This document shows positions 1 through 53,720 of a stretch of 53,720 nt of DNA, piece by piece. Position 1 is the stretch's first letter. The number at the start of each line of letters is the position of its first letter. Both the position numbers and the translations under genes were made by a program. This DNA comes from a virus. Taxonomy: Duplodnaviria > Caudoviricetes. The stretch covers positions 1-53,720 of the IMG/VR virus record IMGVR_UViG_3300025809_000027; one strand, 5' to 3'. The notes below the pieces were generated by a model. It was not told the DNA's origin. It did no database searches and worked only from the letters and a program-made list of their open reading frames with translations.

Positions 1-48
1 AACAAAATAATATTTACATTAATTTACTAATAATCTCGTTTTATTTTG

Positions 49-56
49 TATATTTG
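49..56 (+). promoter_or_regulatory. Bacteroidetes -7 promoter element (TATATTTG) upstream of the HTH gene
   Basis: Matches TAnnTTTG 18 nt before ATG 75; also present in the second copy. Confidence 0.55.
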
Positions 57-74
57 CTTAAAATAAAGATATAA

Positions 75-344
75 ATGAGCTTATTAAGGTTAAATGAGAT
101 ATTAGATAAAGATTATACAGGCAGGGCATTGGCTAAAGAATTAGGGGTTACACCTAATACTGTGAGTAATTGGGTTAAAGGTTATTCTACGCCAAGCGGT
201 GACGACTTACTGAGAATCGCCAAAGTCCTAGACGTGGATGTAAGAGAGCTGTTCCACTCCACGAAAACAAAGGAAGCAGATGAGATTTTGAAACAAGCAA
301 TAAATGACCTGCAAGTGGTTTACTCTAAGATTAAAAAATATTGA
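75..344 (+). CDS. XRE/Cro-CI family HTH transcriptional regulator
   Basis: ALAKELGVTPNTVSNWVKG...LLRIAKVLDV is a classic HTH_3 pattern. Confidence 0.9.
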   Translation: MSLLRLNEILDKDYTGRALAKELGVTPNTVSNWVKGYSTPSGDDLLRIAKVLDVDVRELFHSTKTKEADEILKQAINDLQVVYSKIKKY

Positions 345-367
345 ATAACGTGATTAAAGAAATAACC

Positions 368-488
368 TAACGGTTTGTATATGAAATGTGCGACATTGAA
401 ATAAGAACTAACTAAATAAAAATACATTAATTATGAAATTAAAAATAGAAATCACAAAAAAGGAAAAGCATTTTTTATATACTTTGTT
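368..488. repeat. attC-like hairpin site A
   Basis: TAAC-GGTTT-GTATATGAAATGTGC ... GCATTTTTTATATAC-TTT-GTT; the loop contains ATG 433. Confidence 0.75.
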
Positions 489-648
489 ATGCTTTGTTTT
501 TTTAATATTAAACATGGCTTGCGGTATAATGATAGGTGTGGAAATATTTAAAGACACCAATAGCTTCGGATATAACGCAACCTTAGTATATACAGCTTTA
601 AGTTGCTTTTTCTATTATTATGTAATGTTTCAGCGAAATAAAGCATAA
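433..648 (+). CDS. Small two-TM membrane protein (cassette cargo)
   Basis: Two hydrophobic stretches; its stop TAA is the TAA of the TAAC in site B. Confidence 0.7.
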   Translation: MKLKIEITKKEKHFLYTLLCFVFLILNMACGIMIGVEIFKDTNSFGYNATLVYTALSCFFYYYVMFQRNKA

Positions 649-770
649 CGTTTATGGTATGGTGACGTTGCGACCTTACAGCATGGACTTAATTAATAAA
701 CATAAAACTTTGAGATATGAATAAAGACAATAAGAAAACAGAAACCGAGCAATGCACTATACCAAGTGTT
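646..770. repeat. attC-like hairpin site B
   Basis: TAAC-GTTTA-TGGTATGGTGACGTTGC ... GCAATGCACTATACCA-AGT-GTT; the loop contains ATG 717. Confidence 0.8.
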
Positions 771-998
771 AGCAGTAGTATTTCTCTATGGATGGAAGGA
801 TTCTCTGCTACAGGACAAAGACAAGGTGCAAGTATGATAGGAACTTACCAAGCGAAAAACCTTGATGATGCGGTTAAACAGTATATGGAAACCCATAAGG
901 GCGATGTTGATTGGGATAGGTTTGGCAGAGGCAGACACGCTATTTGGGCTTGTGAAATATTTGATAATGAAAAAGAAGCCCGTAAATCGTTTGGCTAA
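717..998 (+). CDS. Hypothetical protein (cassette cargo)
   Basis: 93 aa ORF; residues EQCTIPSVSSS are encoded by the right arm of site B. Confidence 0.75.
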   Translation: MNKDNKKTETEQCTIPSVSSSISLWMEGFSATGQRQGASMIGTYQAKNLDDAVKQYMETHKGDVDWDRFGRGRHAIWACEIFDNEKEARKSFG

Positions 999-1007
999 TA
1001 TTACTGC

Positions 1008-1046
1008 TAACTACCGTATATGCGTACTAAAAAGTGTCTTAACGGG
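1008..1046. other. Array-terminal half site (putative attI-like landing site)
   Basis: TAACTACCGTATA occurs four times; 1006-1046 is identical to 11596-11636. Confidence 0.6.
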
Positions 1047-1082
1047 CATATATGTCGGGATAATACAACTTTTACAGTATAT

Positions 1083-2222
1083 TTAAAAATCAGGACTCTG
1101 ATCTATAATCATCTTCCGATTCACTTCTTTAACAACAGTCGCATAACGCTTTGTCATCAATTCAGATTGATGCCCGTACAAGTCCCTCAGAGCTTCCAAA
1201 TCAATACCTGCCAAAATTTTCGCATTAGCTCCTGTATGTTTCATGGCGTATAAATTCACATTAATTCCTAAGTCTTTTTTTACCAGAGCATTCCAATTAC
1301 GATTAGAAGTATCACGCTTTAACATTCCAGAAGCAGGCAAAAACTCAATTCTATTACGCCCACGCTTTCCAGTTGGAATGCGTCCAAACAAATAAAAGTC
1401 TTCTGGATATTGACTTAAATCCATAGATTCAAACTCCTTCAGTAAATGGTGATTGATTGGAACTACTCTTTGTTTTTTACGTCCCTTCGTAATGTGAGCA
1501 GGCATTACAATAGTTTGGTTTTGAAGATCAATCATTCCCACTCTTAGCCGTGTCAACTCAACTGGTCTTATTCCTGTATGGAAAAGCGTCACCACAAATC
1601 TGTAAAATCCTAAATGTTTTTTTTGAAGGTGTTTTTTGATTCTCGTTATTTCGTTTGGAGTTGCTGGACGGTTGGCGGTGCTTTCTTGTTCTGGTAGTCT
1701 TTTGATTTTAAAACAAGGGTTGTTTTCAAGTAAATCCCACTGCATAAGCTCCGTGAAGATTGCAGACAAATACCCCAGATTCTTGTTGTAAGCTTTGCTA
1801 GACCAGTTCCTATCTTTTTTCATGCGCTCCATTACGAGCTTCACATGAAGCCGTCTAACGTCTTTAATATAAAGATTTGAAAGTCTTATGTCTTTGATGG
1901 CTTGAATTACAAAGCCTAAAGCATTACTATAATCGTGGAATGTTTTCTTTGCAATAAACTCTTTCTTTTTTTCTAAAGCGAAATTCAGAGCATCGATTAA
2001 AGTGTAATTAACTTCGGTCATGGGATTGTCGCTCGACCATCCAGAGGCTATATTTTTTTTAAAAGATTTAAGAAGTACGTTAGCGGCTGCCTGACGTTTT
2101 TTAAGGTTCTTAATCCTATTAAGGTTCCCTGTAAAGCGTCTTTGCTTCCCGTTAATTGAGAAGTAAACATACCATCTCGAAGATGATTTGCATAATTTCG
2201 GTGTTGTGATGTTTTGACTCAT
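1083..2222 (-). CDS. int: Phage tyrosine integrase 1
   Basis: TGIRPVEL (R), YAMKHTG, LYGHQS...RYA (H, Y) motifs; adjacent to an att region. Confidence 0.92.
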   Translation of the reverse strand: MSQNITTPKLCKSSSRWYVYFSINGKQRRFTGNLNRIKNLKKRQAAANVLLKSFKKNIASGWSSDNPMTEVNYTLIDALNFALEKKKEFIAKKTFHDYSNALGFVIQAIKDIRLSNLYIKDVRRLHVKLVMERMKKDRNWSSKAYNKNLGYLSAIFTELMQWDLLENNPCFKIKRLPEQESTANRPATPNEITRIKKHLQKKHLGFYRFVVTLFHTGIRPVELTRLRVGMIDLQNQTIVMPAHITKGRKKQRVVPINHHLLKEFESMDLSQYPEDFYLFGRIPTGKRGRNRIEFLPASGMLKRDTSNRNWNALVKKDLGINVNLYAMKHTGANAKILAGIDLEALRDLYGHQSELMTKRYATVVKEVNRKMIIDQSPDF

Positions 2223-2262
2223 TTAAATTAAATTAAATGCCTACAAGCGTGTCAATCATCAT

Positions 2263-2469
2263 AACCGTACATATTATGTACAGTTTGGATATAAACCCCT
2301 GATAAACAGGGGTGTATAAACCAAAGCGGAGAGTAAGGGAGTGTCTTTTTTAGAAACTCAAAAACTCAACTGATTGAATTGCAATGTTTTACATTTTGCG
2401 TTAGTATTCGTTTTTTGCTATTTTTGGCGTAATTATGTACAGTTTTTATGTACAGTTTTTATGTACCAG
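2263..2469. other. attP-like region 1: core 2326-2340 flanked by TTATGTACAGTTT arm-type repeats
   Basis: Arm repeats at 2263-2273 (inverted), 2274-2286, 2433-2445, 2446-2458 and 2459-2469 lie on both sides of a tRNA-like core. Confidence 0.75.
2326..2340 (-). other. tRNA 3'-end fragment (tRNA-Ser-like), att core; not a full tRNA
   Basis: The reverse complement TCCCTTACTCTCCGC fits a T-stem 3' strand, acceptor 3' strand and G discriminator. Confidence 0.6.
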
Positions 2470-2471
2470 AT

Positions 2472-2597
2472 TTAAACCATTTTTTTAATTAATGGAATAC
2501 CTTCTTTTAATCCACCAATGGTTATATCCAAGTCTTCAATACGACATCTTAGCTTATCGATTGCTTCGATTAACTCGTTTAATTTTTCTTCATTCAT
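2472..2597 (-). CDS. 41 aa hypothetical protein (not in the ORF track)
   Basis: MNEEKLNELIEAIDKLRCRIEDLDITIGGLKEGIPLIKKMV; preceded by the shared AAAACCCTACTTATT leader. Confidence 0.55.
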   Translation of the reverse strand: MNEEKLNELIEAIDKLRCRIEDLDITIGGLKEGIPLIKKMV

Positions 2598-2657
2598 AAT
2601 AAGTAGGGTTTTAAGGGTTTTTAATTTAGGTTTATGTAGTTATTAAATTTTTTAAGA

Positions 2658-2825
2658 TTAATCTAGCTGACTAGCAATTGCAATCAAAGATCCAATAACA
2701 GAAAGCCAACAAACTATTTGCACCCACGTACTTGTAATAGATGCTGATTTTGATGCTGATTTTAGGTAGCGATAGATTCCTTCCTGTAATTCTCTATCGG
2801 AGAGTTCGGGTATTTTCTTTGTCAT
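2658..2825 (-). CDS. 55 aa protein with a C-terminal TM helix (not in the ORF track)
   Basis: MTKKIPELSDRELQEGIYRYLKSASKSASITSTWVQIVCWLSVIGSLIAIASQLD; has the shared leader. Confidence 0.6.
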   Translation of the reverse strand: MTKKIPELSDRELQEGIYRYLKSASKSASITSTWVQIVCWLSVIGSLIAIASQLD

Positions 2826-2877
2826 AATAGTAGGTTTTAGGTTTATGGTTTAGTTTAAATAGATCGGGGCAAGATTC

Positions 2878-2906
2878 TAAAGTGGTCAAATTCGACCACT
2901 TTAAAA
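2878..2906. repeat. Near-perfect palindrome TAAAGTGGTCAAATTCGACCACTTTAAAA, copy 1
   Basis: Identical 29-mer at 12740-12768. Confidence 0.8.
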
Positions 2907-2919
2907 TCTATGTATGATA

Positions 2920-3402
2920 TTAAAGACAGTAAGTTTTATAACTAACTATTCCAGAAGACGCAATATTAATTTTTCTTGCATAAGTTTTAAAGGTAAAACT
3001 ATAGATGTTTCCATCATAAAGATTTTCTATATAAGCAAATACGCTCCTGTCATAATCATAATTAGTTATCAATTTTACAAATTCATTTTTCTTCACAATA
3101 TCAATAATACCATTTTCTATGTAATGAAACCTCCAAGACTTATCTTTTTGGCTATTTTTCTCTCGGGTGATTAATTCACCTGTATTTCCTTCTTTTGTTT
3201 TTAGGATGTTATTCCCATTGACATCTCTAAAGTAAATACCTAATGTTTTGTTGTTTAAAACGATTGTTACAATTAAAGGGTGCTTGTCTTTATTTAAGTC
3301 TAAGTAATTGCCTTCAGTTTTGTAAATATGTTGTTTTGAGTTGGTTTTTTTTTCGTCTTGATCTGTTAGACTGGTTTCAGTCCATTCGTTTAAATTAATC
3401 AT
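2920..3402 (-). CDS. Hypothetical accessory protein in the immunity region
   Basis: 160 aa ORF co-oriented with the repressor and integrase. Confidence 0.7.
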   Translation of the reverse strand: MINLNEWTETSLTDQDEKKTNSKQHIYKTEGNYLDLNKDKHPLIVTIVLNNKTLGIYFRDVNGNNILKTKEGNTGELITREKNSQKDKSWRFHYIENGIIDIVKKNEFVKLITNYDYDRSVFAYIENLYDGNIYSFTFKTYARKINIASSGIVSYKTYCL

Positions 3403-3423
3403 AATAAGTAGGTTTTAAGGGTT

Positions 3424-3801
3424 TTAAATTATAGGGATTATTAAGTTTTTGTTTTTATCTAGTCTAAGTTCCATGATGCTGAGTCGTGCTTCTTGACCTT
3501 TAATAAGTTGTTCTAAAAGCTCAACTCTTTTTAATAGTAAACTATCAATAGGCGTTTCTTTTGGTTTAACAAGCATCGTTCCTTTGCCTGTTAGAATCCA
3601 TTCATAACTGATCTCGGGGTATCTGTTTGTTATTTTTCTAGCAAGTCCTGCTGAAATTCCATTGCGACCGTTTATGACGTTATCTATCATTGTGCCACTT
3701 GTGTGTCCTATTGACATACCAAAAGCCCTTCTACTCAATTTAGCATGAGATATAATGGCTAGCATTATTTCTGGGAAACTTTTTTCTTCTTGATTTTTCA
3801 T
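3424..3801 (-). CDS. CI-like phage repressor (HTH, no S24 peptidase domain)
   Basis: HTH followed by YPEISYEWILTGKG, typical of Bacteroidetes prophage repressors; divergent from the early operon. Confidence 0.8.
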   Translation of the reverse strand: MKNQEEKSFPEIMLAIISHAKLSRRAFGMSIGHTSGTMIDNVINGRNGISAGLARKITNRYPEISYEWILTGKGTMLVKPKETPIDSLLLKRVELLEQLIKGQEARLSIMELRLDKNKNLIIPII

Positions 3802-3957
3802 TTTTTAAATTTGTTTAAGTTATTGATAAACAGGGGTTTATTAATCCTTTAACAAAATTTTATATTTTTTTTAACAAATTAGTTTGTCAAAAGATGTTAT
3901 TTGATGTTATTAATTGTTACATTTGTAATGTAAAACTTTTATAACCGTAAATATAAC
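3802..3957. promoter_or_regulatory. Divergent lysis/lysogeny switch region with TAACA/TGTTA repeats and a TACATTTG -7 box
   Basis: TTTAACAAA twice, GATGTTATT twice, TACATTTG at 3918-3925. Confidence 0.6.
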
Positions 3958-4290
3958 ATGAAAACCGAGACCTACAATAAAATTTTAGAAAAAATCAAGT
4001 GCGACGAGTCAACCGAACAGTTAATCGGATTTAACGGCAGTTTAGGGAGTTATGAAATTAATTTCTATGCAGAACAAGAAAACGGATACAAGCTTCAGGT
4101 TGATTCTTTCGGATATAAATCTAAAAGCGGTTGGATTCAGCAAGAACCAACAACCGAGCAAATAGAGCTTATGGAAAAGAAAATTCAAAACGCAGTTGAC
4201 TGCATCCAAAGTGAACCAAAAGAATTAGAGTCTACAAGCCTTAGAAATCTTTACCAAGAAAACGGAGTATCACCACTAATGTTTATTTAA
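3958..4290 (+). CDS. Hypothetical early protein
   Basis: First ORF of the rightward operon. Confidence 0.7.
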   Translation: MKTETYNKILEKIKCDESTEQLIGFNGSLGSYEINFYAEQENGYKLQVDSFGYKSKSGWIQQEPTTEQIELMEKKIQNAVDCIQSEPKELESTSLRNLYQENGVSPLMFI

Positions 4291-4301
4291 AAAATTTAAC
4301 A

Positions 4302-4586
4302 ATGCCACAAATCGGAGAACCAATTACCAAAGAGCAAAAAGACCTTTTGAATAGGCTTTTAACAACCCAAGACTTAATAGACGTGTCTACAACTGTTGAT
4401 GCCAGCTACTCAACAGTCAAGAGTCTATTTTACCGCACAGCATCTGTTACGGAAGAAAACCAACAAGCCGTTTATAAAATGATTAGCCGTGCTTTTCAGA
4501 AAGCAGAAGAATCTCTAGTGTATTTCACTAAAGCAAAATCTGAATTAGAAGCTATGCTTCCAAAGGTTCAAAACAAAACAGCATAA
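4302..4586 (+). CDS. Possible Cro-like HTH protein
   Basis: Helical pattern DLIDVSTTVDASYSTVKSLF and position near the switch. Confidence 0.45.
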   Translation: MPQIGEPITKEQKDLLNRLLTTQDLIDVSTTVDASYSTVKSLFYRTASVTEENQQAVYKMISRAFQKAEESLVYFTKAKSELEAMLPKVQNKTA

Positions 4587-4595
4587 CCAAACGGT

Positions 4596-4850
4596 ATGAC
4601 CGACACCATAACCATACCGACAGAATTACTAAAAGATATAGTTGATGTAAACAATCGACTAGTCGAACATTACAACCGCCTACAAGCGTGTTCAAATCGA
4701 AGTCCCGAAGTTAAGGGGTCGGGAACTTCACTTAAGGGGGGTAAGGATAGACCAAGCCTCCCTTCTAAAAAAGTAATCCTTGAAAACAGAACTAAAAAAT
4801 ACGTAGAAAAAAAACTAAAAGAAATTCAATCTAAAAGAAATTCAATCTAA
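4596..4850 (+). CDS. Hypothetical protein
   Basis: ORF in operon; its 3' end lies within the tandem repeat. Confidence 0.6.
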   Translation: MTDTITIPTELLKDIVDVNNRLVEHYNRLQACSNRSPEVKGSGTSLKGGKDRPSLPSKKVILENRTKKYVEKKLKEIQSKRNSI

Positions 4851-4894
4851 AAGAAATTCAATCTAAAAGAAATTCAATCTAAAAGAAATTCAAT
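4815..4894 (+). repeat. Perfect tandem repeat, 5 x CTAAAAGAAATTCAAT (16 bp)
   Basis: Counted directly. Confidence 0.95.
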
Positions 4895-4920
4895 TATGAA
4901 CCCAAAAAAACCCAACAATT

Positions 4921-5346
4921 ATGAATCCAGAAATTAAACAAAAACTAGAAGAATTAACTGATTTAATATTGAAATCCACCAAAGGAGATCAAAACAATGT
5001 AGATGCTACAATCAAAGGAAATCAATACAATCAAGGTGTTACAATCGGAGGATGGCAAGACAATGTAGATGCTACAATCAAAGGAATTCAAGACAATGTA
5101 GGTGCTACAATCGAAGGAAGTCAAAACAATCAAGGTGTTACAATCGGAGGATGGCAAGACAATGTAGATGCTACAATCAAAGAAAGTCAAGACAATAGAA
5201 GCGCTACAATCAAAGGAAGTCAAAACAATCAAGGTGCTACAATCGAAGGAAAAATGATTATAGATTCCAAAACAAATTTTAAAAAAGGTATTTGGAAAGT
5301 TGAAAAAACAGGGTTGGTTGAATATGAATTAACTCCTAAAAAATAA
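4921..5346 (+). CDS. Protein with 8 x 11-aa repeats (probable beta-solenoid)
   Basis: GxQxNxxATI[KEG] repeated eight times. Confidence 0.75.
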   Translation: MNPEIKQKLEELTDLILKSTKGDQNNVDATIKGNQYNQGVTIGGWQDNVDATIKGIQDNVGATIEGSQNNQGVTIGGWQDNVDATIKESQDNRSATIKGSQNNQGATIEGKMIIDSKTNFKKGIWKVEKTGLVEYELTPKK

Positions 5347-5351
5347 ACATT

Positions 5352-5702
5352 ATGAACCCAACAACCCAACTTAAACCAATCACCGCAGAAGGTGAGAAAG
5401 AATTTCTAACTGAATTAAGCCTTTCAGATGTGTATGTAAGCACAGAAGACAGGCGAGCAACTGTAACAACATTATGGCGGTATGACATCGAGCGAAAGTC
5501 AAAGTACATAAATTTCAATGTTTACACCAAACAGGCTAGAATCACCCTTTACAATGACGAAGGCAAAGAGCTAGGTGTCTATGATACTCTTGTGAATGAC
5601 GAATGGACTGTTGAAGACAAGGGAATTAATTTAAACGACACAATAATCCCTCAATATGCAGAGGTGGACTTAGAAGATAAATCAATAATCATTAACTGGT
5701 AA
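5352..5702 (+). CDS. Hypothetical protein
   Basis: ORF in operon. Confidence 0.7.
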   Translation: MNPTTQLKPITAEGEKEFLTELSLSDVYVSTEDRRATVTTLWRYDIERKSKYINFNVYTKQARITLYNDEGKELGVYDTLVNDEWTVEDKGINLNDTIIPQYAEVDLEDKSIIINW

Positions 5703-5763
5703 CTTAACTAACCAACCCCACTAATTAAGAAAATCAACAAAAACTTAAATAAACCCAACAATT

Positions 5764-6282
5764 ATGAACCCAACAATTCATTATTTAAAAGCTCGTAACA
5801 GCGACTTCCTTGCTAGTACAGACTTAGAAGTCTTTGAGCTTGAAGGAAAATCAAAAATATTAACAGTTAAAAACGTTGAGTACAAGGAAAATTTCAAGGT
5901 CAACGGAAGGATCAAACCCAAAGGCGTGGTGATGTACTTTGAAGAGATTTATGCAAAACCTTTAATCGTGAACACAACCAATTCCACTTTAATAAAAGAA
6001 GCGACAGGTGTTATTGACGCTAAAAAATGGATAGGTTTTTCGGTAGAATTTAGATTTGATGATAAAGTAGAAATGAAAATCAGCAAAACCGAAACCAGAA
6101 AGGGCGGCATTAGAATTAAGAGTGTAAACACAAACGGACTTGCAGCCCCTTTAACAGACGTTAAAACACGAATAGATCAATGTACCAAGAAAGTTGAAGT
6201 CATGGCTATATGGCAAGAATTAACGGAGCAGGAACAAGCCCAGCATAAGCTTCAGATTTCTGAAAAACATAAAACACTTTAA
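5764..6282 (+). CDS. Phage protein, possibly ssDNA annealing/binding partner of the exonuclease
   Basis: KPLIVNTTN...KWIG motif; lies directly upstream of the exonuclease and SSB-like genes. Confidence 0.45.
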   Translation: MNPTIHYLKARNSDFLASTDLEVFELEGKSKILTVKNVEYKENFKVNGRIKPKGVVMYFEEIYAKPLIVNTTNSTLIKEATGVIDAKKWIGFSVEFRFDDKVEMKISKTETRKGGIRIKSVNTNGLAAPLTDVKTRIDQCTKKVEVMAIWQELTEQEQAQHKLQISEKHKTL

Positions 6283-6284
6283 TT

Positions 6285-7196
6285 ATGGATTTTTCAAACT
6301 ACCTGTTTCGAGCCCACATGGTTGGCAAGATTATAACCGTGCCCAAGCCACTAACCGAAAACCAAACAAAGACCTTAGAGTCTTTTAAATTAAAGGGATA
6401 CCCAAATATAACGGACAAACAAAAAGAAACCTTTGTAAGCCTTGAAAACAAGCTGATTGAAAGTAAGAAATTCAAACTTACAGATGCGAACAAAAAGACA
6501 TTATCGGGATTAGTTTACGCTACAAAATACGGTAGAAGGACTGAAATAAATTCTGATAAAATAACCAAAGGTTTGACCGTTGAAAAGGACTGTCGAGACA
6601 TTCTGTCGAGAGTTTCAAATTTGTTCTTGACTCACTCGACTGAAAGGAAAACAAATGAATGGGTGAGTGGTGCAATTGACATGGAGCCAAGCGAAGTAAT
6701 TGTAGATATAAAGTCCTCGTGGAGTTGGGAATCATACTCTAAAATACTTGAAGATAGCGCAAATGAAATCTATCTAAGACAACTAGATTCATACATGGAT
6801 TTATGGGCTAAAAAAGATTCTTTGCTTTGCCATATACTAACAGACACGCCTTTTAAATTGGTAGAAAAAGAAATAAAAAGCCTTGACTACAAGTACAACA
6901 TTCTAAACATGGAAGGTGATGTAAGAGACGAAAACATTGAAGATGTTGTAAAGGTCGTTACAAATCATATTTTTTCAAGAAAAGGTTTGGAGGAATTCTG
7001 TCAGCACTCAACCAACGTGCATATTGAATGGTTCAAGGACTTTATCGAAATCCCAGAACAGGACAGGGTTCACATGATACCACACGCTTACGACCAAGAA
7101 AGGATTGAGCAAAGAAACAAAAGCATAATCCTTTCACGAGAGTACATGAACACAGTAAAATCAATCAATAATTTTAATCCTAAATTAATCAAATAA
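6285..7196 (+). CDS. YqaJ/lambda-exo-like PD-(D/E)XK exonuclease
   Basis: KGLTVE...SGAID...IVDIKSSW...YLRQLDSYM motifs. Confidence 0.75.
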   Translation: MDFSNYLFRAHMVGKIITVPKPLTENQTKTLESFKLKGYPNITDKQKETFVSLENKLIESKKFKLTDANKKTLSGLVYATKYGRRTEINSDKITKGLTVEKDCRDILSRVSNLFLTHSTERKTNEWVSGAIDMEPSEVIVDIKSSWSWESYSKILEDSANEIYLRQLDSYMDLWAKKDSLLCHILTDTPFKLVEKEIKSLDYKYNILNMEGDVRDENIEDVVKVVTNHIFSRKGLEEFCQHSTNVHIEWFKDFIEIPEQDRVHMIPHAYDQERIEQRNKSIILSREYMNTVKSINNFNPKLIK

Positions 7197-7198
7197 CA

Positions 7199-7564
7199 AT
7201 GAAAATACAAGGCAAAGTAAAAGTAATCGGACAAGTACAAGAAATCGGATCAAAAGGATTCAAGAAACGTGAGTTAGTTATAACCGTTCCAGACGAGAAA
7301 TACCCTCAACACATTCTGGTGGAGTTTATTCAAGACAAAACAAGTCTTCTAAACGATATAATCGTTGGTCAAAACATAACCGTACACATCAACATCAACG
7401 GTCGAGAATGGATCAACCCACAAGGCGAAGCGAAGTATTTTAATGCGATTCAAGGATGGAAAATAGAAATAGACCCAAAGTCTGAGATTCCTGAAGCACC
7501 ATTTGAAGCTGCAACAGATTTGACAGTAGGCGAGCCAAACGATTTACCATTTTATAACCTATGA
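7199..7564 (+). CDS. DUF3127 family OB-fold protein (SSB-like)
   Basis: GFKKRELVI...YPQHILVEFIQDK...NINGREW...YFNAIQGWKI with an acidic DLPF tail. Confidence 0.85.
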   Translation: MKIQGKVKVIGQVQEIGSKGFKKRELVITVPDEKYPQHILVEFIQDKTSLLNDIIVGQNITVHININGREWINPQGEAKYFNAIQGWKIEIDPKSEIPEAPFEAATDLTVGEPNDLPFYNL

Positions 7565-8043
7565 AGACACTTCATTTAACTTTAAAAAAACAATGGTTCG
7601 ACATGACTAAATCAGGTATAAAAACCGAAGATTATAGAGATGTTAATAAGTATTGGTTTAAGAGACTTATTTTTAAATGGCGTGATGTGATGCTTTTTCA
7701 CGGATATAACGATCTAACTGACGAAATCGCTATATATATTATTGAAAACTCCAAGATGTATGGGTTTAAGCCTTTTAAAAGTAACATAATGACTTTGGGC
7801 TATGCAAAAAAAGGAGACAAAGAAAGGACTTTAGAATTAGAGCATAAGGGCATTGAAGTAGGGACAGGCAACCCTGAATGGGGCGCAGAGCCAAACAAGA
7901 TGTACTTTGTTATCAAGCACGGGAAAATAATAAACACGGACTTGCAAGAAGCAATTAAAAAAGCCAAACCAAATTTGGATAAAATAAAAGATGTTGACAA
8001 GCATCTTGATGAAATTAGAAACAGTAGAATAAAAACAATTTAA
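7561..8043 (+). CDS. ASCH domain protein
   Basis: TLHLTLKKQWFDMTKSGIKTEDYR is the ASCH GxKxxExR signature. Confidence 0.8.
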   Translation: MKTLHLTLKKQWFDMTKSGIKTEDYRDVNKYWFKRLIFKWRDVMLFHGYNDLTDEIAIYIIENSKMYGFKPFKSNIMTLGYAKKGDKERTLELEHKGIEVGTGNPEWGAEPNKMYFVIKHGKIINTDLQEAIKKAKPNLDKIKDVDKHLDEIRNSRIKTI

Positions 8044-8054
8044 AACCTAATCCT

Positions 8055-8378
8055 ATGCAAGCAGAAATCGACTTTACACACCAAAGAGACTTATCAAGAG
8101 GTAGGCATAATGAGAACTCAATAATTGCTCATGAACGATTAAAGCCGTTTAAAGAAACTATGAGAAAACAAGTAGAACAATGTGTAGATGGGCATAGATG
8201 TACACTGGAGATTGCTGAGATGTTAGATAAACATCTCCATAAAATAAGCGGTCGATTCACTGCTTTAAAAGCGTCAGGAGTTATCGAGCAAACGGGACGT
8301 AAAAAATATAAAGGAAGTACATATACAATATATAGTAAAGCAAACACCAGTAGATACTTGCTGTTGGGGCAGGAGTGA
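8055..8378 (+). CDS. Winged-helix DNA-binding protein
   Basis: TLEIAEML...ISGRFTALKASGVIEQTGRK. Confidence 0.65.
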   Translation: MQAEIDFTHQRDLSRGRHNENSIIAHERLKPFKETMRKQVEQCVDGHRCTLEIAEMLDKHLHKISGRFTALKASGVIEQTGRKKYKGSTYTIYSKANTSRYLLLGQE

Positions 8379-8445
8379 AAAATAGGTAAAGTTGGTTTTT
8401 TGGTCTCAAGGTACAGGTTATAGCCTCCCTGTACCGTGCCAAAAA

Positions 8446-8635
8446 TAACGTTACTTGTGTATGATTAGTAGCGAATTATTAAAACTAAAACTTATAAAAA
8501 TGAAAGAAATAAACACACAAATTATCCAAACAGGATTTACACTTGATAGATTGCACCAAGATGGCAAAATAGACAATGAAGCCTACACAATTTTAAAAAA
8601 TAGGAATAAACAAGCTATTAATTATACACGTTGTT
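8446..8635. repeat. attC-like hairpin site C (long loop)
   Basis: TAAC-GTTACTT-GTGTATGATTAGTAGC ... GCTATTAATTATACAC-GTT-GTT; the loop contains ATG 8500. Confidence 0.8.
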
Positions 8636-8799
8636 CTGAGCTTTTGATTTGCCTTGACAATGGTAATTATGAAATGCTAACAAACTATAAATTATACAAG
8701 TTAGTTTCTGAAAGTAAAGGTTATTATAATCTATATGATGATGATGGAAAATTAGTTCAAATGAGCAAAGTTCGCTTCAAAAAAGTAGTGGCAAATTAA
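8500..8799 (+). CDS. Hypothetical protein (cassette cargo); ATG 8500 preferred over GTG 8455
   Basis: A-rich leader before ATG 8500; QAINYTRCS is encoded by the hairpin arm. Confidence 0.7.
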   Translation: MKEINTQIIQTGFTLDRLHQDGKIDNEAYTILKNRNKQAINYTRCSELLICLDNGNYEMLTNYKLYKLVSESKGYYNLYDDDGKLVQMSKVRFKKVVAN

Positions 8800-8807
8800 T
8801 TACTTAG

Positions 8808-8851
8808 AACACCCGTATAAAAGCCGTTTCAATGGCGGTTTATACTAAGTT
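8808..8851. repeat. Short attC-like hairpin site D
   Basis: AAC-ACCC-GTATAAAAGCCGTT-TC-AATGGCGGTTTATAC-TAA-GTT with an extra G in the 3' arm; its reverse complement resembles site H. Confidence 0.8.
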
Positions 8852-8963
8852 ATTTTTTTAATAGAACAAAACATGAAAAAACTAAAAGTATTAATAATAT
8901 TCCTGTTTGGCGAAAGAGTCAAAAGCAAAAGAAAATTTTGGAATCCAGAAATAAAAGGAACTA

Positions 8964-9185
8964 GTGGATGATGTCTTAATAGTCCCTGAGCTTATTAAAT
9001 CATCAAAAGGCAATAGGTACTATATTTTTCGACCCAATGGACAAGAAGTAGCGATAGAGATTAAAAATAATATTCTAGACCCTCAATTCCCTCTCACTCA
9101 AATTGAAAGAGAATTTATTTACAGAAATATACAACCGTTTAAAACGAACAACCCTGAATTATTAAAGATTAAAATAAATGGCTAA
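8964..9185 (+). CDS. Hypothetical protein
   Basis: ORF overlapping the start of the replication gene. Confidence 0.55.
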   Translation: MDDVLIVPELIKSSKGNRYYIFRPNGQEVAIEIKNNILDPQFPLTQIEREFIYRNIQPFKTNNPELLKIKING

Positions 9186-9930
9186 CCGATTAACAAGTAC
9201 CGACAAATATGCAGATTCGTGGTTTATTGAATTAGAAACGATAGAGAAGCTTGTGTTTTATTACTTAATTGACCACGTAGATAATGCAGGCTTTTATGAA
9301 ATATCGATAAGACACATACAATTTCACTTAGGAATTAGTAAGGATGAAATTTTAAGGGCTATAAAGGGGCTGTGTAGGGGTTTATTAGGGGCTGATTCTG
9401 AAATTAAAAACGGAGATAAAATATTTTTAAAGAATTTCTTAAAACACCAGAAGATGCAACCTTTAAACCCTTTTAACTCTTTTCATTCCAATGCTTTAAA
9501 GTCTTTTGAGTTGAATATTGATTTTGTAAATAAACACCCTTTTATTCAAAAATTAAAGGTTTACGGTGAAAAAAAATTAGATGGAAAAGTTGTAAAAACA
9601 ATAGATACAAATTTAATTAATTACATAAATAAAAAACAGGGGCTAGAAAGCCCCTTAGTAGAAGTAGAAGTAAAAGTAGAAGTAGAAGTAAAGGATATTC
9701 CAAATAAAAAAGAGTTTTTAGAATTTGCAAAATTGAAAATTGAAAATATCGACTTGGAAGATGTGGGATTGAAATACGAAGCATGGAAATCTAGTGATTG
9801 GCATACAGGCGGTGAAAAACCTCGAAAGATTAAGAATTGGAAAACAACGCTGTTAAATACTCTGCCGCATTTAAAAAAAACAACCGTAAAAAAAACAGGA
9901 AAACTTAACGCATATAACCCGAACAAATGA
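9178..9930 (+). CDS. Phage replication initiator
   Basis: N-terminal wHTH-like region (DSWFIEL...YLIDHVDNAG), low-complexity linker, C-terminal KIKNWK motif; internal iterons; followed by a loader ATPase. Confidence 0.75.
   Translation: MANRLTSTDKYADSWFIELETIEKLVFYYLIDHVDNAGFYEISIRHIQFHLGISKDEILRAIKGLCRGLLGADSEIKNGDKIFLKNFLKHQKMQPLNPFNSFHSNALKSFELNIDFVNKHPFIQKLKVYGEKKLDGKVVKTIDTNLINYINKKQGLESPLVEVEVKVEVEVKDIPNKKEFLEFAKLKIENIDLEDVGLKYEAWKSSDWHTGGEKPRKIKNWKTTLLNTLPHLKKTTVKKTGKLNAYNPNK
9354..9655. promoter_or_regulatory. Putative replication origin iterons
   Basis: Four AGGGGCT-like repeats at an 11-bp period (9354-9393) and an inverted pair AGGGGCT-AGAA-AGCCCCT (9638-9655). Confidence 0.65.
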
Positions 9931-10682
9931 TTTCAACTAGAAAATACAGACTGATGAAGCGGTTCAGAGGAACGCTGACAACTGAGCAAGAAAGCCAAAT
10001 ATCTGAGTATGAAAATTCTACCCTGTCCGTAAAATTCAGCGAACCAGAACCAGAGGAAATACCCCTCACGAGACTGCCATTCGACTGGTTACAAAGAATG
10101 TTTATGAAGTGTTGGAAAATCAACGAAGGAAAAGATTTAATCTTCACAGAATCTACGAAACCAATCTACAGGGCTTTGACTCAGTATTTCGCAAGGAGTG
10201 AAAATTTTACAAACACGAATATTACCACAAATATACCCGAGCTTAAAAAAGGGCTTTTAATTATTGGCGATTATGGATGCGGCAAAACATCAATGCTAAG
10301 AGCTTTTCAAATGGTGGGTAAGGCACTGCTGCCAGATCCTATACTTTGGTTTAATAGCGTGTCCTGTAATGCCTTAGTAATGGAGTTTGAGGGCATGGAC
10401 ACAAAAGATAAATCAGCAAAGAAACATTTCTTTCAAAAATACAACAAAGCTGCTGTAATGTATTTTGATGATTTCGGCACAGAATCCAATGCTTCAAATT
10501 TTGGAATTAAAAACTTAATGAAAGACATTCTGGAAGAAAGGTATGCGAATAATAAGCGAACATTTTTGACAAGTAATTTATCACTACCAGAAATTCAAGA
10601 AAAGTACGGAGACAGAGTGTATGACCGACTTCAAGAAATGTTTAACATAATTCAAATGTCTGGGGATAGCTTCAGACGTTAG
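9927..10682 (+). CDS. DnaC/IstB-like AAA+ helicase loader
   Basis: Walker A GDYGCGKT, Walker B YFDDFGTE, TSNL, YGDRVYDRL. Confidence 0.85.
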   Translation: MISTRKYRLMKRFRGTLTTEQESQISEYENSTLSVKFSEPEPEEIPLTRLPFDWLQRMFMKCWKINEGKDLIFTESTKPIYRALTQYFARSENFTNTNITTNIPELKKGLLIIGDYGCGKTSMLRAFQMVGKALLPDPILWFNSVSCNALVMEFEGMDTKDKSAKKHFFQKYNKAAVMYFDDFGTESNASNFGIKNLMKDILEERYANNKRTFLTSNLSLPEIQEKYGDRVYDRLQEMFNIIQMSGDSFRR

Positions 10683-10704
10683 ACAAAGCAAAACAAGAAC
10701 TAAA

Positions 10705-11028
10705 ATGAGCCTAGAAAAAATAACACCAAAAAACACGGAGTACGCAAAGCAGACTTTAAGAAATAGAGGTGATATGTTTAGCGTCTATATTTTAAAGCTA
10801 ATAGAAAGCTTTGAAAACTCGAAAGACAACCCGATCAAAGACAATCGAATAGTGAGCGACCGAACGTTTGCATATCGTTTAAAGTCTCATCTGAAAGATG
10901 TTAGAGCGGAATGTCAGATGGGACAGGAGGAACTCGAATATCTTACAGGGGTTGCAGACAGGCTCTTAGAATATCAAAAACAAACAATGCCAGACGATGA
11001 GAAATGGTTTTTTAAGAATCTTCAGTAA
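10705..11028 (+). CDS. Hypothetical protein
   Basis: ORF whose stop codon is the TAA of site E. Confidence 0.7.
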   Translation: MSLEKITPKNTEYAKQTLRNRGDMFSVYILKLIESFENSKDNPIKDNRIVSDRTFAYRLKSHLKDVRAECQMGQEELEYLTGVADRLLEYQKQTMPDDEKWFFKNLQ

Positions 11029-11116
11029 CGGGTTTGGCTATGATTATGTAGCCTTGAAACACAGAACTTTGAATTAAATATAAACTTTAATAAGGGTATT
11101 AATTATAGCCCTTGTT
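11026..11116. repeat. attC-like hairpin site E
   Basis: TAAC-GGGTTT-GGCTATGATTATGTAGCC ... GGGTATTAATTATAGCC-CTT-GTT. Confidence 0.8.
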
Positions 11117-11132
11117 AGCAACTTTTAAAATT

Positions 11133-11276
11133 ATGGATTATACAATAACTTATACTTATAAAGACAAAGAAGACACTATACTATTACAAGATACGCAAAA
11201 CATACTCGGAGCAATAGGGCAATTTTACGAAGACCATGTTAGAGAATGTAGAATAATAAAGATTGAAGAATACTAG
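11133..11276 (+). CDS. 47 aa cassette cargo protein (not in the ORF track)
   Basis: MDYTITYTYKDKEDTILLQDTQNILGAIGQFYEDHVRECRIIKIEEY fills the space between sites E and F. Confidence 0.65.
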   Translation: MDYTITYTYKDKEDTILLQDTQNILGAIGQFYEDHVRECRIIKIEEY

Positions 11277-11295
11277 TAATTTTTATTGTGGGTAA

Positions 11296-11480
11296 AACGG
11301 TTTGTGTATGGGTAGGTTTTTGACTTTGAATAATGAACTAAATTGATAGATATGGTACAAGAAATAGAAATGACAAAAGAAGAGCAAATGACAATGTATA
11401 TGAAATGCTCGAAAAAAGAACTGTGTGAAATGCTGATTGAAGCAAATAGGCACTTAAAAAACTTACCTATACACGTTGTT
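11296..11480. repeat. attC-like hairpin site F (long loop)
   Basis: AAC-GGTTT-GTGTATGGGTAGGTTTTT ... AAAAACTTACCTATACAC-GTT-GTT; the loop contains ATG 11352. Confidence 0.8.
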
Positions 11481-11600
11481 ACCCAACAAAGTGAACTGGT
11501 TTGTGATTGTTTGCCAATGAGTACGCAAGTAAGCACTATAAATGGTAGATACATTTGCTGTACTTGTAATAAACCACTCTTATCACAAACTTGTGGCTAA
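11352..11600 (+). CDS. Small Cys-rich (Zn-binding?) cassette cargo protein
   Basis: CDC...CCTC; the stop TAA overlaps the terminal half site. Confidence 0.65.
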   Translation: MVQEIEMTKEEQMTMYMKCSKKELCEMLIEANRHLKNLPIHVVTQQSELVCDCLPMSTQVSTINGRYICCTCNKPLLSQTCG

Positions 11601-11636
11601 CTACCGTATATGCGTACTAAAAAGTGTCTTAACGGG
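11598..11636. other. Array-terminal half site, second copy
   Basis: Identical to 1008-1046. Confidence 0.6.
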
Positions 11637-11752
11637 ATTGTATAAGGAACGTTGCGTTTAGGAAACCAAAAATTAACGATTAGAAATAAAGAAAATTAAT
11701 ATTAACAGACCTTTGGTATAGCACAAATTAGCAATGTTTTTTATACGGTGTT
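11630..11752. repeat. attC-like hairpin site G
   Basis: TAAC-GGGATT-GTATAAGGAACGTTGC ... GCAATGTTTTTTATAC-GGT-GTT. Confidence 0.8.
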
Positions 11753-11803
11753 ACCCACTTTTTAAAAAGCCGTGCGTGAGGTACGAGGGCAAATACACAA
11801 ACT

Positions 11804-12730
11804 ATGGAATTTAAAAAATACCAACATTTAGAGAGATTTGGAACTACAGAAGTTCAAAATATTGTATTAGGGAGAACACATATATTCCCAAAAATTGACG
11901 GAACAAATGCAAGTGTTTGGATTAATGACAAAGGAGAAATACAAGCAGGAAGCAGAAAAAGACATTTAACTTTAGACGCTGATAATGCAGGTTTTTACGC
12001 TTGGGTTAAAGAACAAAATAATTTATTAAAATACTTAACAGAAAATCCAACACATAGACTTTATGGCGAATGGCTTGTACCACATTCTCTTAAAACCTAT
12101 AAAAAAGATGCGTGGCGAAACTTCTACATTTTTGATGTAGCTATTGACAAAGAAGAGTCTGAAATAACACACGAAGGCGATGATAAAATTAAATATTTAC
12201 CTTATGATGAATACAAACCACGACTTGAAGAAAAAGGTTTGAATTTCATTGCACCAATTAGTATAATTACAAATGCAAGTTATGAGCAATTAGTAAATCA
12301 ATTAATGAAAAACGTTTTTTTAATTGAAGATGGTAAAGGAGTTGGAGAAGGTATTGTGATTAAAAACTATGACTTTAAAAATAAATACGGAAGAAATACA
12401 TTTGCTAAAATTGTAACCTCTGAATTTAAAGAAAAACACTCTAAAGTTATGGGTGCCTCTGAAATTAAAGGTAAAAAGATGGTTGAAGAAGAGATTGCGA
12501 AAGAGTTTGTTACAACCGCTTTAGTTGATAAGGTTTACGCTAAAATTGAAAATGAAAGTGGTTTTAATAGTAGAGCAATACCAAGATTATTAAATACTGT
12601 TTTTTATGATGTAGTAAAAGAAGACGCTTGGAACTTTGTTAAGAAGCACAAAAACCCAAGTATAAATTTTAAAACATTACAACACTTTGTTTTTGTAGAA
12701 GTAAAAGAGAAAGCACCGCAATTATTTTAA
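11804..12730 (+). CDS. ATP-dependent RNA ligase (Rnl2-like nucleotidyltransferase)
   Basis: Motif I PKIDGTN, III YGEW, IIIa FDV, IV EGIVIK, V AKIVTSEFKE. Confidence 0.85.
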   Translation: MEFKKYQHLERFGTTEVQNIVLGRTHIFPKIDGTNASVWINDKGEIQAGSRKRHLTLDADNAGFYAWVKEQNNLLKYLTENPTHRLYGEWLVPHSLKTYKKDAWRNFYIFDVAIDKEESEITHEGDDKIKYLPYDEYKPRLEEKGLNFIAPISIITNASYEQLVNQLMKNVFLIEDGKGVGEGIVIKNYDFKNKYGRNTFAKIVTSEFKEKHSKVMGASEIKGKKMVEEEIAKEFVTTALVDKVYAKIENESGFNSRAIPRLLNTVFYDVVKEDAWNFVKKHKNPSINFKTLQHFVFVEVKEKAPQLF

Positions 12731-12739
12731 AGCAATATT

Positions 12740-12768
12740 TAAAGTGGTCAAATTCGACCACTTTAAAA
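12740..12768. repeat. Near-perfect palindrome, copy 2
   Basis: Identical to 2878-2906. Confidence 0.8.
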
Positions 12769-12791
12769 AACTAAAAAAACTAAAAAAAACA

Positions 12792-13112
12792 ATGAACATA
12801 ACAGATAAAATAGAAAAAATAATAGAAGAACTAGAAAAAGAAAAAGGAACAAAACAGGATATTACCTGGCATCAAATAGCTATAAGATTAGCTCAAAATA
12901 CAACAAAATCGTTAACCGCTGATGAATTGATAAAATCGTTAGGTACGCCAGAACTTGAGAATGAATACATACTAAAACCAGATAAGGACGGAACTTGGTG
13001 GATAGAACACAAACACGTTGGAAGTGGCGAACCATTAAAACAATGGTTAACAAATAGAGGAATATGGGAAACTTATCCAGAAGATCCCGCTCCGCAAAGT
13101 CTCCCGACTTAG
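12792..13112 (+). CDS. Hypothetical protein (ATG 12792 preferred over GTG 12744)
   Basis: A-rich leader before ATG; ends just before the half site at 13118. Confidence 0.6.
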   Translation: MNITDKIEKIIEELEKEKGTKQDITWHQIAIRLAQNTTKSLTADELIKSLGTPELENEYILKPDKDGTWWIEHKHVGSGEPLKQWLTNRGIWETYPEDPAPQSLPT

Positions 13113-13117
13113 CGAAG

Positions 13118-13130
13118 TAACTACCGTATA
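13118..13130. other. Array-terminal half site TAACTACCGTATA, third copy
   Basis: Exact 13-mer. Confidence 0.55.
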
Positions 13131-13225
13131 AAAGAGTAAAAATCTTTAAATAATATTCAAAAAAACATCTTATTTATTGGTAATTCCATAAAAGCATTAA
13201 AATACTAAAGTTTTTTCAAATAAAA

Positions 13226-13257
13226 CTTGTATATATTTAAGTAAACACGTATCTTTG
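13226..13257 (+). promoter_or_regulatory. Bacteroidetes sigma-A-type promoter
   Basis: CTTG-N20-TATCTTTG. Confidence 0.65.
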
Positions 13258-13296
13258 AAGTGTTGCAAGGAAGCAATGAAACTAAAAAACAACAAT

Positions 13297-13434
13297 ATGG
13301 GAACTACAATGAAATTAGCAATCGAAACTTACGCAAACTTAACTAACAGAGCTTTTAATGAAGTATTAGAGCAAATGCAAACATGTGAAGTTATTCAGAA
13401 ATCAATAATGAAACTAATGTTTTGTGTAGCGTAA
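13297..13434 (+). CDS. 45 aa hypothetical protein (not in the ORF track)
   Basis: MGTTMKLAIETYANLTNRAFNEVLEQMQTCEVIQKSIMKLMFCVA directly after the promoter. Confidence 0.55.
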   Translation: MGTTMKLAIETYANLTNRAFNEVLEQMQTCEVIQKSIMKLMFCVA

Positions 13435-13469
13435 TGCCTCAACAGTGAGCACCATCTAAATTAAATGTT

Positions 13470-13958
13470 ATGACAAATTTTGAAAAAGTAGAATACAACG
13501 AAAGTTTTAAAGAAAGTAAAATAAATGAAGTGATTGAATGGAAAAATGAAAATTTTCCAGAATTAAAAATTTCACAAGTAAAAGTTTCTTATATAAATGG
13601 AGAGTCTGTTTATTTTTCATTATCCAATGAAGTTAAATCAATATCTGTTAGAGTTTCTGATCACATGAACGGAAGTGGATGGGGATTCACAAGCGGAACT
13701 CTTGGAGATTCAATAAGTAAGCGAGTTTTACCAACAATGGAACTTGACTACTATTTTAATGGGGGCAGAATAGAATATACCCCAACGGATTACAAGAGAG
13801 TGATAAGTGAATTGCCAGAGCAAATGTTTGAGAGTCAAAAGGACAACTATTCTAAAGTGAAAATAGAGTCAACGAGATGGACAAAAAAAGGGACAAAAAT
13901 GATTACATATAGCCACGAAAAAGGAATCTCATTCAAACAGGTTCTCGTTAAAAAATAA
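13470..13958 (+). CDS. Hypothetical protein (RVSDH motif)
   Basis: ORF containing SVYF...VRVSDH. Confidence 0.7.
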   Translation: MTNFEKVEYNESFKESKINEVIEWKNENFPELKISQVKVSYINGESVYFSLSNEVKSISVRVSDHMNGSGWGFTSGTLGDSISKRVLPTMELDYYFNGGRIEYTPTDYKRVISELPEQMFESQKDNYSKVKIESTRWTKKGTKMITYSHEKGISFKQVLVKK

Positions 13959-13991
13959 TATAAAAAATATAAATTTTAAAACCTAACAATT

Positions 13992-14321
13992 ATGAAAAAA
14001 GTAAACTTAAATTTAAGAATGTACGATCAAAGACTCTCGAACAAAGTAGAAGAGTTGAAAGAAATTTTTCAATATGCAGATGATGTGCAGCTTTATTACG
14101 TCTCAAAGTCCTTCAGCGGGCACGGGCATTACAGAATTACTCTGGAATTAATTCTTAACGGAACTTCAAAAACATTCTCTACAGTAATAGACAACATGGG
14201 AGTAATTGATGATTGGAGTGATGAAGATGGCAATGTAACGGCAGAAACGATCATGTATGTAATTGGAAAATTTGAAGATCAAATTGATGAATATTTAATT
14301 GAAATATCTGAAAAAGCATAA
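13992..14321 (+). CDS. Hypothetical acidic protein
   Basis: ORF in operon. Confidence 0.7.
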   Translation: MKKVNLNLRMYDQRLSNKVEELKEIFQYADDVQLYYVSKSFSGHGHYRITLELILNGTSKTFSTVIDNMGVIDDWSDEDGNVTAETIMYVIGKFEDQIDEYLIEISEKA

Positions 14322-14340
14322 ATTTTAAAACCCAAAAATC

Positions 14341-14613
14341 ATGAAAAATTACAAATTAGTGTGGAGAAACGAAAATTCACAAGAACTAGACTTAAATTAT
14401 GGTAACGCAAAAATCAAAACAGAATTTGACGATTTAAAAGACGCCTACAATGCTTTTAAAAAACTAGATGTAAATAGTTTTGATTTTGAAGAGGGACATG
14501 AGTATGAGCTATGTAAGATTGTTGATGGACAGCATACCGATTGGAGCGATGAAGAGTTGAAATCAATTAATCAACCTCTGAATACTTGGATAACAAAAAC
14601 TCAAAAAGCATAA
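14341..14613 (+). CDS. Hypothetical protein
   Basis: ORF in operon. Confidence 0.7.
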   Translation: MKNYKLVWRNENSQELDLNYGNAKIKTEFDDLKDAYNAFKKLDVNSFDFEEGHEYELCKIVDGQHTDWSDEELKSINQPLNTWITKTQKA

Positions 14614-14880
14614 ATGAAAAACTACAAAGAAAAATCAAAAGTAGGGCAGCAATTAACGATGTCCTATTTAAAAAAAAGAATGAAGGAAAAAAAAGTAACC
14701 ATCAGAAAGCTCGTTATAATCCTAGAGGTCAGCGAGCCCACTCTAATAGGTTATTTTAAACTAAAAACACCAATGCCGCTAGGTGTGTACTTAGAGATAT
14801 GTGGGGCTTTAGACTTAAGACCTTATCTCATTCCATCGGAAAGTGATAACACCGAAATGAAAAGTATGTTTTTCAGTTAA
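14614..14880 (+). CDS. XRE-family HTH protein
   Basis: VTIRKLVIILEVSEPTLIGYF...YLEICGALD. Confidence 0.75.
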   Translation: MKNYKEKSKVGQQLTMSYLKKRMKEKKVTIRKLVIILEVSEPTLIGYFKLKTPMPLGVYLEICGALDLRPYLIPSESDNTEMKSMFFS

Positions 14881-14907
14881 ATATTTTTATTACTCTATAA
14901 GAATCAC

Positions 14908-14965
14908 TATATTTGTATTCCAACGCAGTAACTAATGGTCAATCCAGAAGGTTACTGCGTTTTTT
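14908..14965 (+). promoter_or_regulatory. -7 promoter box followed by a leader hairpin with a T-run
   Basis: TATATTTG, then AACGCAGTAAC...GTTACTGCGTT-TTTT. Confidence 0.55.
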
Positions 14966-15006
14966 AGTTTCTAAAAGTACCGTAATTTCTGGAAAACAAA
15001 AACGGT

Positions 15007-15402
15007 ATGGAGGTTATCAGACAAATAAAAGAAATTAAAAACATAGACACACTACTAGACACCGCATGGAGTCAATTAGTCAAGCTATTGGGAAACAATA
15101 AGTGCGCCTACTGCAACAGCGAACAAGACTTACACTCACACCACATTCACACACGCAAGAACAAATCGACCAGATGGGACACAGACAACGGCATTTGTTT
15201 GTGTGCAGATCACCACGTTCACAATATTTTTTTCTCAGCTCACAGGACTCCGTATAAGTTCTTACGATGGATGTATGTGTTAAAGGGCATAGTGTTTATG
15301 CAGAAATTAGTAATCAAAGCAAACTCAACAGTAAAGCGTTTCAACTTTGAAAAACAAGAATTGCTAAAGGAATTACAAACTCAAATCAATGAATTTAAAT
15401 GA
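15007..15402 (+). CDS. NinG/Rap-like HNH endonuclease
   Basis: LDTAWS...CAYC...HHIH...TRWDTDNGICLCADHH. Confidence 0.8.
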   Translation: MEVIRQIKEIKNIDTLLDTAWSQLVKLLGNNKCAYCNSEQDLHSHHIHTRKNKSTRWDTDNGICLCADHHVHNIFFSAHRTPYKFLRWMYVLKGIVFMQKLVIKANSTVKRFNFEKQELLKELQTQINEFK

Positions 15403-15578
15403 GCCTAGTACTAGACATACAAGGAAACAAGACCTTCATAGACTGCAATGGAAAGAAGACAGAGCACAGAACAGTCTTCATAAAAAAAATGACAGTGAAT
15501 GATTTATTGTTGTATGTGAATTATAAACCTTTAAAAAACAGTCTCCACCCCGTGTGGAAAGTAGACCTTAACAGATAG
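15399..15578 (+). CDS. 59 aa hypothetical protein (not in the ORF track)
   Basis: ATGA overlap with the NinG-like gene. Confidence 0.5.
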   Translation: MSLVLDIQGNKTFIDCNGKKTEHRTVFIKKMTVNDLLLYVNYKPLKNSLHPVWKVDLNR

Positions 15579-15702
15579 AAAAATAAAATCATGAAAAAAA
15601 GAAACCGAGGCAAAGAAACTTCTAATAACATTATAGCGTGGTGTACGGTAGGCTTTGTAATTACACTTATTTGCTACAAACTGTTAAATTAAAAAAAGAT
15701 AT

Positions 15703-16344
15703 ATGAATTTAGAATCAGACAACAATTTTGATTTAGGAATATGGGGAGATCAGCCAGACGTCATTACTCAAGATGGTGTTGAGGTATCAAGGGAGACTAT
15801 TTTAAAACAACGGGCGTTAAAGCGTGTTGTTAAAAACGACAACATTCATTATATAAAAGCTAAGGCATTATCTGACTTATGCGAGAGACCAAAAAAAAAT
15901 CAACAATATAGAATAATAACCGAAAAGCAATTTAATGCATACGCTTTAATTCTTCATTTGTTGCAGTCTGAACAAATAATAGAAATGCATTTAGCTATCT
16001 ACAGAATCAATCAACCAACTGTTGACAGCTTAATAGACTTAATTCAGAGCGGTAAAATTCAAAAAGCAACTTTTATTATTTCTAACTTTTTTAACCAAAC
16101 AAAAAAACCAGAAAAATGGGCAATAAAATTAAGAGAATTTTGCGACCAAAACACACAATGCAGCCATGTATATACTCACAACCACAGCAAGGTGCTTGCT
16201 GTTAAAATGAAAACTGGTCATTATATTTTTGAGGGAAGTGGTAACATGAGTGACAATGCTCGTATTGAACAATACGTTTATGAAGAATCAAAACAAACGT
16301 ATGAGTTCCATAAATCATGGATGAACGAATTATTAACGAAGTAA
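15703..16344 (+). CDS. Phospholipase D-like (HKD-type) nuclease-fold protein
   Basis: NHSKV...EGSGNM...RIE resembles the HxK...GSxN...E signature, with the Asp missing. Confidence 0.7.
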   Translation: MNLESDNNFDLGIWGDQPDVITQDGVEVSRETILKQRALKRVVKNDNIHYIKAKALSDLCERPKKNQQYRIITEKQFNAYALILHLLQSEQIIEMHLAIYRINQPTVDSLIDLIQSGKIQKATFIISNFFNQTKKPEKWAIKLREFCDQNTQCSHVYTHNHSKVLAVKMKTGHYIFEGSGNMSDNARIEQYVYEESKQTYEFHKSWMNELLTK

Positions 16345-16366
16345 TTGAAACCAAAAAACTCAACAA

Positions 16367-17542
16367 ATGAAGAAAATAAAGACGGTACATGACTTGGAAT
16401 TCGATAAACAGAATTTCAATAAAGGAAATGAGCAAGGGAAATCTCTAATAAAAAAATCCATAACGGAACACGGCACAGGTCGTTCTATTTTAGTGGATAA
16501 AAACGCTAAGATAATAGCAGGAAATAAAACTACCGAGAACTTTAAGGAATTAGGGTTTGAAAAAGTAAAAATAGTGAAAGCAATGCCAGACGAATTAGTT
16601 GTAGTTCAGAGAGACGATATAGACTTAGACACTCCACAGGGGCGGGCTATGGCATTAGCAGACAATAAAACGTCAGAGGCAAACTTAGAGTGGGATTTTG
16701 AAATAATGCAAGAGGAGTTACCTACTGAAATGTTAGAGGATTGGGGGATCGAATTACTAGAAGATGAGATTGAAGCAGTTGAGGACGATTATACAGAGCC
16801 AGACGATATGCAAGTTGATGTTGTTTTAGGGGATTTGATTGAAATAGGAGAGCATCGATTGCTTTGTGGGGATAGTACGGACAGCGACCAAGTGGTAAAG
16901 CTGATGAATGGGGAGAAGGCGGACATGGTTTTTACCGACCCACCTTATGGAATAAGCATTGTTAAAAATGAAAAAGTCGGTGCTGATTTTGGTATTGCTA
17001 AAAAAGGGAAGTATTCTAAAGTTATAGCAGATGACACAACGATAACTGCAAAGTCTTTTTATAACACTTGTATTTCTTTAGGGATGGATAAATTTATTAT
17101 TTGGGGAGGAAATTACTTTACTGATTTTTTGCCTTTTAGTGATGGCTGGCTAATTTGGAATAAAAGAGCAAATACAGAGATAAGAAATACTTTCGCTGAC
17201 GGAGAAATGGCTTGGTGCAGTTTTCATACTCCAATAAGAATATACGACCAACTATGGAACGGAATGATTAGAGAAGGCGAGAAAGAAAAACGAGTACACC
17301 CAACACAAAAACCAATAAGAACTTTGTCTGAAATAATACAAGACCACGTAAAAGGGGATGTCATTTTTGATGGGTTTTTAGGTAGTGGCTCTACAATGGT
17401 AGCATCACATCAACTTAAAAGAAAATGTTACGGAATGGAGTTAGAACCAAAGTATTGTCAAGTTATCATAGACAGAATGTTAAATCTTGATGAAACTTTA
17501 TCAATTAAAATAAACGGAAAAGAATATAGAAAAGCAGCATAA
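16367..17542 (+). CDS. ParB-like N-domain + N6A/N4C DNA methyltransferase (beta class)
   Basis: ILVD...IIAGN...ALADN; LLCGDS, DPPY, HPTQKP, FLGSGST. Confidence 0.88.
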   Translation: MKKIKTVHDLEFDKQNFNKGNEQGKSLIKKSITEHGTGRSILVDKNAKIIAGNKTTENFKELGFEKVKIVKAMPDELVVVQRDDIDLDTPQGRAMALADNKTSEANLEWDFEIMQEELPTEMLEDWGIELLEDEIEAVEDDYTEPDDMQVDVVLGDLIEIGEHRLLCGDSTDSDQVVKLMNGEKADMVFTDPPYGISIVKNEKVGADFGIAKKGKYSKVIADDTTITAKSFYNTCISLGMDKFIIWGGNYFTDFLPFSDGWLIWNKRANTEIRNTFADGEMAWCSFHTPIRIYDQLWNGMIREGEKEKRVHPTQKPIRTLSEIIQDHVKGDVIFDGFLGSGSTMVASHQLKRKCYGMELEPKYCQVIIDRMLNLDETLSIKINGKEYRKAA

Positions 17543-17574
17543 AATCAAAACAAACGGCTTAAAAACGGCTTGAT

Positions 17575-17991
17575 ATGGCAAAAATAGGAACAGACCCAGA
17601 CATAGGAAAAGATACACGTTTCCCACACAACGACCCCACTAAGGGAGGGCGCAAGCCTTCTATCAGAAAACAGTTAGTTGAGCTGATGGAAAAGGACGGG
17701 CAGATAACTATTCCTGCAAAACAAATAGCTAAAGTAAACGATGACGGGAGTGTCACAATGGTATTACCTACCCAAATGCAGTTAGCAATGAAGCTCACAA
17801 GTTGGGCTATGAGTAGTAAGGGCGGTGATAGTATTAAGAGTATTCAAATGATAATGGAGCAGATGGACGGCAAGCCTAAGCAAGAGATAGACGTTAACCC
17901 AACAGGCGAATCAGTGCCTATAACCGCATGGATCAATAAAAACACCTCAACCAATGTCAGTAGTAATAGTGAGAAGGATCAAGAAGAATAA
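17575..17991 (+). CDS. terS: Probable terminase small subunit
   Basis: TRF...KGGRKPS start and DGKPKQ end; upstream of TerL. Confidence 0.6.
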   Translation: MAKIGTDPDIGKDTRFPHNDPTKGGRKPSIRKQLVELMEKDGQITIPAKQIAKVNDDGSVTMVLPTQMQLAMKLTSWAMSSKGGDSIKSIQMIMEQMDGKPKQEIDVNPTGESVPITAWINKNTSTNVSSNSEKDQEE

Positions 17992-18331
17992 AGTTAAGAG
18001 CGACCCTATTCTTAAAGTAAGTGCATCAAAGGCTTCGTTTGCATTATCCTACAAAGCAAATGAAATTCTTGATGTTTCAGTTGGTGACGGGCTTATGTTC
18101 TCGTTTAACAACTCAACTCAAATAGCGAGGGTGTGGAAAGACTCCGAAGAGGGAAACTATTCACTTAACAAAGTCAGCGGTCGCAATATTCTAAGGTTCT
18201 CAGACAGCGTGTTGTTAAACTACTTATTAGAATGCTACGCACTAGACCGCCATGGTATTCACAGCTTCACTATAACAGACACTAAGAACAAAGACCCTCA
18301 AAAACGATTTGAACTCCATTACAAGGCATGA
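17954..18331 (+). CDS. Hypothetical protein between TerS and TerL
   Basis: ATGA-coupled to TerL. Confidence 0.65.
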   Translation: MSVVIVRRIKKNKVKSDPILKVSASKASFALSYKANEILDVSVGDGLMFSFNNSTQIARVWKDSEEGNYSLNKVSGRNILRFSDSVLLNYLLECYALDRHGIHSFTITDTKNKDPQKRFELHYKA

Positions 18332-19608
18332 TTAAAACGCAGTCCGTTTACGATCCATTATACCAAACTGACAAAAGAATCATCCTCTTAACAGGAGGGC
18401 GTGGGGGTGCCAAGTCGTTTAACGCTTCCACTTTTTTAGAACGATTAACATTTGAGAAGGGTCACAAGATACTTTTTTCAAGGTTCACCTTAACTTCAGC
18501 AGAGTTATCTATTATACCAGAGTTCCAAGAAAAGATAAACCTAGAAGGAACGTCTCAATACTTCAAAACAACCAAAAAAGAAATAATAAACACAAAGTCA
18601 AACAGTGTTTTAATGTTTCGAGGTATCAACACCTCGCAAGGGAATCAGACAGCGAATCTAAAGTCCATACAAGGACTCACCACCTTTGTAGTTGATGAGG
18701 CAGAGGAATGGGTGAGCGAGGATGATTATGATAAACTAAGACTATCGATTAGAACTAAAGGGGTTCAAAACAGAATTATAATCATCATGAATCCCACCAA
18801 CTCGAATCATTGGGTTTATGAGAAGTATATCAAAAACACACATAAGATTGTGCAGGTTGATGGCGTGGACGTTCAGATTAGCACCCACCCACAAGTGGAG
18901 CACATCCACACTACTTATTTAGACAATCAAGAAAACGTTTCTAAAGACTTTTTGCAAGATATTGAAGATCTAAGGAATCAGGCAATTTCAAGGCGTAACC
19001 AAGGCACTACAGACGCTGAAAAAAAACAACTCTGGAACACTTCTAAATACGCCTTTAAGGTCGTTGGTAGGTGGGCTGACCAAGCAGAAGGGGTTATCTT
19101 CACCTATACTGAAGGAGAGTTTGACGACAGGCTTCCGTACTGTTACGGGCAAGATTTTGGGTTCAGTAATGACCCCACAACCCTTGTTAAGATAGCGGTT
19201 GACATCAAGCGAAAGAAAATGTATTGGAAGGAATATCTCCACAAAACACACATGACCACAGACCAGATTTATAGTCATAATTTAGCGATCACTGGAAAGA
19301 AGGAGTTAATAATGGCAGACGGTCACGAAGTGCGTTTGGTTTTCGAGCTTAAGAAAAGAGGTTTAAACATTATAGGCTACACCACGCCACCAAACGGCAT
19401 ACGTGAGGGCTTAATCTCAATGCAAGATTATGAGCATATAATTGACTCAGGCAGCTCGAACATTAAAGATGAATTCAATAATTATGTTTGGTCGGATAAA
19501 AAAGCGAACATTCCAATAGACGACTGGAATCACTGTATAGACGGAGGTCGTTACGCATTCAAGAAACTAACCACCAGAAAACGGGTTACAACGTATCGTC
19601 AGTATTGA
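18328..19608 (+). CDS. terL: Terminase large subunit, PBSX/SPP1-like
   Basis: GGRGGAKS, VDEAEE, MNP, DFGFSNDP, NHCIDGGRYA. Confidence 0.93.
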   Translation: MIKTQSVYDPLYQTDKRIILLTGGRGGAKSFNASTFLERLTFEKGHKILFSRFTLTSAELSIIPEFQEKINLEGTSQYFKTTKKEIINTKSNSVLMFRGINTSQGNQTANLKSIQGLTTFVVDEAEEWVSEDDYDKLRLSIRTKGVQNRIIIIMNPTNSNHWVYEKYIKNTHKIVQVDGVDVQISTHPQVEHIHTTYLDNQENVSKDFLQDIEDLRNQAISRRNQGTTDAEKKQLWNTSKYAFKVVGRWADQAEGVIFTYTEGEFDDRLPYCYGQDFGFSNDPTTLVKIAVDIKRKKMYWKEYLHKTHMTTDQIYSHNLAITGKKELIMADGHEVRLVFELKKRGLNIIGYTTPPNGIREGLISMQDYEHIIDSGSSNIKDEFNNYVWSDKKANIPIDDWNHCIDGGRYAFKKLTTRKRVTTYRQY

Positions 19609-19641
19609 CGTGCTTTTCCCGTGCTACTTACGTGCTACTTA
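19609..19641 (+). promoter_or_regulatory. 11-bp-period CGTGCT repeats (putative late activator site 1)
   Basis: CGTGCTTTTCC CGTGCTACTTA CGTGCTACTTA; also at 28242 and 40614. Confidence 0.7.
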
Positions 19642-19707
19642 AAAATGAATACTTACAAAAGGCTATATTTTTGGGTCAATTAAGTATAATTTTTAAAAAA
19701 AGATAAG

Positions 19708-20319
19708 ATGGATTTATGTAATTGCCCAAGCACAACTTTAGAAGCAATACCAGCAAGTACTTGCTCCTTTGATTTAAAGCAACTTCAGAAGGGAGTTTTC
19801 CAGAAAATAGGAAGCTCTTTTGATACTGCAGCAGGAACACCAACCGACCCAACGCTAAAAGCAGATTGGGATACATTTATTGCTGCTACCGACAACACAA
19901 AAGCGGTTGTTACGCCTTTCATTAGAGATGTTAAAATTGCAGCAGGTGATTTTATTACTGAAGGTGGTGGAGATAATACAACTCTAAACGGTGTAGAAGA
20001 AATTAACGGAACTAACCCTTCAGCGGTTACAGGAATGTTTAGAAGCATCACGCCAGAGCAAGAGAAATCACTTAAGAAATTAATGTGCGACCCACTTCAT
20101 GTTTACCTAATCAACCAAAATGGAAGAATTTTTGGTAAAAAAGTTTCAGCAACCGTAACTACTGGTATTCCTGTGCAAGCATTAGGAGTGAAAGACCGAA
20201 CAAACGAAGGATTTGGAACAAAGGATGTTAATGAAATTCAATTTTCATTAGCTGCTGGATGGTCTGAAGACTTAGTAGAAATTACACCTGCTGATTTTAA
20301 CGCATTAACAGACCTGTAA
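19708..20319 (+). CDS. Structural protein, probable major tail tube protein
   Basis: 203 aa, beta-rich, Cys-rich N-terminus; no other tube-sized candidate near the tape measure gene. Confidence 0.5.
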   Translation: MDLCNCPSTTLEAIPASTCSFDLKQLQKGVFQKIGSSFDTAAGTPTDPTLKADWDTFIAATDNTKAVVTPFIRDVKIAAGDFITEGGGDNTTLNGVEEINGTNPSAVTGMFRSITPEQEKSLKKLMCDPLHVYLINQNGRIFGKKVSATVTTGIPVQALGVKDRTNEGFGTKDVNEIQFSLAAGWSEDLVEITPADFNALTDL

Positions 20320-20528
20320 TGGCAATAATTAAACTAAAAAGAGTAAGGGATAAGGCTATTGTTGATTTCAACATGGATCACGCCCTTGCTCTTTTGCGTA
20401 GAAACAGTAAAGACTGGGTAATAGCAGACGACACAAAACACGAGTTCAAAGCCAATGAAATTATCAGACGACCAAGTAAAGGAGTTGCTAAAAAGCCCAA
20501 ATCTGCAAACGCAGATAGAAAGGGGTAA
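20319..20528 (+). CDS. Small hypothetical protein
   Basis: TAATG-coupled to the upstream gene. Confidence 0.6.
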   Translation: MAIIKLKRVRDKAIVDFNMDHALALLRRNSKDWVIADDTKHEFKANEIIRRPSKGVAKKPKSANADRKG

Positions 20529-22215
20529 AAAGTACGAAAGTCGTTTACGAGTTTTCACAGAGCCAAAGAGCAAAGAGGAAATTAAAAACGAACACGGTTG
20601 GAAAGAAGTCATTAATTTTTTAGACGACATTTTCACCGAAAAGAGAAGCGAAAAAATAAAGCAATTTATTGCGTTTCCATTAGCGTCAATTGATATTACC
20701 GAAGGTATTCTAGCAGACCTATACAAAGTATTTAACGCCAGAAACACGTTCTTTGACTTTGAGTTACCCAAAAATAAAGGGGGTGACAAGCTTACCGAAA
20801 CCATCAACACAATTGAGCCTGTAAAATGGATTGAGAAAGTAGGTCGAGAGGTTTTAAAAAATAAACCAAACACCGTTGTGGCGATTGATAAGTTAGAAGA
20901 TGGGACACCTTATTTATTAGAAATAAACAACGACCGCTTAATTGACTGCATGGTTAATGGCGATTCTACACTTGAATACATTTCATTTATACATTCTATT
21001 GAGAATTACGGTAAAGACGATGAGATTAAGCGAGTGGCGTTCTATGATGCGTTTGCTTACCGTATATTTTTAGAGGCTAAAGATGGAGAATACACGCTAG
21101 AAAGCGATATTTCACATACAGCAGGCGTATGCCCTGCAAGGATGTTTATCAGCGACCGTTTGAATTCTAAAGACTCTTTTAATCGAAAGATTCCATTTTC
21201 ATCTACACTAAGCAAAATTAGAGAATGGCAACTGTTTGACTTCTACAAGTTCTATGGAGATCATTACGTGCCGTTTCCAATTATTGAAAAGGTAAAAGAC
21301 GTTTGTGATTATGATGGTTGTGATAATGGAATCATTACAGAAACTAGTGAGTATATTGAAGATGGCGTACCTGTTTTTAGAGACAAGCATGTGAATTGCC
21401 CATCCTGTATAGATAAGCAAATTATGGGGCCAGGGATTGTAGTAGAAATCCCCGCAAAAGACACGAAAGACGACCCAGACAGTGCAGGTGTTTTTAGAAT
21501 GATTACGCCAGACACGTCAAGTATGACTTACCTTCAAAACAAATCGGACGATATTGAAAAAAGCATCCGATTTAAAACGGTAGGAATTGATAACACAATC
21601 AACAAAGAAGCTGTCAACGAGTTGCAAGTAAAAGGGAGTTTTGAAAGCCGTGAGAATGTGCTTTTAAAAATCAAATCAAACCTTGACGAGTTGTACCGAT
21701 GGATGGTTACAACAGTTGCTAAACTACAATCGGGAGCAGATGTAGAGGTGAAAGTGAGTGCTAATTTTGGCACTGAATTCTATTTACTTACGGAATTAGA
21801 ACTTCAGGAACGGTACGAGAAAGCTAAGAAAATAGGCTTACCAATTGAAGAGGTTGATATGATCTATGAGCAACTAATTGCTACCAAATACAGAGGTAAC
21901 CCTAGCAAGGTATCCAGACTGGAACTTATAAAGTTACTCGACCCTTTACCTCACGAAACGATGGATGTGGCTCAGTTAAGGCACGAAAGCGGTTTAATAA
22001 CAGAGCAAGAGTATTTTCTAAAAGGACGGCTTATAAGCTTCATTGATCGATTTGAACGAGAACAGGCACCGTTAGTGCAATTTGGGAAAGAACAAGAATT
22101 AAATTTAAGAATAAACAACATACGTAACATTTTAAACAACTATAGCGATGAGTACATTAAAGCCAAACCGACTAGAGATAGTCAAGAAGCAACTGGAAAA
22201 GGAGAAGATACCTAG
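20455..22215 (+). CDS. Portal protein with a Zn-finger-like insert
   Basis: 586 aa; position between TerL and scaffold/capsid; CxxxxCxxG...CPSC insert. Confidence 0.7.
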   Translation: MKLSDDQVKELLKSPNLQTQIERGKKYESRLRVFTEPKSKEEIKNEHGWKEVINFLDDIFTEKRSEKIKQFIAFPLASIDITEGILADLYKVFNARNTFFDFELPKNKGGDKLTETINTIEPVKWIEKVGREVLKNKPNTVVAIDKLEDGTPYLLEINNDRLIDCMVNGDSTLEYISFIHSIENYGKDDEIKRVAFYDAFAYRIFLEAKDGEYTLESDISHTAGVCPARMFISDRLNSKDSFNRKIPFSSTLSKIREWQLFDFYKFYGDHYVPFPIIEKVKDVCDYDGCDNGIITETSEYIEDGVPVFRDKHVNCPSCIDKQIMGPGIVVEIPAKDTKDDPDSAGVFRMITPDTSSMTYLQNKSDDIEKSIRFKTVGIDNTINKEAVNELQVKGSFESRENVLLKIKSNLDELYRWMVTTVAKLQSGADVEVKVSANFGTEFYLLTELELQERYEKAKKIGLPIEEVDMIYEQLIATKYRGNPSKVSRLELIKLLDPLPHETMDVAQLRHESGLITEQEYFLKGRLISFIDRFEREQAPLVQFGKEQELNLRINNIRNILNNYSDEYIKAKPTRDSQEATGKGEDT

Positions 22216-22570
22216 TAAACTTATTCCATCCACAATCAACGAATGTGATAAAGAAATCTACCACCTTCTTTTCATTGAATCAAAAGCCGATTACAGCACA
22301 AAGGAATTCAAACATTCGGTTGTGTTAAAAAAGTTCAATCAAATGAGTTTTGACGTGAACAAAGACCAGTTCCCTAAGTTGGGATATACGGAAGCACATA
22401 TTTTGCACGATCCGACATTACCAGAAGTACTAGAGGATGAATTCAATATTGACAAAGCAATAGGCGATCAAATACGTGCATTTGCTATTAAAAATGAAAT
22501 TGAATTAGTCGAAAAAGCCTCGGTAACAGAGATTAGAGAGGTTGTAAGAGAGTGGATTAAAAACAATTAA
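22148..22570 (+). CDS. Hypothetical head-module protein
   Basis: ORF in operon. Confidence 0.6.
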   Translation: MSTLKPNRLEIVKKQLEKEKIPSKLIPSTINECDKEIYHLLFIESKADYSTKEFKHSVVLKKFNQMSFDVNKDQFPKLGYTEAHILHDPTLPEVLEDEFNIDKAIGDQIRAFAIKNEIELVEKASVTEIREVVREWIKNN

Positions 22571-22595
22571 TAATTAACAATCATAAAGGGGAATT

Positions 22596-23528
22596 ATGAA
22601 CATAAAAGAAGTAACGGATTTTCTATCCACAGACAAAGAAGCGTTAACAGGGGTAATAGCGCACATTCAAACAACAGATGAAGGTAAAGAATTACTTACC
22701 AATCATGCGAATGCTCATTTTGAGCAAGAAATTAAGCCACGTTTAGCAAAGGTCTATTCAGACCTTGACAATGACATCTTGACAACCTTAGGAGAGGCAA
22801 GACCAAACGAGGTTAAGACGTATGAATTCATCAAGCAAAAGATGGGTGAATTAAAAACACTCAAAGCAGGGAAAGGCTCAAACACAAAAGTTAAAGAGCT
22901 TGAAGCCCAAATAGAAACCTTAAAGAAGGAAGGTGGACAAAGTGAGTATTGGAAAAAAACACATGAAGAGGCAGTGTCTAAATGGGACACGGAGAGAACA
23001 GGGTTTGAAACCAAGTTGACAGGATTACAAAAAGAGCAACTAAACACGCAAGTAAAAAGCTTTTTAAATTCTGGGTTATCAGGTTTAGAATTTTCAGTAC
23101 CGCAAGAAGCAGTGGACGCACTTAAACAAGTGCATAGCAACTCTATAATTAATCACGCAAAAGTGATTGAAGGCAAAGTAATATTGCATAAAGAGGACGG
23201 CACACCAATGCTGAACGATCAATACAAACCAATCACTCCAAAAGAGTATTGGGAAACAAAATTAGCAAGTGTAATCAAGAAGCCTGCACAAGGCGGAGGG
23301 AATGCACCTACTGGTAATAAGGGGAATATAATAACCGTTGGTGAAGGGGACGCAGCAACAAAGAAACTAGCACTCGATCGAAGCGAGTTTAGCACTAGGT
23401 CTGAATTCTATAACAAAGCCGCAGAAGTTCTCACAGCCCAAGGGGTTGCCAAGGAATCTGAGGTGTGGAATAAGCTTATTGATGGCGCACGAAAAGAGTA
23501 CGAAGTTTCAAAACTATCATTGAATTAA
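22596..23528 (+). CDS. Capsid scaffolding protein
   Basis: Coiled-coil, charged, Gly-rich linker; immediately before the capsid gene. Confidence 0.65.
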   Translation: MNIKEVTDFLSTDKEALTGVIAHIQTTDEGKELLTNHANAHFEQEIKPRLAKVYSDLDNDILTTLGEARPNEVKTYEFIKQKMGELKTLKAGKGSNTKVKELEAQIETLKKEGGQSEYWKKTHEEAVSKWDTERTGFETKLTGLQKEQLNTQVKSFLNSGLSGLEFSVPQEAVDALKQVHSNSIINHAKVIEGKVILHKEDGTPMLNDQYKPITPKEYWETKLASVIKKPAQGGGNAPTGNKGNIITVGEGDAATKKLALDRSEFSTRSEFYNKAAEVLTAQGVAKESEVWNKLIDGARKEYEVSKLSLN

Positions 23529-23549
23529 TAATTTAAACTAAAAAAAAAG

Positions 23550-24602
23550 ATGAGTTTATTTGCAACGTACAAACAAGAGCTACGAGCTATGTACCCAAAC
23601 CGTTTTGACGGACAAGAATGGAGAGGGACACAATACGGATTGTTAAGAGCAATCCAAAACATGTCAAACAGCCCACAATCTATTGTGACGCCAGATATTG
23701 CTGAACAAGCAAAGGTATCTGAAGGCAGAATCCTTAAGATTCCTGTAATGAAGGACACAGGAGATGTCACTATTGCCAGTGCAAGAAGTTGTACTATTGG
23801 TGACTTAACTAGCGAATCTGGACTTGTTCAGGTTAATTGGTTAACTATGTCGGCTGATCTTCACATGATTAAGGAACAGTATCGAAAAAACGAAGTAAGT
23901 TATTTAACCGACTTCGGAAAAAAATTAGAACGTATTGAGCGTTCATTTGGAAAGGCGATTGAAAACGCAATCTATGCCAAATTAGACGCTGACAAATCAA
24001 CGGTATTCAATTCTGGATACATTGGAGCGGGTAAGAAATTCCCATTAGTAGGAGACACCCTGCAAGTCGCAGCAGGAGATCAAGAGCAGTTTTTCAATTA
24101 TTTGGACGCAATCCAAATGAAAGATGACTTCGATTCAGAAGAGCATGTGGTAATTGGATCAACAGGATTGATTCCACCAGTGAATCACTACATCAATCAA
24201 GGGGGGTCGAATGACGAGAATTTAAACTACCAATTTGGTAGCAAGCAATTCACATTTTCTAACCGAGTTGTAGATGCTGCAACCGCCTTAGGAACAGCAT
24301 TCTTTATGCCGCAAAATTCTTTTGGATTCTTAACACGCATCAATGCGGATTCACTGTCTGGAAATAAAACAACGGACGGCACCGAATGGAGCACAGAGCG
24401 ATTAAGTAAATTAGGTTTAGATATTGGAGTTCAGTACAAGTCTTCTTGTGAGGATTTATCAGGAACAACAGGACTAGAGCACCTAGACGCTACAACTGTA
24501 GAGAGATGGCAACTATCTTTGGACATTGCTTACTTAACACCATACAACAGCGACCCTTCTACGAAAGCGAGCGGTATTAAGAAATTTGAGTTTTTAACTT
24601 AA
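23550..24602 (+). CDS. Major capsid protein
   Basis: 350 aa after the scaffold gene, followed by a strong terminator. Confidence 0.7.
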   Translation: MSLFATYKQELRAMYPNRFDGQEWRGTQYGLLRAIQNMSNSPQSIVTPDIAEQAKVSEGRILKIPVMKDTGDVTIASARSCTIGDLTSESGLVQVNWLTMSADLHMIKEQYRKNEVSYLTDFGKKLERIERSFGKAIENAIYAKLDADKSTVFNSGYIGAGKKFPLVGDTLQVAAGDQEQFFNYLDAIQMKDDFDSEEHVVIGSTGLIPPVNHYINQGGSNDENLNYQFGSKQFTFSNRVVDAATALGTAFFMPQNSFGFLTRINADSLSGNKTTDGTEWSTERLSKLGLDIGVQYKSSCEDLSGTTGLEHLDATTVERWQLSLDIAYLTPYNSDPSTKASGIKKFEFLT

Positions 24603-24623
24603 AAACATTGGGTTTTTTGTTGG

Positions 24624-24654
24624 AGAGCCCGCCTGTAATGGGTGGGCTTTTTTT
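24624..24654 (+). terminator. Rho-independent terminator
   Basis: AGCCCGCC-loop-GGTGGGCT followed by a T-run. Confidence 0.85.
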
Positions 24655-24671
24655 AATTAAAATATAAAAAT

Positions 24672-25817
24672 ATGTTCAAAGCATCTATACTTAAAAACTG
24701 TTTACAAAATCTTCTCGGATGGAAAAATCATTTTGATTTAACTGAAATATCAGCACTTACACCAACTTTAAACAATTCAGACAGCGGTGAGTATTACGGA
24801 GATTACCACCCAGCTTTAAGGCTTGATTTGATTGAAGCATCACTACCAGAAGGCAGATCGTTAAGCGACTACTTAACTGAAAAAATTAGTACAGGAATAA
24901 CCCAATTAGGGAATCAAATATTCACTGAAAAAAAATTAAACGACTTCTCTCGGGAGTTGTTAGGAAACGGCACCATCATTAATGGACACGGATGGGCAAA
25001 CGACACCATTATTAACGAGGGTCGTTTCGTTGGTTTCAAAATAAAAGAAAGCTCCGATATTGGAGTAAAAACGATCATTAACCGTTTAGGGTTTCAATTC
25101 ACACTACCACAAACAGCTTTAAATATATACGTCTATCATTCATCAAAAGTTGATCCCGTACAGATACTACCATTTACATCTACAAAAGGTTTAGAATGGG
25201 GGTGGATGGACACAGAGATTGATTTAAGCTTTAATAATGACGATATGTCTGGAGGCTCGTGGTTTGTGGGGTATTATCAAGATGACATTACAGGTCAGGC
25301 AATTCAGTATAAGAAAATGAATTGGAAAACAGGGTTTTGCAGCACCTGTAACGGAGGAAGAGATTACAGCCGTTGGAACACCATTAAGAAATATGTATCT
25401 GTAGTGCCAATATATGTGCCAGCAGCGTCTATCAATGCCAATAAGACCGTATTTGAGTTAGACGCAGCTTTTAGCACTTACGATAACAATCACGGTATGA
25501 ATTTGAATGTGTCCGTAAAATGCGACCTTTCTGATTTTTTATGTGAACACAAAATGCTACTCAAAAACGCACTGGCTCTAAAAGTGACTTATCTAATTCT
25601 AAGAGATATTCAGTTTTCTCAGCAGATTAATTACATTGAGGAAAATCTTAAGAATTTAATTATAAGAGACTTGGAAGGGGATAAAGACACCTATCACACT
25701 AAGATAGTCACGCAGCTTGATAGAGCCGTCAAGGCAATCGATATAGACACTAACAGCCTTTCTAAGGACTGTATGCCTTGCACTAAAAAAAATAGGGTTC
25801 GCTATGGCGTTGCGTAA
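24672..25817 (+). CDS. Structural protein, possible head-tail adaptor
   Basis: Position after the capsid gene. Confidence 0.5.
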   Translation: MFKASILKNCLQNLLGWKNHFDLTEISALTPTLNNSDSGEYYGDYHPALRLDLIEASLPEGRSLSDYLTEKISTGITQLGNQIFTEKKLNDFSRELLGNGTIINGHGWANDTIINEGRFVGFKIKESSDIGVKTIINRLGFQFTLPQTALNIYVYHSSKVDPVQILPFTSTKGLEWGWMDTEIDLSFNNDDMSGGSWFVGYYQDDITGQAIQYKKMNWKTGFCSTCNGGRDYSRWNTIKKYVSVVPIYVPAASINANKTVFELDAAFSTYDNNHGMNLNVSVKCDLSDFLCEHKMLLKNALALKVTYLILRDIQFSQQINYIEENLKNLIIRDLEGDKDTYHTKIVTQLDRAVKAIDIDTNSLSKDCMPCTKKNRVRYGVA

Positions 25818-26263
25818 TGGGGGTATTTGCAAAGGAAATAAAACTCATAGACAGGCTGCCTAGTTTGATAGACCAGACAATTAGGGATACCGTTACAAAG
25901 TATGGCTTTGTTATTAAGAATTATAATATACTAAAGCAATTAGATGAAAAAGGAGAAGACAGCGAAGGAAAGAAATTAAGTCCTAGTTACTCCAATCCTT
26001 ACAAAAAAATTAGAATCAAAAGAGGGTTGCAAGTGAAGTATGTGGATACCCATTTCACGGGTGAATTCCACGCTAATTTAGAGATTGTTGCAGAAGATGG
26101 ACAATTTAAAATAACCTCGACTCTTGACTATGGAGAACACGTCATCAGGCGTTACGGAAAAGCAATGTTAGGGATCCAGAAACGATATTTAGAAGACTTT
26201 ACAAATACTTATTTAATCACAGAACTTAAAAAAGCAATAGATGGTTACTTTACAAAATCCTGA
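25817..26263 (+). CDS. Probable neck/tail-completion protein
   Basis: Position; YSNPYKK...TGEFH...RYG motif. Confidence 0.5.
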   Translation: MGVFAKEIKLIDRLPSLIDQTIRDTVTKYGFVIKNYNILKQLDEKGEDSEGKKLSPSYSNPYKKIRIKRGLQVKYVDTHFTGEFHANLEIVAEDGQFKITSTLDYGEHVIRRYGKAMLGIQKRYLEDFTNTYLITELKKAIDGYFTKS

Positions 26264-26978
26264 CATCCCTACAAAATTACAACCCATTGAAATTGATGCG
26301 GTCATTCAAGACATACAGGCAAAGTTAGACACCAATCTAAATTGGTTAACACATGACTATGCACGAGCATATAGACATATAGAACGAAAGGATGGTAAGT
26401 ATTTGTATTTTCCAGAGGTTTACGTTGGTAAAAAGGGGCTTAAATACAGTTACCACAGAGTCACGCCAGATAATGATAAAAAAGGGATGGCGTTCTTTGT
26501 AGTAGGTAAAGAGGAAAATGATTTTCACCAGAATGAACACAACTATTTGAGCTATGATTTAGGGATGGTGTTTTGGGTCAACCTCAAAAAAATAAACGAT
26601 CCTTTACTAACCACTGAAATATTTACGCAGCACTTGATCCGAGACGTTCGGGAAATATTGACACGTAAAATGACAGGAGTTTGGTATCAATTAGAGATTG
26701 AAAATGTAGTACAAGAATTTCAGGAAATATACAGAGAGTTCAGTTTAGAGGAAAATGAGAACTATCTAATGGCACCGTTTGGAGGGTTTCGATTCAACTG
26801 TAAATTAACACTTCAGGAGGATTGTCCCGTGACTTTGCAGCGCAATACAGCAATACCAAACAACATCAGCCAGAGCGAGATACTGCAACTATTACTACCA
26901 ACACTGGACTTTTCAGACAATACCGTTTTTAATGCTTTGACAGCTCAACAAAGGGCTGATCTTTTAATAAAATTGTAA
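26241..26978 (+). CDS. Probable tail terminator/connector protein
   Basis: Position in the head-tail joining block. Confidence 0.45.
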   Translation: MVTLQNPDIPTKLQPIEIDAVIQDIQAKLDTNLNWLTHDYARAYRHIERKDGKYLYFPEVYVGKKGLKYSYHRVTPDNDKKGMAFFVVGKEENDFHQNEHNYLSYDLGMVFWVNLKKINDPLLTTEIFTQHLIRDVREILTRKMTGVWYQLEIENVVQEFQEIYREFSLEENENYLMAPFGGFRFNCKLTLQEDCPVTLQRNTAIPNNISQSEILQLLLPTLDFSDNTVFNALTAQQRADLLIKL

Positions 26979-27244
26979 TGGAAAAATTTATATTTATATT
27001 CTTAGTGTTTTGGGGGCTTCTTGTGATAGCCAAAAAATACCAATTGCCTTACAAATTAGGAACACTAGCCAATAAATGGAACTCTAAAATCTTATACGAA
27101 ATATCCGAGTGTGAGTTCTGTTTTGAACACCACCTAGCAGCAGTCACCACAATAGTATCTTTCTTATTTTTTGCCCCAGAGTTGAAAGACCTTTGCACCC
27201 CTATTATGGTAGCTGCACTAAGTAATTTTATTAAAAGAGGTTAG
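26978..27244 (+). CDS. Small membrane protein with CxxC (DUF1360-like)
   Basis: TM-CEFC-TM arrangement. Confidence 0.5.
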   Translation: MEKFIFIFLVFWGLLVIAKKYQLPYKLGTLANKWNSKILYEISECEFCFEHHLAAVTTIVSFLFFAPELKDLCTPIMVAALSNFIKRG

Positions 27245-27576
27245 GGTTGTTTTTTTAAACATTTTACCACAGTGGCCGTTACTTTTTCTGACCCATCAAC
27301 ATCATACAGCTCAACGTCAATACACAGCTTAAGTGCTTCAGCTTTTTTTCTAAATTTTTTATCTAAAACCGAAAAATTTGCACTCTTTCTACTCATGTAG
27401 GTCGCTAAAAAATCAGCACAAGTAGCAAGTTTATTGCTTTCAGTAGCGTTTAACCAAGTATCAATATTAACAGAATGCAAGTTACCGCCATCCATCCATG
27501 CAGTTAGTTCTTTTTGCCTTGAATTGCCGTTACAAGAAACTAGCAAGGCAATCAATAATAATTTAATAATTTTCAT
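27241..27576 (-). CDS. Lipoprotein moron
   Basis: MKIIKLLLIALLVS-C lipobox; antisense to the structural operon. Confidence 0.75.
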   Translation of the reverse strand: MKIIKLLLIALLVSCNGNSRQKELTAWMDGGNLHSVNIDTWLNATESNKLATCADFLATYMSRKSANFSVLDKKFRKKAEALKLCIDVELYDVDGSEKVTATVVKCLKKQP

Positions 27577-27692
27577 GTGTATTTATTTAAGGGTTTTTTC
27601 TCAAAGTACCGACCACACCCCTCACAAAGCAAGGGTCTTTCGTCAGGTTCTAGCCCTAATTCTTCAGCACACGTTTTGCAAAATTCAGCCAT
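27573..27692 (-). CDS. 39 aa Zn-ribbon microprotein (not in the ORF track)
   Basis: MAEFCKTCAEELGLEPDERPLLCEGCGRYFEKKPLNKYT; two CxxC motifs; ATGA overlap with the lipoprotein start. Confidence 0.65.
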   Translation of the reverse strand: MAEFCKTCAEELGLEPDERPLLCEGCGRYFEKKPLNKYT

Positions 27693-27719
27693 TTAATTAA
27701 ATATAAGTTACTACTTATT

Positions 27720-28190
27720 CTAATCCTCAATTTTAAGAATTAAACCATATTTTTCTCTACCGTATCTCGCAAGTATGGTTGCTGTTGCGGTATCTAGAAT
27801 CAAAGCCCCAAAGGTGTTTTTTGCACGGTATGAAAATTCAACCTCATACTTTTCAAGTGAATTTTCTAAAATACCGCTCTTCATATCTTCTATTTGAACT
27901 TCAAGCTCCTTAATTTGGACTGTATATTCTTTAATTCCAGTTTTAATATGTGGGTAATTTTTTATACTTGTAAAGCCTTTGTATATTTCTAACTGATCTC
28001 TGTTATACTTAATATCCTCTTTAAGTTCATCAATTGAATATATCTCCTTGATTTCTATAATCTCAACAAAACTAAAACTATTAGGGTCGTGGATTTTATT
28101 TGAGTAGTGTTTTTCTATTTTTGACTCTAAACTATCTTGACAAGAGAAGAAAAGGATGGTAATAACTGGAAGCACAAGTAATTTCTTCAT
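27720..28190 (-). CDS. Lipoprotein moron (start ATG 28190)
   Basis: MKKLLVLPVITILFFS-C lipobox; YRAKNTFGALI motif. Confidence 0.75.
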   Translation of the reverse strand: MKKLLVLPVITILFFSCQDSLESKIEKHYSNKIHDPNSFSFVEIIEIKEIYSIDELKEDIKYNRDQLEIYKGFTSIKNYPHIKTGIKEYTVQIKELEVQIEDMKSGILENSLEKYEVEFSYRAKNTFGALILDTATATILARYGREKYGLILKIED

Positions 28191-28241
28191 AAGTAGGGTT
28201 TTAGGGCGTAAATATATAAAAAATACTTTAAACACTCCCAA

Positions 28242-28274
28242 CGTGCTTTTCCCGTGCTTTTCCCGTGCTACTTA
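28242..28274 (+). promoter_or_regulatory. 11-bp-period CGTGCT repeats (putative late activator site 2)
   Basis: CGTGCTTTTCC x2 plus CGTGCTACTTA. Confidence 0.7.
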
Positions 28275-28310
28275 AAAACATAAAAAAAGGATTCCCCTTA
28301 AATTTCAGCC

Positions 28311-28718
28311 ATGAAAACAAAAGTAGGAAGCCACTCCGTTGAATTTTACGACAGCCCAGAAACACTACCGATTATCAGGTATCAAAAATTCAATAAATTT
28401 TTAATGATCGACAACGAGGTTGGAAGCTCTATTTCAGACTATGACAAGCGAATGCAAAAAGCCATCAAATTCCTAAACAGCGATCTAAAACCAGAGGCTC
28501 TTAAAGAATTGGAAAACAACAGGCAAAACGTGTTTAATTGCCTTAGCGAATACACCCCTAGAAACAAAGCCTTAGTTGTTTTGGTAAAAAGTATTGACGG
28601 CAAAAAATACCACGGCATAGATTCTGAAACCTTAAAGGAGGTTGAACTCGACTTGGATAGGATTGGTTTCACAAAGAAGATGATGGACGAGGTAATTGAT
28701 GAAGTAAAAAAAAAATAG
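28311..28718 (+). CDS. Tail assembly chaperone (gpG-like)
   Basis: Ends GTA AAA AAA AAA TAG (slippery A-run); upstream of the tape measure gene. Confidence 0.75.
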   Translation: MKTKVGSHSVEFYDSPETLPIIRYQKFNKFLMIDNEVGSSISDYDKRMQKAIKFLNSDLKPEALKELENNRQNVFNCLSEYTPRNKALVVLVKSIDGKKYHGIDSETLKEVELDLDRIGFTKKMMDEVIDEVKKK

Positions 28719-29083
28719 AATTAGTACTTGAAAAATACTTTCCACATCATTTTAAAAACAATGATTTACAGGAAAACGCTCTCTTAATCAACCAAATGAA
28801 GTCGATGGTAGATTATGTAAAAAGTGACAATGAGGATAGTTTAAACAAATTCAACTCCTTAGAAAAGGAGCTGCTAACAGAGCAAAGCCCAAACGTTTGG
28901 AACATTAATCTGGACGGGAACATGGAGATTAAGATGGAGGTGGATTTTGAGAAGTTTATTTTCTCAATTTTAGAGCACACCAGTATAAAAGTAAGAGAAT
29001 TAACAACCTTTAAATTTTATGCGTTGTTGGATTATTTAAAGGACAAAAAAAACAAAGATGGCAGAGGCAATAATCCCGTATAG
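28712..29083 (+). CDS. -1 frameshift extension of the tail chaperone (gpT-like)
   Basis: The -1 frame is open from the A-run through ORF 28796-29083. Confidence 0.7.
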   Translation, partial: KIELVLEKYFPHHFKNNDLQENALLINQMKSMVDYVKSDNEDSLNKFNSLEKELLTEQSPNVWNINLDGNMEIKMEVDFEKFIFSILEHTSIKVRELTTFKFYALLDYLKDKKNKDGRGNNPV

Positions 29084-32000
29084 TAGAATCATTGGTGACG
29101 ATGGAGCGATAAAAAAAGCCATTACCGATATACAGCAACTTGAAAAGGTGGTGGAAGCCACCGCAGCTAAATTGGAGGGCAAACTCCGTGTCGTGCAAGT
29201 AAACGATACCAAAGGAGTTCGTGCCCTGTATGCAGAAACTTTACAGTTAAAAGCAGGTAAAGAAGCGTTGACAAAGTCTAAGAAAGCACTGAACAACGCT
29301 ACTAAAAAATCAACCGAACTAACCAATAAAGAGCGTCAAGCAATTGCAAATCAACGGGAAGCAACAAGGAAAGCAAATGTAGAAGCCAGAGCCGTTGCAA
29401 AAATCAAAAACACACAAGCAGGCTCAATTGAAAATCTAAGAGCAAAATTAGCACTTGTAACAATTGGATGGGCTAAACTTACCAGAGCCGAAACCGAAAA
29501 CACCAAAAGAGGCAAGAGGTTAACAGCATCTAAAAAAAATCTCAATGCAGAACTTTTAAAACTCGAACAACGGACGGGAGACAACCGCCGTCAAGTTGGA
29601 GCATACCACAAGGGATTAGGAAAACTAAGAGGGTCACTTATTAGCGTTGCACAAGCGGCAGGGGTTACTTTAGGGCTTTTTGGGGCGTTTAGACTTCTTA
29701 AAAACACTGTTAGTATTGTTAGAGACTTTGAAAAGCAAAACGCCACATTAGCAGGGGTTCTACAAAAAACAAAAGGAGAAATAAGCGAACTAACAGAGGA
29801 TGCGAAAAGATTAGGCTCAATTACCGTAAAAACAGCAGGTGAAGTTGCAAAATTACAAACGGAATACGCCCGTTTAGGATTTACTCAAAGTGAAATACTA
29901 GCACTTACAGAACCAACAATCGAAGGTTCTATTGCGATGAATGCAGAGTTAAGCGAAACCGCTTTATTAGTCGGTGCCGTTGTAAATTCTTATGACGATT
30001 TAAGCGCAACAAACGCCCCAGAGATTATTGACACCCTAGCACTAGCAACAGCAAGCAGCGCTTTGAATTTTCAAAAGTTAAGTGTAGGACTTCCAATTGT
30101 TTTGGGTGCTGCAAACGCCTTGAATGTACCGCTTACAACCGTAACCGCTACATTAGGGAAATTGGCAGATGCAGGGATTGACACAAGTTCGGGAGCAACT
30201 TCATTAAGAAACATATTTATTGAATCCTCTAAACGTGGAATCGATTACAAAGATGCATTGGAACAAGTCCGTAAAAGTACGGACAAACTAAAAACAGCAA
30301 ACACCTTATTTGGAAAACGTGCTGCAATATCAGCACTTGTAATAGCTAACAACACCGAGGCGGTTGATGAGTTAGATATTGCTTTGCAAAATGCAGCAGG
30401 TACAGCCAAGTCTATGGCAGACAAAGAACTTAACACCTTAGACGGCTCAATTAAGTTATTAACAAGCGCATGGGAAGGCTTTGTATTAAAAATGAACGAT
30501 GCCACCGATGGGGGTAATACGTTAAGTCGTAGTATTCGATTTTTAGCGGAAAATTTAGAAACTATTTTCAAAGTTATAGGAATTGCAACCACCACCTACA
30601 TTTCTTATGCACTTGCGATAAAAGTGGCAAACTTAGCCACCAAAGCGAGTATTGTTTGGAACAACGGAGCAACTTTAGCAACCAACTTAAAAACCGCAGC
30701 CACAACCGCAGCCACCGCAGCGCAAAAAGCGTTTAACACAGCCGTAAAAGCGAACCCGATAGGTTTATTAGTTGCATTACTGGCAGCAGCCGTAACCGCC
30801 TACTTTGCATTTAGGGACAGTGCCACCGCAGCACAGAAAGCACAAAAAGCATTTAATGATTCTAAGAAAGAAAGTTTTGATATTGAAACGGCTAACATTC
30901 AAGAAGAAAAAAAGACACAAAACGAGCGTGTAAGCAATCTAGAACAAGAGATTAGGTTAAGAAAAGCAAAAGGGGAAGATGCAGCAAAATTAGATAAAGA
31001 ATTCATAGAGCGTAAAAAGGATATTCTACTAGAAGAAATTGCGAACAATCAAAAAATAATTGATTCCCAAAACAATGTCTTGGCTAATAATAAGAAATTT
31101 GTCAACGAAAGATTAGCAGATAGTAAAAAACTTCAAGACGATTTAAACCAACTAGCGATTAACGCAGGCTCTAGAGGGCAAGCCAAGGCGTTTGGGCGAG
31201 CTATCACAGACCCAGTAAGGAGTAAGGTAGCAGAAAATAACAACCTTATCAGGGAAACCGAAAGAGGGAATGGGGCTATATTAGGAATTATAGAAGCAAG
31301 AAACAAAGAAATTTCTCAACTTAATGACCAACTCAATACAATAGACAAAAACCTAAATGTTCAAACAGAAAAAAACAATGCAGAGTTAAAAAAACTATAC
31401 CAAAAACGCTTAAAGGAACTTGCATTACTAAGAAGACGTTTAGAAGACTTACAAGACGGCTCAATTAAAAATGACGAAGCCAGAGAAATACAGCAAACCA
31501 AACGAAAATTTGACCGTGAGATAGCAGTCATCAAAGGAAATTCACAAGTTGAGAAGGATTTACGGGAAGCACTAGAAACAGAGAAACAAAGTAGAATCCA
31601 AGAAGTTAGAGATAAGTTCTACCAAGAACGATTGGACGCACTGGACAGAATTCAAGTCTTAGAGCGTAGTTTAATCGAGGACGACACCGTTCGTCAAATT
31701 CAATTAGAGAAAGCGAAGTCTAAAAAAGTATTGGATGAAATACTGAAAAACGAACAAATTAGTTTAGCTAAAAAATTAGAACTACAAACCGCAGAAGGAA
31801 AGCGTTCGAACGCCGTAATTGACGGTATTAATTTAAAAGCAAATCTAAAGACGCTTGAAGACGACAGGGCAATTGATGAAGCTAAAATAGAACAACAGCG
31901 TGGGCAGTTTAAAACTCAAAAAGCGTATGAAGAATTTAAGAATAAGGAATTTATAAGAATACAAAGGGAGTACTTAACAAAACGCCTAGAATACTTATCA

Positions 32001-32897
32001 GCATTTGGTACGGAATTCCAAGTTGAGATTGAGCAAATCAAAGCGCAATTAGCAAACTTAGGTATTGAGCCACCACCAACCGACCCGTGGGTTGAATTTG
32101 GGAATGAATTAAAACAAATACTTTCACAAGTAGGTGTTGAGATAGCCAAAAATATGCAAGCATCTGTAAACGCCTCCAAAAAGGCTTTAAGCGAACAACA
32201 AAAAGCAGTTGACAACCAACAGGCAAGGGCGCAAAATGGACTAACCAATACACTAGCCTTTGAGCAAAAGGAACTAGCCAAGCGAGAAGCACGAGCAATC
32301 CAACAGCAAAAGAGACTGGATCGAATCCAGAAACTACAATCCTATTGGAATACCTACAATGCTAATTTAAGCTCTTTAAAAGAGGGTGAGGATTCCAATA
32401 CTGCAATCGTTAAAACATTAAAAAGTATAGCCGTTATAGAGGGTATTACAGCAAGTTTACAAAGTTTTGGAGAAGGTGGAATTATAGAGGACAAACTTCC
32501 AAGAAGCGGTATATTTAGAGGACAATCTCACCAAGGAAGTAAGGGTGGTATTCCTATTATGGTTGAAGGCAAAGAGGGTATTTTTTCAACAAAAGAAATG
32601 GCAAACATGGGGCGTGACAATTTCTATGCGCTCAAAGATTTAGCAGGCAAAGGACAATTAGATAGTAATTTCTTTTCAAAACAGCGTTCAAGCTTTTCCA
32701 CTGCCGTACCGATGGTGCAAAGTAACAAGAATTTGGAGCGTAAAATGGACGAGGTAAGAGCAGCGATACTCAGCAAGCCGATCAGCTCATTTGACTTTGT
32801 GTCACTAAACAACGGAGTTACAAAAATGATTGAAACAGTCAAGACCAAAAATAAAACAGTTCGTAACCATTATAAAATCAATAAGTCAAGGTTATGA
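29058..32897 (+). CDS. Tail tape measure protein
   Basis: 1279 aa, Ala-rich helical, TP901-type core (LADAGID...GATSLR), ANPIG motif. Confidence 0.92.
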   Translation: MAEAIIPYSRIIGDDGAIKKAITDIQQLEKVVEATAAKLEGKLRVVQVNDTKGVRALYAETLQLKAGKEALTKSKKALNNATKKSTELTNKERQAIANQREATRKANVEARAVAKIKNTQAGSIENLRAKLALVTIGWAKLTRAETENTKRGKRLTASKKNLNAELLKLEQRTGDNRRQVGAYHKGLGKLRGSLISVAQAAGVTLGLFGAFRLLKNTVSIVRDFEKQNATLAGVLQKTKGEISELTEDAKRLGSITVKTAGEVAKLQTEYARLGFTQSEILALTEPTIEGSIAMNAELSETALLVGAVVNSYDDLSATNAPEIIDTLALATASSALNFQKLSVGLPIVLGAANALNVPLTTVTATLGKLADAGIDTSSGATSLRNIFIESSKRGIDYKDALEQVRKSTDKLKTANTLFGKRAAISALVIANNTEAVDELDIALQNAAGTAKSMADKELNTLDGSIKLLTSAWEGFVLKMNDATDGGNTLSRSIRFLAENLETIFKVIGIATTTYISYALAIKVANLATKASIVWNNGATLATNLKTAATTAATAAQKAFNTAVKANPIGLLVALLAAAVTAYFAFRDSATAAQKAQKAFNDSKKESFDIETANIQEEKKTQNERVSNLEQEIRLRKAKGEDAAKLDKEFIERKKDILLEEIANNQKIIDSQNNVLANNKKFVNERLADSKKLQDDLNQLAINAGSRGQAKAFGRAITDPVRSKVAENNNLIRETERGNGAILGIIEARNKEISQLNDQLNTIDKNLNVQTEKNNAELKKLYQKRLKELALLRRRLEDLQDGSIKNDEAREIQQTKRKFDREIAVIKGNSQVEKDLREALETEKQSRIQEVRDKFYQERLDALDRIQVLERSLIEDDTVRQIQLEKAKSKKVLDEILKNEQISLAKKLELQTAEGKRSNAVIDGINLKANLKTLEDDRAIDEAKIEQQRGQFKTQKAYEEFKNKEFIRIQREYLTKRLEYLSAFGTEFQVEIEQIKAQLANLGIEPPPTDPWVEFGNELKQILSQVGVEIAKNMQASVNASKKALSEQQKAVDNQQARAQNGLTNTLAFEQKELAKREARAIQQQKRLDRIQKLQSYWNTYNANLSSLKEGEDSNTAIVKTLKSIAVIEGITASLQSFGEGGIIEDKLPRSGIFRGQSHQGSKGGIPIMVEGKEGIFSTKEMANMGRDNFYALKDLAGKGQLDSNFFSKQRSSFSTAVPMVQSNKNLERKMDEVRAAILSKPISSFDFVSLNNGVTKMIETVKTKNKTVRNHYKINKSRL

Positions 32898-34654
32898 ATG
32901 AAATTAGACACTACATAAACGGACAAGACTTTGGAGAGCCTCGCAATTGGCAAGACCTTGAAATAACCGTGGATTGGCTCAATAAAAAAGACGATGCCAA
33001 TATAAATATCACCGATTTAGAATTTGTGCTAGAAGCCAAAGACTATTTAATGAAGCGTATGTTAAACGGCACAACGGGAGGTGTTGGAATATTTGAAGGT
33101 GAACCCTACACCATAAAAGTAAGAGACGAAAACACTCAGGAATTTGTGTTTGACGGCTATTTAGATTTTGCAGACGACAGCACTTTTTTAGGCAGCGAAG
33201 AGGTGATTTGTTCACTTAAAAAACAACAAGGAAGCGATTGGTTAAACGATGTGGCGGATGGATTTAGCTTTGCATATCTAAAAGATAAAGGAGTCATTAC
33301 AAACGGTGATTACGTCAAAGTACCTTACGTGATTAATTACGTTCCTGACGGGCTTCAGTTAATCGTATTGTCCATGTCTATTTTTATGATGACTAAGGAA
33401 TTATATGAGAACGTACAAAGTTTAGCAGATACGGTGGCAGATACAACAGATGCTTCAACACCCGTTATTGGAGCGTCCGTCGGAGTAGGTGCAGGTGTCG
33501 TCACAGCATGGGATTTAGGGAATTTTATTTTAGTTGTTCTAAAAACAATCGCACGAATAGCCTATATAATTGTTATCACAATTGCAATTAAAAAGCTAAT
33601 TGATGAAATTTTTGAGCAACTACTACCAAAGAAAAGAGACCATTACGGCATTCGAGTAAAAACACTTTTTGAGCGTGGGTGTCAATACCTTAATTTGCAA
33701 TTAGAAAGCAATTTATTAACCGAATTAAAGGACTGGGTTTACATACCCTCCAAAGACAGCAAAGGCAACAAGGGAGATACGGGACACCCTAACAACTCCG
33801 ATCCAGTCTATACATTTGGAGACTGTATTCGGGTTTTTATGGAACAACTAAATGCAGACTACCGAATCAAAAAAGGAGTCTTTCACTTTGAGCGCAAAGA
33901 TTCTTTTGAAACCGTTTCTAATTACCAGATACCTAACTTTTTTAGCGACCAAGAACGGTTGCTAGACCGACCTAAATTTAATACCAGTGAAATAATTTCA
34001 AACTATAATATTTTTTGGGCGTATGACACCCAAGACCAGAACACATTAGACGACCAAACAGGACGGGTATTTCAAGCCATTACATCACCTATAACAGTTC
34101 AGAATCAAAAGCTAGTCAATATTAAGAACCTAGCGCAAATTAATATTCCATTCTCAATAGGAAAGACCAAAACAAGCCTTACCGACATTGAGAAAGTCGC
34201 AAAGGGATTAGGGCAAGTCGTGGACAATATTACGGGTATTTTTGGGGGCGGTACTAATTTCGCTTCGCAAATCAAAAATAGATTAGGATCACTTTTGTTG
34301 AGCTCTCATTTTTTGACCGCTCCTAAAATAGTGGTAATGACAGGTAATAAACTAGCAAAAGACCAACGAGGATTATTGTCAGCCCGTTCCTTGTGGGATC
34401 GTTACCACTACATCAACAGTTTTGCAGAAGTCAACGGACACCACAATCAATATTACAGGTATGAAGGTCAGCGCATTCCAATGAAATTAAAAGACTTTGA
34501 TTCGTTGCTTGAAAACAACAACGGAACAGACAGTGAAGGAAAACCGTTTGTAGTTGAGAAATTTGTTTGGAAACCAGAAGACGGCACCGCTATAATGGAT
34601 TATAGAGTCAAAAAAAAATACACCAACAATTTAAAAATTGAATACGTAGAATAA
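32894..34654 (+). CDS. Minor tail / baseplate hub protein
   Basis: Directly after the tape measure gene; internal hydrophobic segment. Confidence 0.6.
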   Translation: MNEIRHYINGQDFGEPRNWQDLEITVDWLNKKDDANINITDLEFVLEAKDYLMKRMLNGTTGGVGIFEGEPYTIKVRDENTQEFVFDGYLDFADDSTFLGSEEVICSLKKQQGSDWLNDVADGFSFAYLKDKGVITNGDYVKVPYVINYVPDGLQLIVLSMSIFMMTKELYENVQSLADTVADTTDASTPVIGASVGVGAGVVTAWDLGNFILVVLKTIARIAYIIVITIAIKKLIDEIFEQLLPKKRDHYGIRVKTLFERGCQYLNLQLESNLLTELKDWVYIPSKDSKGNKGDTGHPNNSDPVYTFGDCIRVFMEQLNADYRIKKGVFHFERKDSFETVSNYQIPNFFSDQERLLDRPKFNTSEIISNYNIFWAYDTQDQNTLDDQTGRVFQAITSPITVQNQKLVNIKNLAQINIPFSIGKTKTSLTDIEKVAKGLGQVVDNITGIFGGGTNFASQIKNRLGSLLLSSHFLTAPKIVVMTGNKLAKDQRGLLSARSLWDRYHYINSFAEVNGHHNQYYRYEGQRIPMKLKDFDSLLENNNGTDSEGKPFVVEKFVWKPEDGTAIMDYRVKKKYTNNLKIEYVE

Positions 34655-34911
34655 TGGATTTAAAGGGGTTGAGTACAGAAGAATTAATTGCGTTATCAAA
34701 ACAAATAACCGCACAATCTAATATACAGATAGGTATCATGAACAACACCCTTGACGACTTGATTAAGGAGCTGCCTAACAATGATGCTAGAGAAGTGGAA
34801 AGATTAAAAGGGTTGACACAAAAGGCTATTGCACTTGCAAAACAAGGAAAAGGAACGGAAGCACAGGATTTAATAAGAAACTATAACAATGGGAGTAAAA
34901 GTAACAAATAG
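34654..34911 (+). CDS. Small tail-module protein
   Basis: Coupled ORF. Confidence 0.6.
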   Translation: MDLKGLSTEELIALSKQITAQSNIQIGIMNNTLDDLIKELPNNDAREVERLKGLTQKAIALAKQGKGTEAQDLIRNYNNGSKSNK

Positions 34912-37456
34912 AGAGTACCGCAACCAGTTTTACCCAGTCGCACAAGAAACGGATTGGCTCATTGGCAATGTAGGAGATTGGCAACAACTCAGAGTGGAGT
35001 TTGATGTAACCATAGACTTTTTAGCGTCCTCTAGTGAAACAGTGACCCTTGACGATATAAACAAAACAATCAAGCTGAATAATGGCAAGTCGTGGCAATC
35101 TTACGGGTTTGACATTGGCGATTCACTAAAATTCGATTGGTCATTCGCAGATGATTACAACAATAACGGCACCTTTAGGCTGGTTGATGAAACCAGAACA
35201 TATACGATTGTAAATGTGTTTGGAGACACCATTCAGCTTGCCGCTTCTGATGACTTAGATATTAGTATCGAGCCTCTAAAACCACCATTCCAGATAATAC
35301 CAACCGATAGAGGGAACGTTAAAATTTATAATGTTCGATTCTCAACAGTCAAAGAGCCCGAAGGCTTAAAGTTTCGATATTCCCACATCACCAACGAAGC
35401 GTTTTCCTCAGACAACCTAAACTCATTTATTGACGGAAGTGTCACGGAATTTTCATTTGCAGGACTCAACAATCTTACCACAGGTATTCCAGCCACAATG
35501 AACCCTGATGGGATTCAATCGGGCATGGCTATTGATAATTGTCAAGTTATCAAAAATGCCCCTGTGAATGGAGTTTATAAATACACGGTTACTTGCGACT
35601 TTATGATTGCTAGTTTCTTTGAAGACCCTTCTAATTTAGAGGATAGAGTCGCACCAAGCACCGTCTTTAATGCAGGCTCGTTGACAGATAACTTTGAGTT
35701 GATTTTATACCCCGAATGGAACAATCCAAACACGGTTATAAAAAATAACCTAGACCACACGGAACGTCTCGGGAACACAGGTTGGTTTGATGAAAACTTC
35801 AACGGGCTAGATAACAACTTTACATTAGATAAAGTCTCTTACACGGACGCTGATGGAAATACTTTACAGCAGTTGGACTATGCAAACCCCGTAAACATTG
35901 AGATTGATATTTCTGGAATTAAAAACCTATCGTCAAACTCAGAATTTAATATTGGTTTTGCATGGATTCCACAAGATGAAGCGGATTATCAAAACAAAGA
36001 AACGCCATTTCATCAAAACCTTTTTATGAATACAGGAAAGGTGTCTTCTCAAGGATTAAACGTAAATGGCTCGTTTAATTCCAACGAAAACACAGGTACA
36101 ACCGTATTCCCTGGTTATAGCAGCGGAGATCCAAAAATGGATTTAAAAGCCACAGACGACATAATGTTTAAGCCAACAGGAACGGATAAAACAACAGTCA
36201 AAGCGACCTTTATTCCAAACGCTTTTTTTACAGAGTTTTTTGAGAACAAAAGCGAAAACGATCGAAACTACATTATATGGGTGTCTGTGGCAGATCATAA
36301 CCTTGCAATTAACTTTTCCGACAGGGTGTCCGTGCTAGTGGATTACTCCAATATGTTGAAGGTAATTCCGCCCGCAGGAGAATACCAAGGAATGACAAAT
36401 CAATTTATTGAACACCCACAAAACGAAAGCGTTGTTGGGGTTGATAAGTATTTTGGCTTTGTTGAAGACGATATTCTGTCAAGAATTTCTTTTAAATTAA
36501 GTAAAGATGTAGGAATTAGTTTGCGTGGAATGATTTTTGGATATGAAGTTGTAAATGAAGTTACGGGTGCTGCGTTTGCACTAGAAGAATACCCCGTTAA
36601 TTTATCTATTTTCCCAAAGGACACAAACGGTGTTCAGCAAATTAATTTTGATGACACTAGAGGTTTTAAACTAGAAATAGGAAACAATAAAAACTGGGTT
36701 AAAATACAAAGAGACGAAAATAACGATATTGATTCAGAGGCAGCCTACAAGGTTTATTTTGGAACTAAAATACGTTGGGAAAATTGGCTACAAAGAGACA
36801 ACGTGCCAATTGAGTTTTACAACAATACACTCGAAAATGATGGTTATAATAATGATTGGCTTGACTACTTAAGAGCGACTGGAGATTACAAAATAAATTT
36901 CTTTGTACTGACGGATGCAATAGAAGATGACGAGTTTAAAGTTTACAAAAATACTTTTGAAATTACTTTTAATGATTATGACGAAAATCTAAACATTACA
37001 ACGGATCACAAGTATTACAGGGATGCAACCAACACACTTCTGAACGTAGGCACCGACCCAGTGACAGGCAAGCCGTTGGGGGTTCTGTTAAACAATGAGT
37101 TCACTAGGATAGAAATAACCTATACGCATTTGACAGAGAATTTTGATTTCCCTAAAATGTACGCCGTCACCTCTTTGGAGATTGACAAAGGAGCAGGGGA
37201 ATTTGAATACCGACAACTATCAAGCGTTTGGGGGCGTGAATCAGGCAATCCGTTAACACCTGTTAGCGGTGAAACGAAATTAAAATTTGAGTTGCTGACA
37301 GCAAACAGCGTAAAAGCAACTTGTTTGGTGGATTCAAGTTTACTGGAAAATGCAGCACTCTACAAAATAACAGGTAGAATCGGGTGTTGGGCTGAAGGCA
37401 GTAATACTATTGTAAACGGAAAATACGAAGACAAATACGAAGACAAATACGAATAA
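34889..37456 (+). CDS. Large tail/baseplate structural protein
   Basis: 855 aa, beta-rich; C-terminal KYED repeat. Confidence 0.6.
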   Translation: MGVKVTNREYRNQFYPVAQETDWLIGNVGDWQQLRVEFDVTIDFLASSSETVTLDDINKTIKLNNGKSWQSYGFDIGDSLKFDWSFADDYNNNGTFRLVDETRTYTIVNVFGDTIQLAASDDLDISIEPLKPPFQIIPTDRGNVKIYNVRFSTVKEPEGLKFRYSHITNEAFSSDNLNSFIDGSVTEFSFAGLNNLTTGIPATMNPDGIQSGMAIDNCQVIKNAPVNGVYKYTVTCDFMIASFFEDPSNLEDRVAPSTVFNAGSLTDNFELILYPEWNNPNTVIKNNLDHTERLGNTGWFDENFNGLDNNFTLDKVSYTDADGNTLQQLDYANPVNIEIDISGIKNLSSNSEFNIGFAWIPQDEADYQNKETPFHQNLFMNTGKVSSQGLNVNGSFNSNENTGTTVFPGYSSGDPKMDLKATDDIMFKPTGTDKTTVKATFIPNAFFTEFFENKSENDRNYIIWVSVADHNLAINFSDRVSVLVDYSNMLKVIPPAGEYQGMTNQFIEHPQNESVVGVDKYFGFVEDDILSRISFKLSKDVGISLRGMIFGYEVVNEVTGAAFALEEYPVNLSIFPKDTNGVQQINFDDTRGFKLEIGNNKNWVKIQRDENNDIDSEAAYKVYFGTKIRWENWLQRDNVPIEFYNNTLENDGYNNDWLDYLRATGDYKINFFVLTDAIEDDEFKVYKNTFEITFNDYDENLNITTDHKYYRDATNTLLNVGTDPVTGKPLGVLLNNEFTRIEITYTHLTENFDFPKMYAVTSLEIDKGAGEFEYRQLSSVWGRESGNPLTPVSGETKLKFELLTANSVKATCLVDSSLLENAALYKITGRIGCWAEGSNTIVNGKYEDKYEDKYE

Positions 37457-37469
37457 TAAATTTTGAAAC

Positions 37470-38183
37470 ATGGCAGATAATTTAAAAATCACAACAGGGG
37501 ATGTTGACACCGTAATTGACCCTAACGCAGCAGTTGGCGGGATATTAGCGCAAGACCACAACACTCTTTTAAAAGACATCCTAACAAAGGTCGGAAAGTT
37601 TACAGGAGCACCCTATTTAGCGCAAGTCGATACAAATGTAGGACTTGTACCCGTAGGTGTATTAGTGTGGAATAGCAACGCATTTAACAACACAACAGCT
37701 TTTGAGTTGACAGTTGCAAAACAGACGGCAGACCTAAATGATATAGGTATTATTTTAGGAGTTATAAATACAGGCTCCTTAATCCACTTCAAGGACTTTG
37801 TGGGGCGGTCATGTTTTTTAGAATACATCTCACACGTTGCAGCAACGGATTCAGGTGGTGGTGCTATTTACCGAATTACAGTCAAAGGGAATGTAGACAA
37901 CTCAAACTACACCTACCAACCATTAGAAAAAGAGCCTTGTGTAATTGAGTTTTTCAACAAAGCTTCTGGAAGTGCTTTAAAAAGCACTGTAATTGAGGGT
38001 AATGTGTTCCAATGGCAACCGTCACCCTCTAACACAACAGCAACCCCCTTAATTGGAGATATAGCAACTAATGGCTGGATTGAATACATTGACGCTAATA
38101 ACAACAGATACGGCGAAAGGCTTGTTTTACACGCAGCAGACTACACCTTATTCACGAATTGGACAATTGAAAAAGAAAGATAA
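37470..38183 (+). CDS. Tail structural protein
   Basis: Position and composition. Confidence 0.55.
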   Translation: MADNLKITTGDVDTVIDPNAAVGGILAQDHNTLLKDILTKVGKFTGAPYLAQVDTNVGLVPVGVLVWNSNAFNNTTAFELTVAKQTADLNDIGIILGVINTGSLIHFKDFVGRSCFLEYISHVAATDSGGGAIYRITVKGNVDNSNYTYQPLEKEPCVIEFFNKASGSALKSTVIEGNVFQWQPSPSNTTATPLIGDIATNGWIEYIDANNNRYGERLVLHAADYTLFTNWTIEKER

Positions 38184-39658
38184 TGTGCAATAAAAATATA
38201 AATACGATTTTAGATGTTGATTTCAATCAAGTTAACGATGCCGTAAATTGGTTGCACGATTCTCTAAATGTTCTACAAACTTCTGGGGGTAAGCTAATTA
38301 TAGATGCAGACGCTAATGGACGGACATTCACTCGGCAATTAGGAACGTTTGACAATGCAAATGATCGAGTTCAAATAAAATGCAACATCGAAGCTGCAAA
38401 CCTCACATTTTTAGGGTCAACGACTATGGAGGCTACTTTTGAAATTTGGGCAGGAACTCAAAAACTACACGAAAGTTGCGCCTCTTTTGATGCGATAGCC
38501 ATCGGTAGTAATCACAACTATTTTTTAGATAGAATTTACAAAATAGAAAATTCATTATCCGCACCTTTAACTTTGAAAATCACAATTACAACAGGATTTG
38601 AATACGAATTACGATTAGAAGATTTAGAGGTTACAGATTTTAATTATTGCCCAGAAGATGTAAGAACTTACTTTGTAGTCGATCAACTTCTTGAAGATAG
38701 TTTAGTTTCAGCATCTTCAGGGATTCAATTAGAATCGTGGAAAGTCGATGGCGTGGAAACTTTAACAACAGAATTTTTTAATGAAAATAATGTTCTAGGA
38801 GGCAATCCTTTGTTAGAATGGAAGTTTGCTAATGCAGACTTGGACGGCACCAACAGAGTATCAGAAAATACGAACCCTAAAAGCTTCAACCCTTTTGTAG
38901 ATGAGTTAGGACTTACTTTTGACACCGCCACTAGTTTCCATGGCGGTAAACCTCTATCTGTTACATCAGGAAGTGATTACGGGACAGGTATAATGCAATT
39001 AGGATTTTTAAAACCTGCTATTTTAAACGGTAATTTGGTAGTAAAAAAAGGAGCTTTCTTTATTGATATTGACTATACAAAACCTCTTAAAATAGAATTC
39101 AATGTTGTTGTAAATGACTTAAATGTAAATGTATTTACGAATCCAAAATATTATAGAAAATACTGCATTGAGTGGAATCCTTTGACCTGTGAGAAGAAAT
39201 TTTTCTATACGGAAAACGGGGTGGTTGTAGATCAATTAATAAACGGCTTCTTGTCAGGATTAACAGCGGTTGAGATATTAGAAACGGTCATTCCTTGTGA
39301 CGGCAAATTCAGCAGCTCAGGACAGCAAGGTAATTTTACGTTCACGATAGACTTTGGTACGGGTGTCGGTTTTGCAGGTATCAATTACAACGCTTACAGT
39401 ATTCCAGATCGTTTTATTATAGAATGGAACGGACAAACATTTGACACAGGGTTTGTAGGAGATAGCTCTAATGACGCTCAATTAATTGCAGCAGGCGTTG
39501 ATCCAGCAGATATAAACACTGGCAGTCCGTCAACAGGATCAGGCTCTTTGATTTTTACAAAAAATTTACCATCACCTTCCACAGCAAAAATAACAGTTCT
39601 AGCCCCTTTGGGAAACACGGGTTGGAATATAACAGGCGTTTGTCCATATAACATATAA
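38183..39658 (+). CDS. Tail structural protein with a C-terminal beta-sandwich
   Basis: YNAYSIPDRFII...DTGFVG...APLGNTGW domain. Confidence 0.55.
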   Translation: MCNKNINTILDVDFNQVNDAVNWLHDSLNVLQTSGGKLIIDADANGRTFTRQLGTFDNANDRVQIKCNIEAANLTFLGSTTMEATFEIWAGTQKLHESCASFDAIAIGSNHNYFLDRIYKIENSLSAPLTLKITITTGFEYELRLEDLEVTDFNYCPEDVRTYFVVDQLLEDSLVSASSGIQLESWKVDGVETLTTEFFNENNVLGGNPLLEWKFANADLDGTNRVSENTNPKSFNPFVDELGLTFDTATSFHGGKPLSVTSGSDYGTGIMQLGFLKPAILNGNLVVKKGAFFIDIDYTKPLKIEFNVVVNDLNVNVFTNPKYYRKYCIEWNPLTCEKKFFYTENGVVVDQLINGFLSGLTAVEILETVIPCDGKFSSSGQQGNFTFTIDFGTGVGFAGINYNAYSIPDRFIIEWNGQTFDTGFVGDSSNDAQLIAAGVDPADINTGSPSTGSGSLIFTKNLPSPSTAKITVLAPLGNTGWNITGVCPYNI

Positions 39659-39668
39659 CATATAAAAA

Positions 39669-40613
39669 ATGGCAGAAAATTTATCAAATATTGTTTATGT
39701 AGATATAAGTGATTTTAGTTGCGGTGGTGATCTTTGCGAACACAAAGAGCGAACCCTGTCATACGCTTTGTTCGTGGACATTCCACAGCAAGCAGAAACG
39801 CCTGACGAAGTTTTTAAGGAGTGTTGTTATTCGCACAAAGTGCTAGCAGACCTAACCAGTACAGAATCGTATAAAAATGATTTTTCTGGTTTTTTCCACA
39901 AACGACAAATATCCTCTGAAACTTGTGATTTTGTAATGGTGGACACGGCAACTAGTACGGAGTACGTTTTAAATGACAGCACTTACGGCACTTACAATGA
40001 TTTCAACTCAATCACAGGACTTCCAGATTTAAAAACATTCAAATTAGACTGGAAAAAAGTACTTCAAGGATTAGGTTCTGGGTCTTATAAAGTTCTAAAA
40101 AGGGTTGTTGTAGTCGGCGTAGCGGTTGATATTGAATACCTTGTTTACAATCTCTACCAGTACTCATCTTCTCTAGCGAACACCACGGCAAGGATAGACG
40201 TGACGATGGATGGTTATTTGGAAAATATTGGAGTGAATTTTGAAGGTTCAGGGTTTGAGACAAGTTTAAGAGTTTCAGGATTTTTTGGAAGACGAAACCC
40301 AAAGTTTGAAGAGGATAATATCGTGAATCGAGATTACGAAAAGAGACAAATTTCCATCAAACAAACTAATGAATACAAGTTTCAAACTAATTTCATCCCT
40401 GTATGTTTAACCTCAGAAATTTTCGACTTTCTATTGATGTCGGACGATATTCGTATTTCAGACTACAATCTAAACAACCATTCATATAGCTATAGATTCA
40501 CCCCCGTTTCAATTGAGGAAAATGGAGAGCCAGTCTATTTGCCACAAACCAGAAAAGCGCAGCTCAATGTGACGTTTTCTGATAAAGTAGTCAATAAGAT
40601 ACGACGGTCTTAA
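39669..40613 (+). CDS. Tail structural protein
   Basis: Position and composition. Confidence 0.55.
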   Translation: MAENLSNIVYVDISDFSCGGDLCEHKERTLSYALFVDIPQQAETPDEVFKECCYSHKVLADLTSTESYKNDFSGFFHKRQISSETCDFVMVDTATSTEYVLNDSTYGTYNDFNSITGLPDLKTFKLDWKKVLQGLGSGSYKVLKRVVVVGVAVDIEYLVYNLYQYSSSLANTTARIDVTMDGYLENIGVNFEGSGFETSLRVSGFFGRRNPKFEEDNIVNRDYEKRQISIKQTNEYKFQTNFIPVCLTSEIFDFLLMSDDIRISDYNLNNHSYSYRFTPVSIEENGEPVYLPQTRKAQLNVTFSDKVVNKIRRS

Positions 40614-40657
40614 TGTGCTACTACCGTGCTTTTCCCGTGCTTTTCCCGTGCTACTTA
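40614..40657 (+). promoter_or_regulatory. 11-bp-period CGTGCT repeats (putative late activator site 3)
   Basis: TGTGCTACTAC, CGTGCTTTTCC x2, CGTGCTACTTA. Confidence 0.7.
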
Positions 40658-40711
40658 AAAAGTCATTTTAGAAATTCCATATATTTTTGAATGAAATAAA
40701 ATCTAAAAAAG

Positions 40712-41167
40712 ATGGCAGTAAAAGTATATTTAAAAGGGGTTACCGTGTTTATAGATGACGGCACGACTATAAAAAGGATTCCGTCAGGGTACGTGACGTA
40801 TGACATTAGCCAAGGGAATATCTACATTCATAACCTAATAGATTCAAGCTCAAAAACCATCCCATTAGCAGATTTGCAAGATGAGGGAGGGGTGGCTCAA
40901 ACACCTGCGGATGACTATCTAAGCACATTTATAGGGTCTTTTGAAAAAGGCGGGGGCAACGGCATGGGGTTGCAAGGGAGTAACACTCTTTATTTCGATG
41001 ATGCGACCTATATTTACATATCAGGACTTCTTGCCAATGGAAATTGGTATGTAAATAGAAATACTATTGCTAATAATACACAAACAACAGCTACAGAGAC
41101 TAACAACACAGGACAAGCAACACAACCTATTGACTTAGCAACAGTACATGGTTTAACTTACTCTTAA
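40712..41167 (+). CDS. Tail fibre module protein
   Basis: First gene after site 3. Confidence 0.55.
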   Translation: MAVKVYLKGVTVFIDDGTTIKRIPSGYVTYDISQGNIYIHNLIDSSSKTIPLADLQDEGGVAQTPADDYLSTFIGSFEKGGGNGMGLQGSNTLYFDDATYIYISGLLANGNWYVNRNTIANNTQTTATETNNTGQATQPIDLATVHGLTYS

Positions 41168-41179
41168 AATAATAATACT

Positions 41180-43210
41180 ATGGCATTAGATAACACAACA
41201 TTTACCGCATTAACCTCAGGAACAAGAAATAGTAAAGCAGAAAAAGGTGCTCAATATTTTCTTAATGGTAATACTACAAACGGAAGATTAAATATAGACT
41301 CGTCTGCTATTTGGGAAGTAGGGGATAATACTCATATTCATGTAAACGGAAATCCAAATCATAGTTATATGGAAGGTATAATCAAAGCAACAGGTTTGAC
41401 TTATATAGGAAATCCAACTGGTGGAGGTAGATTAGATTTTTCGGGATCAGATGGAGGACTTCAAACGACAGATTTAACTTATGTTTATTTAGGCAATGGC
41501 AGAATATTTAATCACTTAGAAAATACTAGAAATATCTTTAATGGTTTTACAAGATTTATTATAGATATGACAGGTGGAGATGCTTTTATTCAATTTGCCA
41601 ACAGAGAGTACAAAAATATTCTTTTTAATGTAAAATCATCAAATTTAGGTAGAATAGCTATATATATGGCAAGAAGACACGACCAATATACCTCGCTCCC
41701 GAATTTTGGAACAAGGGGGCTAGGGGATAGTGATATTTTAGAATTAATAGAAGGTGATGGCACAAACTCTCACGGGAGAATATATGACCCTGTATATGAG
41801 GGAGTGACAGATAATCTTTTAAAATTAAAAGTAAGCACAACAGCAGGCGTCGCAAATAATGACTTTGAATATTTTACAATAGATGTGACTGCTATCAGAC
41901 ACGATGATGCAAGAATAAGAGTTGTTTCTGGGGCTTCCATACAAAGACATAACAAAAACTTAACTGTGGCAAATACCACTCTTGATGCATACGGAGGAAC
42001 TCCACTTGATTATTACAGCGGGAAAAATGTAGTAGAGTGTTTAGTTAGAACAATTACAACAACTACATCAAGTACAAGAGAGGTTATTTCTTATGTTATT
42101 CGTAGGGCAGGGTATCAAGAAATAAAAGTAGATAACTTGGCAATGAATGCTCCTGTTATTATTGAAGAAATGATAATGGATACCGACTACTCAAGCACAG
42201 GAACGATAACTCTGTTTTCAAATCTTGATGAGGTATATGACAAATTGGAAGACTGGCTTGTAGATAATCTAGCAACAAACAATTTCGTTTCAAAAGACGG
42301 AGTGGCTCTTGATTTAGCAGGGTATAGTTTGATAGTCGACAAGACAGCAGGCACTCTTTTAGATGTAAATACAACTACTGATACAATCACTATCAAAGCA
42401 GATGATTTAGTAGTAGGCGAGTTCAAAACAATCAAAACAACTGGAACTATATCAACAGCAAACGGAGGCATTATTTCTGTACCTTACGAAGACACCAATG
42501 GTGTGATTGTAAAAGTATCTGCTCCTGCTAACTTCACAATCAAAGGAACAGGAATTGCTTATACTCAAAACACAAACAACATCACAACACAAGTAGCAAG
42601 TGGAACAGTAGTTGAATATGCTATTTGGAGTTTAGGTAAAAAAATCGTGTATGTAACTCAAACAATTAATGAACCAACTACTATAGACATAAATTATGAA
42701 AGTGAAGCTTTTGTAGATACTGGACTTGATGTCTCTGCACAAGTTTCAAATATAGATGCAAGTAATGTAGGAGGAATCCTTACATATAAGTTTGGAGAAA
42801 TGGAGCTTACTCTTGAACAAGCAAAAGCAGTATCTCATAGAATATTTGAAGATGAAATAGCTCTTGATTTAGTTCTGACAAATAACGCAACAGGGGTAGT
42901 GGACTTGTTACAAGATAGTATAAGAATTAATGCACCAGTTGTACACTTGGAAAGAAAAGATGCTCTGACAATATCTCAAGAAGTTAATTTGAGGTCTTAT
43001 ATTGATATAACAAATGCAGTAGCAATAAATCCAGCATATATACTTACTCCTGCTGATACAGATGGATTAAGAGTTATCTACTATAAAGACCCTATTGCTA
43101 TTGATTATGACCAAATAGAAAACAAAGTTTGGAATGGTACAGATGGAACTCTTATAAAAGCACAACAAAAAAATCAATTAACAGAAATTTCTAAAGTCTC
43201 TAATCCATAA
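41180..43210 (+). CDS. Probable tail fibre/spike or receptor-binding protein
   Basis: 676 aa, Thr/Asn/Gly-rich beta composition. Confidence 0.55.
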   Translation: MALDNTTFTALTSGTRNSKAEKGAQYFLNGNTTNGRLNIDSSAIWEVGDNTHIHVNGNPNHSYMEGIIKATGLTYIGNPTGGGRLDFSGSDGGLQTTDLTYVYLGNGRIFNHLENTRNIFNGFTRFIIDMTGGDAFIQFANREYKNILFNVKSSNLGRIAIYMARRHDQYTSLPNFGTRGLGDSDILELIEGDGTNSHGRIYDPVYEGVTDNLLKLKVSTTAGVANNDFEYFTIDVTAIRHDDARIRVVSGASIQRHNKNLTVANTTLDAYGGTPLDYYSGKNVVECLVRTITTTTSSTREVISYVIRRAGYQEIKVDNLAMNAPVIIEEMIMDTDYSSTGTITLFSNLDEVYDKLEDWLVDNLATNNFVSKDGVALDLAGYSLIVDKTAGTLLDVNTTTDTITIKADDLVVGEFKTIKTTGTISTANGGIISVPYEDTNGVIVKVSAPANFTIKGTGIAYTQNTNNITTQVASGTVVEYAIWSLGKKIVYVTQTINEPTTIDINYESEAFVDTGLDVSAQVSNIDASNVGGILTYKFGEMELTLEQAKAVSHRIFEDEIALDLVLTNNATGVVDLLQDSIRINAPVVHLERKDALTISQEVNLRSYIDITNAVAINPAYILTPADTDGLRVIYYKDPIAIDYDQIENKVWNGTDGTLIKAQQKNQLTEISKVSNP

Positions 43211-43229
43211 AAATATAAAAACAATAAAT

Positions 43230-44660
43230 ATGAAATCTATATTCAAACTAATTTTATTAATTGCCTCTTTAAATTTAGGGGCGCAAAACGGAAAACCTGA
43301 TAAGTTAAATTACGGACTCATAGTACCTAACGCCACAGAGGTCACAACAGCGGTGAAAATTCCTTTGTTGGACACGAATTTAAAAATGAATACTTGGATT
43401 ACGGCTGCTAATTTGTTGGCTCAAATCCAACTGGAAACGTTTACAGAAAGTGGAACACGGGCAGGGGGTGATGCATTTACGAAAATAGGAGATTATGACA
43501 ATTCTAGCAATGGCACACACATTGAGATAGATGATAGTAATAAAAAAATAGCACTGAACACAGACACTTCAAAAATCATGCTAGAAGACGCTACTGAAAA
43601 AATATCATTACTAGCTAAAAAATTATCAATTGGAACAACAGAATTGCACCCATTATATTCAACTGTATTTCAAAAAACAACAGCAGATCCGCTTATAGGA
43701 GGTGAGCTAGCGATTAACGCAAGTATTTTAGAGAGAACCAATAATCCAACTGGAACGGGGTATTACTATGGATCACACAAGACAATAACTCGGTCAGGAA
43801 CGGATAATGAAACGGGCACTAAAGGGTCTGATATAACGGTTCAAAAAACAGGTAATTTTAATTCTACTGTACTTTATGGTCAAGATTTAAAAACAATTCT
43901 AACAGGAGGAGGTACAACTTCCTATCTAATAGGTCAAGTGCTACGTGTCAAGGCTTTAGGAACTGAAACATTAACAGTTAATGGTGTCGCAAGAGGGCAG
44001 TCGGCAGACATTGAAATTAATAACCCAAACTTCACAGGCTATGTTCAGGCTCTGCATCCGACTTTGAATTTAAAAAAAGGAAATATTACGGGTGGAGAGA
44101 TTATCTTTATGGATTTTGATTTAGACCACGCAGACACAGATCTCAATGTAACTGGAGATCTTACCTATTTAGCAGGAGGTGGAGGTTCTGATGTGGCTGC
44201 TATGAAAACTAAATTAGAAGCTATTAACAAAAAGTTCAGATTTATACACAACCAAGGAGAAACTGAATCAGATTTTGGAGGAATATTAAATTATACAGGC
44301 AGTGTTTCTAATATTGAAAACGCAAGCAATAAAGTGTTGATTAACAAAGAGTATTTAGAATCATTAAATTACATAGATGGCACAGGAACAGCTAATTATT
44401 TATCTAAATTCACTGATTCAGACACTGAGGCAGACAGTCAAATATTCGACAACGGAACAAATGTAGGTATAGGAACAGCAACGCCAAGCGCTTCAGCAAA
44501 GCTACAATTAGACACCACCTCACAAGGCTTTTTACCACCACGTATGACGGAAGTACAGCGAGATGCTATTACAAGTCCAGCAGAGGGGTTAATGATCTAT
44601 CAAACAGACGCTACTAAAGGATGGTACGGCTACAATGGAACTGCTTGGGTTCAATTATAA
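43230..44660 (+). CDS. Fibre-like protein with an N-terminal signal peptide
   Basis: MKSIFKLILLIASLNLGA-Q; C-terminal NVGIGT...GFLPPRMT...PAEGLMIYQTD module common in Bacteroidetes surface and fibre proteins. Confidence 0.65.
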   Translation: MKSIFKLILLIASLNLGAQNGKPDKLNYGLIVPNATEVTTAVKIPLLDTNLKMNTWITAANLLAQIQLETFTESGTRAGGDAFTKIGDYDNSSNGTHIEIDDSNKKIALNTDTSKIMLEDATEKISLLAKKLSIGTTELHPLYSTVFQKTTADPLIGGELAINASILERTNNPTGTGYYYGSHKTITRSGTDNETGTKGSDITVQKTGNFNSTVLYGQDLKTILTGGGTTSYLIGQVLRVKALGTETLTVNGVARGQSADIEINNPNFTGYVQALHPTLNLKKGNITGGEIIFMDFDLDHADTDLNVTGDLTYLAGGGGSDVAAMKTKLEAINKKFRFIHNQGETESDFGGILNYTGSVSNIENASNKVLINKEYLESLNYIDGTGTANYLSKFTDSDTEADSQIFDNGTNVGIGTATPSASAKLQLDTTSQGFLPPRMTEVQRDAITSPAEGLMIYQTDATKGWYGYNGTAWVQL

Positions 44661-44684
44661 TAAAAATAAAAAAATGAAAAAAAA

Positions 44685-45146
44685 ATGAAAAAAACAATTC
44701 TATTACTCGCATTACTAATTTCAAGCTTGTCATTTTCTCAAACATTTGAGAAGGCAATTATTTCTAAATCAGCACATACGTATGATTTGGTAAACAACTT
44801 ATCGTCTCGAATCATTCGAGCTGTCCCATCTAAGGGTGGCGTTCAAATATCAGACGATACCTTGACGATTTATATTGTCGTTTATGGACTAACAATTGAA
44901 GAATACACCGATGAAAATGGAGTCGCACAGACACGAGACAAACCGTTTAAATTGTCTCAATTTTCAGAGAAATTAGTTTATACAAAAACAGAAGTAAATG
45001 CTTTGTTTTCGCAAATTGGCAATCCGATAGAAACAAACGAAGATTTTATAGATGAACTTAACAAGCTCATTGAAACAGCATTACTAAGTGAAACGCTTCG
45101 TAAAGGCTATTTTAATGGAGACACATTCACAGTATATAACCCGTAA
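44685..45146 (+). CDS. Secreted protein with a signal peptide
   Basis: MKKTILLLALLISSLSFS-Q. Confidence 0.7.
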   Translation: MKKTILLLALLISSLSFSQTFEKAIISKSAHTYDLVNNLSSRIIRAVPSKGGVQISDDTLTIYIVVYGLTIEEYTDENGVAQTRDKPFKLSQFSEKLVYTKTEVNALFSQIGNPIETNEDFIDELNKLIETALLSETLRKGYFNGDTFTVYNP

Positions 45147-45148
45147 TT

Positions 45149-45433
45149 ATGAACAAAAACTGGAAGCTTTACTGTTGTTTTATGATTGCATTATTTTTAG
45201 TTGCAATGATTGCTAACATCATTAATACTAATTTCTTTTACGGTCACGAAAATTCAACGATTCAGAAACTGTCCTTCAATTTTGCGAGCCTTATAATATT
45301 AGATATTAGTCTAGTTGTTTTGCATTATGTTTTCATAGTGGAAAATAAAACACCGTCAAGATGGTGGCAAATCTTCTTGACGATTGCAAATGTTTTTGTG
45401 GCTATTGCTAACATAATCCTTTTAATCGACTAA
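45149..45433 (+). CDS. Three-TM membrane protein (holin/antiholin candidate)
   Basis: Hydrophobic segments; lysis block. Confidence 0.5.
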   Translation: MNKNWKLYCCFMIALFLVAMIANIINTNFFYGHENSTIQKLSFNFASLIILDISLVVLHYVFIVENKTPSRWWQIFLTIANVFVAIANIILLID

Positions 45434-45434
45434 T

Positions 45435-45695
45435 ATGGCAGGGGAAATAGAAAAAATTGAAGCGTTGGAGCGTGTGTCAAAAAATCCACTTGTAATCCTT
45501 CTAATCGTCTTGATTGGATTGGGCTGGCTTGTTTTTAGTCAAAAAGAAGATCAAAAACAGGAGGTTTTGAGACAGGAAAAAAGAATGGATCGATTGTTTG
45601 AAAACACAAACGGAGTTATTGAAAAAAATACAGATGCGTTTGAAGACCAAAAACAGGTGATTACAGAACTTAAAATATTAATTCAAAATAGATGA
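45435..45695 (+). CDS. Single-TM coiled-coil protein (holin-like)
   Basis: N-terminal TM plus coiled coil. Confidence 0.5.
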   Translation: MAGEIEKIEALERVSKNPLVILLIVLIGLGWLVFSQKEDQKQEVLRQEKRMDRLFENTNGVIEKNTDAFEDQKQVITELKILIQNR

Positions 45696-45937
45696 TTATG
45701 AAACACTTAGATAAAATTTTACATTTTTTAGCAGGTTTTACCATTGCAACTCTCGTGGTTGTTCTATTTAGAAACCACATCGAATCCCTACTTTTTGGCT
45801 TCATAGCCTCAATAGTTGGTGGCATTTTAAAGGAAGTTTACGACATTAAAGTTAAAAAATCTCGATTTGATTGGTACGATGTTTTCGCAACAGTTGCGGG
45901 CGGAATTGCTGCAATTTCAGTACTTCAATTTTTATAA
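45692..45937 (+). CDS. VanZ-like small membrane protein
   Basis: DKILHFLAG...KEVYD...DWYDVFAT. Confidence 0.6.
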   Translation: MIMKHLDKILHFLAGFTIATLVVVLFRNHIESLLFGFIASIVGGILKEVYDIKVKKSRFDWYDVFATVAGGIAAISVLQFL

Positions 45938-45958
45938 ACTTAAAATAAATAAATAACT

Positions 45959-46255
45959 ATGGAACAATTAAACGAATTTTTAGCACAATATATAGATAAC
46001 TATCTATTTGCGATTATCATTTTAAGCGGTGTTTTCATTACTAAATACACAAAATCAATTACTATAATCGAGACGAAATACAAGGTTTTAATTATTGCAA
46101 CCTTAGCATCTATTACTTCCTACTTTATTACAGAAAGCGATTCTAGTTATTTACCAAAATATCTATTTACATACACATTGGCGACCTCGTTTTATGAGGT
46201 GGTTATGAAGTGGTTTACCGCAAAAATTAAGGGACGTTTTAAAATAAAGGAATGA
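45959..46255 (+). CDS. Holin candidate
   Basis: Three TM segments, basic C-terminus, overlaps the endolysin start. Confidence 0.6.
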   Translation: MEQLNEFLAQYIDNYLFAIIILSGVFITKYTKSITIIETKYKVLIIATLASITSYFITESDSSYLPKYLFTYTLATSFYEVVMKWFTAKIKGRFKIKE

Positions 46256-46668
46256 AACACCTAAATATAGCACTTAGTGAATTTGGTGTCAAAGAAATAG
46301 TAGGAGGGCGACACAATCCAGAGGTCTTAAAATACTTTCATGATACAGGTCACGAGTGGGTTAAGACCGACGAAACAGCGTGGTGTAGTGTCTTTATGAG
46401 CTGGGTTTGTAAAAAGTCCGATCTACCGTATTCAAGGGCTTTAGATGCGCGTAGTTGGCTTAATATCGGTTGTGAGGTTGATACTGCATACATAGGTGAT
46501 TTAGTTGTCTTTTCACGTGGCAATCCAAACGGGTGGCAAGGTCATGTAGGGCTTTACATAAGAGAAACAACAAATTGGATTTATGTTTTAGGAGGAAATC
46601 AAAACAATCAGGTAAAAATATCTAAGTACCCAAAAACCCGATTGTTACAATACAGACGTTTGACATGA
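46252..46668 (+). CDS. Endolysin, TIGR02594/NlpC-P60/CHAP-like peptidase
   Basis: DETAWCS...ARSW...GDLVVF...GHVG...LGGNQ. Confidence 0.85.
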   Translation: MKHLNIALSEFGVKEIVGGRHNPEVLKYFHDTGHEWVKTDETAWCSVFMSWVCKKSDLPYSRALDARSWLNIGCEVDTAYIGDLVVFSRGNPNGWQGHVGLYIRETTNWIYVLGGNQNNQVKISKYPKTRLLQYRRLT

Positions 46669-47321
46669 AAAAACTAAACTACATAATTATAGCAGTCTTG
46701 ACGGTGTTTTGTTTCTATTTATGGAGGAATGGCCAGAAAATGCAATACACCACCACTAACAATATTGGAGCCTTAACAGACAGTCTCGGACATTACCAAA
46801 CCAAAGAAGGGGCGTGGGTTGCAGAAAAGAAGCTGTTTCAGGGCACTGAGAAGGATTTAAAGCAAATCATAAAGAGTAAGGACGCTGCATTTCAAAAACT
46901 CCTAAAATCGTTTAAAAAGCCTGTTGCAGCAGCGGTTATAAAAACAGTTACCCAAATAGATACGGTATTCATTCCTTATAAAACTAAAATCGATTTACCT
47001 GTATTTGAGTTGTCATTTAGCAAAAATGCAAAACACTACTCAATCAACGGGATTTCCACAAATGAAGGGATTAATATTTTAGATATTTCAATTCCAAACA
47101 GTCAAAACGTGGTGGTCGGAAAAAAGAAAATAGGATGGTTTAAGCGTGAGTACAGAATTGAGGTAGCAAATTCTAATCCACACATAAAAGTAACGGACTT
47201 AGATGGTTTTTCATTTCGTCCAAAACCTAAGCGATTTGGGTTGGGCGTTTTCGTTGGCTACTCCACAGATTTAGAGGTGGTTATAGGTGTAGGGGTTGCC
47301 TATAATCTACTTTCGTTTTAA
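46665..47321 (+). CDS. Spanin-like lysis protein
   Basis: N-terminal TM, coiled coil, C-terminal amphipathic beta strands (GLGVFVGY...YNLLSF). Confidence 0.55.
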   Translation: MKKLNYIIIAVLTVFCFYLWRNGQKMQYTTTNNIGALTDSLGHYQTKEGAWVAEKKLFQGTEKDLKQIIKSKDAAFQKLLKSFKKPVAAAVIKTVTQIDTVFIPYKTKIDLPVFELSFSKNAKHYSINGISTNEGINILDISIPNSQNVVVGKKKIGWFKREYRIEVANSNPHIKVTDLDGFSFRPKPKRFGLGVFVGYSTDLEVVIGVGVAYNLLSF

Positions 47322-47381
47322 AAGTTATTTGCATTTTGTTTGTATTTTATTTAGATTCGTTGAACTATAAACCAATTTAGC

Positions 47382-47795
47382 GTGTCAAAAAAAATTAAAA
47401 AAGTAAAGAGATACCCTCATAAATTAGCAGAGAATTACCCATCAAACAGCCTGTATAACTGGGAATTATTTAGTGATAAAAAATTCAAATTAAGACAAGA
47501 AGCGACTCTACTAATCTTACAAGATCACATCCGTAACTACGATATGTTTTGGGTGACGAATGATTTTATCAACTTTGATAATGAAAAAAAAGATAATATC
47601 TTCAGAACCGAAGAGAGGTTGAACGGAATATCAGCCCTGTTTGTTTTGGGTATGATTGAGAGTCCTGTGCATCAAGATGACTTACTTAAAGTTGCACAAG
47701 ATATAATTGAAGGAACTAGAGGTTCTACTATGTCAATTAATGATCGTGCTGAGATGGTTGAAATAAGTTGGAGGCAAAGGATTCTACATTTGTAG
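47382..47795 (+). CDS. Hypothetical protein
   Basis: 137 aa ORF after the lysis genes. Confidence 0.6.
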   Translation: MSKKIKKVKRYPHKLAENYPSNSLYNWELFSDKKFKLRQEATLLILQDHIRNYDMFWVTNDFINFDNEKKDNIFRTEERLNGISALFVLGMIESPVHQDDLLKVAQDIIEGTRGSTMSINDRAEMVEISWRQRILHL

Positions 47796-47805
47796 GGTCG
47801 AGCGT

Positions 47806-48000
47806 TTAAAAACTAGCTTCCTCATAAATTTGGTAGTCAAAATACCAAGAGCTTTTTTCGTTTGCATTTTCTGTCCTTAATATTTCCTCTGCTGATTTTT
47901 TAGCACTTTCATAACTGCTATGTTCTTCTTTCAAATTATGACTATCAACGTCAATATGTGGTTCTCTATGGCTATTTCGCCAAACAATTATATATCCCAT
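47806..48000 (-). CDS. Hypothetical protein (cassette cargo)
   Basis: Bounded by the inverted pair TCGAGCGTTT (about 47798) and AAACGCTCGA (48078). Confidence 0.65.
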   Translation of the reverse strand: MGYIIVWRNSHREPHIDVDSHNLKEEHSSYESAKKSAEEILRTENANEKSSWYFDYQIYEEASF

Positions 48001-48087
48001 AATTTTCTAATTTTAATTTGAACTATTAAGTCTTTCTTAATAGTTGGGTGCTTACCTTATTCATGCGGTGAGCATTGAAACGCTCGA

Positions 48088-48132
48088 TAACAGTTGCTAA
48101 ACCGCCATTAAAACGGCGTTTAGCTTTGTGTT
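48088..48132. repeat. Short attC-like hairpin site H (opposite orientation to A-G)
   Basis: TAAC-AGTT-GCTAAACCGCCATT-AA-AACGGCGTTTAGC-TTTGT-GTT with one extra base. Confidence 0.8.
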
Positions 48133-48142
48133 GTAAATAATA

Positions 48143-48373
48143 CTACTTAGGTAAGTGTAAATCATAATCACCATTACATCTATTGCACTTTACTTCATTG
48201 TATTTAAGTTCGTTCCATCTACACGTAGTACAATCAACAACAACAGGTGTATTTAATACAGGTTCAGTTCTTTTTGCCCTGCGCTCGTTTAACCATTTAG
48301 CTAGGGTTTCTTTTGTTTCTTTTGCAAATACTTCATCTACTTGCTTTGCTAATTTTTTTAAGTTTATGTTCAT
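48143..48373 (-). CDS. Small Zn-finger protein (cassette cargo)
   Basis: CTTC...CNRC; PVLNTPVVVD is encoded by a hairpin arm. Confidence 0.65.
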   Translation of the reverse strand: MNINLKKLAKQVDEVFAKETKETLAKWLNERRAKRTEPVLNTPVVVDCTTCRWNELKYNEVKCNRCNGDYDLHLPK

Positions 48374-48387
48374 TGTATTTATCCGTT
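48239..48387. repeat. Decayed attC-like site I
   Basis: AAC-AAC-AGGTGTATTTAATACA ... TGTATTTATCC-GTT; one arm mostly deleted. Confidence 0.5.
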
Positions 48388-48529
48388 AAAAAATAATAAA
48401 AAAGGCTACTAATAATTCAATTACACAAGCCCAAGCGATTATTTTGAGAAATATATCTATAATATCAGGTTTTCCTAAATTCTTTAAGAATAAATACTGA
48501 AGTATGGTTAAAAATTCTTTTGTTTTCAT
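48386..48529 (-). CDS. 47 aa TM microprotein (not in the ORF track)
   Basis: MKTKEFLTIL...IAWACVIELLVAFFIIF; the stop TAA is part of the TAAC of site I. Confidence 0.5.
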   Translation of the reverse strand: MKTKEFLTILQYLFLKNLGKPDIIDIFLKIIAWACVIELLVAFFIIF

Positions 48530-48696
48530 TATTGCTCACATTTAAATAGCCACCTTTTGCATTTAGGACATTGTTCTTGTTCGTGCCCTGCGTTTACCAT
48601 GTTAGCAGTCCAGTTATGCAAATCAATATACCTTAATTTTTTAAGGTTATGGTCTGAGCAAGGATTAGTTTTGAGATTTTCAGGTTTTACAGGCAT
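48529..48696 (-). CDS. 55 aa Cys/His protein (not in the ORF track)
   Basis: MPVKPENLKTNPCSDH...QCPKCKRWLFKCEQ; TAATG coupling. Confidence 0.55.
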   Translation of the reverse strand: MPVKPENLKTNPCSDHNLKKLRYIDLHNWTANMVNAGHEQEQCPKCKRWLFKCEQ

Positions 48697-48697
48697 C

Positions 48698-48835
48698 TTA
48701 TTTAGGGTTTAGTTCTGCATACTCTTGTTCAGTTAGTATTACGTACTTGCCACCTTTTAAAATCATTTCTCCTTTTATTTCAAAAGTCATTGTGTTGTCA
48801 TTAAAATCTCCTGTTACTAATTGTGCTTTTATCAT
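48698..48835 (-). CDS. 45 aa hypothetical protein (not in the ORF track)
   Basis: MIKAQLVTGDFNDNTMTFEIKGEMILKGGKYVILTEQEYAELNPK, tightly packed with its neighbours. Confidence 0.55.
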   Translation of the reverse strand: MIKAQLVTGDFNDNTMTFEIKGEMILKGGKYVILTEQEYAELNPK

Positions 48836-48876
48836 TGTTTTTTAGTGTATATAGTATTTATTTGCCTTCATCTTAT

Positions 48877-49086
48877 TTAGGGTTTAGTTTTAAGTGATTC
48901 AATTAATTGGTCAGCAATCCGAACTGCAAATCCTGATGCGTCCTCGTGTATATTAAATCCTCCTGCAAATAATCCTTGCATTGCTTTAGCTGCAAAGTAT
49001 TCTCTTTTAGTCACCCCTAACTCTTGTTCCCATACTCCTTCTTTTTGGCTTATTGGGTGTATGAATTTTGATTCTGTTTTTGCCAT
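48877..49086 (-). CDS. Conserved small phage protein
   Basis: GVTKREYFAAKAMQG motif, widespread in phages. Confidence 0.75.
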   Translation of the reverse strand: MAKTESKFIHPISQKEGVWEQELGVTKREYFAAKAMQGLFAGGFNIHEDASGFAVRIADQLIESLKTKP

Positions 49087-49105
49087 AATTATATTTATTT
49101 AGGGT

Positions 49106-49306
49106 TTAGTTTGTTTTTAAAGGTTTTGCATATTTTGGTAATTCATTTTTTACTTCATCATAATTAGAAACACTTATTTTAGCATCCCAATTACCAGATT
49201 CAGTTCCTAAAAATTTAACGTCTTTAAAGTACTTTTTTACAAAAGGTTTAAATTCATTTCTTGTAAATAAGTTTCTTGTGTGTGTGTAAGTTAATGTAGT
49301 TGTCAT
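49106..49306 (-). CDS. Hypothetical protein
   Basis: First ORF of the leftward operon, divergent from the HTH gene. Confidence 0.65.
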   Translation of the reverse strand: MTTTLTYTHTRNLFTRNEFKPFVKKYFKDVKFLGTESGNWDAKISVSNYDEVKNELPKYAKPLKTN

Positions 49307-49457
49307 AACCTTTGTTTTAAATTATATTTAAATACAAATAATATCATTATTATTAAAGCAAAAATACAAAACATTTAACACATAACAAAATAATATTTAC
49401 ATTAATTTACTAATAATCTCGTTTTATTTTGTATATTTGCTTAAAATAAAGATATAA

Positions 49458-49724
49458 ATGAGCTTATTAAGGTTAAATGAGATATTAGATAAAGATTATA
49501 CAGGCAGGGCGTTGGCTAAAGAATTAGGGGTCACGCCTAATACTGTGAGTAATTGGGTTAAAGGTAAATCAACACCAAGTGGTGACGACTTACTGAGAAT
49601 CGCCAAAGCCCTAGACGTGGATGTAAGAGATCTTTTCCATTCCACGAAAACAAAGGAAGCAGACGATATTTTGAAAAAAGCAATAAATGACTTGCAAGTC
49701 GTTTATTCTAAGATTAAAAAATAA
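49458..49724 (+). CDS. XRE-family HTH regulator, second copy
   Basis: Near-identical to 75-344. Confidence 0.9.
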   Translation: MSLLRLNEILDKDYTGRALAKELGVTPNTVSNWVKGKSTPSGDDLLRIAKALDVDVRDLFHSTKTKEADDILKKAINDLQVVYSKIKK

Positions 49725-49734
49725 AACAACTAAA

Positions 49735-50028
49735 ATGGAATTAATACACACATACAGAGGTGCTAGAGAATTAAAGCATATACGGTTTGGTTTTGATGAC
49801 GAGAAAGAATTTATAAATAGATTTAACTTATCAATTATAACTGCAAAAAAACTTTGCAACTATTTAGAAAAAAATAACAAAGTTGTAGACATGACGGAAA
49901 GCTATGACCCGCAATCTGGTTGGAGTGGCTTTAACTTCATCATAGGAGACCAAGACCTTTCTGTGAATGGTTTTTGCTTTAGTCCTGAACGGGTGGATAG
50001 TTTTTTAATAAAGAATAAAGATAACTAA
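49735..50028 (+). CDS. Hypothetical protein (ATG 49735 preferred)
   Basis: A-rich leader; avoids overlap with the HTH gene. Confidence 0.65.
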   Translation: MELIHTYRGARELKHIRFGFDDEKEFINRFNLSIITAKKLCNYLEKNNKVVDMTESYDPQSGWSGFNFIIGDQDLSVNGFCFSPERVDSFLIKNKDN

Positions 50029-50035
50029 AAAACAA

Positions 50036-50230
50036 ATGAGCATTATAACCCTAGAAGGCAAGGCGTATGAAGTAAGCGAAGCACATCTTAAAATGCTACT
50101 CGATAAACAGAAACAAATTAATGATAAGCCATACTATCACGGAAGCGATGTTGAAATGGACGGCTTTATAAATACGCTAAAGCCATCATTCAAATGCCTT
50201 GGTTATATTGAATTTGACTTTAGACTTTAA
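50036..50230 (+). CDS. Hypothetical protein
   Basis: Ends 2 nt before site J. Confidence 0.6.
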   Translation: MSIITLEGKAYEVSEAHLKMLLDKQKQINDKPYYHGSDVEMDGFINTLKPSFKCLGYIEFDFRL

Positions 50231-50232
50231 GA

Positions 50233-50291
50233 TAACGGACTTGGGTATGAATAAGCGATAGCGACCCGTAGGGTTATTTATACCCTGTGTT
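50233..50291. repeat. attC-like hairpin site J
   Basis: TAAC-GGACTT-GGGTATGAATAAGC ... GTTATTTATACCC-TGT-GTT. Confidence 0.8.
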
Positions 50292-50326
50292 AGCCATCTG
50301 GTGCGGATTTTAAATGAAATATTGAA

Positions 50327-50728
50327 ATGAAAGACTTAACTGATAAAGAATTTTTTGAAGTCCCTAATAAGGTGCAGTATATCTATATGATGGGTATGAT
50401 GAAGCAGCCCATTGGCTCAAGCACTTATGAAAAAGCTATCAAAGAACATCCTGAATACTTTCCTGATGAAGTTGAACATAGAAAAAAATGGGCTGCGATA
50501 CCGCAAGAAGTACACGATAAATACTGGGAAGAATATTGGAAGATTGAAGAAGAAGTAATGAAAGATGTATCACCAAGCAAAGGTATTATGGGTTGGATAG
50601 ATGACCAAGAAGGATATAGCGAATGGAATAAGAAATGGACTGAAGCAAACGAAAAAGCTAAACCTTTGCGTGAAGCATTACACAAAAAATTCTATTCCGA
50701 ATATGGTATTGAATGGAACGGCTGGTAG
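50327..50728 (+). CDS. Hypothetical protein (cassette cargo)
   Basis: Bounded by GTTAGC...GTGC and GCAC...GCTAAC. Confidence 0.75.
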   Translation: MKDLTDKEFFEVPNKVQYIYMMGMMKQPIGSSTYEKAIKEHPEYFPDEVEHRKKWAAIPQEVHDKYWEEYWKIEEEVMKDVSPSKGIMGWIDDQEGYSEWNKKWTEANEKAKPLREALHKKFYSEYGIEWNGW

Positions 50729-50738
50729 CACTTGTTGC

Positions 50739-50751
50739 TAACTACCGTATA
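50739..50751. other. Array-terminal half site TAACTACCGTATA, fourth copy
   Basis: Exact 13-mer at the position homologous to 1008. Confidence 0.6.
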
Positions 50752-50813
50752 TGTCAACAAAAGCCCGTATTAACGGGACTATGTGTCGGGATAACACAAC
50801 TTTTACAGCACAT

Positions 50814-50915
50814 TTAAAAATCAGGACTTTGCTCAATTATCATTTTCCGATTCACCTCTTTAACAACAGTAGCATAACGCTTTGTCATTAATTCAGATTG
50901 ATGCCCGTACAAATC
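50814..50915 (-). pseudogene. 3' remnant of an integrase-1 allele
   Basis: Encodes DLYGHQSELMTKRYATVVKEVNRKMIIEQSPDF-stop, matching 1083-1184 with mostly synonymous changes. Confidence 0.88.
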
Positions 50916-50916
50916 T

Positions 50917-52122
50917 TTAATACTTCAACAACTTACTATAATCATCTGGAAGCTCAATATCATTTACTTGAATATAACCGTAGATAGCTTTACTTGTGTG
51001 GCCCGTAATTAATGACAGTTTTGTAACCGTCTCACTTTTAGAAAGTGTTTTGCGCAACTCCAAATATATTTTAGTTATAAAAGTATAACGGAAATGATAA
51101 AGCGTAAATTCTGGATCAATATTATTTTTCTTTCTAAACTTCAAAAATTCCTTACTGTAAAAACCACGCCTATTAATTTCGGTGGTCTCGTTCCAGTCAG
51201 TATTTAAGGGTTTAAAAATATAACCCTCTTTTCCTTTTACAAAATCTTTTAGTTTGTCTAATAAAATAGAAGGAATAATCTTTGTCTTTTGCGCTTTGGT
51301 TTTCGTCTCAATCCGAATTACATTTTTTTCAAAATCAATATCACTTACTTTAATCCTCACAACCTCCAGGGGTCTCCAAAACATGTGACCAACAAAATAA
51401 ATAAACATCAGCATCGTGGGATCCTGAACCGTCAACAGCTTAACAATATTATTAACTTCATCAGCGGTATAGACTTTGACGGGCTTTTTGATTACTTTTT
51501 TATTGCGAATTTCCTTGATGAAGTTAAACTCAATATAACTTTCATCTGAAAGAATGTTAAAAATAGAACTCAAAGCTATTTTACAATTGTTCCTGTTTTT
51601 TGCCCCAGAGAATTGATTTAAGAACTGAGACACGTGACGCTTATTAATTTCAGTAATAGCTACACGTAACTCGTTATTCTTGCTTAAAAATGCCTTAAAT
51701 TGCTTGACACGGCTAAAATAGTCCTTATAAGTTGTTTGTTTTACTTCTTTCTCTTTTATAGACAGCGCATAATCTAAACAGGCTTCAGCCGTGTAGTTTT
51801 CAGAAGATATATTAATTTCATGGGGGGACCACCCTTTTTTCAAAAAATCATTGACTGTTTTTTTAATCAGCTTCAAATGATGCAGCCGTTCTTTTTTAGT
51901 TTTGAATCTACGATTGACGCTAAAAGTGATCGGAGTTTGTCTTTTCATCACCCCTGAGGCTTCATCTATGAAGGAATAGTACACATACCAACGTTTTGAC
52001 AGGTTAAAATCTTTGCCCCCGTGATATATTTTTGGCGATATGTAGTTCTTTGCTCCCATTTTTTTCTTCTTACTGTATGCGGTTTTGTATGCGGTAAGAA
52101 TTTCATTGGTTAAAAAAGCCAT
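50917..52122 (-). CDS. int: Phage tyrosine integrase 2
   Basis: FWRPLEV, YHFRYTF, ITGHTS...YGYI motifs; the start could also be ATG 52059. Confidence 0.9.
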   Translation of the reverse strand: MAFLTNEILTAYKTAYSKKKKMGAKNYISPKIYHGGKDFNLSKRWYVYYSFIDEASGVMKRQTPITFSVNRRFKTKKERLHHLKLIKKTVNDFLKKGWSPHEINISSENYTAEACLDYALSIKEKEVKQTTYKDYFSRVKQFKAFLSKNNELRVAITEINKRHVSQFLNQFSGAKNRNNCKIALSSIFNILSDESYIEFNFIKEIRNKKVIKKPVKVYTADEVNNIVKLLTVQDPTMLMFIYFVGHMFWRPLEVVRIKVSDIDFEKNVIRIETKTKAQKTKIIPSILLDKLKDFVKGKEGYIFKPLNTDWNETTEINRRGFYSKEFLKFRKKNNIDPEFTLYHFRYTFITKIYLELRKTLSKSETVTKLSLITGHTSKAIYGYIQVNDIELPDDYSKLLKY

Positions 52123-52312
52123 TGATTTATAGAGTTAAATAACTTAAAACCAATGACTTGAAATTGTAGCGAGAGCGGGGCACGATCCCGCGACCTCCGG
52201 GTTATGAACCGCCAAAAATAGGTGCTAAAAAAATTAAATCATTGATTTACAGTCTGTTGATTTTTTACTAAATGTTAAAATAAGGCGTTTTGTATGCGGT
52301 TTTGTATGCGGT
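52074..52312. other. attP-like region 2: tRNA core flanked by TGTATGCGGT arm-type repeats
   Basis: Repeats at 52074, 52086, 52291 and 52303; CATTGATTTA on both sides of the core. Confidence 0.78.
52166..52208 (-). other. 3' half of a tRNA with CAT anticodon (tRNA-Met type), att core
   Basis: Reverse complement TTCATAA-CCCGG-AGGTC-GCGGG-ATCGTGC-CCCGC-TCTCGCT-AC; no 5' half. Confidence 0.8.
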
Positions 52313-52368
52313 CTGTTTTTTCAATAATCTATACACGTTATTTTTATGTGTAAAGAAAATTTGATAAT

Positions 52369-53406
52369 CTATGTATAATATTTAACAGTTTCATTTAACT
52401 CGTTTCCAAAATTATAAATATCATCAATAGAATTTATTAAATGTTTCACCTCTTTTTTAGACGCATCAAATAAGCCTATATACTTACTTCTGCCGTCAAG
52501 GTATAGCCTACATATTGGCTTGCGATTATTGTCATCTAGTAAAACACCAAAGTAGGATTGAGTATCCCTATGGGTGACTCGTTCAACTGGAATCGATTTT
52601 CTTAGTATTGCAACTAAAATTCTAAATGCGTCAATCTCTTCTTCGGTTGTTATTATCTTACTTTGCTCCTCAATAACAATTGGCTCAGCAACCGTTTCTT
52701 TTGTGATTGCACTTTGTAGCCGATCGCTTACCTTGTCACTTATGAGTTGAGAAATGCCCTTAGGAACGATGGTTTTAAATAGGTCAACTACTTTTTTAGT
52801 CATCATACTACTGGTTATTCTGGAAGCGAAAAATTTAGCAAAATCATCAGATGTTTCAGTAATTTCTTGTTCAAATATTGACTTAACCTCATGGATATAT
52901 TTCAAACTTGAAGCATTGGACGTTATTTTGCTTGCGTCAAAATTATCTTTATGAAACTTTTGAACCTCCTGTATTGTAGTGTCCTTTAGACTATTTAATG
53001 ATAGTGTCAAAAAAGGTTTTTCATCCATTATATTAGGCTTGGCTAAGTCCGTAAAAAACAAAAAACTATTTCCGTTAGTTAGAATGCCGAACTTGGTTTT
53101 AGAAACATTAAAATATCTATGTAGTTGAGATGAATGCTTGGAAAGTTTTTCTTTCCAGTGTTTGCATTCAATTATAATTATAGGTTTACCGTCGTGAATT
53201 ACTGCATAATCAACTTTTTCACCTTTTTTTATTCCTAAATCAGCGGTAAATTCGGGAATAACTTCTCTGGGGTCAAATACATTATACCCCAATAAACCAA
53301 TAAAAGGCAAAACGAACGCTGTTTTTGTAGCCTCCTCTGTGTTTATTTCTGATTTTAATTCCTTAAATTTTTCTGCTAGGGTTTCTAGTCTCGATTTTAA
53401 TTCCAT
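52369..53406 (-). CDS. HsdR N-terminal (type I restriction endonuclease-like) domain protein
   Basis: TEEATK...PFI..LGY.VFDP.EV.PEF...GEKVDYA...IECK...LTNG; C-terminal RDTQSYFGVLLDDNNRKPICRL. Confidence 0.85.
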   Translation of the reverse strand: MELKSRLETLAEKFKELKSEINTEEATKTAFVLPFIGLLGYNVFDPREVIPEFTADLGIKKGEKVDYAVIHDGKPIIIIECKHWKEKLSKHSSQLHRYFNVSKTKFGILTNGNSFLFFTDLAKPNIMDEKPFLTLSLNSLKDTTIQEVQKFHKDNFDASKITSNASSLKYIHEVKSIFEQEITETSDDFAKFFASRITSSMMTKKVVDLFKTIVPKGISQLISDKVSDRLQSAITKETVAEPIVIEEQSKIITTEEEIDAFRILVAILRKSIPVERVTHRDTQSYFGVLLDDNNRKPICRLYLDGRSKYIGLFDASKKEVKHLINSIDDIYNFGNELNETVKYYT

Positions 53407-53438
53407 GATAATAAATAGGGTTTAGTTTATGGTTTAGT

Positions 53439-53720
53439 TTAAATAGATCGGGGCATTAAATTTTTTTTGGTATCAAATAGTGTTTCAAGATTTTCAATTC
53501 TTGAAGCTTGTGCGTTAATTTCTAAGGACTGTAACTTTATACGAGCGTCCTGACCTTCAGAAATACGCTCTAAGACTTCAACTCTTTTTAACAGTAAACT
53601 ATCAACAGGCGTTTCTTTTGGTTTAACAAGCATCGTTCCTTTGCCTGTTAGAATCCATTCATAACTGATCTCGGGGTATCTGTTTGTTATTTTTCTAGCA
53701 AGTCCTGCTGAAATTCCATT
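53439..53720 (-). CDS. CI-like repressor, second copy (5' end outside the window)
   Basis: 53581-53720 matches 3524-3663; the C-terminus differs. Confidence 0.8.
   Translation of the reverse strand, partial: NGISAGLARKITNRYPEISYEWILTGKGTMLVKPKETPVDSLLLKRVEVLERISEGQDARIKLQSLEINAQASRIENLETLFDTKKNLMPRSI

What the first reader, a model, noticed from the sequence alone, without database searches (positions are those of the whole stretch)
345..1082. Same slot, different cassettes in the two phage copies
Seen: between the HTH gene and the integrase-1 3' end, copy 1 has two cassettes (433-648, 717-998). Copy 2 has two other ORFs plus a different cassette (50327-50728). Homology resumes at GCTAAC-TACCGTATATG (1006 vs 50737). 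Inference: this is an internal natural comparison showing content exchange bounded at the predicted crossover point.
Basis: seen in the sequence. Interest (0 to 1): 0.82.

Follow-up and report, generated by a model that had tools for sequence, protein, structure and literature searches.

The report
Swappable gene cassettes in marine phage
One fixed place in a marine flavobacterial phage genome holds different small genes in different copies, and the swaps begin and end at the same short DNA signal, much as in bacterial integrons.

Summary
Positions 1-340 match 49384-49723 (94.7%) and 1005-1181 match 50736-50912 (87%). The 664 and 1012 bases between them share nothing.

The slot has at least five alleles. 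Three further metagenome contigs carry other small ORFs behind the same HTH gene. One of them, L029, is identical to copy 1 up to CCTAAC|G and rejoins it at TAAC|TACCG.

Independent support comes from cultured Polaribacter phage Freya. It shares these inter-ORF elements, and its six other genome forms differ from Freya_10 by indels joined exactly after YAAC (6 of 6). Longer shared words nearby were not used.

Most sites are followed by an imperfect inverted repeat ending in GTT (p = 2.4e-5 against 545 control YAACs). That repeat folds better on the ORF-sense strand (p = 0.005).

I read this as an integron-like cassette array in a phage. No integron integrase is present and the recombinase is unidentified.

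Caveats:
- The linear motif alone is not enriched.
- One breakpoint is not at AAC.
- The "two copies" are probably two co-occurring genotypes joined by the assembler.

Novelty: a new variant of a known kind. attC clusters in phages were reported in 2023.

The parts
75..344 (+). HTH (Cro/CI-type) gene, copy 1. It is the conserved left anchor of the slot.
   Evidence: Pfam HTH_3, E 1.9e-13. 94.7% DNA identity to 49384-49723.
345..371 (+). Site ATAAC (345-349), then a 22-base remnant ending in CCTAAC (366-371).
   Evidence: Bases 350-361 equal the first 12 bases of a GTG-start ORF in allele L025. L029 is identical to copy 1 up to base 372.
372..649 (+). Cassette 1: 5' arm after the AAC, ORF 433-648 (71 aa; hydrophobic by eye), ending in GCATAAC (643-649).
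   Evidence: ORF, with no Pfam or PHROG match. The arms 365-391 and 466-492 pair (-5.0 kcal/mol), and the 3' arm lies inside the ORF.
650..1011 (+). Cassette 2: hairpin 643-774 (AAC 647-649, GTT 768-770), ORF 717-998 (93 aa), ending in ATTACTGCTAAC.
   Evidence: Arms pair at -7.6 kcal/mol. 647-779 matches phage Freya at 82%, which is this hairpin alone. The ORF hits phrog_26055, E 5.4e-16. It shares only residues 1-22 with the Freya ORF.
1005..1046 (+). Array-terminal site block: TGCTAAC|TACCGTATATG... up to a second TTAAC.
   Evidence: Homology with copy 2 resumes at 1005. 1006-1046 is 41/41 identical to 11596-11636. The 13-mer TAACTACCGTATA occurs four times, at 1008, 11598, 13118 and 50739.
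1083..2222 (-). Integrase 1 (379 aa), a phage-type tyrosine recombinase convergent on the array.
   Evidence: Pfam Phage_integrase, E 2.3e-13. It scores 48 bits against the integron-integrase model, whose cut-off is 265.
11596..11636 (+). Third copy of the terminal site block, at the end of another run of small ORFs.
   Evidence: 41/41 identity to 1006-1046. Both ends of the identity fall at AAC sites.
49458..49730 (+). HTH gene, copy 2, followed by the site ACAAC (49726-49730).
49731..50236 (+). Copy-2 cassette with two ORFs (49735-50028, 97 aa; 50036-50230, 64 aa), ending in GATAAC.
   Evidence: The 97-aa ORF hits phrog_14725, E 2.7e-5. The 64-aa ORF has no match.
50237..50742 (+). Copy-2 cassette: compact attC-like hairpin 50230-50295 (AAC 50234-50236, GTT 50289-50291), ORF 50327-50728 (133 aa), ending in CTTGTTGCTAAC.
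   Evidence: Arms pair at -9.0 kcal/mol, with an R-box GATAAC/GTTAGC and a 12-bp L stem. The ORF has no family.
50736..50912 (.). Terminal site (50736-50775) plus the 3' stub of an integrase-1-like gene (50814-50912, minus strand).
   Evidence: 87.2% identity to 1005-1181. In three runs (X1, X2, X3) other contigs read on past 50912 into integrase-1-like sequence (table 7).
50917..52122 (-). Integrase 2 (401 aa), 26% identical to integrase 1, with its own arm repeats and a tRNA-Met-like core.
   Evidence: and the sequence.

Best explanation
The stretch between the HTH gene and the 3' end of the integrase gene is a cassette array carried by a temperate flavobacterial phage. It exists in at least five alleles in marine metagenomes.

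Each cassette is one or two small ORFs. It ends in a short site, often (A)TTGTTnnYAAC or ATTACTnCYAAC, and sometimes only YAAC.

The next cassette usually opens with the 5' arm of an imperfect inverted repeat. Its 3' arm ends in GTT, 50-120 bases further on. The layout is YAAC - spacer - TGTATAA-type box ... TTATAC-type box - spacer - GTTRR, which is the layout of an integron attC site. The likely promoter and often the start codon sit in the loop, and the 3' arm can be coding.

Cassettes are lost, gained and replaced by strand exchange at the AAC. This is site-specific recombination of the integron type, on the ORF-sense strand, with ORFs pointing the opposite way from classical integron cassettes.

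Shown here:
- the multiple alleles
- the breakpoints at YAAC
- the arm pairing and its strand bias
- exact YAAC joints in six Freya genome forms

Inferred:
- that a tyrosine recombinase does the exchange
- that the folded single strand is the substrate
- that the loop holds a promoter

The recombinase for this phage is not identified. Candidates, in order:
1. A host integron integrase. This gene is common in Bacteroidota.
2. A small Xer-like recombinase such as the one that sits 47 bases from the terminal site in Freya. The window has none.
3. Integrase 1 or integrase 2.
For: 1. Alleles. Copy 1 and copy 2 are unrelated between conserved flanks. L029, L025 and L027 carry three further sets of ORFs behind the same HTH gene, which is 85-100% identical.

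2. Breakpoints. L029 equals copy 1 to base 372 (CCTAAC|G) and from base 1008 (TAAC|TACCG). Its three new cassettes end in TTATTGTTTACAAC, TAATTGCCTACAAC and GCACATAAC. The block 1006-1046 = 11596-11636 is bounded by AAC at both ends.

3. Freya. Genome forms 1, 2, 5, 6, 8 and 9 equal Freya_10 apart from deletions or replacements joined exactly after YAAC, 6 of 6. In the four pairs examined, the identical run at the cut is 3-4 bases to the left and 0 to the right. Shared words of 6-8 bases lie unused within 40 bases.

4. Arm pairing. Sixteen of the 20 sites compiled had a GTT partner 44-150 bases on. Their arms pair better than those of 545 other YAACs of the window (median -4.75 vs -0.7 kcal/mol; Mann-Whitney p = 2.4e-5). 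Spans recur at 114-118 bases in seven of them.

5. Strand bias. The ORF-sense strand folds better in 9 of 11 sites (mean -6.45 vs -4.74; Wilcoxon p = 0.0049).

6. Shared block. The only DNA the window shares with Freya within 1-2500 is 647-779, which is exactly one such hairpin. The ORFs on both sides differ.

7. Possible recombinase. An integron integrase over the curated cut-off occurs in 113 of 401 sampled Bacteroidota genomes. Their arrays use R boxes RYATAAC / GTTATRY.

8. Gene ends. A YAAC lies within 14 bases after the stop codon for 21 of 80 genes, against 11.3 expected (p = 0.003).
Against: - No integron integrase is in the window. Integrases 1 and 2 score 48 and 46 bits against a cut-off of 265. 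They are the only tyrosine recombinases, and there is no serine recombinase.
- The linear site is weak. A weight matrix from 13 Freya and Danklef sites finds 26 window matches at 8 bits or more, against 22.7 in shuffles. It ranks only 2 of the window's proposed sites among its top 30.
- Whole-segment folding energy does not separate sites from controls (p = 0.12).
- Four of the 20 compiled sites have no GTT partner in range. Several others pair weakly.
- The left boundary between the two copies is 7-9 bases short of an AAC. The break with L025 lies 12 bases past one.
- The L boxes differ from those of Bacteroidota chromosomal attC sites.
- The strand bias would fit an RNA structure equally well.
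- I chose the sites partly by eye from motif and position. wB and Fr76 are homologues and not independent.
- No excised circle or joint inside 49730-50742 was seen in the four runs laid.
Confidence: 0.62

Rival explanations
1. Regulatory-cassette shuffling by homologous recombination, as with the PeSL elements of T4-type phages. On this reading the inter-ORF elements are promoter-plus-hairpin modules repeated along the genome. General or phage-encoded recombination between these short, similar modules swaps the ORFs between them. The AAC is simply the best-conserved part.
For: The elements carry conserved internal motifs that look regulatory, such as ACTTTGAATTAAATA before start codons. One long promoter-like block is shared between window ~13230-13290 and Freya. 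Freya encodes RecT. The site is too weak as a linear motif to stand out in the genome. PeSL-mediated shuffling of small ORFs is documented (PMC2839356 and PMC4122927; search listing and abstracts only).
Against: In the four Freya pairs examined, the exchange lies in a 3-4-base identical run. Longer identical words (TATAACAA, AATTGTT, TGTATAA, AGCGTTTT) within 40 bases were not used. All 6 of 6 Freya joints fall at the same position of the site. The window has no RecT or ERF homologue. Flanks of recombining sites are otherwise dissimilar.
Confidence: 0.2
2. Ordinary phage mosaicism at gene boundaries. On this reading illegitimate recombination happens anywhere, and only products with breaks between genes survive. 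The hairpins are RNA elements on the sense strand (processing sites, terminators, translational control). TAAC is frequent after genes because TAA stop codons are often followed by C.
For: The strand bias fits RNA as well as DNA. Among the 21 genes with a YAAC within 14 bases of the stop, 9 have the C directly after the stop codon. One break (L025 vs copy 1) is not at an AAC. Other variable places seen in the reads are not at AAC or GTT: joints 48529 to 49330 and 52372 to 53425.
Against: Several sites used in recombination are far from any stop codon. Freya S0 and S2 lie about 125 and 160 bases downstream, and window 371 lies 27 bases past the HTH stop. Six of six exact joints at one tetranucleotide are not expected from random breaks. 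The same 41-base block bounded by AAC on both sides sits at two loci.
Confidence: 0.12
3. Assembly artefact: the two 'copies' and their different contents are products of a misassembled metagenome contig.
For: The record is one linear contig of 53,720 bases, which is 109% of the 49,383-base repeat unit. Both junctions keep arm repeats on both sides of the core, like attP. In run X1 the two alleles are separate contigs with depths 32.7 and 15.3. Contig depth is only a weak hint.
Against: This bears only on whether both alleles lie on one molecule. Each allele is reproduced independently: copy 2 by L028, L026 and contigs of four runs, and copy 1 by L029 (left and right ends) and a contig of X1. 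The comparison between alleles holds whichever way the contig arose.
Confidence: 0.04

Closest known systems
Integron cassette arrays and attC sites (IntI-dependent)
   Same: - Arrays of small, mostly unknown ORFs.
- Sites built as R''-spacer-L''...L'-spacer-R', with AAC at one end and GTT at the other.
- Exchange at the AAC/GTT triplet.
- One strand folds better than the other.
- A terminal site without a clear partner, resembling attI.
   Different: - No IntI gene in the phage.
- ORFs run on the strand that corresponds to the integron bottom strand, antisense to the usual orientation.
- Each cassette seems to bring its own expression signals inside the loop, and the 3' arm may be coding.
- Many sites span 114-118 bases, and one spans about 290.
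- The L boxes are A+T-rich (TGTATAA type), unlike the Bacteroidota chromosomal attCs seen.
- The neighbouring integrase is convergent in the window, not divergent.
Clusters of attC sites lacking an integrase (CALINs) in phage genomes (Qi et al. 2023, PMC9892861; passages read)
   Same: attC-type sites without IntI in virulent and temperate phages. One of these is a Polaribacter phage (P12002L), and one of its sites was recombined by IntI1 in E. coli.
   Different: That work predicted sites with IntegronFinder and HattCI, at two or more per phage. The passages I read show no natural cassette turnover. Freya is not named in the main text ('Polaribacter' occurs 7 times; every passage I was shown names P12002L).
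PeSL regulatory cassettes of T4-type phages (PMC2839356, PMC4122927; abstracts only)
   Same: Small ORFs of unknown function in hyperplastic regions. Each is flanked by a conserved promoter-plus-stem-loop motif. Closely related phages differ by insertion, deletion or replacement at these motifs.
   Different: PeSL exchange is described as homologous recombination between the repeated motifs. Here the joints sit on one tetranucleotide with almost no flanking identity.
Accessory-gene hotspots at prophage ends (morons; P2-type variable regions) - recalled, not searched
   Same: A fixed position next to the integrase or attachment site carries different cargo in related phages.
   Different: Those hotspots have no defined recombination site at each gene boundary.
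Xer-dependent mobile elements that use folded single-stranded sites (CTX phage type) - recalled, not searched
   Same: In Freya, a small Xer-like recombinase sits next to the terminal site (nearest solved structure XerA 4A8E, E 2.2e-27). A hairpin substrate is plausible.
   Different: No dif-like site was recognised. The elements here are cassettes inside a phage, not a phage entering a chromosome.

Membership tests
Integron (complete) | An integron integrase (IntI) with its extra domain. | tested here: not met
   TIGR02249 scores 48.0 bits (integrase 1) and 46.2 bits (integrase 2) against a cut-off of 265. The Freya recombinase scores 96.5 bits, and only its N-terminal half aligns to IntI4 2A3V. 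PF00589 finds only these two genes in the window.
Integron (complete) | An attI site and promoter next to a divergently transcribed intI. | tested here: not met
   In the window the integrase is convergent on the array. Two further places with the terminal half-site (11598 and 13118) have no integrase nearby.
attC-type recombination site / CALIN | An imperfect inverted repeat R''-L''...L'-R', with AAC and GTT at its ends. | tested here: met
   16 sites against 545 control YAACs give p = 2.4e-5. Clear cases are 50230-50295, 11023-11120, 643-774, 365-492 and 11627-11756. Not met by 4 of the 20 compiled sites.
attC-type recombination site / CALIN | Cassette boundaries (crossover) at the AAC/GTT triplet. 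| tested here: met
   Freya joints: 6 of 6. Window and allele boundaries fall within -7 to +3 bases in 5 of 7. The other two are the copy 1 / copy 2 left boundary (7-9 bases short of the AAC) and the L025 break (12 bases past one).
attC-type recombination site / CALIN | Recognition by the attC covariance models (IntegronFinder, HattCI). | not testable with these tools
   These models are not in Rfam, and I did not run an Rfam search. No such tool is offered here.
attC-type recombination site / CALIN | Strand-specific folding with extrahelical bases. | tested here: inconclusive
   The ORF-sense strand is more stable in 9 of 11 sites (p = 0.0049), and the spacers are unequal. I did not score extrahelical bases. 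An RNA structure would give the same bias.
PeSL-type regulatory cassette | Exchange by homology anywhere within a repeated promoter and stem-loop motif. | tested here: not met
   The crossovers are confined to a 3-4-base run, while longer shared words nearby went unused.

The most novel reading that the evidence does not exclude
Flavobacterial phages carry their own integron-like cassette system. Cassettes point the 'wrong' way and bring their promoter inside an attC-like hairpin. They are exchanged at an AAC by a recombinase that is not IntI: a small Xer-like enzyme encoded next to the terminal site in Freya-type phages, or a host enzyme. The system works across unrelated phage families, so these phages trade accessory genes one at a time and could shuttle cassettes to and from host integrons.
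Probability: 0.4. Interest if true: 0.9.

Novelty: new variant of a known kind. Interest (0 to 1): 0.8.

Why it matters
Phage genomes are mosaics, but there is rarely a defined molecular rule for how single accessory genes move. This case supplies one, a four-base joint beside a foldable site. It is seen in a metagenomic temperate phage and in a set of cultured, sequenced isolates on a cultured host (Polaribacter sp. with the Freya phages). That makes the rule directly testable.

It would extend integron-type recombination to phages that lack IntI. It would also explain how tiny orphan ORFs (possible anti-defence or host-takeover genes) turn over within one bloom season. Finally, it gives a way to delimit 'cassettes' in marine viromes.

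Tried and rejected
- Close relatives through integrase 1: none in viral contigs (0 of 55 candidate stretches). Only one 25%-identical hit in genome contigs.
- The exact 17-mer GCTAACTACCGTATATG in viral contigs gave 2 hits. One lies in a coding-looking stretch and one between genes, and neither is related to the window.
- The HTH protein in viral contigs gave only relatives at 48% identity or less.
- Whole-segment folding energy as a test of hairpins was not significant (p = 0.12). I replaced it with an arms-only test.
- A weight matrix trained on 13 Freya and Danklef sites found no enrichment in the window.
- A MAFFT alignment of seven 128-132-base sites (A1) could not carry one consensus structure, because spacer lengths differ between sites. 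I therefore ran no pair-count or covariance model.
- One low-G+C Bacteroidota locus next to an IntI gene (L122) showed no recognisable array.
- Danklef length variants: the extra DNA of Danklef_5 includes an HNH endonuclease gene, a different mechanism. I did not map these joints.
- Joints seen in the laid contigs (48529 to 49330 in four runs; 48840 to 49094; 52372 to 53425; others) are not at AAC or GTT sites and have short sides of 21-46 bases. They are not used as evidence.
- No joint inside 49730-50742 was listed. This says nothing, because contigs drop rare forms.
- The protein atlas gave no usable hit for the 133-aa ORF and only unnamed viral clusters for the 93-aa ORF.
- Supplementary files of both papers were closed. 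The supplements of Bartlau et al. (PMC8776804) may describe the Freya length variants. Its main text has no occurrence of 'indel', 'cassette', 'variable region' or 'deletion'.
- Searches for prior description found only Qi et al. 2023 as near prior art.
Full report
**What the record is.** The window is the whole record, a single linear viral contig of 53,720 bases. Its two ends overlap as a mosaic:
- 1-340 = 49384-49723 (94.7%)
- 1005-1181 = 50736-50912 (87.2%)
- 2824-2871 = 53408-53455
- 3512-3663 = 53569-53720 (96.7%)

So the contig runs about 1.09 times round a 49,383-base unit, and the second pass differs from the first. Both integrase regions keep direct 'arm' repeats on both sides of a tRNA-like core. 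These are TATGTACAGTTT near 2270 and 2433-2470, and TTTGTATGCGG at 52072-52100 and 52288-52315. That is the layout of attP, not of a prophage end. ARAGORN finds no whole tRNA.

When contigs of four marine metagenome runs were laid on 46500-53720, run X1 held both alleles as separate contigs. Record 5 covers 49481-50769 without a difference (depth 15.3). Record 6 covers 49481-49723 with 18 differences, then reads on with the first 21 bases that follow base 340 in copy 1 (depth 32.7). Contig depth is a weak measure. Even so, unequal depth fits two co-occurring genotypes that the assembler chained better than it fits one tandem molecule. I put that reading at about two in three. It does not affect the comparison of the alleles.

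**The observation.** Between the HTH gene (Pfam HTH_3, E 1.9e-13) and the integrase 3' end, copy 1 has ORFs of 71 and 93 aa. Copy 2 has ORFs of 97, 64 and 133 aa. The two variable segments share nothing. The best blastn hit is E 0.018 over 23 nt, the best tblastx hit is E 0.097, and there are no protein matches.

Homology resumes at T-GCTAAC-TACCGTATATG (1005 vs 50736). Copy 2 then has only a 32-codon stub of an integrase-1-like gene, followed by a different integrase (26% identity). In three runs (X1, X2, X3) other contigs read on past 50912 into integrase-1-like sequence, so full-length versions of that allele exist (table 7). L028, an independent assembly, matches 49554-53221 at 99.8%.

**More alleles at the same slot.** A scan of metagenome contigs with the HTH protein returned 80 loci out of 214 relatives. 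Five are close, at 85-100% identity.

- *L029.* It is identical to copy 1 from base 250 to base 372, that is up to CCTAAC|G. It then has 735 new bases and rejoins the window at 1008 (TAAC|TACCG) at 89.6%, continuing into integrase 1. The new DNA is three small ORFs, each followed by a site: TTATTGTTTACAAC, TAATTGCCTACAAC and GCACATAAC.
- *L027.* Its HTH is 85% identical. It has other ORFs followed by AAAGGTAAC and GTTTGCTAAC.
- *L025.* It has a GTG-start ORF of about 100 aa directly after ATAAC|, ending in CTTGTGCATAAC. Copy 1 keeps only the first 12 bases of that ORF (350-361), so one event at this slot was not at a site.

Together with L028 and L026, which equal copy 2, this makes five alleles.

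**A third copy of the terminal block.** 1006-1046 is 41/41 identical to 11596-11636, at the end of another run of small ORFs. The identity starts at GCTAAC. It ends three bases after a second TTAAC, where the two loci continue differently. The 13-mer TAACTACCGTATA occurs four times, each after a run of small ORFs.

**Independent evidence from cultured phages.** Within 1-2500, the only match in 50,697 phage records is 647-779, at 82%, to nine records of Polaribacter phage Freya. There it lies between small ORFs upstream of a 271-aa 'integrase'.

The Freya isolates have genomes of 43,978 to 48,920 bases. Against Freya_10, every other form differs at this place only (for Freya_2; for the rest). 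Name the Freya_10 sites Fr76 (...TTGTTTACAAC|), S0 (CTTGTTTACAAC|), S1 (AATTGTTACCAAC|), S2 (GCTTTTTACCAAC|) and S3 (AATTGTTGCTAAC|, 47 bases before the integrase start). The forms are then:

| Freya form | Structure |
|---|---|
| Freya_1 | Fr76-left joined to S3-right |
| Freya_2 (same length as 3 and 4) | S0-left to S3-right |
| Freya_5 | S1-left to S3-right |
| Freya_9 | S2-left to S3-right |
| Freya_8 | S0-left to S1-right |
| Freya_6 (same length as 7) | S1-left, then 441 new bases with two small ORFs ending in ATTACTACCAAC|, then S3-right |

That is six of six joints exactly after YAAC. In the four pairs I examined, the two parents are identical for only 3-4 bases left of the cut and 0 bases right of it. 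Shared words of 6-8 bases lie within 40 bases and were not used. This is what a site-specific enzyme gives, not what short-homology recombination gives. Danklef, the sister species, has the same kind of site. The paper that describes these phages gives the size range.

**Anatomy of the sites.** After the AAC, most sites continue G(G/T)N2-6 TGTAT(A/G). Some 50-120 bases on there is the mirror image, TTATAC N GT GTT(A/G)(G/A).

I compiled 20 sites, and 16 had a GTT partner 44-150 bases on. I folded only the two arms (27 bases each), forcing AAC to pair with GTT. The result was a median of -4.75 kcal/mol, against -0.7 for the other 545 YAACs on the window's plus strand (Mann-Whitney p = 2.4e-5). 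The best cases have an R-box pair, a 3-6-base spacer and a 10-16-bp stem:
- 50230-50295, span 52
- 11023-11120, span 84
- 643-774, 11627-11756, 365-492, Freya S0, S1 and Fr76, and L029 535-663, all with spans of 114-118

The variable parts of the stems differ from site to site, but each matches its own partner. Mismatches are mostly G opposite T on the ORF-sense strand. That strand's arms are more stable in 9 of 11 sites (Wilcoxon p = 0.0049).

The start codon, and in 365-492 and 643-774 the first codons, lie inside the repeat. This explains why the window's 93-aa ORF and a Freya ORF share only residues 1-22. The shared block 647-779 is one hairpin and nothing else.

**What speaks against.** As a linear motif the site is weak. 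A matrix from 13 Freya and Danklef sites finds no more matches in the window than in shuffles (26 vs 22.7 at 8 bits; 4 vs 3.0 at 12 bits). It places only 8810 and 50742 among its top 30. Whole-segment folding energy does not discriminate. Four of the 20 compiled sites lack a partner. YAAC occurs once per 96 bases per strand, so a single coincidence means little. The case rests on the number and exactness of the coincidences. A YAAC within 14 bases after the stop codon is found for 21 of 80 genes against 11.3 expected (p = 0.003), which is only a modest excess. The strand bias fits an RNA structure as well as folded DNA.

**The enzyme.** The window has two tyrosine recombinases, integrases 1 and 2, and no serine recombinase, RecT or ERF. 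Neither integrase is an integron integrase (48 and 46 bits against a cut-off of 265). Each has its own attP with a tRNA-like core, and two further places with the terminal half-site lie far from any integrase. I therefore do not think they do the exchange.

The Freya enzyme is Xer-like. Its nearest solved structure is XerA 4A8E (E 2.2e-27). IntI4 aligns only over the N-terminal half. It sits next to the terminal site, in the same relative orientation as intI to attI once the strand is flipped. In Danklef it is truncated.

Integron integrases over the curated cut-off occur in 113 of 401 sampled Bacteroidota genomes. Arrays beside three of them use R boxes RYATAAC / GTTATRY with G+C-rich L boxes. 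A host enzyme is thus a live candidate, but the phage sites are not simply host attC sites.

**Comparison with what is known.** The nearest prior art is Qi et al. 2023 (PMC9892861; passages read). Using prediction tools, they found attC clusters without an integrase in 17 phages, among them Polaribacter phage P12002L. They showed that IntI1 recombines five of six tested phage sites in E. coli.

New here:
- natural cassette turnover at the AAC, in a multi-allelic slot and in cultured isolates
- the reversed ORF orientation, with expression signals inside the hairpin
- the absence of IntI, together with a Xer-like neighbour in one lineage

PeSL elements of T4-type phages (abstracts only) are the closest functional analogue by another mechanism. 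Four literature searches found no description of this system.

**Verdict.** The slot is one array of an integron-like cassette system in flavobacterial phages. The site-specific nature of the exchange is well supported (about 0.7). The folded single-strand mechanism and the identity of the recombinase are still inferred.

Noticed in passing
window 50814-52315: The integration module has been swapped. A 32-codon 3' stub of an integrase-1-like gene abuts the stop codon of the unrelated integrase 2, which has its own arm repeats and a tRNA-Met-like core. In three runs other contigs read on past 50912 into full integrase-1-like sequence.
   Followed up: partly
window 1-3663 and 49384-53720: The contig is 109% of a 49,383-base unit with mosaic ends, and both junctions look like attP. 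It is probably two co-occurring genotypes chained by the assembler, rather than a tandem prophage.
   Followed up: partly
window 52369-53406 (minus strand): A 345-aa endonuclease (phrog_4225, E 4e-127; HSDR_N domain) is present only in the second pass. One contig of run X1 joins 52372 to 53425, skipping exactly this gene.
   Followed up: no
window 47806-49330 (minus-strand small genes): Contigs of all four laid runs join 48529 to 49330 (skipping 800 bases). Others join 48840 to 49094 and 48529 to 49095. This is a second variable block. Its joints are not at AAC or GTT sites, and the sides are short (22-31 bases).
   Followed up: partly
window ~13230-13290 and L011 (Freya_10) ~1200-1260: A promoter-like block (TATCTTTGAAG followed by a GTTGCAA..GAAGCAA hairpin, just before a start codon) is shared between this phage and Freya, although the genomes are otherwise unrelated at the DNA level.
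   Followed up: no
window 8449-8810: One ORF (8461-8799) lies between AATAAC| and TTAGAAC|. The sequence after 8810 (ACCCGTATAAAAGCCG...CGGTTTATAC TAA GTTAT) forms a short hairpin of its own.
   Followed up: partly
window 4980-5252: Tandem direct repeats of about 33-99 bases lie inside ORF 4921-5346 (self-BLAST, 80-91% identity).
   Followed up: no
window 19608-19645, 28241-28278, 40625-40661: A 37-base block is repeated three times, with two copies identical, ahead of late gene blocks.
   Followed up: no
L124 / L125 (Polaribacter phage Danklef_1 and Danklef_5): The Xer-like recombinase gene is truncated in Danklef: only residues 96-271 align, and the annotated 'integrase' CDS is 132 bases long. 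Danklef_5 carries an extra HNH endonuclease gene upstream of the array.
   Followed up: no
G handles; L119-L121: Integron integrases over the curated cut-off are found in 113 of 401 sampled Bacteroidota genomes. Clear cassette arrays lie beside three of the six I inspected, with attC spans mostly of 76 or 110-112 bases.
   Followed up: partly

Follow-up and report, generated by a model that had tools for sequence, protein, structure and literature searches.

Our analysis indicates that this marine flavobacterial phage keeps several small accessory genes as swappable cassettes, bounded by folded DNA sites which look and behave like the attC sites of integrons. The sites belong to a cassette system that is shared by Flavobacteriaceae and their phages and that appears to use a simpler recombinase than classical integrons, and we hold this explanation with good, although not complete, confidence. 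The observation in the original prediction, hairpins closed by AAC...GTT with complementary ends of the intervening segments, was confirmed for nine of the ten sites it listed. Its interpretation, an integrase-less set of attC-type cassettes spread over five loci and probably served by a host IntI in trans, is only partly supported.

Folded sites and cassette ends

We examined the whole 53,720-nt stretch of the viral record IMGVR_UViG_3300025809_000027 (hereafter the window). Nine sites fold as AAC-spacer-GTATATG...stem/loop...CATATAC-spacer-GTT and share one layout, whereas the tenth is only a stem of about 7 bp (Table 1). The 5' spacer (4-6 nt) is always longer than the 3' spacer (2-4 nt). 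The arms are site-specific: each 5' arm pairs with its own 3' arm at a mean of 13 of 16 positions, compared to 7.6 of 16 for the 72 cross-pairings. The original prediction counted five loci, but there are four, since loci 1 and 5 are two diverged copies (A and B) of the same region: positions 1-340 correspond to 49384-49723 (95%) and positions 1005-1184 to 50736-50915 (87%). It also missed the half-sites at 1006, 11596, 50737 and 13117, as well as two tyrosine integrase genes, so that the window is not literally integrase-less.

Table 1. Features of the cassette system in the window (hairpin coordinates run from the AAC to the GTT).
Position	Strand	Feature	Properties
369-488	+	attC-like hairpin 1	TAAC-GGTTT-GTATATGAAATGTGC ... 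GCATTTTTTATATAC-TTT-GTTA; stem score 13; loop holds the start of ORF 433-648
433-648	+	Cassette cargo ORF, 71 aa	No Pfam family; complementary cassette ends GTTATGCTTT / AAAGCATAAC
647-770	+	attC-like hairpin 2 ("646-type")	83% identical to a site in Polaribacter phages Freya_2-10, also in four other records; loop and 3' arm encode the leader MN..EQCTIPSVSSS
717-998	+	Cassette cargo ORF, 93 aa	No Pfam family; ends GTTAGCAGTAGTATT / AATATTACTGCTAAC
1006-1046	+	Array-terminal half-site GCTAAC|TACCGTATATG...	41-nt segment ending in TTAACGGG, 74 nt from the integrase stop codon; homology with copy B starts here
1083-2222	-	Tyrosine integrase A, 379 aa	Not IntI; relatives not linked to AAC sites or hairpins
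8447-8635	+	attC-like hairpin 3	Arms TGTGTATGATTAGTAGC / GCTATTAATTATACACG; stem score 17; same arm type in P12002L and in host arrays L042 and L044, there with a compensatory A-T to G-C change
8455-8799	+	Cassette cargo ORF (ATG at 8501)	No Pfam family; starts inside the hairpin loop
8808-8851	+	Short attC-like hairpin 4	AAC-ACCC-GTATAAA ... TTTATAC-TAA-GTT; followed by a run of T
11027-11116	+	attC-like hairpin 5	Stem score 11
11133-11276	+	Cassette cargo ORF, 47 aa	No Pfam family
11296-11480	+	attC-like hairpin 6	19-bp stem, stem score 19; 3' arm inside ORF 11343-11600
11343-11600	+	Cassette cargo ORF, 85 aa	No Pfam family
11596-11636	+	Second copy of the 41-nt segment GCTAAC|TACCGTATATG...TTAACGGG	Identical to 1006-1046; homology ends at the AAC sites on both sides
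11631-11752	+	attC-like hairpin 7	Stem score 16
11804-13112	+	Two-gene cargo	RNA-ligase family protein (PF09414; 85% DNA identity to Cellulophaga phage phi19:3) and a 122-aa ORF
13117-13135	+	Half-site GTAAC|TACCGTATAAAAG	Closes the ligase cassette
48089-48132	+	attC-like hairpin 8	Variant inner box GCTAAAC instead of GTATA, also seen in P12002L and L011
48239-48270	+	"Decayed" site of the original prediction	Weak stem inside an ORF of the other strand; not supported
50234-50291	+	attC-like hairpin 9 (copy B)	Stem score 12
50327-50728	+	Cassette cargo ORF, 133 aa	No Pfam family
50737-50777	+	Third, diverged copy of the terminal half-site GCTAAC|TACCGTATATG	
50917-52122	-	Tyrosine integrase B, 401 aa	Not IntI; behind a remnant of the 3' end of integrase A (50814-50915)

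One would argue that such sites are chance palindromes in AT-rich intergenic DNA, and under loose criteria (AAC...GTT, 10-bp stem, one mismatch) we indeed obtained 33 hits against about 35 in shuffled sequence. However, when a stem score of at least 13 and TAT within the first 7 stem bases were required, 4 hairpins were found on the plus strand and none on the minus strand, while 100 dinucleotide-type shuffles gave a mean of 0.11 and a maximum of 2. At a score of at least 12 the count was 5, against a mean of 0.30 and a maximum of 3. A stricter form of the scanner, which also requires the 5' spacer to be the longer one, found no site in 223,575 bases of unrelated phage loci. Additionally, all the sites are on one strand and one of them is 83% identical to a site in unrelated phages. 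The chance explanation is thereby rejected.

The ends of the cassettes are complementary, most clearly at 486/649 (exact run of 10 nt, 15 of 20 positions), 768/1011 (run of 10 nt, 15 of 20) and 8633/8810 (15 of 20). The other four of the seven cassettes show only weak complementarity (5-11 of 20; in the case with 5 of 20, 11630->13119, the AAC end was set one base off). The pair 48130/48225 gives 13 of 17 by our reading and lies inside an ORF of the other strand.

Cassette boundaries in related phages

The original prediction proposed that indel boundaries in related phages should coincide with AA|C, and this test was passed in relatives that carry the same site family. In near-identical Polaribacter phage isolates (Freya_1,2,5,6,8,9 compared to Freya_10, and Danklef_2-4 compared to Danklef_1/5) all 8 junctions from 7 indel events fall directly after YAAC. 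Longer microhomologies lie a few bases upstream (TTGTT at junction a/d, AATTGTT at b/d) and were not used. In the comparison of P12002L and P12002S 5 of 8 block boundaries are at AAC (+0-2 nt), 2 are inside the site and 1 is elsewhere; one junction lies in the inner box rather than at AA|C. A cassette shared by Freya and a 131-kb viral contig (L012) is bounded by AAC on both sides of the homology, and the 646-type site occurs with 4 different cargos in 6 records.

The data for the window itself are weaker. No recombination was observed for it, and of its own 8 homology boundaries only 3 are at AAC. Homology between copies A and B resumes at TGCTAAC, and the 41-nt segment recurs at 1006 and 11596 and ends at AAC sites on both sides. 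Contrastingly, the left boundary of copies A and B is at the end of the HTH gene, the two boundaries with the relative L003 are at a gene start and 14 nt past an AAC, and the ligase gene shared with phi19:3 ends at its ORF borders, phi19:3 having no such hairpin there.

It could also be that the hairpins are regulatory elements (promoter, terminator or RNA-processing stem-loops in front of early genes) and that cassette shuffling is a by-product of homologous or microhomology-driven recombination between these repeats, as proposed for the PeSL motifs of T4-type phages (PMC2839356, PMC4122927). In agreement with this, the sites lie in front of genes on the coding strand, their loops carry a recurring ACTTTGAAT-like motif and the start codon, and site 8808 has a T run behind it. 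However, junctions fall on the 3-nt AAC even where microhomologies of 5-7 nt lie a few bases away. Arms of different sites are unrelated beyond the inner box (5'-arm identity 2.8 of 9), which leaves too little identity for homologous recombination, and regulation does not require complementary cassette ends. Moreover, in host arrays the same sites lie behind the genes, in the opposite orientation, and these arrays are headed by a recombinase gene and a conserved AAC half-site. Thus the regulatory explanation is unlikely.

Still less likely is that each hairpin is itself a small non-autonomous mobile element (MITE-like, with TAACGG.../...CCGTTA terminal inverted repeats) inserted between genes that are not mobile units. 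The conservation of the 646-type element in six records (mean column identity 84%), with different sequence on either side, speaks for this notion. On the other hand, no target-site duplication is seen at any junction, the natural indels remove or add everything from one AAC to the next, genes included, complementarity extends from the GTT side of the hairpin to the far end of the gene, and no transposase is associated with the sites.

Candidate recombinases

Neither of the two tyrosine integrases of the window is IntI, and the integrase A family shows no link to such sites. P12002L and P12002S have no annotated integrase and Danklef has only a 43-aa remnant. A profile search with the IntI model TIGR02249 gave no score above its cut-off in 301 sampled Flavobacteriaceae genomes, nor in any of the phages. 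Therefore, the part of the original prediction that named a host IntI was not supported, although a host-encoded recombinase acting in trans remains the best candidate.

We have an indication of what this enzyme may be. Contig C34 of a Flavobacteriaceae MAG holds efflux genes, then a 398-aa Xer/IntI-like recombinase (XerA_Arch 203 bits, IntI model 174 bits in two stretches), then cassettes whose hairpins are 90% and 83% identical to one in a phage contig of the same metagenome bin, although the two contigs may not come from one organism. The recombinase lacks the IntI-specific insertion (profile positions 181-242 are skipped). A match to it at E<=1e-60 was found in 94 of 151 genomes sampled, and many of these genes lie at contig ends, as if the arrays break assemblies. 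A conserved AAC|TTGTTTATAT site lies 93-152 nt past its stop codon in 13 of 16 loci; canonical hairpins follow in 5 of 16 loci, and 3 further loci lack flank. The window arms TAGTAGC/GCTATTA correspond to TAGTGGC/GCCATTA in the host arrays, which is a compensatory change.

Relation to known systems and interpretation

The closest known systems are integrons and clusters of attC sites lacking an integrase (CALINs), which have been published for virulent phages including Polaribacter phage P12002L (Qi et al., 2023, PMC9892861). They share with the present sites the outer AAC/GTT boxes, the unpaired spacer, the inner boxes and variable stem-loop, the cassette boundary at G|TT (AA|C on the other strand), the complementary ends, and arrays of small orphan genes and methyltransferases. 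According to Qi et al., IntI1 recombined P12002L_attC2 with attI1 in E. coli. That paper reports 2 sites in P12002L, while we count at least 10 of the architecture described here. The present system differs in the absence of canonical IntI from the genomes and phages searched; in phages the site precedes the gene and often encodes its start, the reverse of a classical cassette, and several 3' arms lie inside coding sequence. The outer stems are 10-15 bp, compared to 7 bp in classical attC, and the sites are 44-190 nt long, or up to about 345 nt where a site encloses a whole ORF. The host platform has the recombinase upstream of and co-directional with the array, not divergent. Part of the idea is thus in print, but we did not find this platform, its reversed gene orientation or the isolate polymorphism in the literature.

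As in sedentary chromosomal integrons with host-specific attC families, such as the Vibrio VCRs, one site family recurs with unrelated cargo genes; here, however, the recombinase lacks the IntI-specific insertion and the site family is shared with lytic and temperate phages. Archaeal integrons have XerA-like integrases (Ghaly et al., 2022, PMC9668308), and the best NCBIfam model for both the host recombinase (203 bits) and the Freya integrase (146 bits) is NF040815, "site-specific tyrosine recombinase/integron integrase". Both scores are below its cut-off of 220 and the hosts are bacteria. PeSL cassettes likewise consist of stem-loop motifs that flank small variable genes in phage hyperplastic regions and mark indel boundaries between close relatives, but they are said to act through homology between repeated promoter-terminator motifs, whereas here the arms differ between sites and the junction is a fixed 3-nt point. 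The action of a Xer-type recombinase on a hairpin of single-stranded DNA is an established mechanism in CTX phage, although we showed no likeness of the present sites to a dif site, and the result here is cassette exchange rather than integration of a genome.

Our data demonstrate the anatomy of the sites, their excess over chance, the precise gain and loss of cassettes at YAAC in natural phage isolates, the presence of the same cassette in unrelated phages with homology ending at AAC on both sides, and the same site family behind a conserved recombinase gene and AAC|TTGTTTATAT site in Flavobacteriaceae genomes. The mechanism, in contrast, is inferred: a tyrosine recombinase would bind the folded, probably single-stranded, site and exchange strands at AA|C, as IntI does at attC, and the loop would supply expression signals. 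In this phage the enzyme is somewhat more likely than not the Xer/IntI-like recombinase of the host, acting in trans during infection or lysogeny; the phage's own integrase is an unlikely alternative, and another enzyme is also possible.

In this view, a cassette on the coding strand runs from the C of one YAA|C to the AA of the next. It begins with the folded site, with its inner GTATAxG/CxTATAC box and site-specific stem and loop, and then carries one or two genes, whose start codon and first codons often lie in the loop and 3' arm. The first bases after GTT pair with the last bases before the next AAC, as expected if the cassette once closed into a circle across AA|C. The AAC...GTT hairpins are most likely recombination sites of an integron-like cassette system shared by Flavobacteriaceae and their phages.

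Hairpin sites of the window

The window, a whole IMG/VR virus record of 53,720 bases with about 35% G+C, encodes a large terminase, a portal protein and a tape-measure protein. Its two ends are diverged copies of one region, and the first and fifth of the five cassette loci claimed by the original prediction are therefore two variants (A and B) of the same locus, which leaves four loci. Different cassettes and different integrases lie between the homologous blocks; these ends are either two strain variants joined by the assembler going round a circular or permuted genome, or a tandem pair of related prophages. Each variant carries a tyrosine integrase, the two being only 26% identical to each other, and variant B keeps a remnant of the 3' end of integrase A. 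The coordinates of these and the other features are collected in the table.

The observation that the original prediction started from, a set of ten AAC...GTT hairpins, is confirmed: nine of the ten sites indeed fold into one layout, while the tenth is a weak stem inside an ORF. The layout is composed of [T/C]AAC, a spacer of 4-6 nt, an inner box of GTATAxG type, a site-specific stem, a loop of about 10 to 150 nt, the complementary stem and inner box, a spacer of 2-4 nt and GTT. These nine sites thus show the anatomy of attC, an imperfect palindrome with a variable centre. Loose hairpin criteria do not distinguish the window from its shuffled versions (33 hits against about 35), and only the stricter layout does: with a stem score of at least 13 and TAT at the start of the stem there are 4 such hairpins on the plus strand and none on the minus strand, whereas 100 shuffles gave a mean of 0.11 and a maximum of 2. 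A stricter form of the scanner, which also requires the longer 5' spacer, found none in 223,575 bases around 45 unrelated phage integrase genes. Own arms pair at 13 of 16 positions and foreign arms at 7.6 of 16, therefore the palindromy is kept although the sequences differ. A search of Rfam at gathering score gave 0 matches and a tRNA scan gave 0 genes, but neither helps with attC; the attC covariance model is not in Rfam. By anatomy there are 2-4 sites per locus and no IntI, although the formal definition of a CALIN (two or more attC sites within a few kb and no IntI) rests on that model.

The two ends of a cassette are complementary, the bases after GTT to those before the next AAC, as the original prediction had claimed. 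There are 10-nt exact runs in two cassettes and 15 of 20 matching positions in three cassettes of seven; the four others are weaker. The same complementarity is seen in the Polaribacter phage Freya, in records L011 and L013 and in the host arrays. The cargo genes have no Pfam family, except an RNA-ligase family gene. In the phages the site precedes the gene, which is the reverse of the classical arrangement, and in several sites the loop holds the start codon of the following ORF while the 3' arm lies in its coding sequence. The 646-type site encodes a conserved leader peptide (MN..K..EQCTIPSVSSS) that is fused to four unrelated C-terminal parts in different records; in L012, a 131-kb viral contig, the leader carries an in-frame TAG and a GTG in place of the ATG. 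The six sequences aligned for this site type are too alike to show covariation, and loop lengths of 20-300 nt align poorly; one compensated pair was seen by eye in record L014. In record L013 a site has its two arms about 290 nt apart and encloses a whole small ORF in its loop, and a second site on the same contig does the same.

Other repeats of the window are listed in the table as well. The motif at three gene-block borders of the structural region may be a late promoter or terminator signal, and the motif next to the starts of minus-strand genes may be an expression signal of the leftward (lysogeny-side) genes. The very high contig depth at the GAAGTA-type repeat is probably a low-complexity match to many organisms. 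Cellulophaga phage phi19:3 has its own repeated intergenic motif in front of small genes, which is a different repeat family from the AAC...GTT sites.

Coordinates of features in the window and in the compared records
Record	Position (strand)	Feature	Remark
Window	1-3663 and 49384-53720	Two diverged ends of the record	Variants A and B of one region
Window	1-340 = 49384-49723	Homologous block	95% identical
Window	1005-1184 = 50736-50915	Homologous block	87% identical
Window	3485-3663 = 53542-53720	Homologous block	92% identical
Window	1083-2222 (-)	Tyrosine integrase of variant A (integrase A)	379 aa
Window	50917-52122 (-)	Tyrosine integrase of variant B	401 aa
Window	1006	Site near integrase A	74 nt from the stop codon of integrase A
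Window	1006 and 11596	Recurring segment	41 nt
Window	647-779	Hairpin site	83% identical to a site in Polaribacter phages Freya_2 to Freya_10
Window	647-790	646-type site with leader peptide	Also in L011, L012, L013 and L014
L006	48075-48215	646-type site with leader peptide
Window	8447	Hairpin site	Arms shared with two host sites
Window	48239	Weak stem	Inside an ORF
L013 = G001:C51	6010-6335 (-) = 21991-22335	Site enclosing a whole small ORF	Arms about 290 nt apart
G001:C51	20711-21047	Second site of this kind
Window	4812-4908	Tandem array of 16-nt units, about 6 copies	Just upstream of ORF 4921-5346; length variant in metagenome contigs (joint 4830->4906)
Window	4949-5278	Tandem array of 33-nt units, 7 or more copies	Inside ORF 4921-5346; length variants in metagenome contigs (joints 4978->5076/5208)
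Window	19602-19645, 28235-28278, 40607-40661	Repeated motif CGTGCTTTTCCCGTGCTACTTAAAAA	Three gene-block borders in the structural region
Window	2594-2653, 2824-2871, 3399-3435, 48681-48890, 53394-53455	Recurring motif TAGGGTTT(T)A(A)GG(G)TTT	Next to starts of minus-strand genes
Window	9657-9690	GAAGTA-type simple repeat	Inside ORF 9178-9930; very high contig depth in all four marine runs (bin 9451-9900)
Window	8478->8612	Joint in Logan contigs of runs X4 and X5	Sides of 22 letters
Window	5356->11679	Joint in Logan contigs	28 letters between
Window	451-900	Low cover	Runs X4 and X5
Window	11251-12600	Low cover	Run X5
L027 (Danklef_1)	41360-41491	Integrase remnant, 43 aa	Same place in Danklef_2-5
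L025 (phi19:3)	about 1640-1700 and 2090-2150	Repeated intergenic motif AAATATCGCATATCGCAATACGGAATAAATTAAAATTAATGTTAACCC	In front of small genes

Cassette boundaries in related phages

The original prediction had proposed that indel boundaries in related phages should fall exactly at AA|C, and we examined this in the phages that carry the same sites. In integrons the cassette boundary lies at G|TT, which is AA|C on the other strand. The Polaribacter phages Freya show the same cassette layout as the window, and the isolates are otherwise 99.9-100% identical but differ in an array that ends 46 nt upstream of a 271-aa integrase. Freya_10 has four sites there, a to d: Freya_2 joins a to d, Freya_5 joins b to d, Freya_8 joins a to b, Freya_9 joins c to d, Freya_6 has a different two-ORF insert between b and d, and Freya_1 joins a site one cassette further upstream to d. 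In the phage Danklef a methylase cassette is present in isolates 1 and 5 and absent in isolates 2-4. All 8 junctions of these 7 events lie directly after YAAC, and microhomologies of 5 and 7 nt a few bases upstream were not used, which argues for a fixed cleavage point rather than homology. One could argue that the sites are regulatory cassettes of the PeSL type, for which repeats alike enough for homologous recombination and junctions anywhere within the shared motif are expected. However, the arms are unrelated beyond the inner box and the junctions are fixed at AAC despite the longer microhomology nearby. A MITE-like element, which would have terminal inverted repeats with a target-site duplication and move alone, does not fit either, since no duplication was found at any junction and the indels include the genes.

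The other comparisons are less uniform. P12002L and P12002S have no annotated integrase, and of their 8 block boundaries 5 are at AAC (+0-2 nt), 2 lie inside the site at the inner box and 1 lies elsewhere. A cassette shared by Freya and L012 is bounded by AAC on both sides (2 of 2). Contrastingly, only 3 of 8 boundaries are at AAC in the window's own comparisons: the right boundary of copies A/B and both ends of the recurring 41-nt segment are, while the left boundary of copies A/B, both boundaries with the mosaic relative L003 and both ends of the ligase gene shared with phi19:3 are not, and these were counted as misses. Logan contigs of four marine runs (X2-X5) gave no readable junctions; the joints listed there are not at AAC sites, and neither these joints nor the low cover over parts of the window support or refute cassette exchange.

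Recombinases of the phages and of the host family

The original prediction regarded the system as integrase-less and inferred that it probably uses a host IntI in trans. The window does carry integrases, but they score only 39-48 bits on the IntI model TIGR02249, whose cut-off is 265 bits. We had initially read the geometry of the site at 1006 as platform-like and considered integrase A as a dedicated cassette integrase. A single-protein query of viral contigs found no relatives of it, whereas a profile query found 45 loci with relatives at 33-51% identity; of these, 1 of 45 has an AAC-N4-6-TATA motif 3' of the gene and 0 of 45 has a canonical hairpin. Therefore we dropped this idea and read integrase A as an ordinary phage integrase. 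The Freya integrase is Xer-like, with 146 bits on the XerA_Arch model and 96.5 bits on the IntI model. Danklef keeps only a remnant of it, in which homology to the Freya integrase gene begins only at nucleotide 400 of that gene, so these phages probably cannot integrate by it. The contig L012, which is 86% complete, shows no hit to the IntI model at E<=0.001. The one common factor is the host family.

A pattern derived from the 646-type site hit a Flavobacteriaceae metagenome bin, one contig of which is a phage with an array of at least 6 sites. Another contig of the bin, C34, holds AcrB-type and outer-membrane efflux genes followed by a 398-aa tyrosine recombinase, which scores 203 bits on XerA_Arch (cut-off 220) and 174 bits on the IntI model, the latter in two stretches that skip the IntI-specific part (profile positions 181-242), and is 33% identical to the Freya integrase. 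Cassettes follow it, with hairpins 90% and 83% identical to one in the phage contig. In the host arrays the genes precede the sites, as in classical integrons, but the recombinase is co-directional with them instead of divergent. The recombinase has a match at E<=1e-60 in 94 of 151 sampled genomes of the family, mostly once per genome. Many copies lie 100-500 nt from a contig end with the 3' end facing outwards, as expected if a repeat-rich array behind the gene breaks short-read assemblies. In 13 of 16 loci the motif YAAC|TTGTTTATAT lies 93-152 nt past its stop codon, and canonical hairpins follow within 1.5 kb in 5 of 16 loci, three further loci lacking flank. Two host sites share the arms of the window site at 8447, with a compensatory A-T to G-C change. 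The IntI model passed its cut-off in 0 of 301 sampled Flavobacteriaceae genomes.

Relation to known integrons and significance

Qi et al. 2023 (PMC9892861) screened 10,705 phage genomes and found 17 attC clusters without an integrase, among them two sites in P12002L, one of which (P12002L_attC2) was shown to be recombined with attI1 by IntI1. Our scan finds at least 10 sites of the present architecture on the early-gene strand of P12002L, and the published ones are very likely of this family. The paper that describes Freya and Danklef, its supplement left aside, has no occurrence of cassette, hairpin, integron or variable region, and literature searches for a flavobacterial or Bacteroidota integron-like platform listed no paper that describes it. 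Clusters of attC sites in phages are already known, whereas the sites described here precede their genes in the phages, and the same site family is found in the host family behind a Xer/IntI-like recombinase that scores below the cut-off of the IntI model.

The interpretation of the original prediction is partly supported: it is right in its core, that these are attC-type mobile cassettes probably served by a host enzyme, but wrong in details, as the window is not integrase-less, the enzyme, as far as the 301 sampled genomes show, is not IntI and there are four loci rather than five. While the hairpins themselves are confirmed by the analysis, the recombination of the sites by the host enzyme, the identity of this enzyme, the single-stranded substrate and the role of the loops in expression are inferred. 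It could be, and we regard it as about as likely as not, that Flavobacteriaceae and their phages, lytic ones included, run a second, IntI-independent integron-type gene-capture system. In this view a single-copy Xer/IntI-like host recombinase with its own AAC|TTGTTTATAT docking site would serve chromosomal arrays and, in trans, would also swap the early accessory genes of infecting phages. In the phages the site would be turned round, so that it delivers the promoter, the start codon and a short leader peptide to whatever cargo is captured, and host and phage would then draw on one cassette pool during blooms.

Integrons are the textbook gene-capture machines of bacteria and are thought to be nearly absent from Bacteroidetes, where only In0 elements and one complete integron, in Salinibacter ruber, were reported in the IntegronFinder 2.0 paper (PMC9024848). 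The system is directly testable, because the Freya and Danklef phages and their Polaribacter hosts are in culture (PMC8776804); in this North Sea system the host of Freya is Polaribacter sp. HaHaR_3_91 and that of Danklef is R2A056_3_33. A working analogue with a simpler recombinase would widen the definition of an integron. It would explain how flavobacterial phages turn over their small orphan and methyltransferase genes within a single bloom season, since isolates from one host and site differ only by whole cassettes, and it would open a route of gene flow between phage and host that standard integron surveys miss.

What the first reader, a model, noticed from the sequence alone, without database searches (positions are those of the whole stretch)
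368..11600. Cassette genes start inside the recombination hairpin and run antisense to normal integron orientation
Seen: start codons at 433, 717, 8500, 11352 and 48373 lie in the hairpin loop, so the 3' arm is also protein-coding (HFLYTLL, EQCTIPSVSSS, QAINYTRCS, KNLPIHVVTQ, PVLNTPVVVD). Sites C and F span about 185-190 bp, longer than typical attC sites. Inference: because the ORF crosses the GTT end, the crossover must be at the AAC end. Each mobile unit is then hairpin plus downstream gene, the reverse of the canonical ORF-then-attC layout. Each cassette would bring its own translation start and join a phage operon in the sense direction.
Basis: partly seen in the sequence, partly recalled or inferred. 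Interest (0 to 1): 0.85.

Follow-up and report, generated by a model that had tools for sequence, protein, structure and literature searches.

The report
Phage integron cassettes with reversed genes
This marine flavobacterial phage carries integron-type recombination hairpins of the kind found in its hosts' chromosomes, but its genes run the opposite way through them and often begin inside the hairpin, so each mobile unit is hairpin plus downstream gene.

Summary
The hairpins are real. The + strand has 5 sites scoring at least 32, against 0.25 expected from shuffles. Arm pairing covaries: 14 of 19 pairs change on both sides. The fifth, at 48373, is not a hairpin (arm score 13).

The sites belong to a family that also forms arrays beside IntI/Xer-like recombinase genes in Bacteroidota chromosomes. 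Two conserved G.T wobbles mark one strand.
- In bacterial arrays the genes lie opposite that strand in 55 of 56 intervals.
- In phage records they lie on it in 21 of 21 intervals.
- Frames opening at an ATG inside the hairpin occur at 20 of 36 phage sites and 5 of 76 bacterial sites.

Near-identical Polaribacter phage isolates (Freya_2 to Freya_10; P12002L and P12002S) differ by whole units cut at the coding-strand AAC. Contigs from two metagenome runs skip 8450-8807.

One caveat remains. The same loop-encoded N-terminus occurs with many different gene bodies, and the same body with several N-termini. Exchange near GTT must therefore also happen.

Phage attC clusters are already published (Qi 2023). 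The reversed polarity and the coding attC are not.

The parts
369..488 (+). Site A: attC-like hairpin. ATG 433 lies in the loop and the 3' arm encodes HFLYTLL. ORF 433-648.
   Evidence: Sequence. Generic arm score is only 26. R1 gives 78.7 bits, but A is a training member. The ORF's own flanks 486-499 and 636-649 are 93% complementary.
647..770 (+). Site B: attC-like hairpin. ATG 717 lies in the loop. ORF 717-998.
   Evidence: Score 33. 83% identical to Freya_2 to Freya_10, exactly from AAC to GTT+9. Flanks 768-782 and 997-1011 are 93% complementary. Homology of the gene body in L003 starts only at residue 26.
1009..1047 (+). Array-terminal half site AAC|TACCGTATATGCG..., lying 72 nt from the stop of integrase 1 (1083-2222, minus strand).
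   Evidence: Direct repeat family D8, with copies at 11596 and 50737. It is the best complement of site B's post-GTT flank, 14 of 15.
8447..8635 (+). Site C: 189-nt hairpin. ORF 8500-8799 begins in the loop, and 45 of its 99 residues are encoded by the hairpin.
   Evidence: Score 35. The N-terminal 45 aa recur in 19 of 23 other aligned proteins, joined to unrelated C-termini. Differences are biased to the third codon position. Contigs in runs X1 and X3 skip 8450-8807.
8808..8825 (+). Terminal half site AAC|ACCCGTATAAAAG that closes unit C.
   Evidence: Sequence. It is the right edge of the joint found.
11027..11116 (+). Site D: 90-nt hairpin. ORF 11134-11276 starts after GTT.
   Evidence: Score 32. 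72-76% identical to hairpins in Cellulophaga phages phi13:2 and phi17:1.
11296..11480 (+). ORF 11352-11600 begins in the loop.
   Evidence: Score 40, above the highest of 24 shuffles. The 42-aa N-module is joined to many different bodies, and the body is found with 5 other N-modules.
11599..11633 (+). Second copy of the terminal half site. Its inner AAC (11631-11633) opens site F.
   Evidence: 94% identical to 1006-1053.
11631..11752 (+). Site F: 122-nt hairpin with a non-coding loop. The RNA ligase gene 11804-12730 follows it.
   Evidence: Score 37. 63-70% identical over its whole length to bacterial array hairpins in L100 and L086. The ligase matches Pfam PF09414.
13119..13134 (+). Terminal half site AAC|TACCGTATAAAAG after the ligase block.
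   Evidence: Sequence.
50234..50291 (+). Site H: 58-nt hairpin in the second phage copy. ORF 50327-50728 starts after GTT. Its terminal half site is at 50740.
   Evidence: Sequence. R1 gives 45.8 bits, but H is a training member.
48143..48388 (-). The ORF is real as an open frame, but no hairpin is supported.
   Evidence: Best arm score 13. R1 does not find it.

Best explanation
These are integron-type attC recombination sites of a family specific to Bacteroidota, sitting in a temperate flavobacterial phage as three or four short arrays with no integron integrase of their own (CALIN-like).

The strand that folds is the one carrying two conserved G.T wobbles. In host chromosomes that strand is the non-coding one, so the layout is gene then attC. 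In the phages it is the coding strand.

Exchange happens at the AAC at the 5' end of the folded strand, as in ordinary integrons. A phage unit therefore reads: hairpin interior, GTT, cargo, AAC. The gene may start in the loop, read through the 3' arm, or lie entirely inside the loop. Arrays end in a half site, AAC|WACCNTATA, which plays the part of attI.

Shown here: the family, the covariation, the strand bias, the reversed polarity, and the AAC-bounded differences between natural isolates.

Inferred: the enzyme is an IntI/Xer-like tyrosine recombinase. For this window it would be supplied by the host. In Freya the phage encodes a homologue beside its array. Also inferred: the substrate is single-stranded DNA, and the loop ATGs are the true starts.
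For: Family and structure:
- 94.4% of cells pair, against 71.6% when shuffled (0 of 500 shuffles reach it).
- 14 of 19 pairs show compensatory change. Slid controls pair at 29-51%.

Strand: 54 G.T against 4 A.C.

Host counterpart:
Of the 80 listed titles, 72 name Bacteroidota taxa. There are up to 7 sites per 8 kb.
- Arrays lie beside an IntI/Xer-like gene in 5 of 7 fetched regions. In the other 2 the gene sits at a contig end.
- That recombinase scores 224 bits on NF040815 (cut-off 220) and 211 bits on TIGR02249 (cut-off 265).
- The Freya recombinase is 33% identical to it, E 4e-39.

Polarity: 55 of 56 bacterial intervals against 21 of 21 phage intervals.

Units:
- Freya and P12002 differences are bounded by AAC.
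- There is a joint 8449>8808 in two runs from different studies.
- The 12 nt after GTT find their best complement just before a downstream AAC in 13 of 27 sites, each reached by at most 7 of 200 nulls. The site's own 5' flank matches only 4-10 of 15.

Coding:
- 20 of 36 phage sites against 5 of 76 bacterial sites.
- The C-type N-module also occurs in a gene that has no hairpin arms (L016, L018).
- Differences by codon position are 6, 4, 13 for the window against L018.

Published: IntI1 recombined one P12002L attC (PMC9892861, section 3.4 read). Cleavage falls in the AAC of the folded bottom strand (PMC5027507, Introduction part 1 of 2 read).
Against: - The window has no IntI-like gene. Integrases 1 and 2 score 48 and 46 bits on TIGR02249, and tblastn with the Freya recombinase finds nothing.
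- No canonical extrahelical bases were seen. The spacer is 5-7 nt on one arm and 3 nt on the other, whereas PMC5027507 gives 5-6 on each arm.
- The same gene body occurs with different loop-encoded N-termini: P0002-P0004 for C, and P0033, P0035, P0036, P0040 and P0055 for E. AAC-only exchange cannot make these.
- One P12002 junction lies 11 nt inside the arm, which looks like homologous exchange.
- The joint keeps both AAC triplets (it skips 358 nt, not 361), and the letters between are unknown.
- Sites for the alignment were chosen by arm pairing, so the percentage paired is inflated.
- No start codon has been measured.
Confidence: 0.72

Rival explanations
1. Ordinary cassette layout. The crossover is at G|TT on the coding strand, each hairpin belongs to the gene upstream of it, and the loop ATGs are miscalled starts or accidental fusions.
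For: - N-module and body chimeras join exactly at the 3' arm/GTT.
- ORF B has an in-frame ATG at 795, and its L003 homologue aligns only from residue 26.
- Qi et al. sequenced G|TT junctions. Which strand that was relative to the genes is unknown.
Against: - No break at GTT between near-identical genomes: 0 of 6 P12002 junctions, and none of the Freya junctions seen.
- Arrays start with a hairpin and end with a half site.
- Polarity is opposite to the bacterial arrays.
- Read-through frames are enriched: 20 of 36 against 5 of 76.
- Freya gp77 has no other in-frame ATG before its last codons.
Confidence: 0.08
2. Homology-driven shuffling. The conserved arms act only as short homologies for phage recombinases such as RecT, as proposed for the promoter-stem-loop cassettes of T4-type phages. 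No site-specific enzyme is involved.
For: - Breaks are seen on both arms over evolutionary time.
- One P12002 junction lies 11 nt inside the arm.
- Freya encodes RecT.
- The window and P12002L have no IntI-like gene.
Against: - The overlap is only 3 nt, exactly at AAC, in genomes that are otherwise 100% identical.
- Homology alone does not need covarying hairpin arms or conserved wobbles.
- The same family sits beside a dedicated recombinase in bacteria and in Freya.
Confidence: 0.12
3. The hairpins act mainly in RNA, as processing, termination or translation-control structures. The modular look would be a by-product.
For: In phages the G.U-capable strand is the mRNA strand, and start codons sit in loops.
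Against: - In bacterial arrays the wobble strand is antisense to the genes in 55 of 56 intervals, so the wobble is a property of a DNA strand.
- Indels bounded by AAC are DNA events.
- Single folds are not unusually stable.
Confidence: 0.05

Closest known systems
Clusters of attC sites without integrase (CALINs) in phage genomes: Qi et al. 2023, PMC9892861. I read section 3.4 and passages on P12002L.
   Same: attC-like hairpins in virulent and temperate phages, including Polaribacter phage P12002L. My scan finds at least 10 sites of this family there. One site was recombined by IntI1.
   Different: They report 2 sites in P12002L, with 'divergent directions'. The main text does not mention reversed gene polarity, genes starting inside attC, unit-level differences between isolates, or the link to Bacteroidota chromosomal arrays.
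Sedentary chromosomal integrons with uniform attC sites, as described in PMC5027507 (Introduction part 1 of 2 read).
   Same: AAC/GTT R box, an L box with covariation, an unpaired spacer, a variable loop, exchange at the AAC of the folded strand, and similar attC sites joined to unrelated cargo.
   Different: Genes lie on the folding strand and overlap the site. Two conserved G.T wobbles replace bulged extrahelical bases. The spacer is asymmetric. Some sites are 185-189 nt, against the published 57-141. Whole genes can sit in the loop (Freya gp78, and gp8 with gp9).
Inverted-integrase integrons, where intI points the same way as the cassettes. Recalled from memory, not seen in any call.
   Same: The Bacteroidota arrays found here have the recombinase gene upstream of, and co-directional with, the cassette genes.
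   Different: The recombinase stays below the integron-integrase cut-off (211 against 265 bits) and matches the model in two stretches.
Promoter-stem-loop mobile cassettes of T4-type phages. Recalled (Arbiol et al. 2010), not seen in any call.
   Same: Small accessory genes in plastic phage regions, flanked by repeated stem-loops and differing between relatives.
   Different: Here the stems covary, the ends are AAC/GTT, breaks are precise to 0-3 nt, and a recombinase-linked bacterial counterpart exists.
Xer recombination of folded single-stranded phage DNA. PMC5027507 states that XerC/D are the only other tyrosine recombinases using both single- and double-stranded substrates.
   Same: A host tyrosine recombinase acting on a hairpin in phage DNA is a plausible way for a phage to do without its own enzyme.
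   Different: That system integrates a whole phage genome. It does not build cassette arrays.

Membership tests
integron attC site | Imperfect hairpin closed by AAC and GTT (R box) | tested here: met
   23 of 23 aligned sites. My scan required AAC and GTT, so this is partly by construction. The BLAST-defined conserved blocks also start at AAC (-2 to +8).
integron attC site | L box pairing kept by structure rather than by sequence | tested here: met
   14 of 16 L-helix pairs change on both sides. 93.3% of cells pair.
integron attC site | Unpaired central spacer of 5-6 nt on each arm | tested here: inconclusive
   A spacer is present, but it is 5-7 nt after AAC and 3 nt before GTT.
integron attC site | Two or three extrahelical bases near L'' | tested here: not met
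   There are no consistent bulges. Instead there are two conserved G.T wobbles, four pairs apart (22 of 23 and 20 of 23 sites).
integron attC site | Length 57-141 bp | tested here: inconclusive
   A, B, D, F and H are 58-124 nt. C and E are 189 and 185 nt. A class of 179-189 nt also exists in the bacterial arrays.
integron attC site | Recombined by an integron integrase at AA|C of the folded bottom strand | not testable with these tools
   Natural differences are bounded by AAC. IntI1 activity on one P12002L site is published.
complete integron | An intI gene passing the integron-integrase model, next to the array | tested here: not met
   Window integrases score 48 and 46 bits against a cut-off of 265. 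The host-array recombinase scores 211 bits, also below the cut-off.
CALIN (cluster of attC sites lacking integrase) | At least two attC sites close together with no intI | tested here: met
   A and B lie within 400 nt. D, E and F lie within 730 nt.
canonical cassette layout | Gene on the strand opposite the recombined strand, with the attC downstream of the gene | tested here: not met
   Phage records: 21 of 21 intervals have the gene on the G.T strand. Bacterial arrays: 55 of 56 are opposite.

The most novel reading that the evidence does not exclude
Flavobacterial phages run their own version of the integron. The recombination site doubles as a coding exon, so site-specific exchange joins interchangeable N-terminal modules (21-45 aa, encoded by the attC loop and 3' arm) in frame to many different protein bodies. 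This is a prokaryotic form of exon shuffling. It draws on a large and scarcely described pool of Bacteroidota integrons whose recombinase escapes the standard integron-integrase model.
Probability: 0.35. Interest if true: 0.9.

Novelty: new variant of a known kind. Interest (0 to 1): 0.78.

Why it matters
Integrons are taken to hold promoterless genes in one fixed orientation, and how cassettes arise is an open question. Here the same attC family is used in both polarities, one in bacteria and the other in their phages. In the phages the site itself is translated.

- This gives a natural system for asking how strand choice is set and how genes become joined to attC sites.
- It also allows asking whether phages trade accessory or counter-defence genes, such as the RNA ligase here and the methyltransferases of P12002L, by site-specific recombination.
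- It shows that standard tools undercount integrons in Bacteroidota. IntegronFinder 2.0 reported one complete integron in Bacteroidetes proper (passage read in PMC9024848).
- The Freya isolates offer a culturable test bed.

Tried and rejected
- Folding single hairpins gave no significant energies. The evidence comes from covariation, not stability.
- Covariance model R1 recovers only sites with loops near the training length. It misses C and E. Its extra hits at 9351-9486 (E 0.01), 48077-48144 (E 0.25) and 28907-29040 (E 0.34) were not pursued.
- ORF C found no relative in viral contigs. Alignment A1 found only 3 viral and 2 metagenome loci, too few for a linkage census.
- The ligase homologue in Cellulophaga phage phi19:3 has no such hairpins on either side, so it says nothing about which hairpin travels with the gene.
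- tblastn with the Freya and phi13:2 recombinases against the window found nothing. Pfam on 10 early genes showed no further recombinase.
- In read laying, only the joint 8449>8808 was usable. The joints 340>11589, 10983>11121 and 11137>11733 have unknown letters between their sides and sides of 21-24 nt. The first reflects the window's second copy. All runs were contigs, so no circles, starts or strands could be seen.
- I noticed a loop motif, ACTTTGAAT, in B, D and E and wondered whether it is a promoter. I did not test it.
- I did not fetch the end of the Freya_8 record, so its left junction is inferred from where the record starts.
- Literature searches found no paper in the held library describing reversed polarity, coding attC sites or Flavobacteriaceae integron arrays. 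Subscription journals and all supplements are outside what I could see. Qi et al.'s Tables S1-S3 and Bartlau et al.'s SI files may bear on this.

Full report
**What the window is**

The contig is the whole record, and a tool describes it as a virus record. Its two ends are related but not identical. Positions 1-340 match 49384-49723 at 95%, and 1005-1181 match 50736-50912 at 87%. The record therefore holds a little more than one unit of two related temperate phages. The two tyrosine integrases differ: 1083-2222 and 50917-52122, both on the minus strand and both matching Pfam PF00589. The nearest named relatives are phages of Polaribacter, Cellulophaga and Tenacibaculum.

**Checking the observation**

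On the + strand there are imperfect hairpins that open with AAC and close with GTT.

| Site | Coordinates | Span (nt) |
|---|---|---|
| A | 369-488 | 120 |
| B | 647-770 | 124 |
| C | 8447-8635 | 189 |
| D | 11027-11116 | 90 |
| F | 11631-11752 | 122 |
| H | 50234-50291 | 58 |

- A scan of every AAC..GTT pair for arm pairing gives E 40, F 37, C 35, B 33 and D 32.
- In 24 dinucleotide shuffles the mean was 0.25 sites at 32 or above, and no score exceeded 34.
- A and H score 26, which is background. I accept them on family sequence only.
- The fifth site (48373, minus strand) has a best arm score of 13 and is not a hairpin.
- Folding energies of single sites are not unusual.

**A family with covarying arms and a marked strand**

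The same kind of site occurs, always in the direction of the genes, in Freya_10, phi13:2, P12002L, phi17:1, Gundel_1 and a metagenomic contig.

- In an alignment of 23 sites, 94.4% of cells pair, against 71.6% after shuffling (0 of 500 shuffles reach it).
- 14 of 19 pairs show changes on both sides. Sliding the partners drops pairing to 29-51%.
- The sites were picked by arm pairing, so the percentage paired is inflated. The compensatory changes are not.
- Two pairs are conserved as G.T, in 22 of 23 and 20 of 23 sites.
- With scoring that treats both strands alike, the 17 best sites hold 54 G.T and 4 A.C on the coding strand.

**Cassette signature**

The 12 nt after GTT find their best complement just before a downstream AAC. 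This holds in 13 of 27 sites, each reached by at most 7 of 200 shuffled controls. By eye, 12 of those 13 AACs open the next hairpin or a half site. The site's own 5' flank matches only 4-10 of 15.

Arrays end in AAC followed by a half site:
- TACCGTATA at 1012, 11602, 13122 and 50743.
- ACCCGTATA at 8811.
- Related forms in phi17:1 and Freya.

**Where exchange happens**

Freya isolates are otherwise identical and differ by whole units.
- Freya_9 is Freya_10 without 3794-4100, with a 3-nt AAC overlap.
- Freya_2 is Freya_10 without 1-4097.
- The Freya_8 record starts at Freya_10 903, directly after an AAC.
- Freya_5 has only unit 1. Freya_6 has a further 472-nt unit.
- Every block begins with a hairpin interior and ends ...AAC.
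- Genes can sit wholly in the loop (gp78; gp8 with gp9; the ORF of the Freya_6 unit), across the 3' arm, or after GTT.

P12002L and P12002S are 99.6-99.9% identical in their shared blocks. They break at AAC+0, +0, +0 (as TAAC), +1 and +2, and once at AAC+11. They never break at GTT.

In the window itself, contigs of two metagenome runs from different studies join 8449 to 8808, skipping unit C. The join keeps both AAC triplets, and the letters between are not known.

**The bacterial counterpart**

Of the 80 listed titles, 72 name Bacteroidota taxa, and some loci have up to 7 sites in 8 kb.

- All 5 genomes I examined have a 378-408-aa tyrosine recombinase matching the integron-integrase model in two parts.
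- In 5 of 7 fetched regions an array lies directly downstream of that gene. In the other 2 the gene is at a contig end.
- One such protein scores 224 bits on NF040815 (cut-off 220) and 211 bits on TIGR02249 (cut-off 265).
- The array ends next to it as ...GCTAAC|GTGTTATATAAAAA.
- The 271-aa Freya recombinase lies 47 nt downstream of the end of its array. It is 33% identical to the bacterial protein (E 4e-39).
- The window's integrases are only distantly related.
- Site F matches bacterial hairpins over its full length. Only the arms of C match.

**Reversed polarity**

I oriented each array by its G.T strand and asked which strand holds the longest open frame between hairpins.
- Bacterial arrays: the opposite strand in 55 of 56 intervals.
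- Phage records: the G.T strand in 21 of 21 intervals.

A frame open from an ATG inside the hairpin, through GTT and at least 30 codons beyond, occurs at 20 of 36 phage sites and 5 of 76 bacterial sites.

Published work places cleavage in the AAC of the folded bottom strand (PMC5027507, Introduction part 1 of 2 read).

**Are the loop ATGs real starts?**

- For C, the first 45 residues recur at 75-95% identity in 19 of 23 other aligned proteins, joined to unrelated C-termini.
- The first 39 residues also occur in a gene without hairpin arms.
- Differences favour the third codon position: 6, 4, 13.
- For E, the same modular pattern holds.
- For B, Freya gp77 shares the 21-aa leader joined to a different body, and it has no other usable in-frame ATG. 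B shows no codon-position bias (3, 4, 3).
- None of these starts has been measured.

**What does not fit**

- The body of ORF C occurs with three other N-modules, and the body of ORF E with five. The join is at the 3' arm/GTT.
- BLAST blocks shared between phages are mostly the hairpin alone, running from AAC to GTT+9..47.
- Some exchange or cassette building near GTT must therefore occur, though none is seen between near-identical genomes.
- It could come from rare recombination of the other strand, from homologous exchange in the arms, or from repeated joining of attC sites to genes.
- The sites also lack bulged bases and have an asymmetric spacer.

**Comparison with what is known**

Qi et al. 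2023 reported attC clusters in phages, including two sites in P12002L, one of which was recombined by IntI1. Their main text notes 'divergent directions' but not the points made here. Bartlau et al. 2021 describe Freya genomes of 44.0-48.9 kb without mentioning cassettes or hairpins (term search). IntegronFinder 2.0 reports a single complete integron in Bacteroidetes proper (passage).

I file the window's sites as attC-like sites in CALIN-type arrays, a new variant of a known kind.

**Verdict**

Interest is high for specialists in integrons and phage evolution.

Noticed in passing
L149 458-10604; also L150, L153, L154, L155, L065, L051: Bacteroidota chromosomes carry arrays of 120-190-nt attC-like hairpins directly downstream of a 378-408-aa IntI/Xer-like recombinase gene that points the same way as the cassette genes. 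The recombinase stays below the integron-integrase cut-off, so standard tools may miss these integrons.
   Followed up: partly
window 1-3663 and 49384-53720: The contig ends are related but not identical (87-97% in patches). They hold different cassettes between the HTH gene and the half site, and unrelated integrases. This is either two phage variants in tandem or a chimeric wrap-around assembly.
   Followed up: partly
window 11804-12730: The RNA ligase gene is 85% identical in DNA to that of Cellulophaga phage phi19:3, exactly from start to stop, with unrelated flanks. This looks like a recent transfer of the bare gene.
   Followed up: partly
window 8500-8616; L016 1489-1605; L018 3001-3117: A conserved 39-45-aa N-terminal module (MxExxxQLIQTGFTLDRLHQDGKI...) is found both inside hairpins and in a gene without hairpin arms. 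Its function is unknown.
   Followed up: partly
window 8822-8842 (+) and 48095-48118 (-): A nearly identical short palindrome (GCCGTTTyAATGGCGGTTTA) follows two unit ends. It may be a terminator or a binding site.
   Followed up: no
window 4812-4908 and 4949-5278: There are tandem repeats of 16 nt (four or more copies) and of 33 nt (seven copies inside ORF 4921-5346). Metagenome contigs show length variants here (joints 4830>4906 and 4978>5076/5208).
   Followed up: no
window 19602-19645, 28235-28278, 40607-40661: Repeated CGTGCT(T/A)... arrays ending in CGTGCTACTTAAAAA stand ahead of three late gene blocks. They are candidate regulator binding sites.
   Followed up: no
window 9451-9900: Summed contig depth is very high in two metagenome runs (1395 and 5138, against about 5-50 elsewhere), with GAAGTAGAAGTAGA-type loose ends. 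This is probably a low-complexity repeat shared with other organisms.
   Followed up: no
L004 4147-4962: The Freya 'integrase' is a 271-aa Xer/IntI-like protein. It lacks the roughly 100 N-terminal residues of the bacterial array recombinase, and it lies 47 nt downstream of the array's terminal half site.
   Followed up: partly

Follow-up and report, generated by a model that had tools for sequence, protein, structure and literature searches.

Nine hairpin sites on a 53,720-nt viral contig (IMGVR_UViG_3300025809_000027; the whole stretch is referred to as the window) are probably attC-type recombination hairpins of the family that forms cassette arrays in Bacteroidota chromosomes, with G-T pairs that mark the folding strand. 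They make up small CALIN-like clusters in the early and accessory regions of a marine phage near the Cellulophaga phages. Phage-borne clusters of attC sites have been reported before (PMC9892861), whereas neither the fixed wobbles nor the inverted orientation nor the Xer-like recombinase of the arrays seems to have been.

Anatomy of the nine hairpin sites

Eight sites were located on the plus strand (A–G, I) and one on the minus strand (H), in each case the strand of the neighbouring ORFs (9/9). All nine consist of TAAC(G), an unpaired spacer, the stem start GTATA, a loop of 7–150 nt, the stem end TATAC and (T)GTTA, and at most of them the 5' spacer has 2–3 unpaired bases versus 0–1 on the 3' side. 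Compared with the canonical RYYYAAC/GTTRRRY consensus, the boxes of the window agree only in AAC and GTT. In site A, TAACG and the spacer are followed by the stem GTATATGAAA.., the loop, the return stem ..TTTTATATAC, TTT and GTTA, and a homologue with compensating stem changes is present in Cellulophaga phage phi13:2 (L005, 427–560). Site E shares 76.5% identity with an intergenic stretch of the same phage, its flanks being without blastn match. The ORFs 433–648 and 10705–11028 terminate with the TAA of TAACG at sites B and E, respectively. The apical part of site I, AAGCGATAGCGACCC..GGGTTA, marks a subclass that is also present in IMG/VR loci. The contig ends (1–3663 and 49384–53720) are two diverged copies, in which the flanks are kept and the differing middle includes sites.

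Table 1. Hairpin sites and associated features of the window. WC, Watson-Crick pairs; energies in kcal/mol with RNA parameters; R1, covariance model score in bits.
Feature	Position	Strand	Length	Description	Arm pairs	Energy, sense vs antisense	R1
Site A	368..489	+	122 nt	long type	16 WC + 4 G-T	-16.5 vs -8.7	17.2 (E 0.04)
Site B	646..771	+	126 nt	long type	19 WC + 4 G-T	-24.3 vs -15.5	17.4 (E 0.037)
Site C	8446..8636	+	191 nt	long type; arms 8457-8472 / 8614-8629	19 WC + 3 G-T	-23.1 vs -14.0	
Site D	8807..8853	+	47 nt	short type	no G-T	-11.3 vs -11.8	35.5 (training sequence)
Site E	11026..11117	+	92 nt		21 WC + 5 G-T	-25.4 vs -12.9	32.2 (E 3e-6; outside training set)
Site F	11295..11481	+	187 nt	long type; arms 11304-11321 / 11458-11475	19 WC + 5 G-T	-26.9 vs -16.6	11.8 (E 1.2)
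Site G	11630..11753	+	124 nt	arms 11640-11655 / 11732-11747	14 WC + 7 G-T	-23.6 vs -11.7	38.4 (E 5.9e-8; outside training set)
Site H	48088..48134	-		short type, flanked by minus-strand ORFs; hairpin homologous to D	no G-T	-15.6 vs -18.0	35.6 on - strand (training sequence)
Site I	50233..50292	+	60 nt	short type		-18.9 vs -11.1	40.3 (in training set)
Cassette-like unit	8447..8807	+	361 nt	body of site C + ORF 8500-8799			
Phage tyrosine integrase	1083..2222	-	379 aa	Pfam PF00589			
Second phage integrase	50917-52122	-					

G-T pairs distinguish the gene-sense strand

An earlier note on this DNA had claimed that arm mismatches are mostly G opposite T on the coding strand. Arm-against-arm duplexes of the gene-sense strand at the nine sites contained 149 Watson-Crick pairs, 30 G-T pairs, no A-C single mismatch and 5 other single mismatches, compared to 126 Watson-Crick and 3 G-T pairs in the antisense arms, confirming a strand-biased G-T wobble. 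The base composition of the window (A 0.365, C 0.165, T 0.280, G 0.189) does not explain this excess, because the products G x T and A x C are nearly the same. Roughly half of the G-T pairs occupy two fixed places of the motif, TAACG/TGTTA and ..TATG/TATA.., and since the nine sites are paralogues, the 30 pairs do not represent as many independent events. The arm pairs quoted in the note for sites C, F and G occur in the window letter for letter, each with 0 matches in 100 shuffles.

Arm energies favoured the gene-sense strand at seven of the nine sites with RNA parameters, sites D and H being without such bias. In whole-site folding, the sense strand was better by more than 0.5 kcal/mol at 7/9 sites with RNA parameters (antisense favoured at two) and at 5/9 with DNA parameters (antisense favoured at none). 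Extrahelical bases are present at only some of the sites, and the extra G proposed for the 3' arms of D and H was found in both, as a 1 x 2 loop (A opposite GG) in D and as a bulged G in H. The note had also described a flip of the bias to the minus strand at H; the orientation of the site and its extra G agree with this, but the flip is not visible as G-T pairs, because H and D contain none.

The hairpins belong to a larger viral family

Searching IMG/VR with the strict pattern TAACG-N4-7-GTAT-N20-50-TATAC-NNN-GTTA gave matches in at least 120 loci. Nine or more contiguous pairs were present in 82 of 127 matches (the pattern alone implies four), and stem positions 6–12 of all 111 distinct matches, unfiltered, comprised 436 Watson-Crick, 156 G-T, 21 A-C and 164 other combinations. 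T stood opposite the G of TAACG in 92/111 distinct matches, though the pattern left that position free. Double compensatory changes were seen at 8 of the 16 consensus pairs, for example in columns 27/69, which covary as GC (27), UA (23), AU (14) and CG (7).

A covariance model, R1, trained only on phage sequences (viral-contig look-alikes), recovered eight of the nine window sites on the strands given in Table 1 with filters off, five of them outside the training set, and found nothing besides these eight in the window at E<1; site C gave no match at E≤10. Of the 141 genomes sampled from the family of G001, 45 had a match at E≤1e-4. The orientation of sites relative to ORFs was built into neither R1 nor the stem filter. 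On viral contigs, the sense strand was coding downstream of 61/62 and upstream of 50/59 sites. In Polaribacter phage P12002L, R1 identified seven sites around methyltransferase genes, six of which have annotated same-strand CDS on both flanks.

Chromosomal arrays carry the same bias antisense to their genes

R1 also revealed long arrays of sites in a single orientation in the chromosomes of Flavobacteriaceae and other Bacteroidota. In four of five genomes examined, such arrays directly adjoin the genome's best TIGR02249 match. These include 12 sites beside a 378-aa recombinase gene (L259), 53 sites among the matches listed over 40 kb beside a 430-aa gene (L257 and L258), and arrays of 13 (L255) and 3 sites (L256); the arrays of L246 and L248 have no recombinase gene nearby. 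The arms of window sites C and F are almost the same as those of chromosomal array sites, and none of the window ORFs is related to ORFs of the sampled arrays. Because the same family fills arrays beside integron-integrase-like genes, we regard the window sites as attC-type cassette sites.

At 56 array sites, the nearest ORFs were on the opposite strand in 98 and on the same strand in 12 of 110 cases. The G-T-bearing strand is therefore coding in phages and antisense to the cassette genes in chromosomes, which indicates that the bias marks the folded DNA strand, corresponding to the attC bottom strand, and not mRNA; in general, it cannot be an mRNA property. Conversely, the phage genes run opposite to the direction of classical cassettes, and a captured cassette of the classical type would therefore lie antisense. 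The model-sense strand was more stable at 45/56 array sites with RNA and 46/56 with DNA parameters, a preference that is partly built in, since R1 picks its fitting strand and the stem filter accepted G-T pairs.

The array-adjacent recombinases resemble IntI (TIGR02249; VchIntIA/IntI4, 2a3v) in their place at the array end. They reach 179–203 bits on TIGR02249, well above XerS and invertase models, but remain under the cut-off of 265 and match the profile in two stretches, skipping positions 180–236. Their match to the IntI4 structure sequence 2a3v breaks at residue 176, in the region that we take to be the IntI-specific insert, and this defining insert therefore seems absent. The closest solved relatives are archaeal XerA/XerC-like proteins. 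In addition, the recombinases have an N-terminal extension of ~100 aa, and their genes are co-directional with the cassettes, presumably the 'inverted integrase' layout of the integron literature. Judged from these alignments, the chromosomal arrays may be served by an enzyme other than IntI.

Loss of a cassette-like unit between sites C and D

A metagenome contig is missing precisely the 361 nt that separate the AAC of site C from that of site D. This single contig (run X4, n=1, depth 9.79, shorter side 67 letters) joins 8446 to 8808 over the common AAC with 90% likeness, the content between the sides being unseen. The junction, with three shared letters, falls in AAC, the sole triplet that is invariant across all sites.

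Comparison with known systems

The window sites are like the attC sites of integrons and CALINs in being imperfect inverted repeats with AAC/GTT outer boxes, an unpaired spacer, an inner stem and a variable end, in their position between short ORFs of one orientation, whose stop codon they often overlap, in presenting only one strand as a good substrate, and in lengths mostly within the classical range. They differ in an unusually fixed sequence (TAACG, GTATA.G, TATAC, TGTTA), the asymmetric spacer and two fixed G-T pairs, which replace or add to extrahelical bases. Moreover, folding and coding strand coincide in phages, opposite to what is seen in cassette arrays, and some phage loops extend to 150 nt and are entered by the longest downstream ORF. 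IntI recombines the folded bottom strand of attC, cutting at AA|C and guided by extrahelical bases. The interpretation, put forward in the earlier note, that selection acts on a single-stranded fold with attC as its analogue, is supported by the chromosomal cassette arrays and by a published IntI1 assay.

That assay concerns P12002L, a phage of a Flavobacteriaceae host: Qi et al. (2023, PMC9892861) describe a CALIN with DNA methyltransferase genes that holds attC sites; IntI1 recombined one of these with attI1, and recombinants arose from the bottom strand only (attC2 and 'bottom' are the naming of that paper, not tied to a particular R1 site). Using canonical models, integron parts were reported there in 21 of 10,705 phage genomes, compared to at least 120 viral contigs with the strict pattern used here; the word 'Cellulophaga' is absent from the main text. 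Complementary attC strands have been described to fold differently, the bottom strand tending towards a straight hairpin with both binding boxes exposed (Mukhortava et al. 2019, PMC6393395), and strand choice to be decided by unpaired features (PMC6393395; Nivina et al. 2016, PMC5027507). In that work, the bias is ascribed to extrahelical bases and from purines versus pyrimidines in the spacer, whereas here it resides largely in G-T pairs of the stem. The word 'wobble' does not occur in the attC and integron papers among those listed for bottom- versus top-strand folding.

Xer recombination offers further parallels, as both system types have a Xer-type recombinase and two binding boxes around a central region. 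The attP of CTX phage is a Xer substrate formed by folding one DNA strand, and Acinetobacter plasmids contain modules flanked by Xer sites (dif modules). These systems employ host XerC/D and one or two sites, whereas here dozens of hairpins lie beside a dedicated recombinase gene. T4-type promoter-early stem-loop cassettes and T7 RNase III sites are conserved hairpins between small early genes and likewise repeat in transcription sense at mosaic boundaries, but are not known to have AAC/GTT boxes or recombinase-linked chromosomal kin, or to undergo ssDNA recombination.

Alternative explanations

We consider it unlikely that the hairpins function mainly as RNA in the phage, that is, as intercistronic mRNA processing sites, 3' stabilisers or translation gates whose attC kinship is ancestral only. 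In line with the mRNA hairpin that the earlier note named as an alternative or additional role, the folding strand is the transcribed sense strand on viral contigs, in P12002L and throughout the window. The hairpins directly follow the upstream stop codon, with the TAA of TAACG terminating an ORF of at least 50 codons in 21/61 cases (0 and 2/61 in the other frames), and the next start codon usually lies 20–60 nt past the site or, in long forms, is surrounded by it. As RNA, the sense strand folds strongly (-11 to -40 kcal/mol), and long-loop forms are weak with DNA parameters, the outer helix of site A being missing from the DNA minimum-energy fold. However, the identical bias antisense to the genes of chromosomal arrays means that it is kept where mRNA cannot benefit. 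No Rfam family matches the sites, and they are not intrinsic terminators, since their 3' flanks lack a U-run. The precise AAC-to-AAC loss and the published IntI1 assay (PMC9892861) are DNA events. Enclosure of the start codon by the arms, another suggestion of the note, depends on choosing the longest ORF; in the two PHROG-matched ORFs that overlap a long site, the matched part begins only after the 3' arm (residues 22–93 of ORF 717–998 and 47–94 of ORF 8500–8799).

Even less probable is that the sites are merely short conserved boundary sequences at which modules are shuffled by homologous or microhomology recombination without a dedicated recombinase, in the manner of the promoter/stem-loop cassettes of T4-type phages. 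The contig-end copies, with shared flanks and a differing, site-bearing middle, would fit such exchange, as would site E, common to this phage and phi13:2 between genes without blastn match, a 169-kb viral contig in which repeats begin or stop within 8 nt of site ends, and the three letters shared at the deletion junction. Homologous exchange, however, needs neither a hairpin nor compensatory stem changes nor strand-specific G-T pairs, the deletion junction lies within the invariant triplet, and co-oriented arrays of up to 53 listed sites beside a tyrosine recombinase gene point to site-specific recombination. The probability that the inverted repeats arose by chance in an AT-rich genome, with a G-T excess produced by the choice of examples, is negligible. 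A loose scan (AAC .. GTT, stem of at least 9) yielded 25 candidates in the window versus 4–25 in 20 shuffles, so that weak candidates are no better than chance; yet the quoted arms were absent from all shuffles, and 30 G-T versus 0 A-C pairs occurred at balanced composition. The covarying relatives in many viral and bacterial records, the recovery of the sites by a model trained elsewhere and the chromosomal arrays refute an origin by chance or composition.

A model for strand selection

As attC-type recombination hairpins, the sites would each fold as ssDNA, with the outer box TAACG/TGTTA, a spacer longer on the 5' side, the inner stem GTATA../..TATAC and a variable end. The G-T pairs, of which two have a set place in the motif, would stabilise the fold on one strand and leave the complement with A-C mismatches, a thermodynamic means of letting only the 'bottom' strand become the folded substrate. 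A tyrosine recombinase of Xer/IntI type, supplied by the host, would then cut in the AAC box and exchange units, the sites of this phage being presumed active. That the folding strand coincides with the coding (non-template) strand could matter for folding itself; alternatively, phage mRNA could gain stable G-U hairpins from it, as a by-product or for a second purpose, and the hairpins may have an added RNA role in phages.

Integrases of the window and a repeated 41-nt block

No integron integrase was found in the window, its two integrases scoring 48.0 and 46.2 bits on TIGR02249 (cut-off 265); as an integron integrase, the tyrosine integrase at 1083..2222 was rejected for lying under this cut-off. 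A 41-nt block at 1006..1046 (+), bounded by TAAC .. TAACGGG, looks like a 5' half-site beside the 3' end of the integrase gene. It is repeated exactly at 11596–11636, directly before site G, and a diverged copy is located at 50730–50778.

Anatomy of the hairpins and strand bias of their G-T pairs

The nine hairpins of the window (sites A to I) share one anatomy: TAAC(G), a short unpaired spacer, a stem usually starting with GTATA, a loop of about 7-150 nt, and a return stem ending in TATAC, followed by 2-3 bases and (T)GTTA. AAC and GTT are present in all nine sites and TAAC / GTTA in six, and the outermost bases depart from the RYYY / RRRY of classical attC boxes (RYYYAAC / GTTRRRY). Folds, arm duplexes and the consensus structure showed attC traits, namely an unpaired central spacer between the inner (L) stem and the outer (R) box, and a variable terminal structure. 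The 3' arms of D and H each hold one additional G, as the earlier note had claimed and as both folds and arm duplexes show, and B has a bulged A in its 5' arm; F and G, among others, have no extrahelical base and carry fixed G-T pairs in their place. The sites form the clusters A-B, C-D and E-F-G, each of less than 1 kb, and eight of them lie on the plus strand among plus-strand genes, with H on the minus strand among minus-strand genes. Searches with Rfam 15 gave no match at any site of the window or of five chromosomal loci (E<=1). An inverted-repeat scan of the window allowing G-T returned 716 rows, mostly trivial, and a loose AAC..GTT scan did not exceed shuffles in total count; only strong, motif-bearing sites stand out.

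The strand bias of the G-T pairs is real. Read in gene sense, the arms alone contain 149 Watson-Crick pairs, 30 G-T pairs, no A-C single mismatch and five other single mismatches, while the antisense arms contain 126 Watson-Crick and 3 G-T pairs, an imbalance of G-T over A-C for which base composition gives no reason. This agrees with the earlier observation that arm mismatches are mostly G-T on the coding strand, and the arm pairs quoted there are exact in the window and absent from shuffles. About half of the G-T pairs fall at two fixed places in the motif, where the G of TAACG faces the T of TGTTA and the G of ..TATG faces a T in TATA... Energy comparison of the two strands, which the earlier note had proposed as a check, favored the sense strand by 7 to 13 kcal/mol in seven of the nine sites. 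D and H, each with no G-T pair and one added base in the 3' arm, showed no such gain, and the flip of the bias claimed for H accordingly holds for orientation and extra base and fails for the wobble.

Coordinates of features in the window, and chromosomal arrays at recombinase genes
Feature	Position	Strand	Remark
Site B	646-771	+	
Site C	8446-8636	+	
Site D	8807-8853	+	
Site G	11630-11753	+	
Site H	48088-48134	-	
ORF at site C	8500-8799		
ORF at site B	717-998		
End-module block	1-340 vs 49384-49723		94.7% match
End-module block	1005-1184 vs 50736-50915		
End-module block	3485-3663 vs 53542-53720		
End modules	1-3663 and 49384-53720		
Near-perfect palindrome	12738-12780	+	
Repeat of palindrome	2869-2906 (also given as 2869-2909)		
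ORF overlapping PreQ1 match	12744-13112		no family found
Intergenic repeat, 37-38 nt	19608-19645, 28242-28278, 40625-40661		three copies
Tandem repeat, unit of ~99 nt	4980-5250		inside ORF 4921-5346
Depth spike	9549-9982		junction of ORFs 9178-9930 and 9927-10682
Chromosomal locus L259			12 sites adjoining a 378-aa recombinase gene
Chromosomal loci L257 and L258			53 sites among matches listed, in 40 kb, adjoining a 430-aa recombinase gene
Chromosomal locus L255			13 sites at the best TIGR02249 match
Chromosomal locus L256			3 sites at the best TIGR02249 match

The same elements in other phages and viral contigs

In a different phage, Cellulophaga phage phi13:2, the same elements lie between early genes; its homologue of site E has flanks without a blastn match, and its homologue of site A differs in the stem by compensating changes. 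Since blastn with such short sites recovers few relatives, a pattern or covariance model is needed to see the family. A strict site pattern had matches in at least 120 low-G+C viral contigs, and 82 of the 127 sites among the matches listed have at least nine contiguous pairs, four being implied by the pattern itself. The free stem positions of the 111 distinct listed matches, unfiltered, comprise 436 Watson-Crick, 156 G-T, 21 A-C and 164 other combinations, and the base facing the G of TAACG, which the pattern leaves free, is T in 92 of these 111. Alignment of 75 sites yielded a two-helix consensus with double compensatory changes in 8 of 16 pairs, the outer columns being conserved by construction because the sites had been selected for pairing, with G-T allowed. 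Few related pairs emerged from all-vs-all blastn among the retrieved viral loci, not enough for many breakpoints to be mapped.

Sites in viral contigs lie on the strand of the downstream gene in 61 of 62 cases and of the upstream gene in 50 of 59. They start at the upstream stop codon or at most 16 nt from it and end 20-60 nt ahead of the next start; the TAA of TAACG is itself the upstream stop in 21 of 61 cases, with 0/61 and 2/61 for the other frames. In Polaribacter phage P12002L, annotated same-strand CDS flank six of seven sites.

An IMG/VR contig of 169,658 bases (L021 / G006) carries at least 14 sites on one strand at about 80,000-111,500, in ~30 kb of small genes, and duplicated genes there begin or end at most 8 nt from site ends, which would make it a good case in which to study cassette shuffling inside a phage. 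A 16-mer of a 41-nt block matched four viral loci in a chance-like manner, on unrelated contigs, and was set aside.

Chromosomal arrays and their recombinases

The strict pattern also matches many Bacteroidota genome records. A covariance model (R1) was built from phage sites alone, with D, H and I in its training set. On the window, R1 found eight of the nine sites on the right strand, with F marginal and C missed, and nothing else at E<1. In bacterial chromosomes it revealed clusters of one orientation, and in four of five genomes examined the best match to the integron-integrase model TIGR02249 ends such an array. The ORFs between array sites are mutually unrelated and of mixed or unknown function, and two loci (L246, L248) hold arrays without a recombinase gene nearby. 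Co-oriented arrays between ORFs, adjoining a recombinase gene or as clusters without one, are a further attC trait, and integron cassette arrays and CALINs (clusters of attC sites without an integrase) are built in this way. The arms of C and F almost equal those of chromosomal array sites. Of the 141 genomes sampled from the family of genome G001, 45 gave a match when strict filters and a limit of E<=1e-4 were applied. No cargo common to the window and the chromosomal arrays was found by tblastn with all window ORFs.

One site variant of 61 nt, whose apical part reads ..GAAGCGTAGC..GCTATGATTTC.., recurs nearly unchanged in numerous distinct Bacteroidota genomes (L137, L142, L151, L159, L166, L209 and other loci) and has unrelated neighboring genes; its conservation across families suggests recent spread or strong constraint. 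With the strict pattern, which found one or two per genome, it looked like a single-copy, maybe dif-like element, a reading dropped because the covariance model showed clusters and arrays.

A complete integron (intI with the IntI-specific domain, attI and cassette array) is not present in the window, whose two integrases are ordinary phage integrases with 48 and 46 bits to TIGR02249 against a cut-off of 265. The array-linked chromosomal recombinases reached 179-203 bits for TIGR02249 and 204-232 bits for NF040815 (cut-off 220). Their match to TIGR02249 falls into two stretches that skip profile positions 180-236, their match to the IntI4 structure sequence breaks at residue 176, and among solved structures XerA / XerC-like proteins are the closest to them. 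Judged from these alignments, the insert that defines integron integrases seems to be missing, and because of this apparent lack the chromosomal arrays are not filed as classical integrons; searches relying on the IntI domain would class them as integrase-less, and the enzyme may recognize hairpins differently. Virulent phages carry sites too, so a host enzyme would be needed.

Folding strand and orientation in phages and chromosomes

By integron convention, the bottom strand, antisense to the cassette genes, is the strand recombined. In the chromosomal arrays, the strand fitting the model is opposite to the neighboring ORFs 98 times and the same 12 times. It is also the more stable one in 45 of 56 array sites with RNA parameters and in 46 of 56 with DNA parameters. 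This energy comparison is partly circular owing to the model's choice of strand; the orientation relative to ORFs is free of that circularity. Because the folding strand of the arrays is antisense to the ORFs, the G-T bias is kept where mRNA cannot benefit, which argues that it marks the folded DNA strand. In phages, by contrast, the folding strand is the coding strand, as seen in the window, the viral contigs and P12002L. This contrast in orientation is robust, and the reversed orientation in phages is directly testable. At a phage site, insertion of a classical cassette would place it in antisense orientation. Transcription may expose the non-template strand in phages and so allow it to fold; alternatively, the resulting G-U hairpins may be put to use in phage mRNAs too. 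The sites may have an additional RNA role in phages.

Such a role had been framed as an mRNA hairpin enclosing the start codon. The longest ORFs at sites C and B do extend back into the loops of these sites; their PHROG matches start only past the 3' arm, so translation may in truth begin downstream of the sites, and the enclosed start codon may reflect the way ORFs were called. Upstream short ORFs from the conserved ATG of ..TATG.. were inconsistent, G having no ATG and the peptides ranging from 3 to 21 codons. A promoter in the arms was sought by eye with the Bacteroidetes consensus (-33 / -7 motifs) and a sigma-54 pattern, with no consistent fit. An intrinsic terminator, a G+C-rich hairpin with a T run directly behind it, was rejected for lack of that run: in 75 aligned sites, the 3' flank reads NNTGTTA and then mixed sequence, and only site D has a T run, starting 7 nt past the stem. 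We regard attC-type hairpins as the best explanation of the sites and as probably the correct one.

Loss of one unit in a metagenome contig

Contigs from four other marine metagenome runs were placed on window positions 1-13000. One contig of run X4, with 90% likeness and the single contig from which this loss is known, joins 8446 to 8808; the three letters common to both sides correspond to the AAC of either site, C and D. This variant lacks exactly one 361-nt unit, consisting of the body of site C and its ORF, as expected for the product of recombination between two such sites. Weak junctions were discounted, namely 10983 to 11121 (22 letters on the shorter side), 490 to 3861 (21 letters) and 8478 to 8612 (22 letters), which would remove the loop of site C, as was 5356 to 11679, found in three runs with 28 other letters between. 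Parts of the window without contig cover in some runs are uninformative.

Relation to known integron elements

Qi et al. 2023 (PMC9892861) reported integron parts in 21 of 10,705 phage genomes after screening with canonical attC models. Polaribacter phage P12002L was among these, its CALIN carrying two attC sites and two genes for methyltransferases; IntI1 recombined one of the sites with attI1, and recombinants were obtained for the bottom strand only. The R1 sites of P12002L fall in the region of this CALIN. Together with the loss of the 361-nt unit, the IntI1 assay is indirect evidence that an integron integrase recombines such sites as a folded single strand, with preference for the bottom strand. 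Mukhortava et al. (PMC6393395) attribute to the central spacer that the two strands of one attC favor different folds, and two reviews count Bacteroidota among the phyla with integrons. Within the journals covered, our literature search turned up no account of attC stems with fixed G-T pairs, of phage sites in inverted orientation or of arrays of this kind adjoining a gene for an Xer-like recombinase, and nothing relevant on hairpins of Cellulophaga phages, promoter-early stem-loops of phages or recombinases of integron-like cassettes in Flavobacteria. The kind of element is already known; what appears new are the fixed wobbles as a strand mark, the prevalence in Flavobacteriaceae phages, the inverted phage orientation and a recombinase that seems to lack the IntI insert.

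We consider it possible, though on balance doubtful, that Bacteroidota and their phages share a cassette system that is sister to classical integrons, with an Xer-like enzyme, a folding strand set by wobbles and inverted phage sites. A recombinase without the IntI insert would read the hairpins via the fixed boxes and fixed G-T wobbles in place of extrahelical bases, and the wobbles would let only one DNA strand fold. In the inverted phage sites, the recombinogenic strand would be the non-template strand of early operons, exposed by transcription, and phages could thereby exchange accessory genes with one another and with the arrays of their hosts; the same sequence would supply phage mRNAs with stable G-U hairpins. 

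For single-stranded recombination sites, the bias suggests a physically simple rule of strand choice that can be put to the test: a G-T pair kept on one strand is an A-C mismatch on the other. The rule adds to the known roles of extrahelical bases and central spacer. AttC-type sites in marine Flavobacteriaceae phages appear far commoner than the canonical-model screen suggested, which is relevant to the acquisition and exchange of accessory genes (methyltransferases, for example) by phages and to the flow of genes between them and the cassette arrays of chromosomes.

Genome context and further features of the window

The window comprises the entire virus record (53,720 bases, 35% G+C) and encodes a large terminase, a DNA methylase, an RNA ligase-family protein and two tyrosine integrases. 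Its nearest relatives by DNA are Cellulophaga phages, and the RNA ligase gene is 84.8% identical to the copy of phage phi19:3; megablast of the structural genes against phage records gave no match. The record ends are diverged copies of one module, each with an HTH gene, small ORFs with attC-type sites and an integrase. Shared blocks are 87-95% identical, the content between them differs, as does the cargo, and the integrases are of 379 aa and 401 aa, the latter followed by an ORF with an HSDR_N domain. The modules are either a real tandem pair or an assembly artifact in which two strains were merged at the ends of a circular genome.

A PreQ1 riboswitch match on the near-perfect palindrome, away from the hairpin sites, scored 32.9 bits, below the gathering score of 39, and an operator or terminator is likelier than a riboswitch. 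Of the three copies of the intergenic repeat, all among the structural genes, two do not differ and one has 89% identity; the repeat may represent a late promoter or some other regulatory site. In all four runs compared, metagenome contigs omit 130-229 nt within the tandem repeat, suggesting copy-number variation of its unit. Finally, summed contig depth, elsewhere about 5-30, spikes at the junction of two ORFs to 1445 in X2, 568 in X4 and 165 in X3, and this stretch is evidently common to much more abundant organisms or elements.
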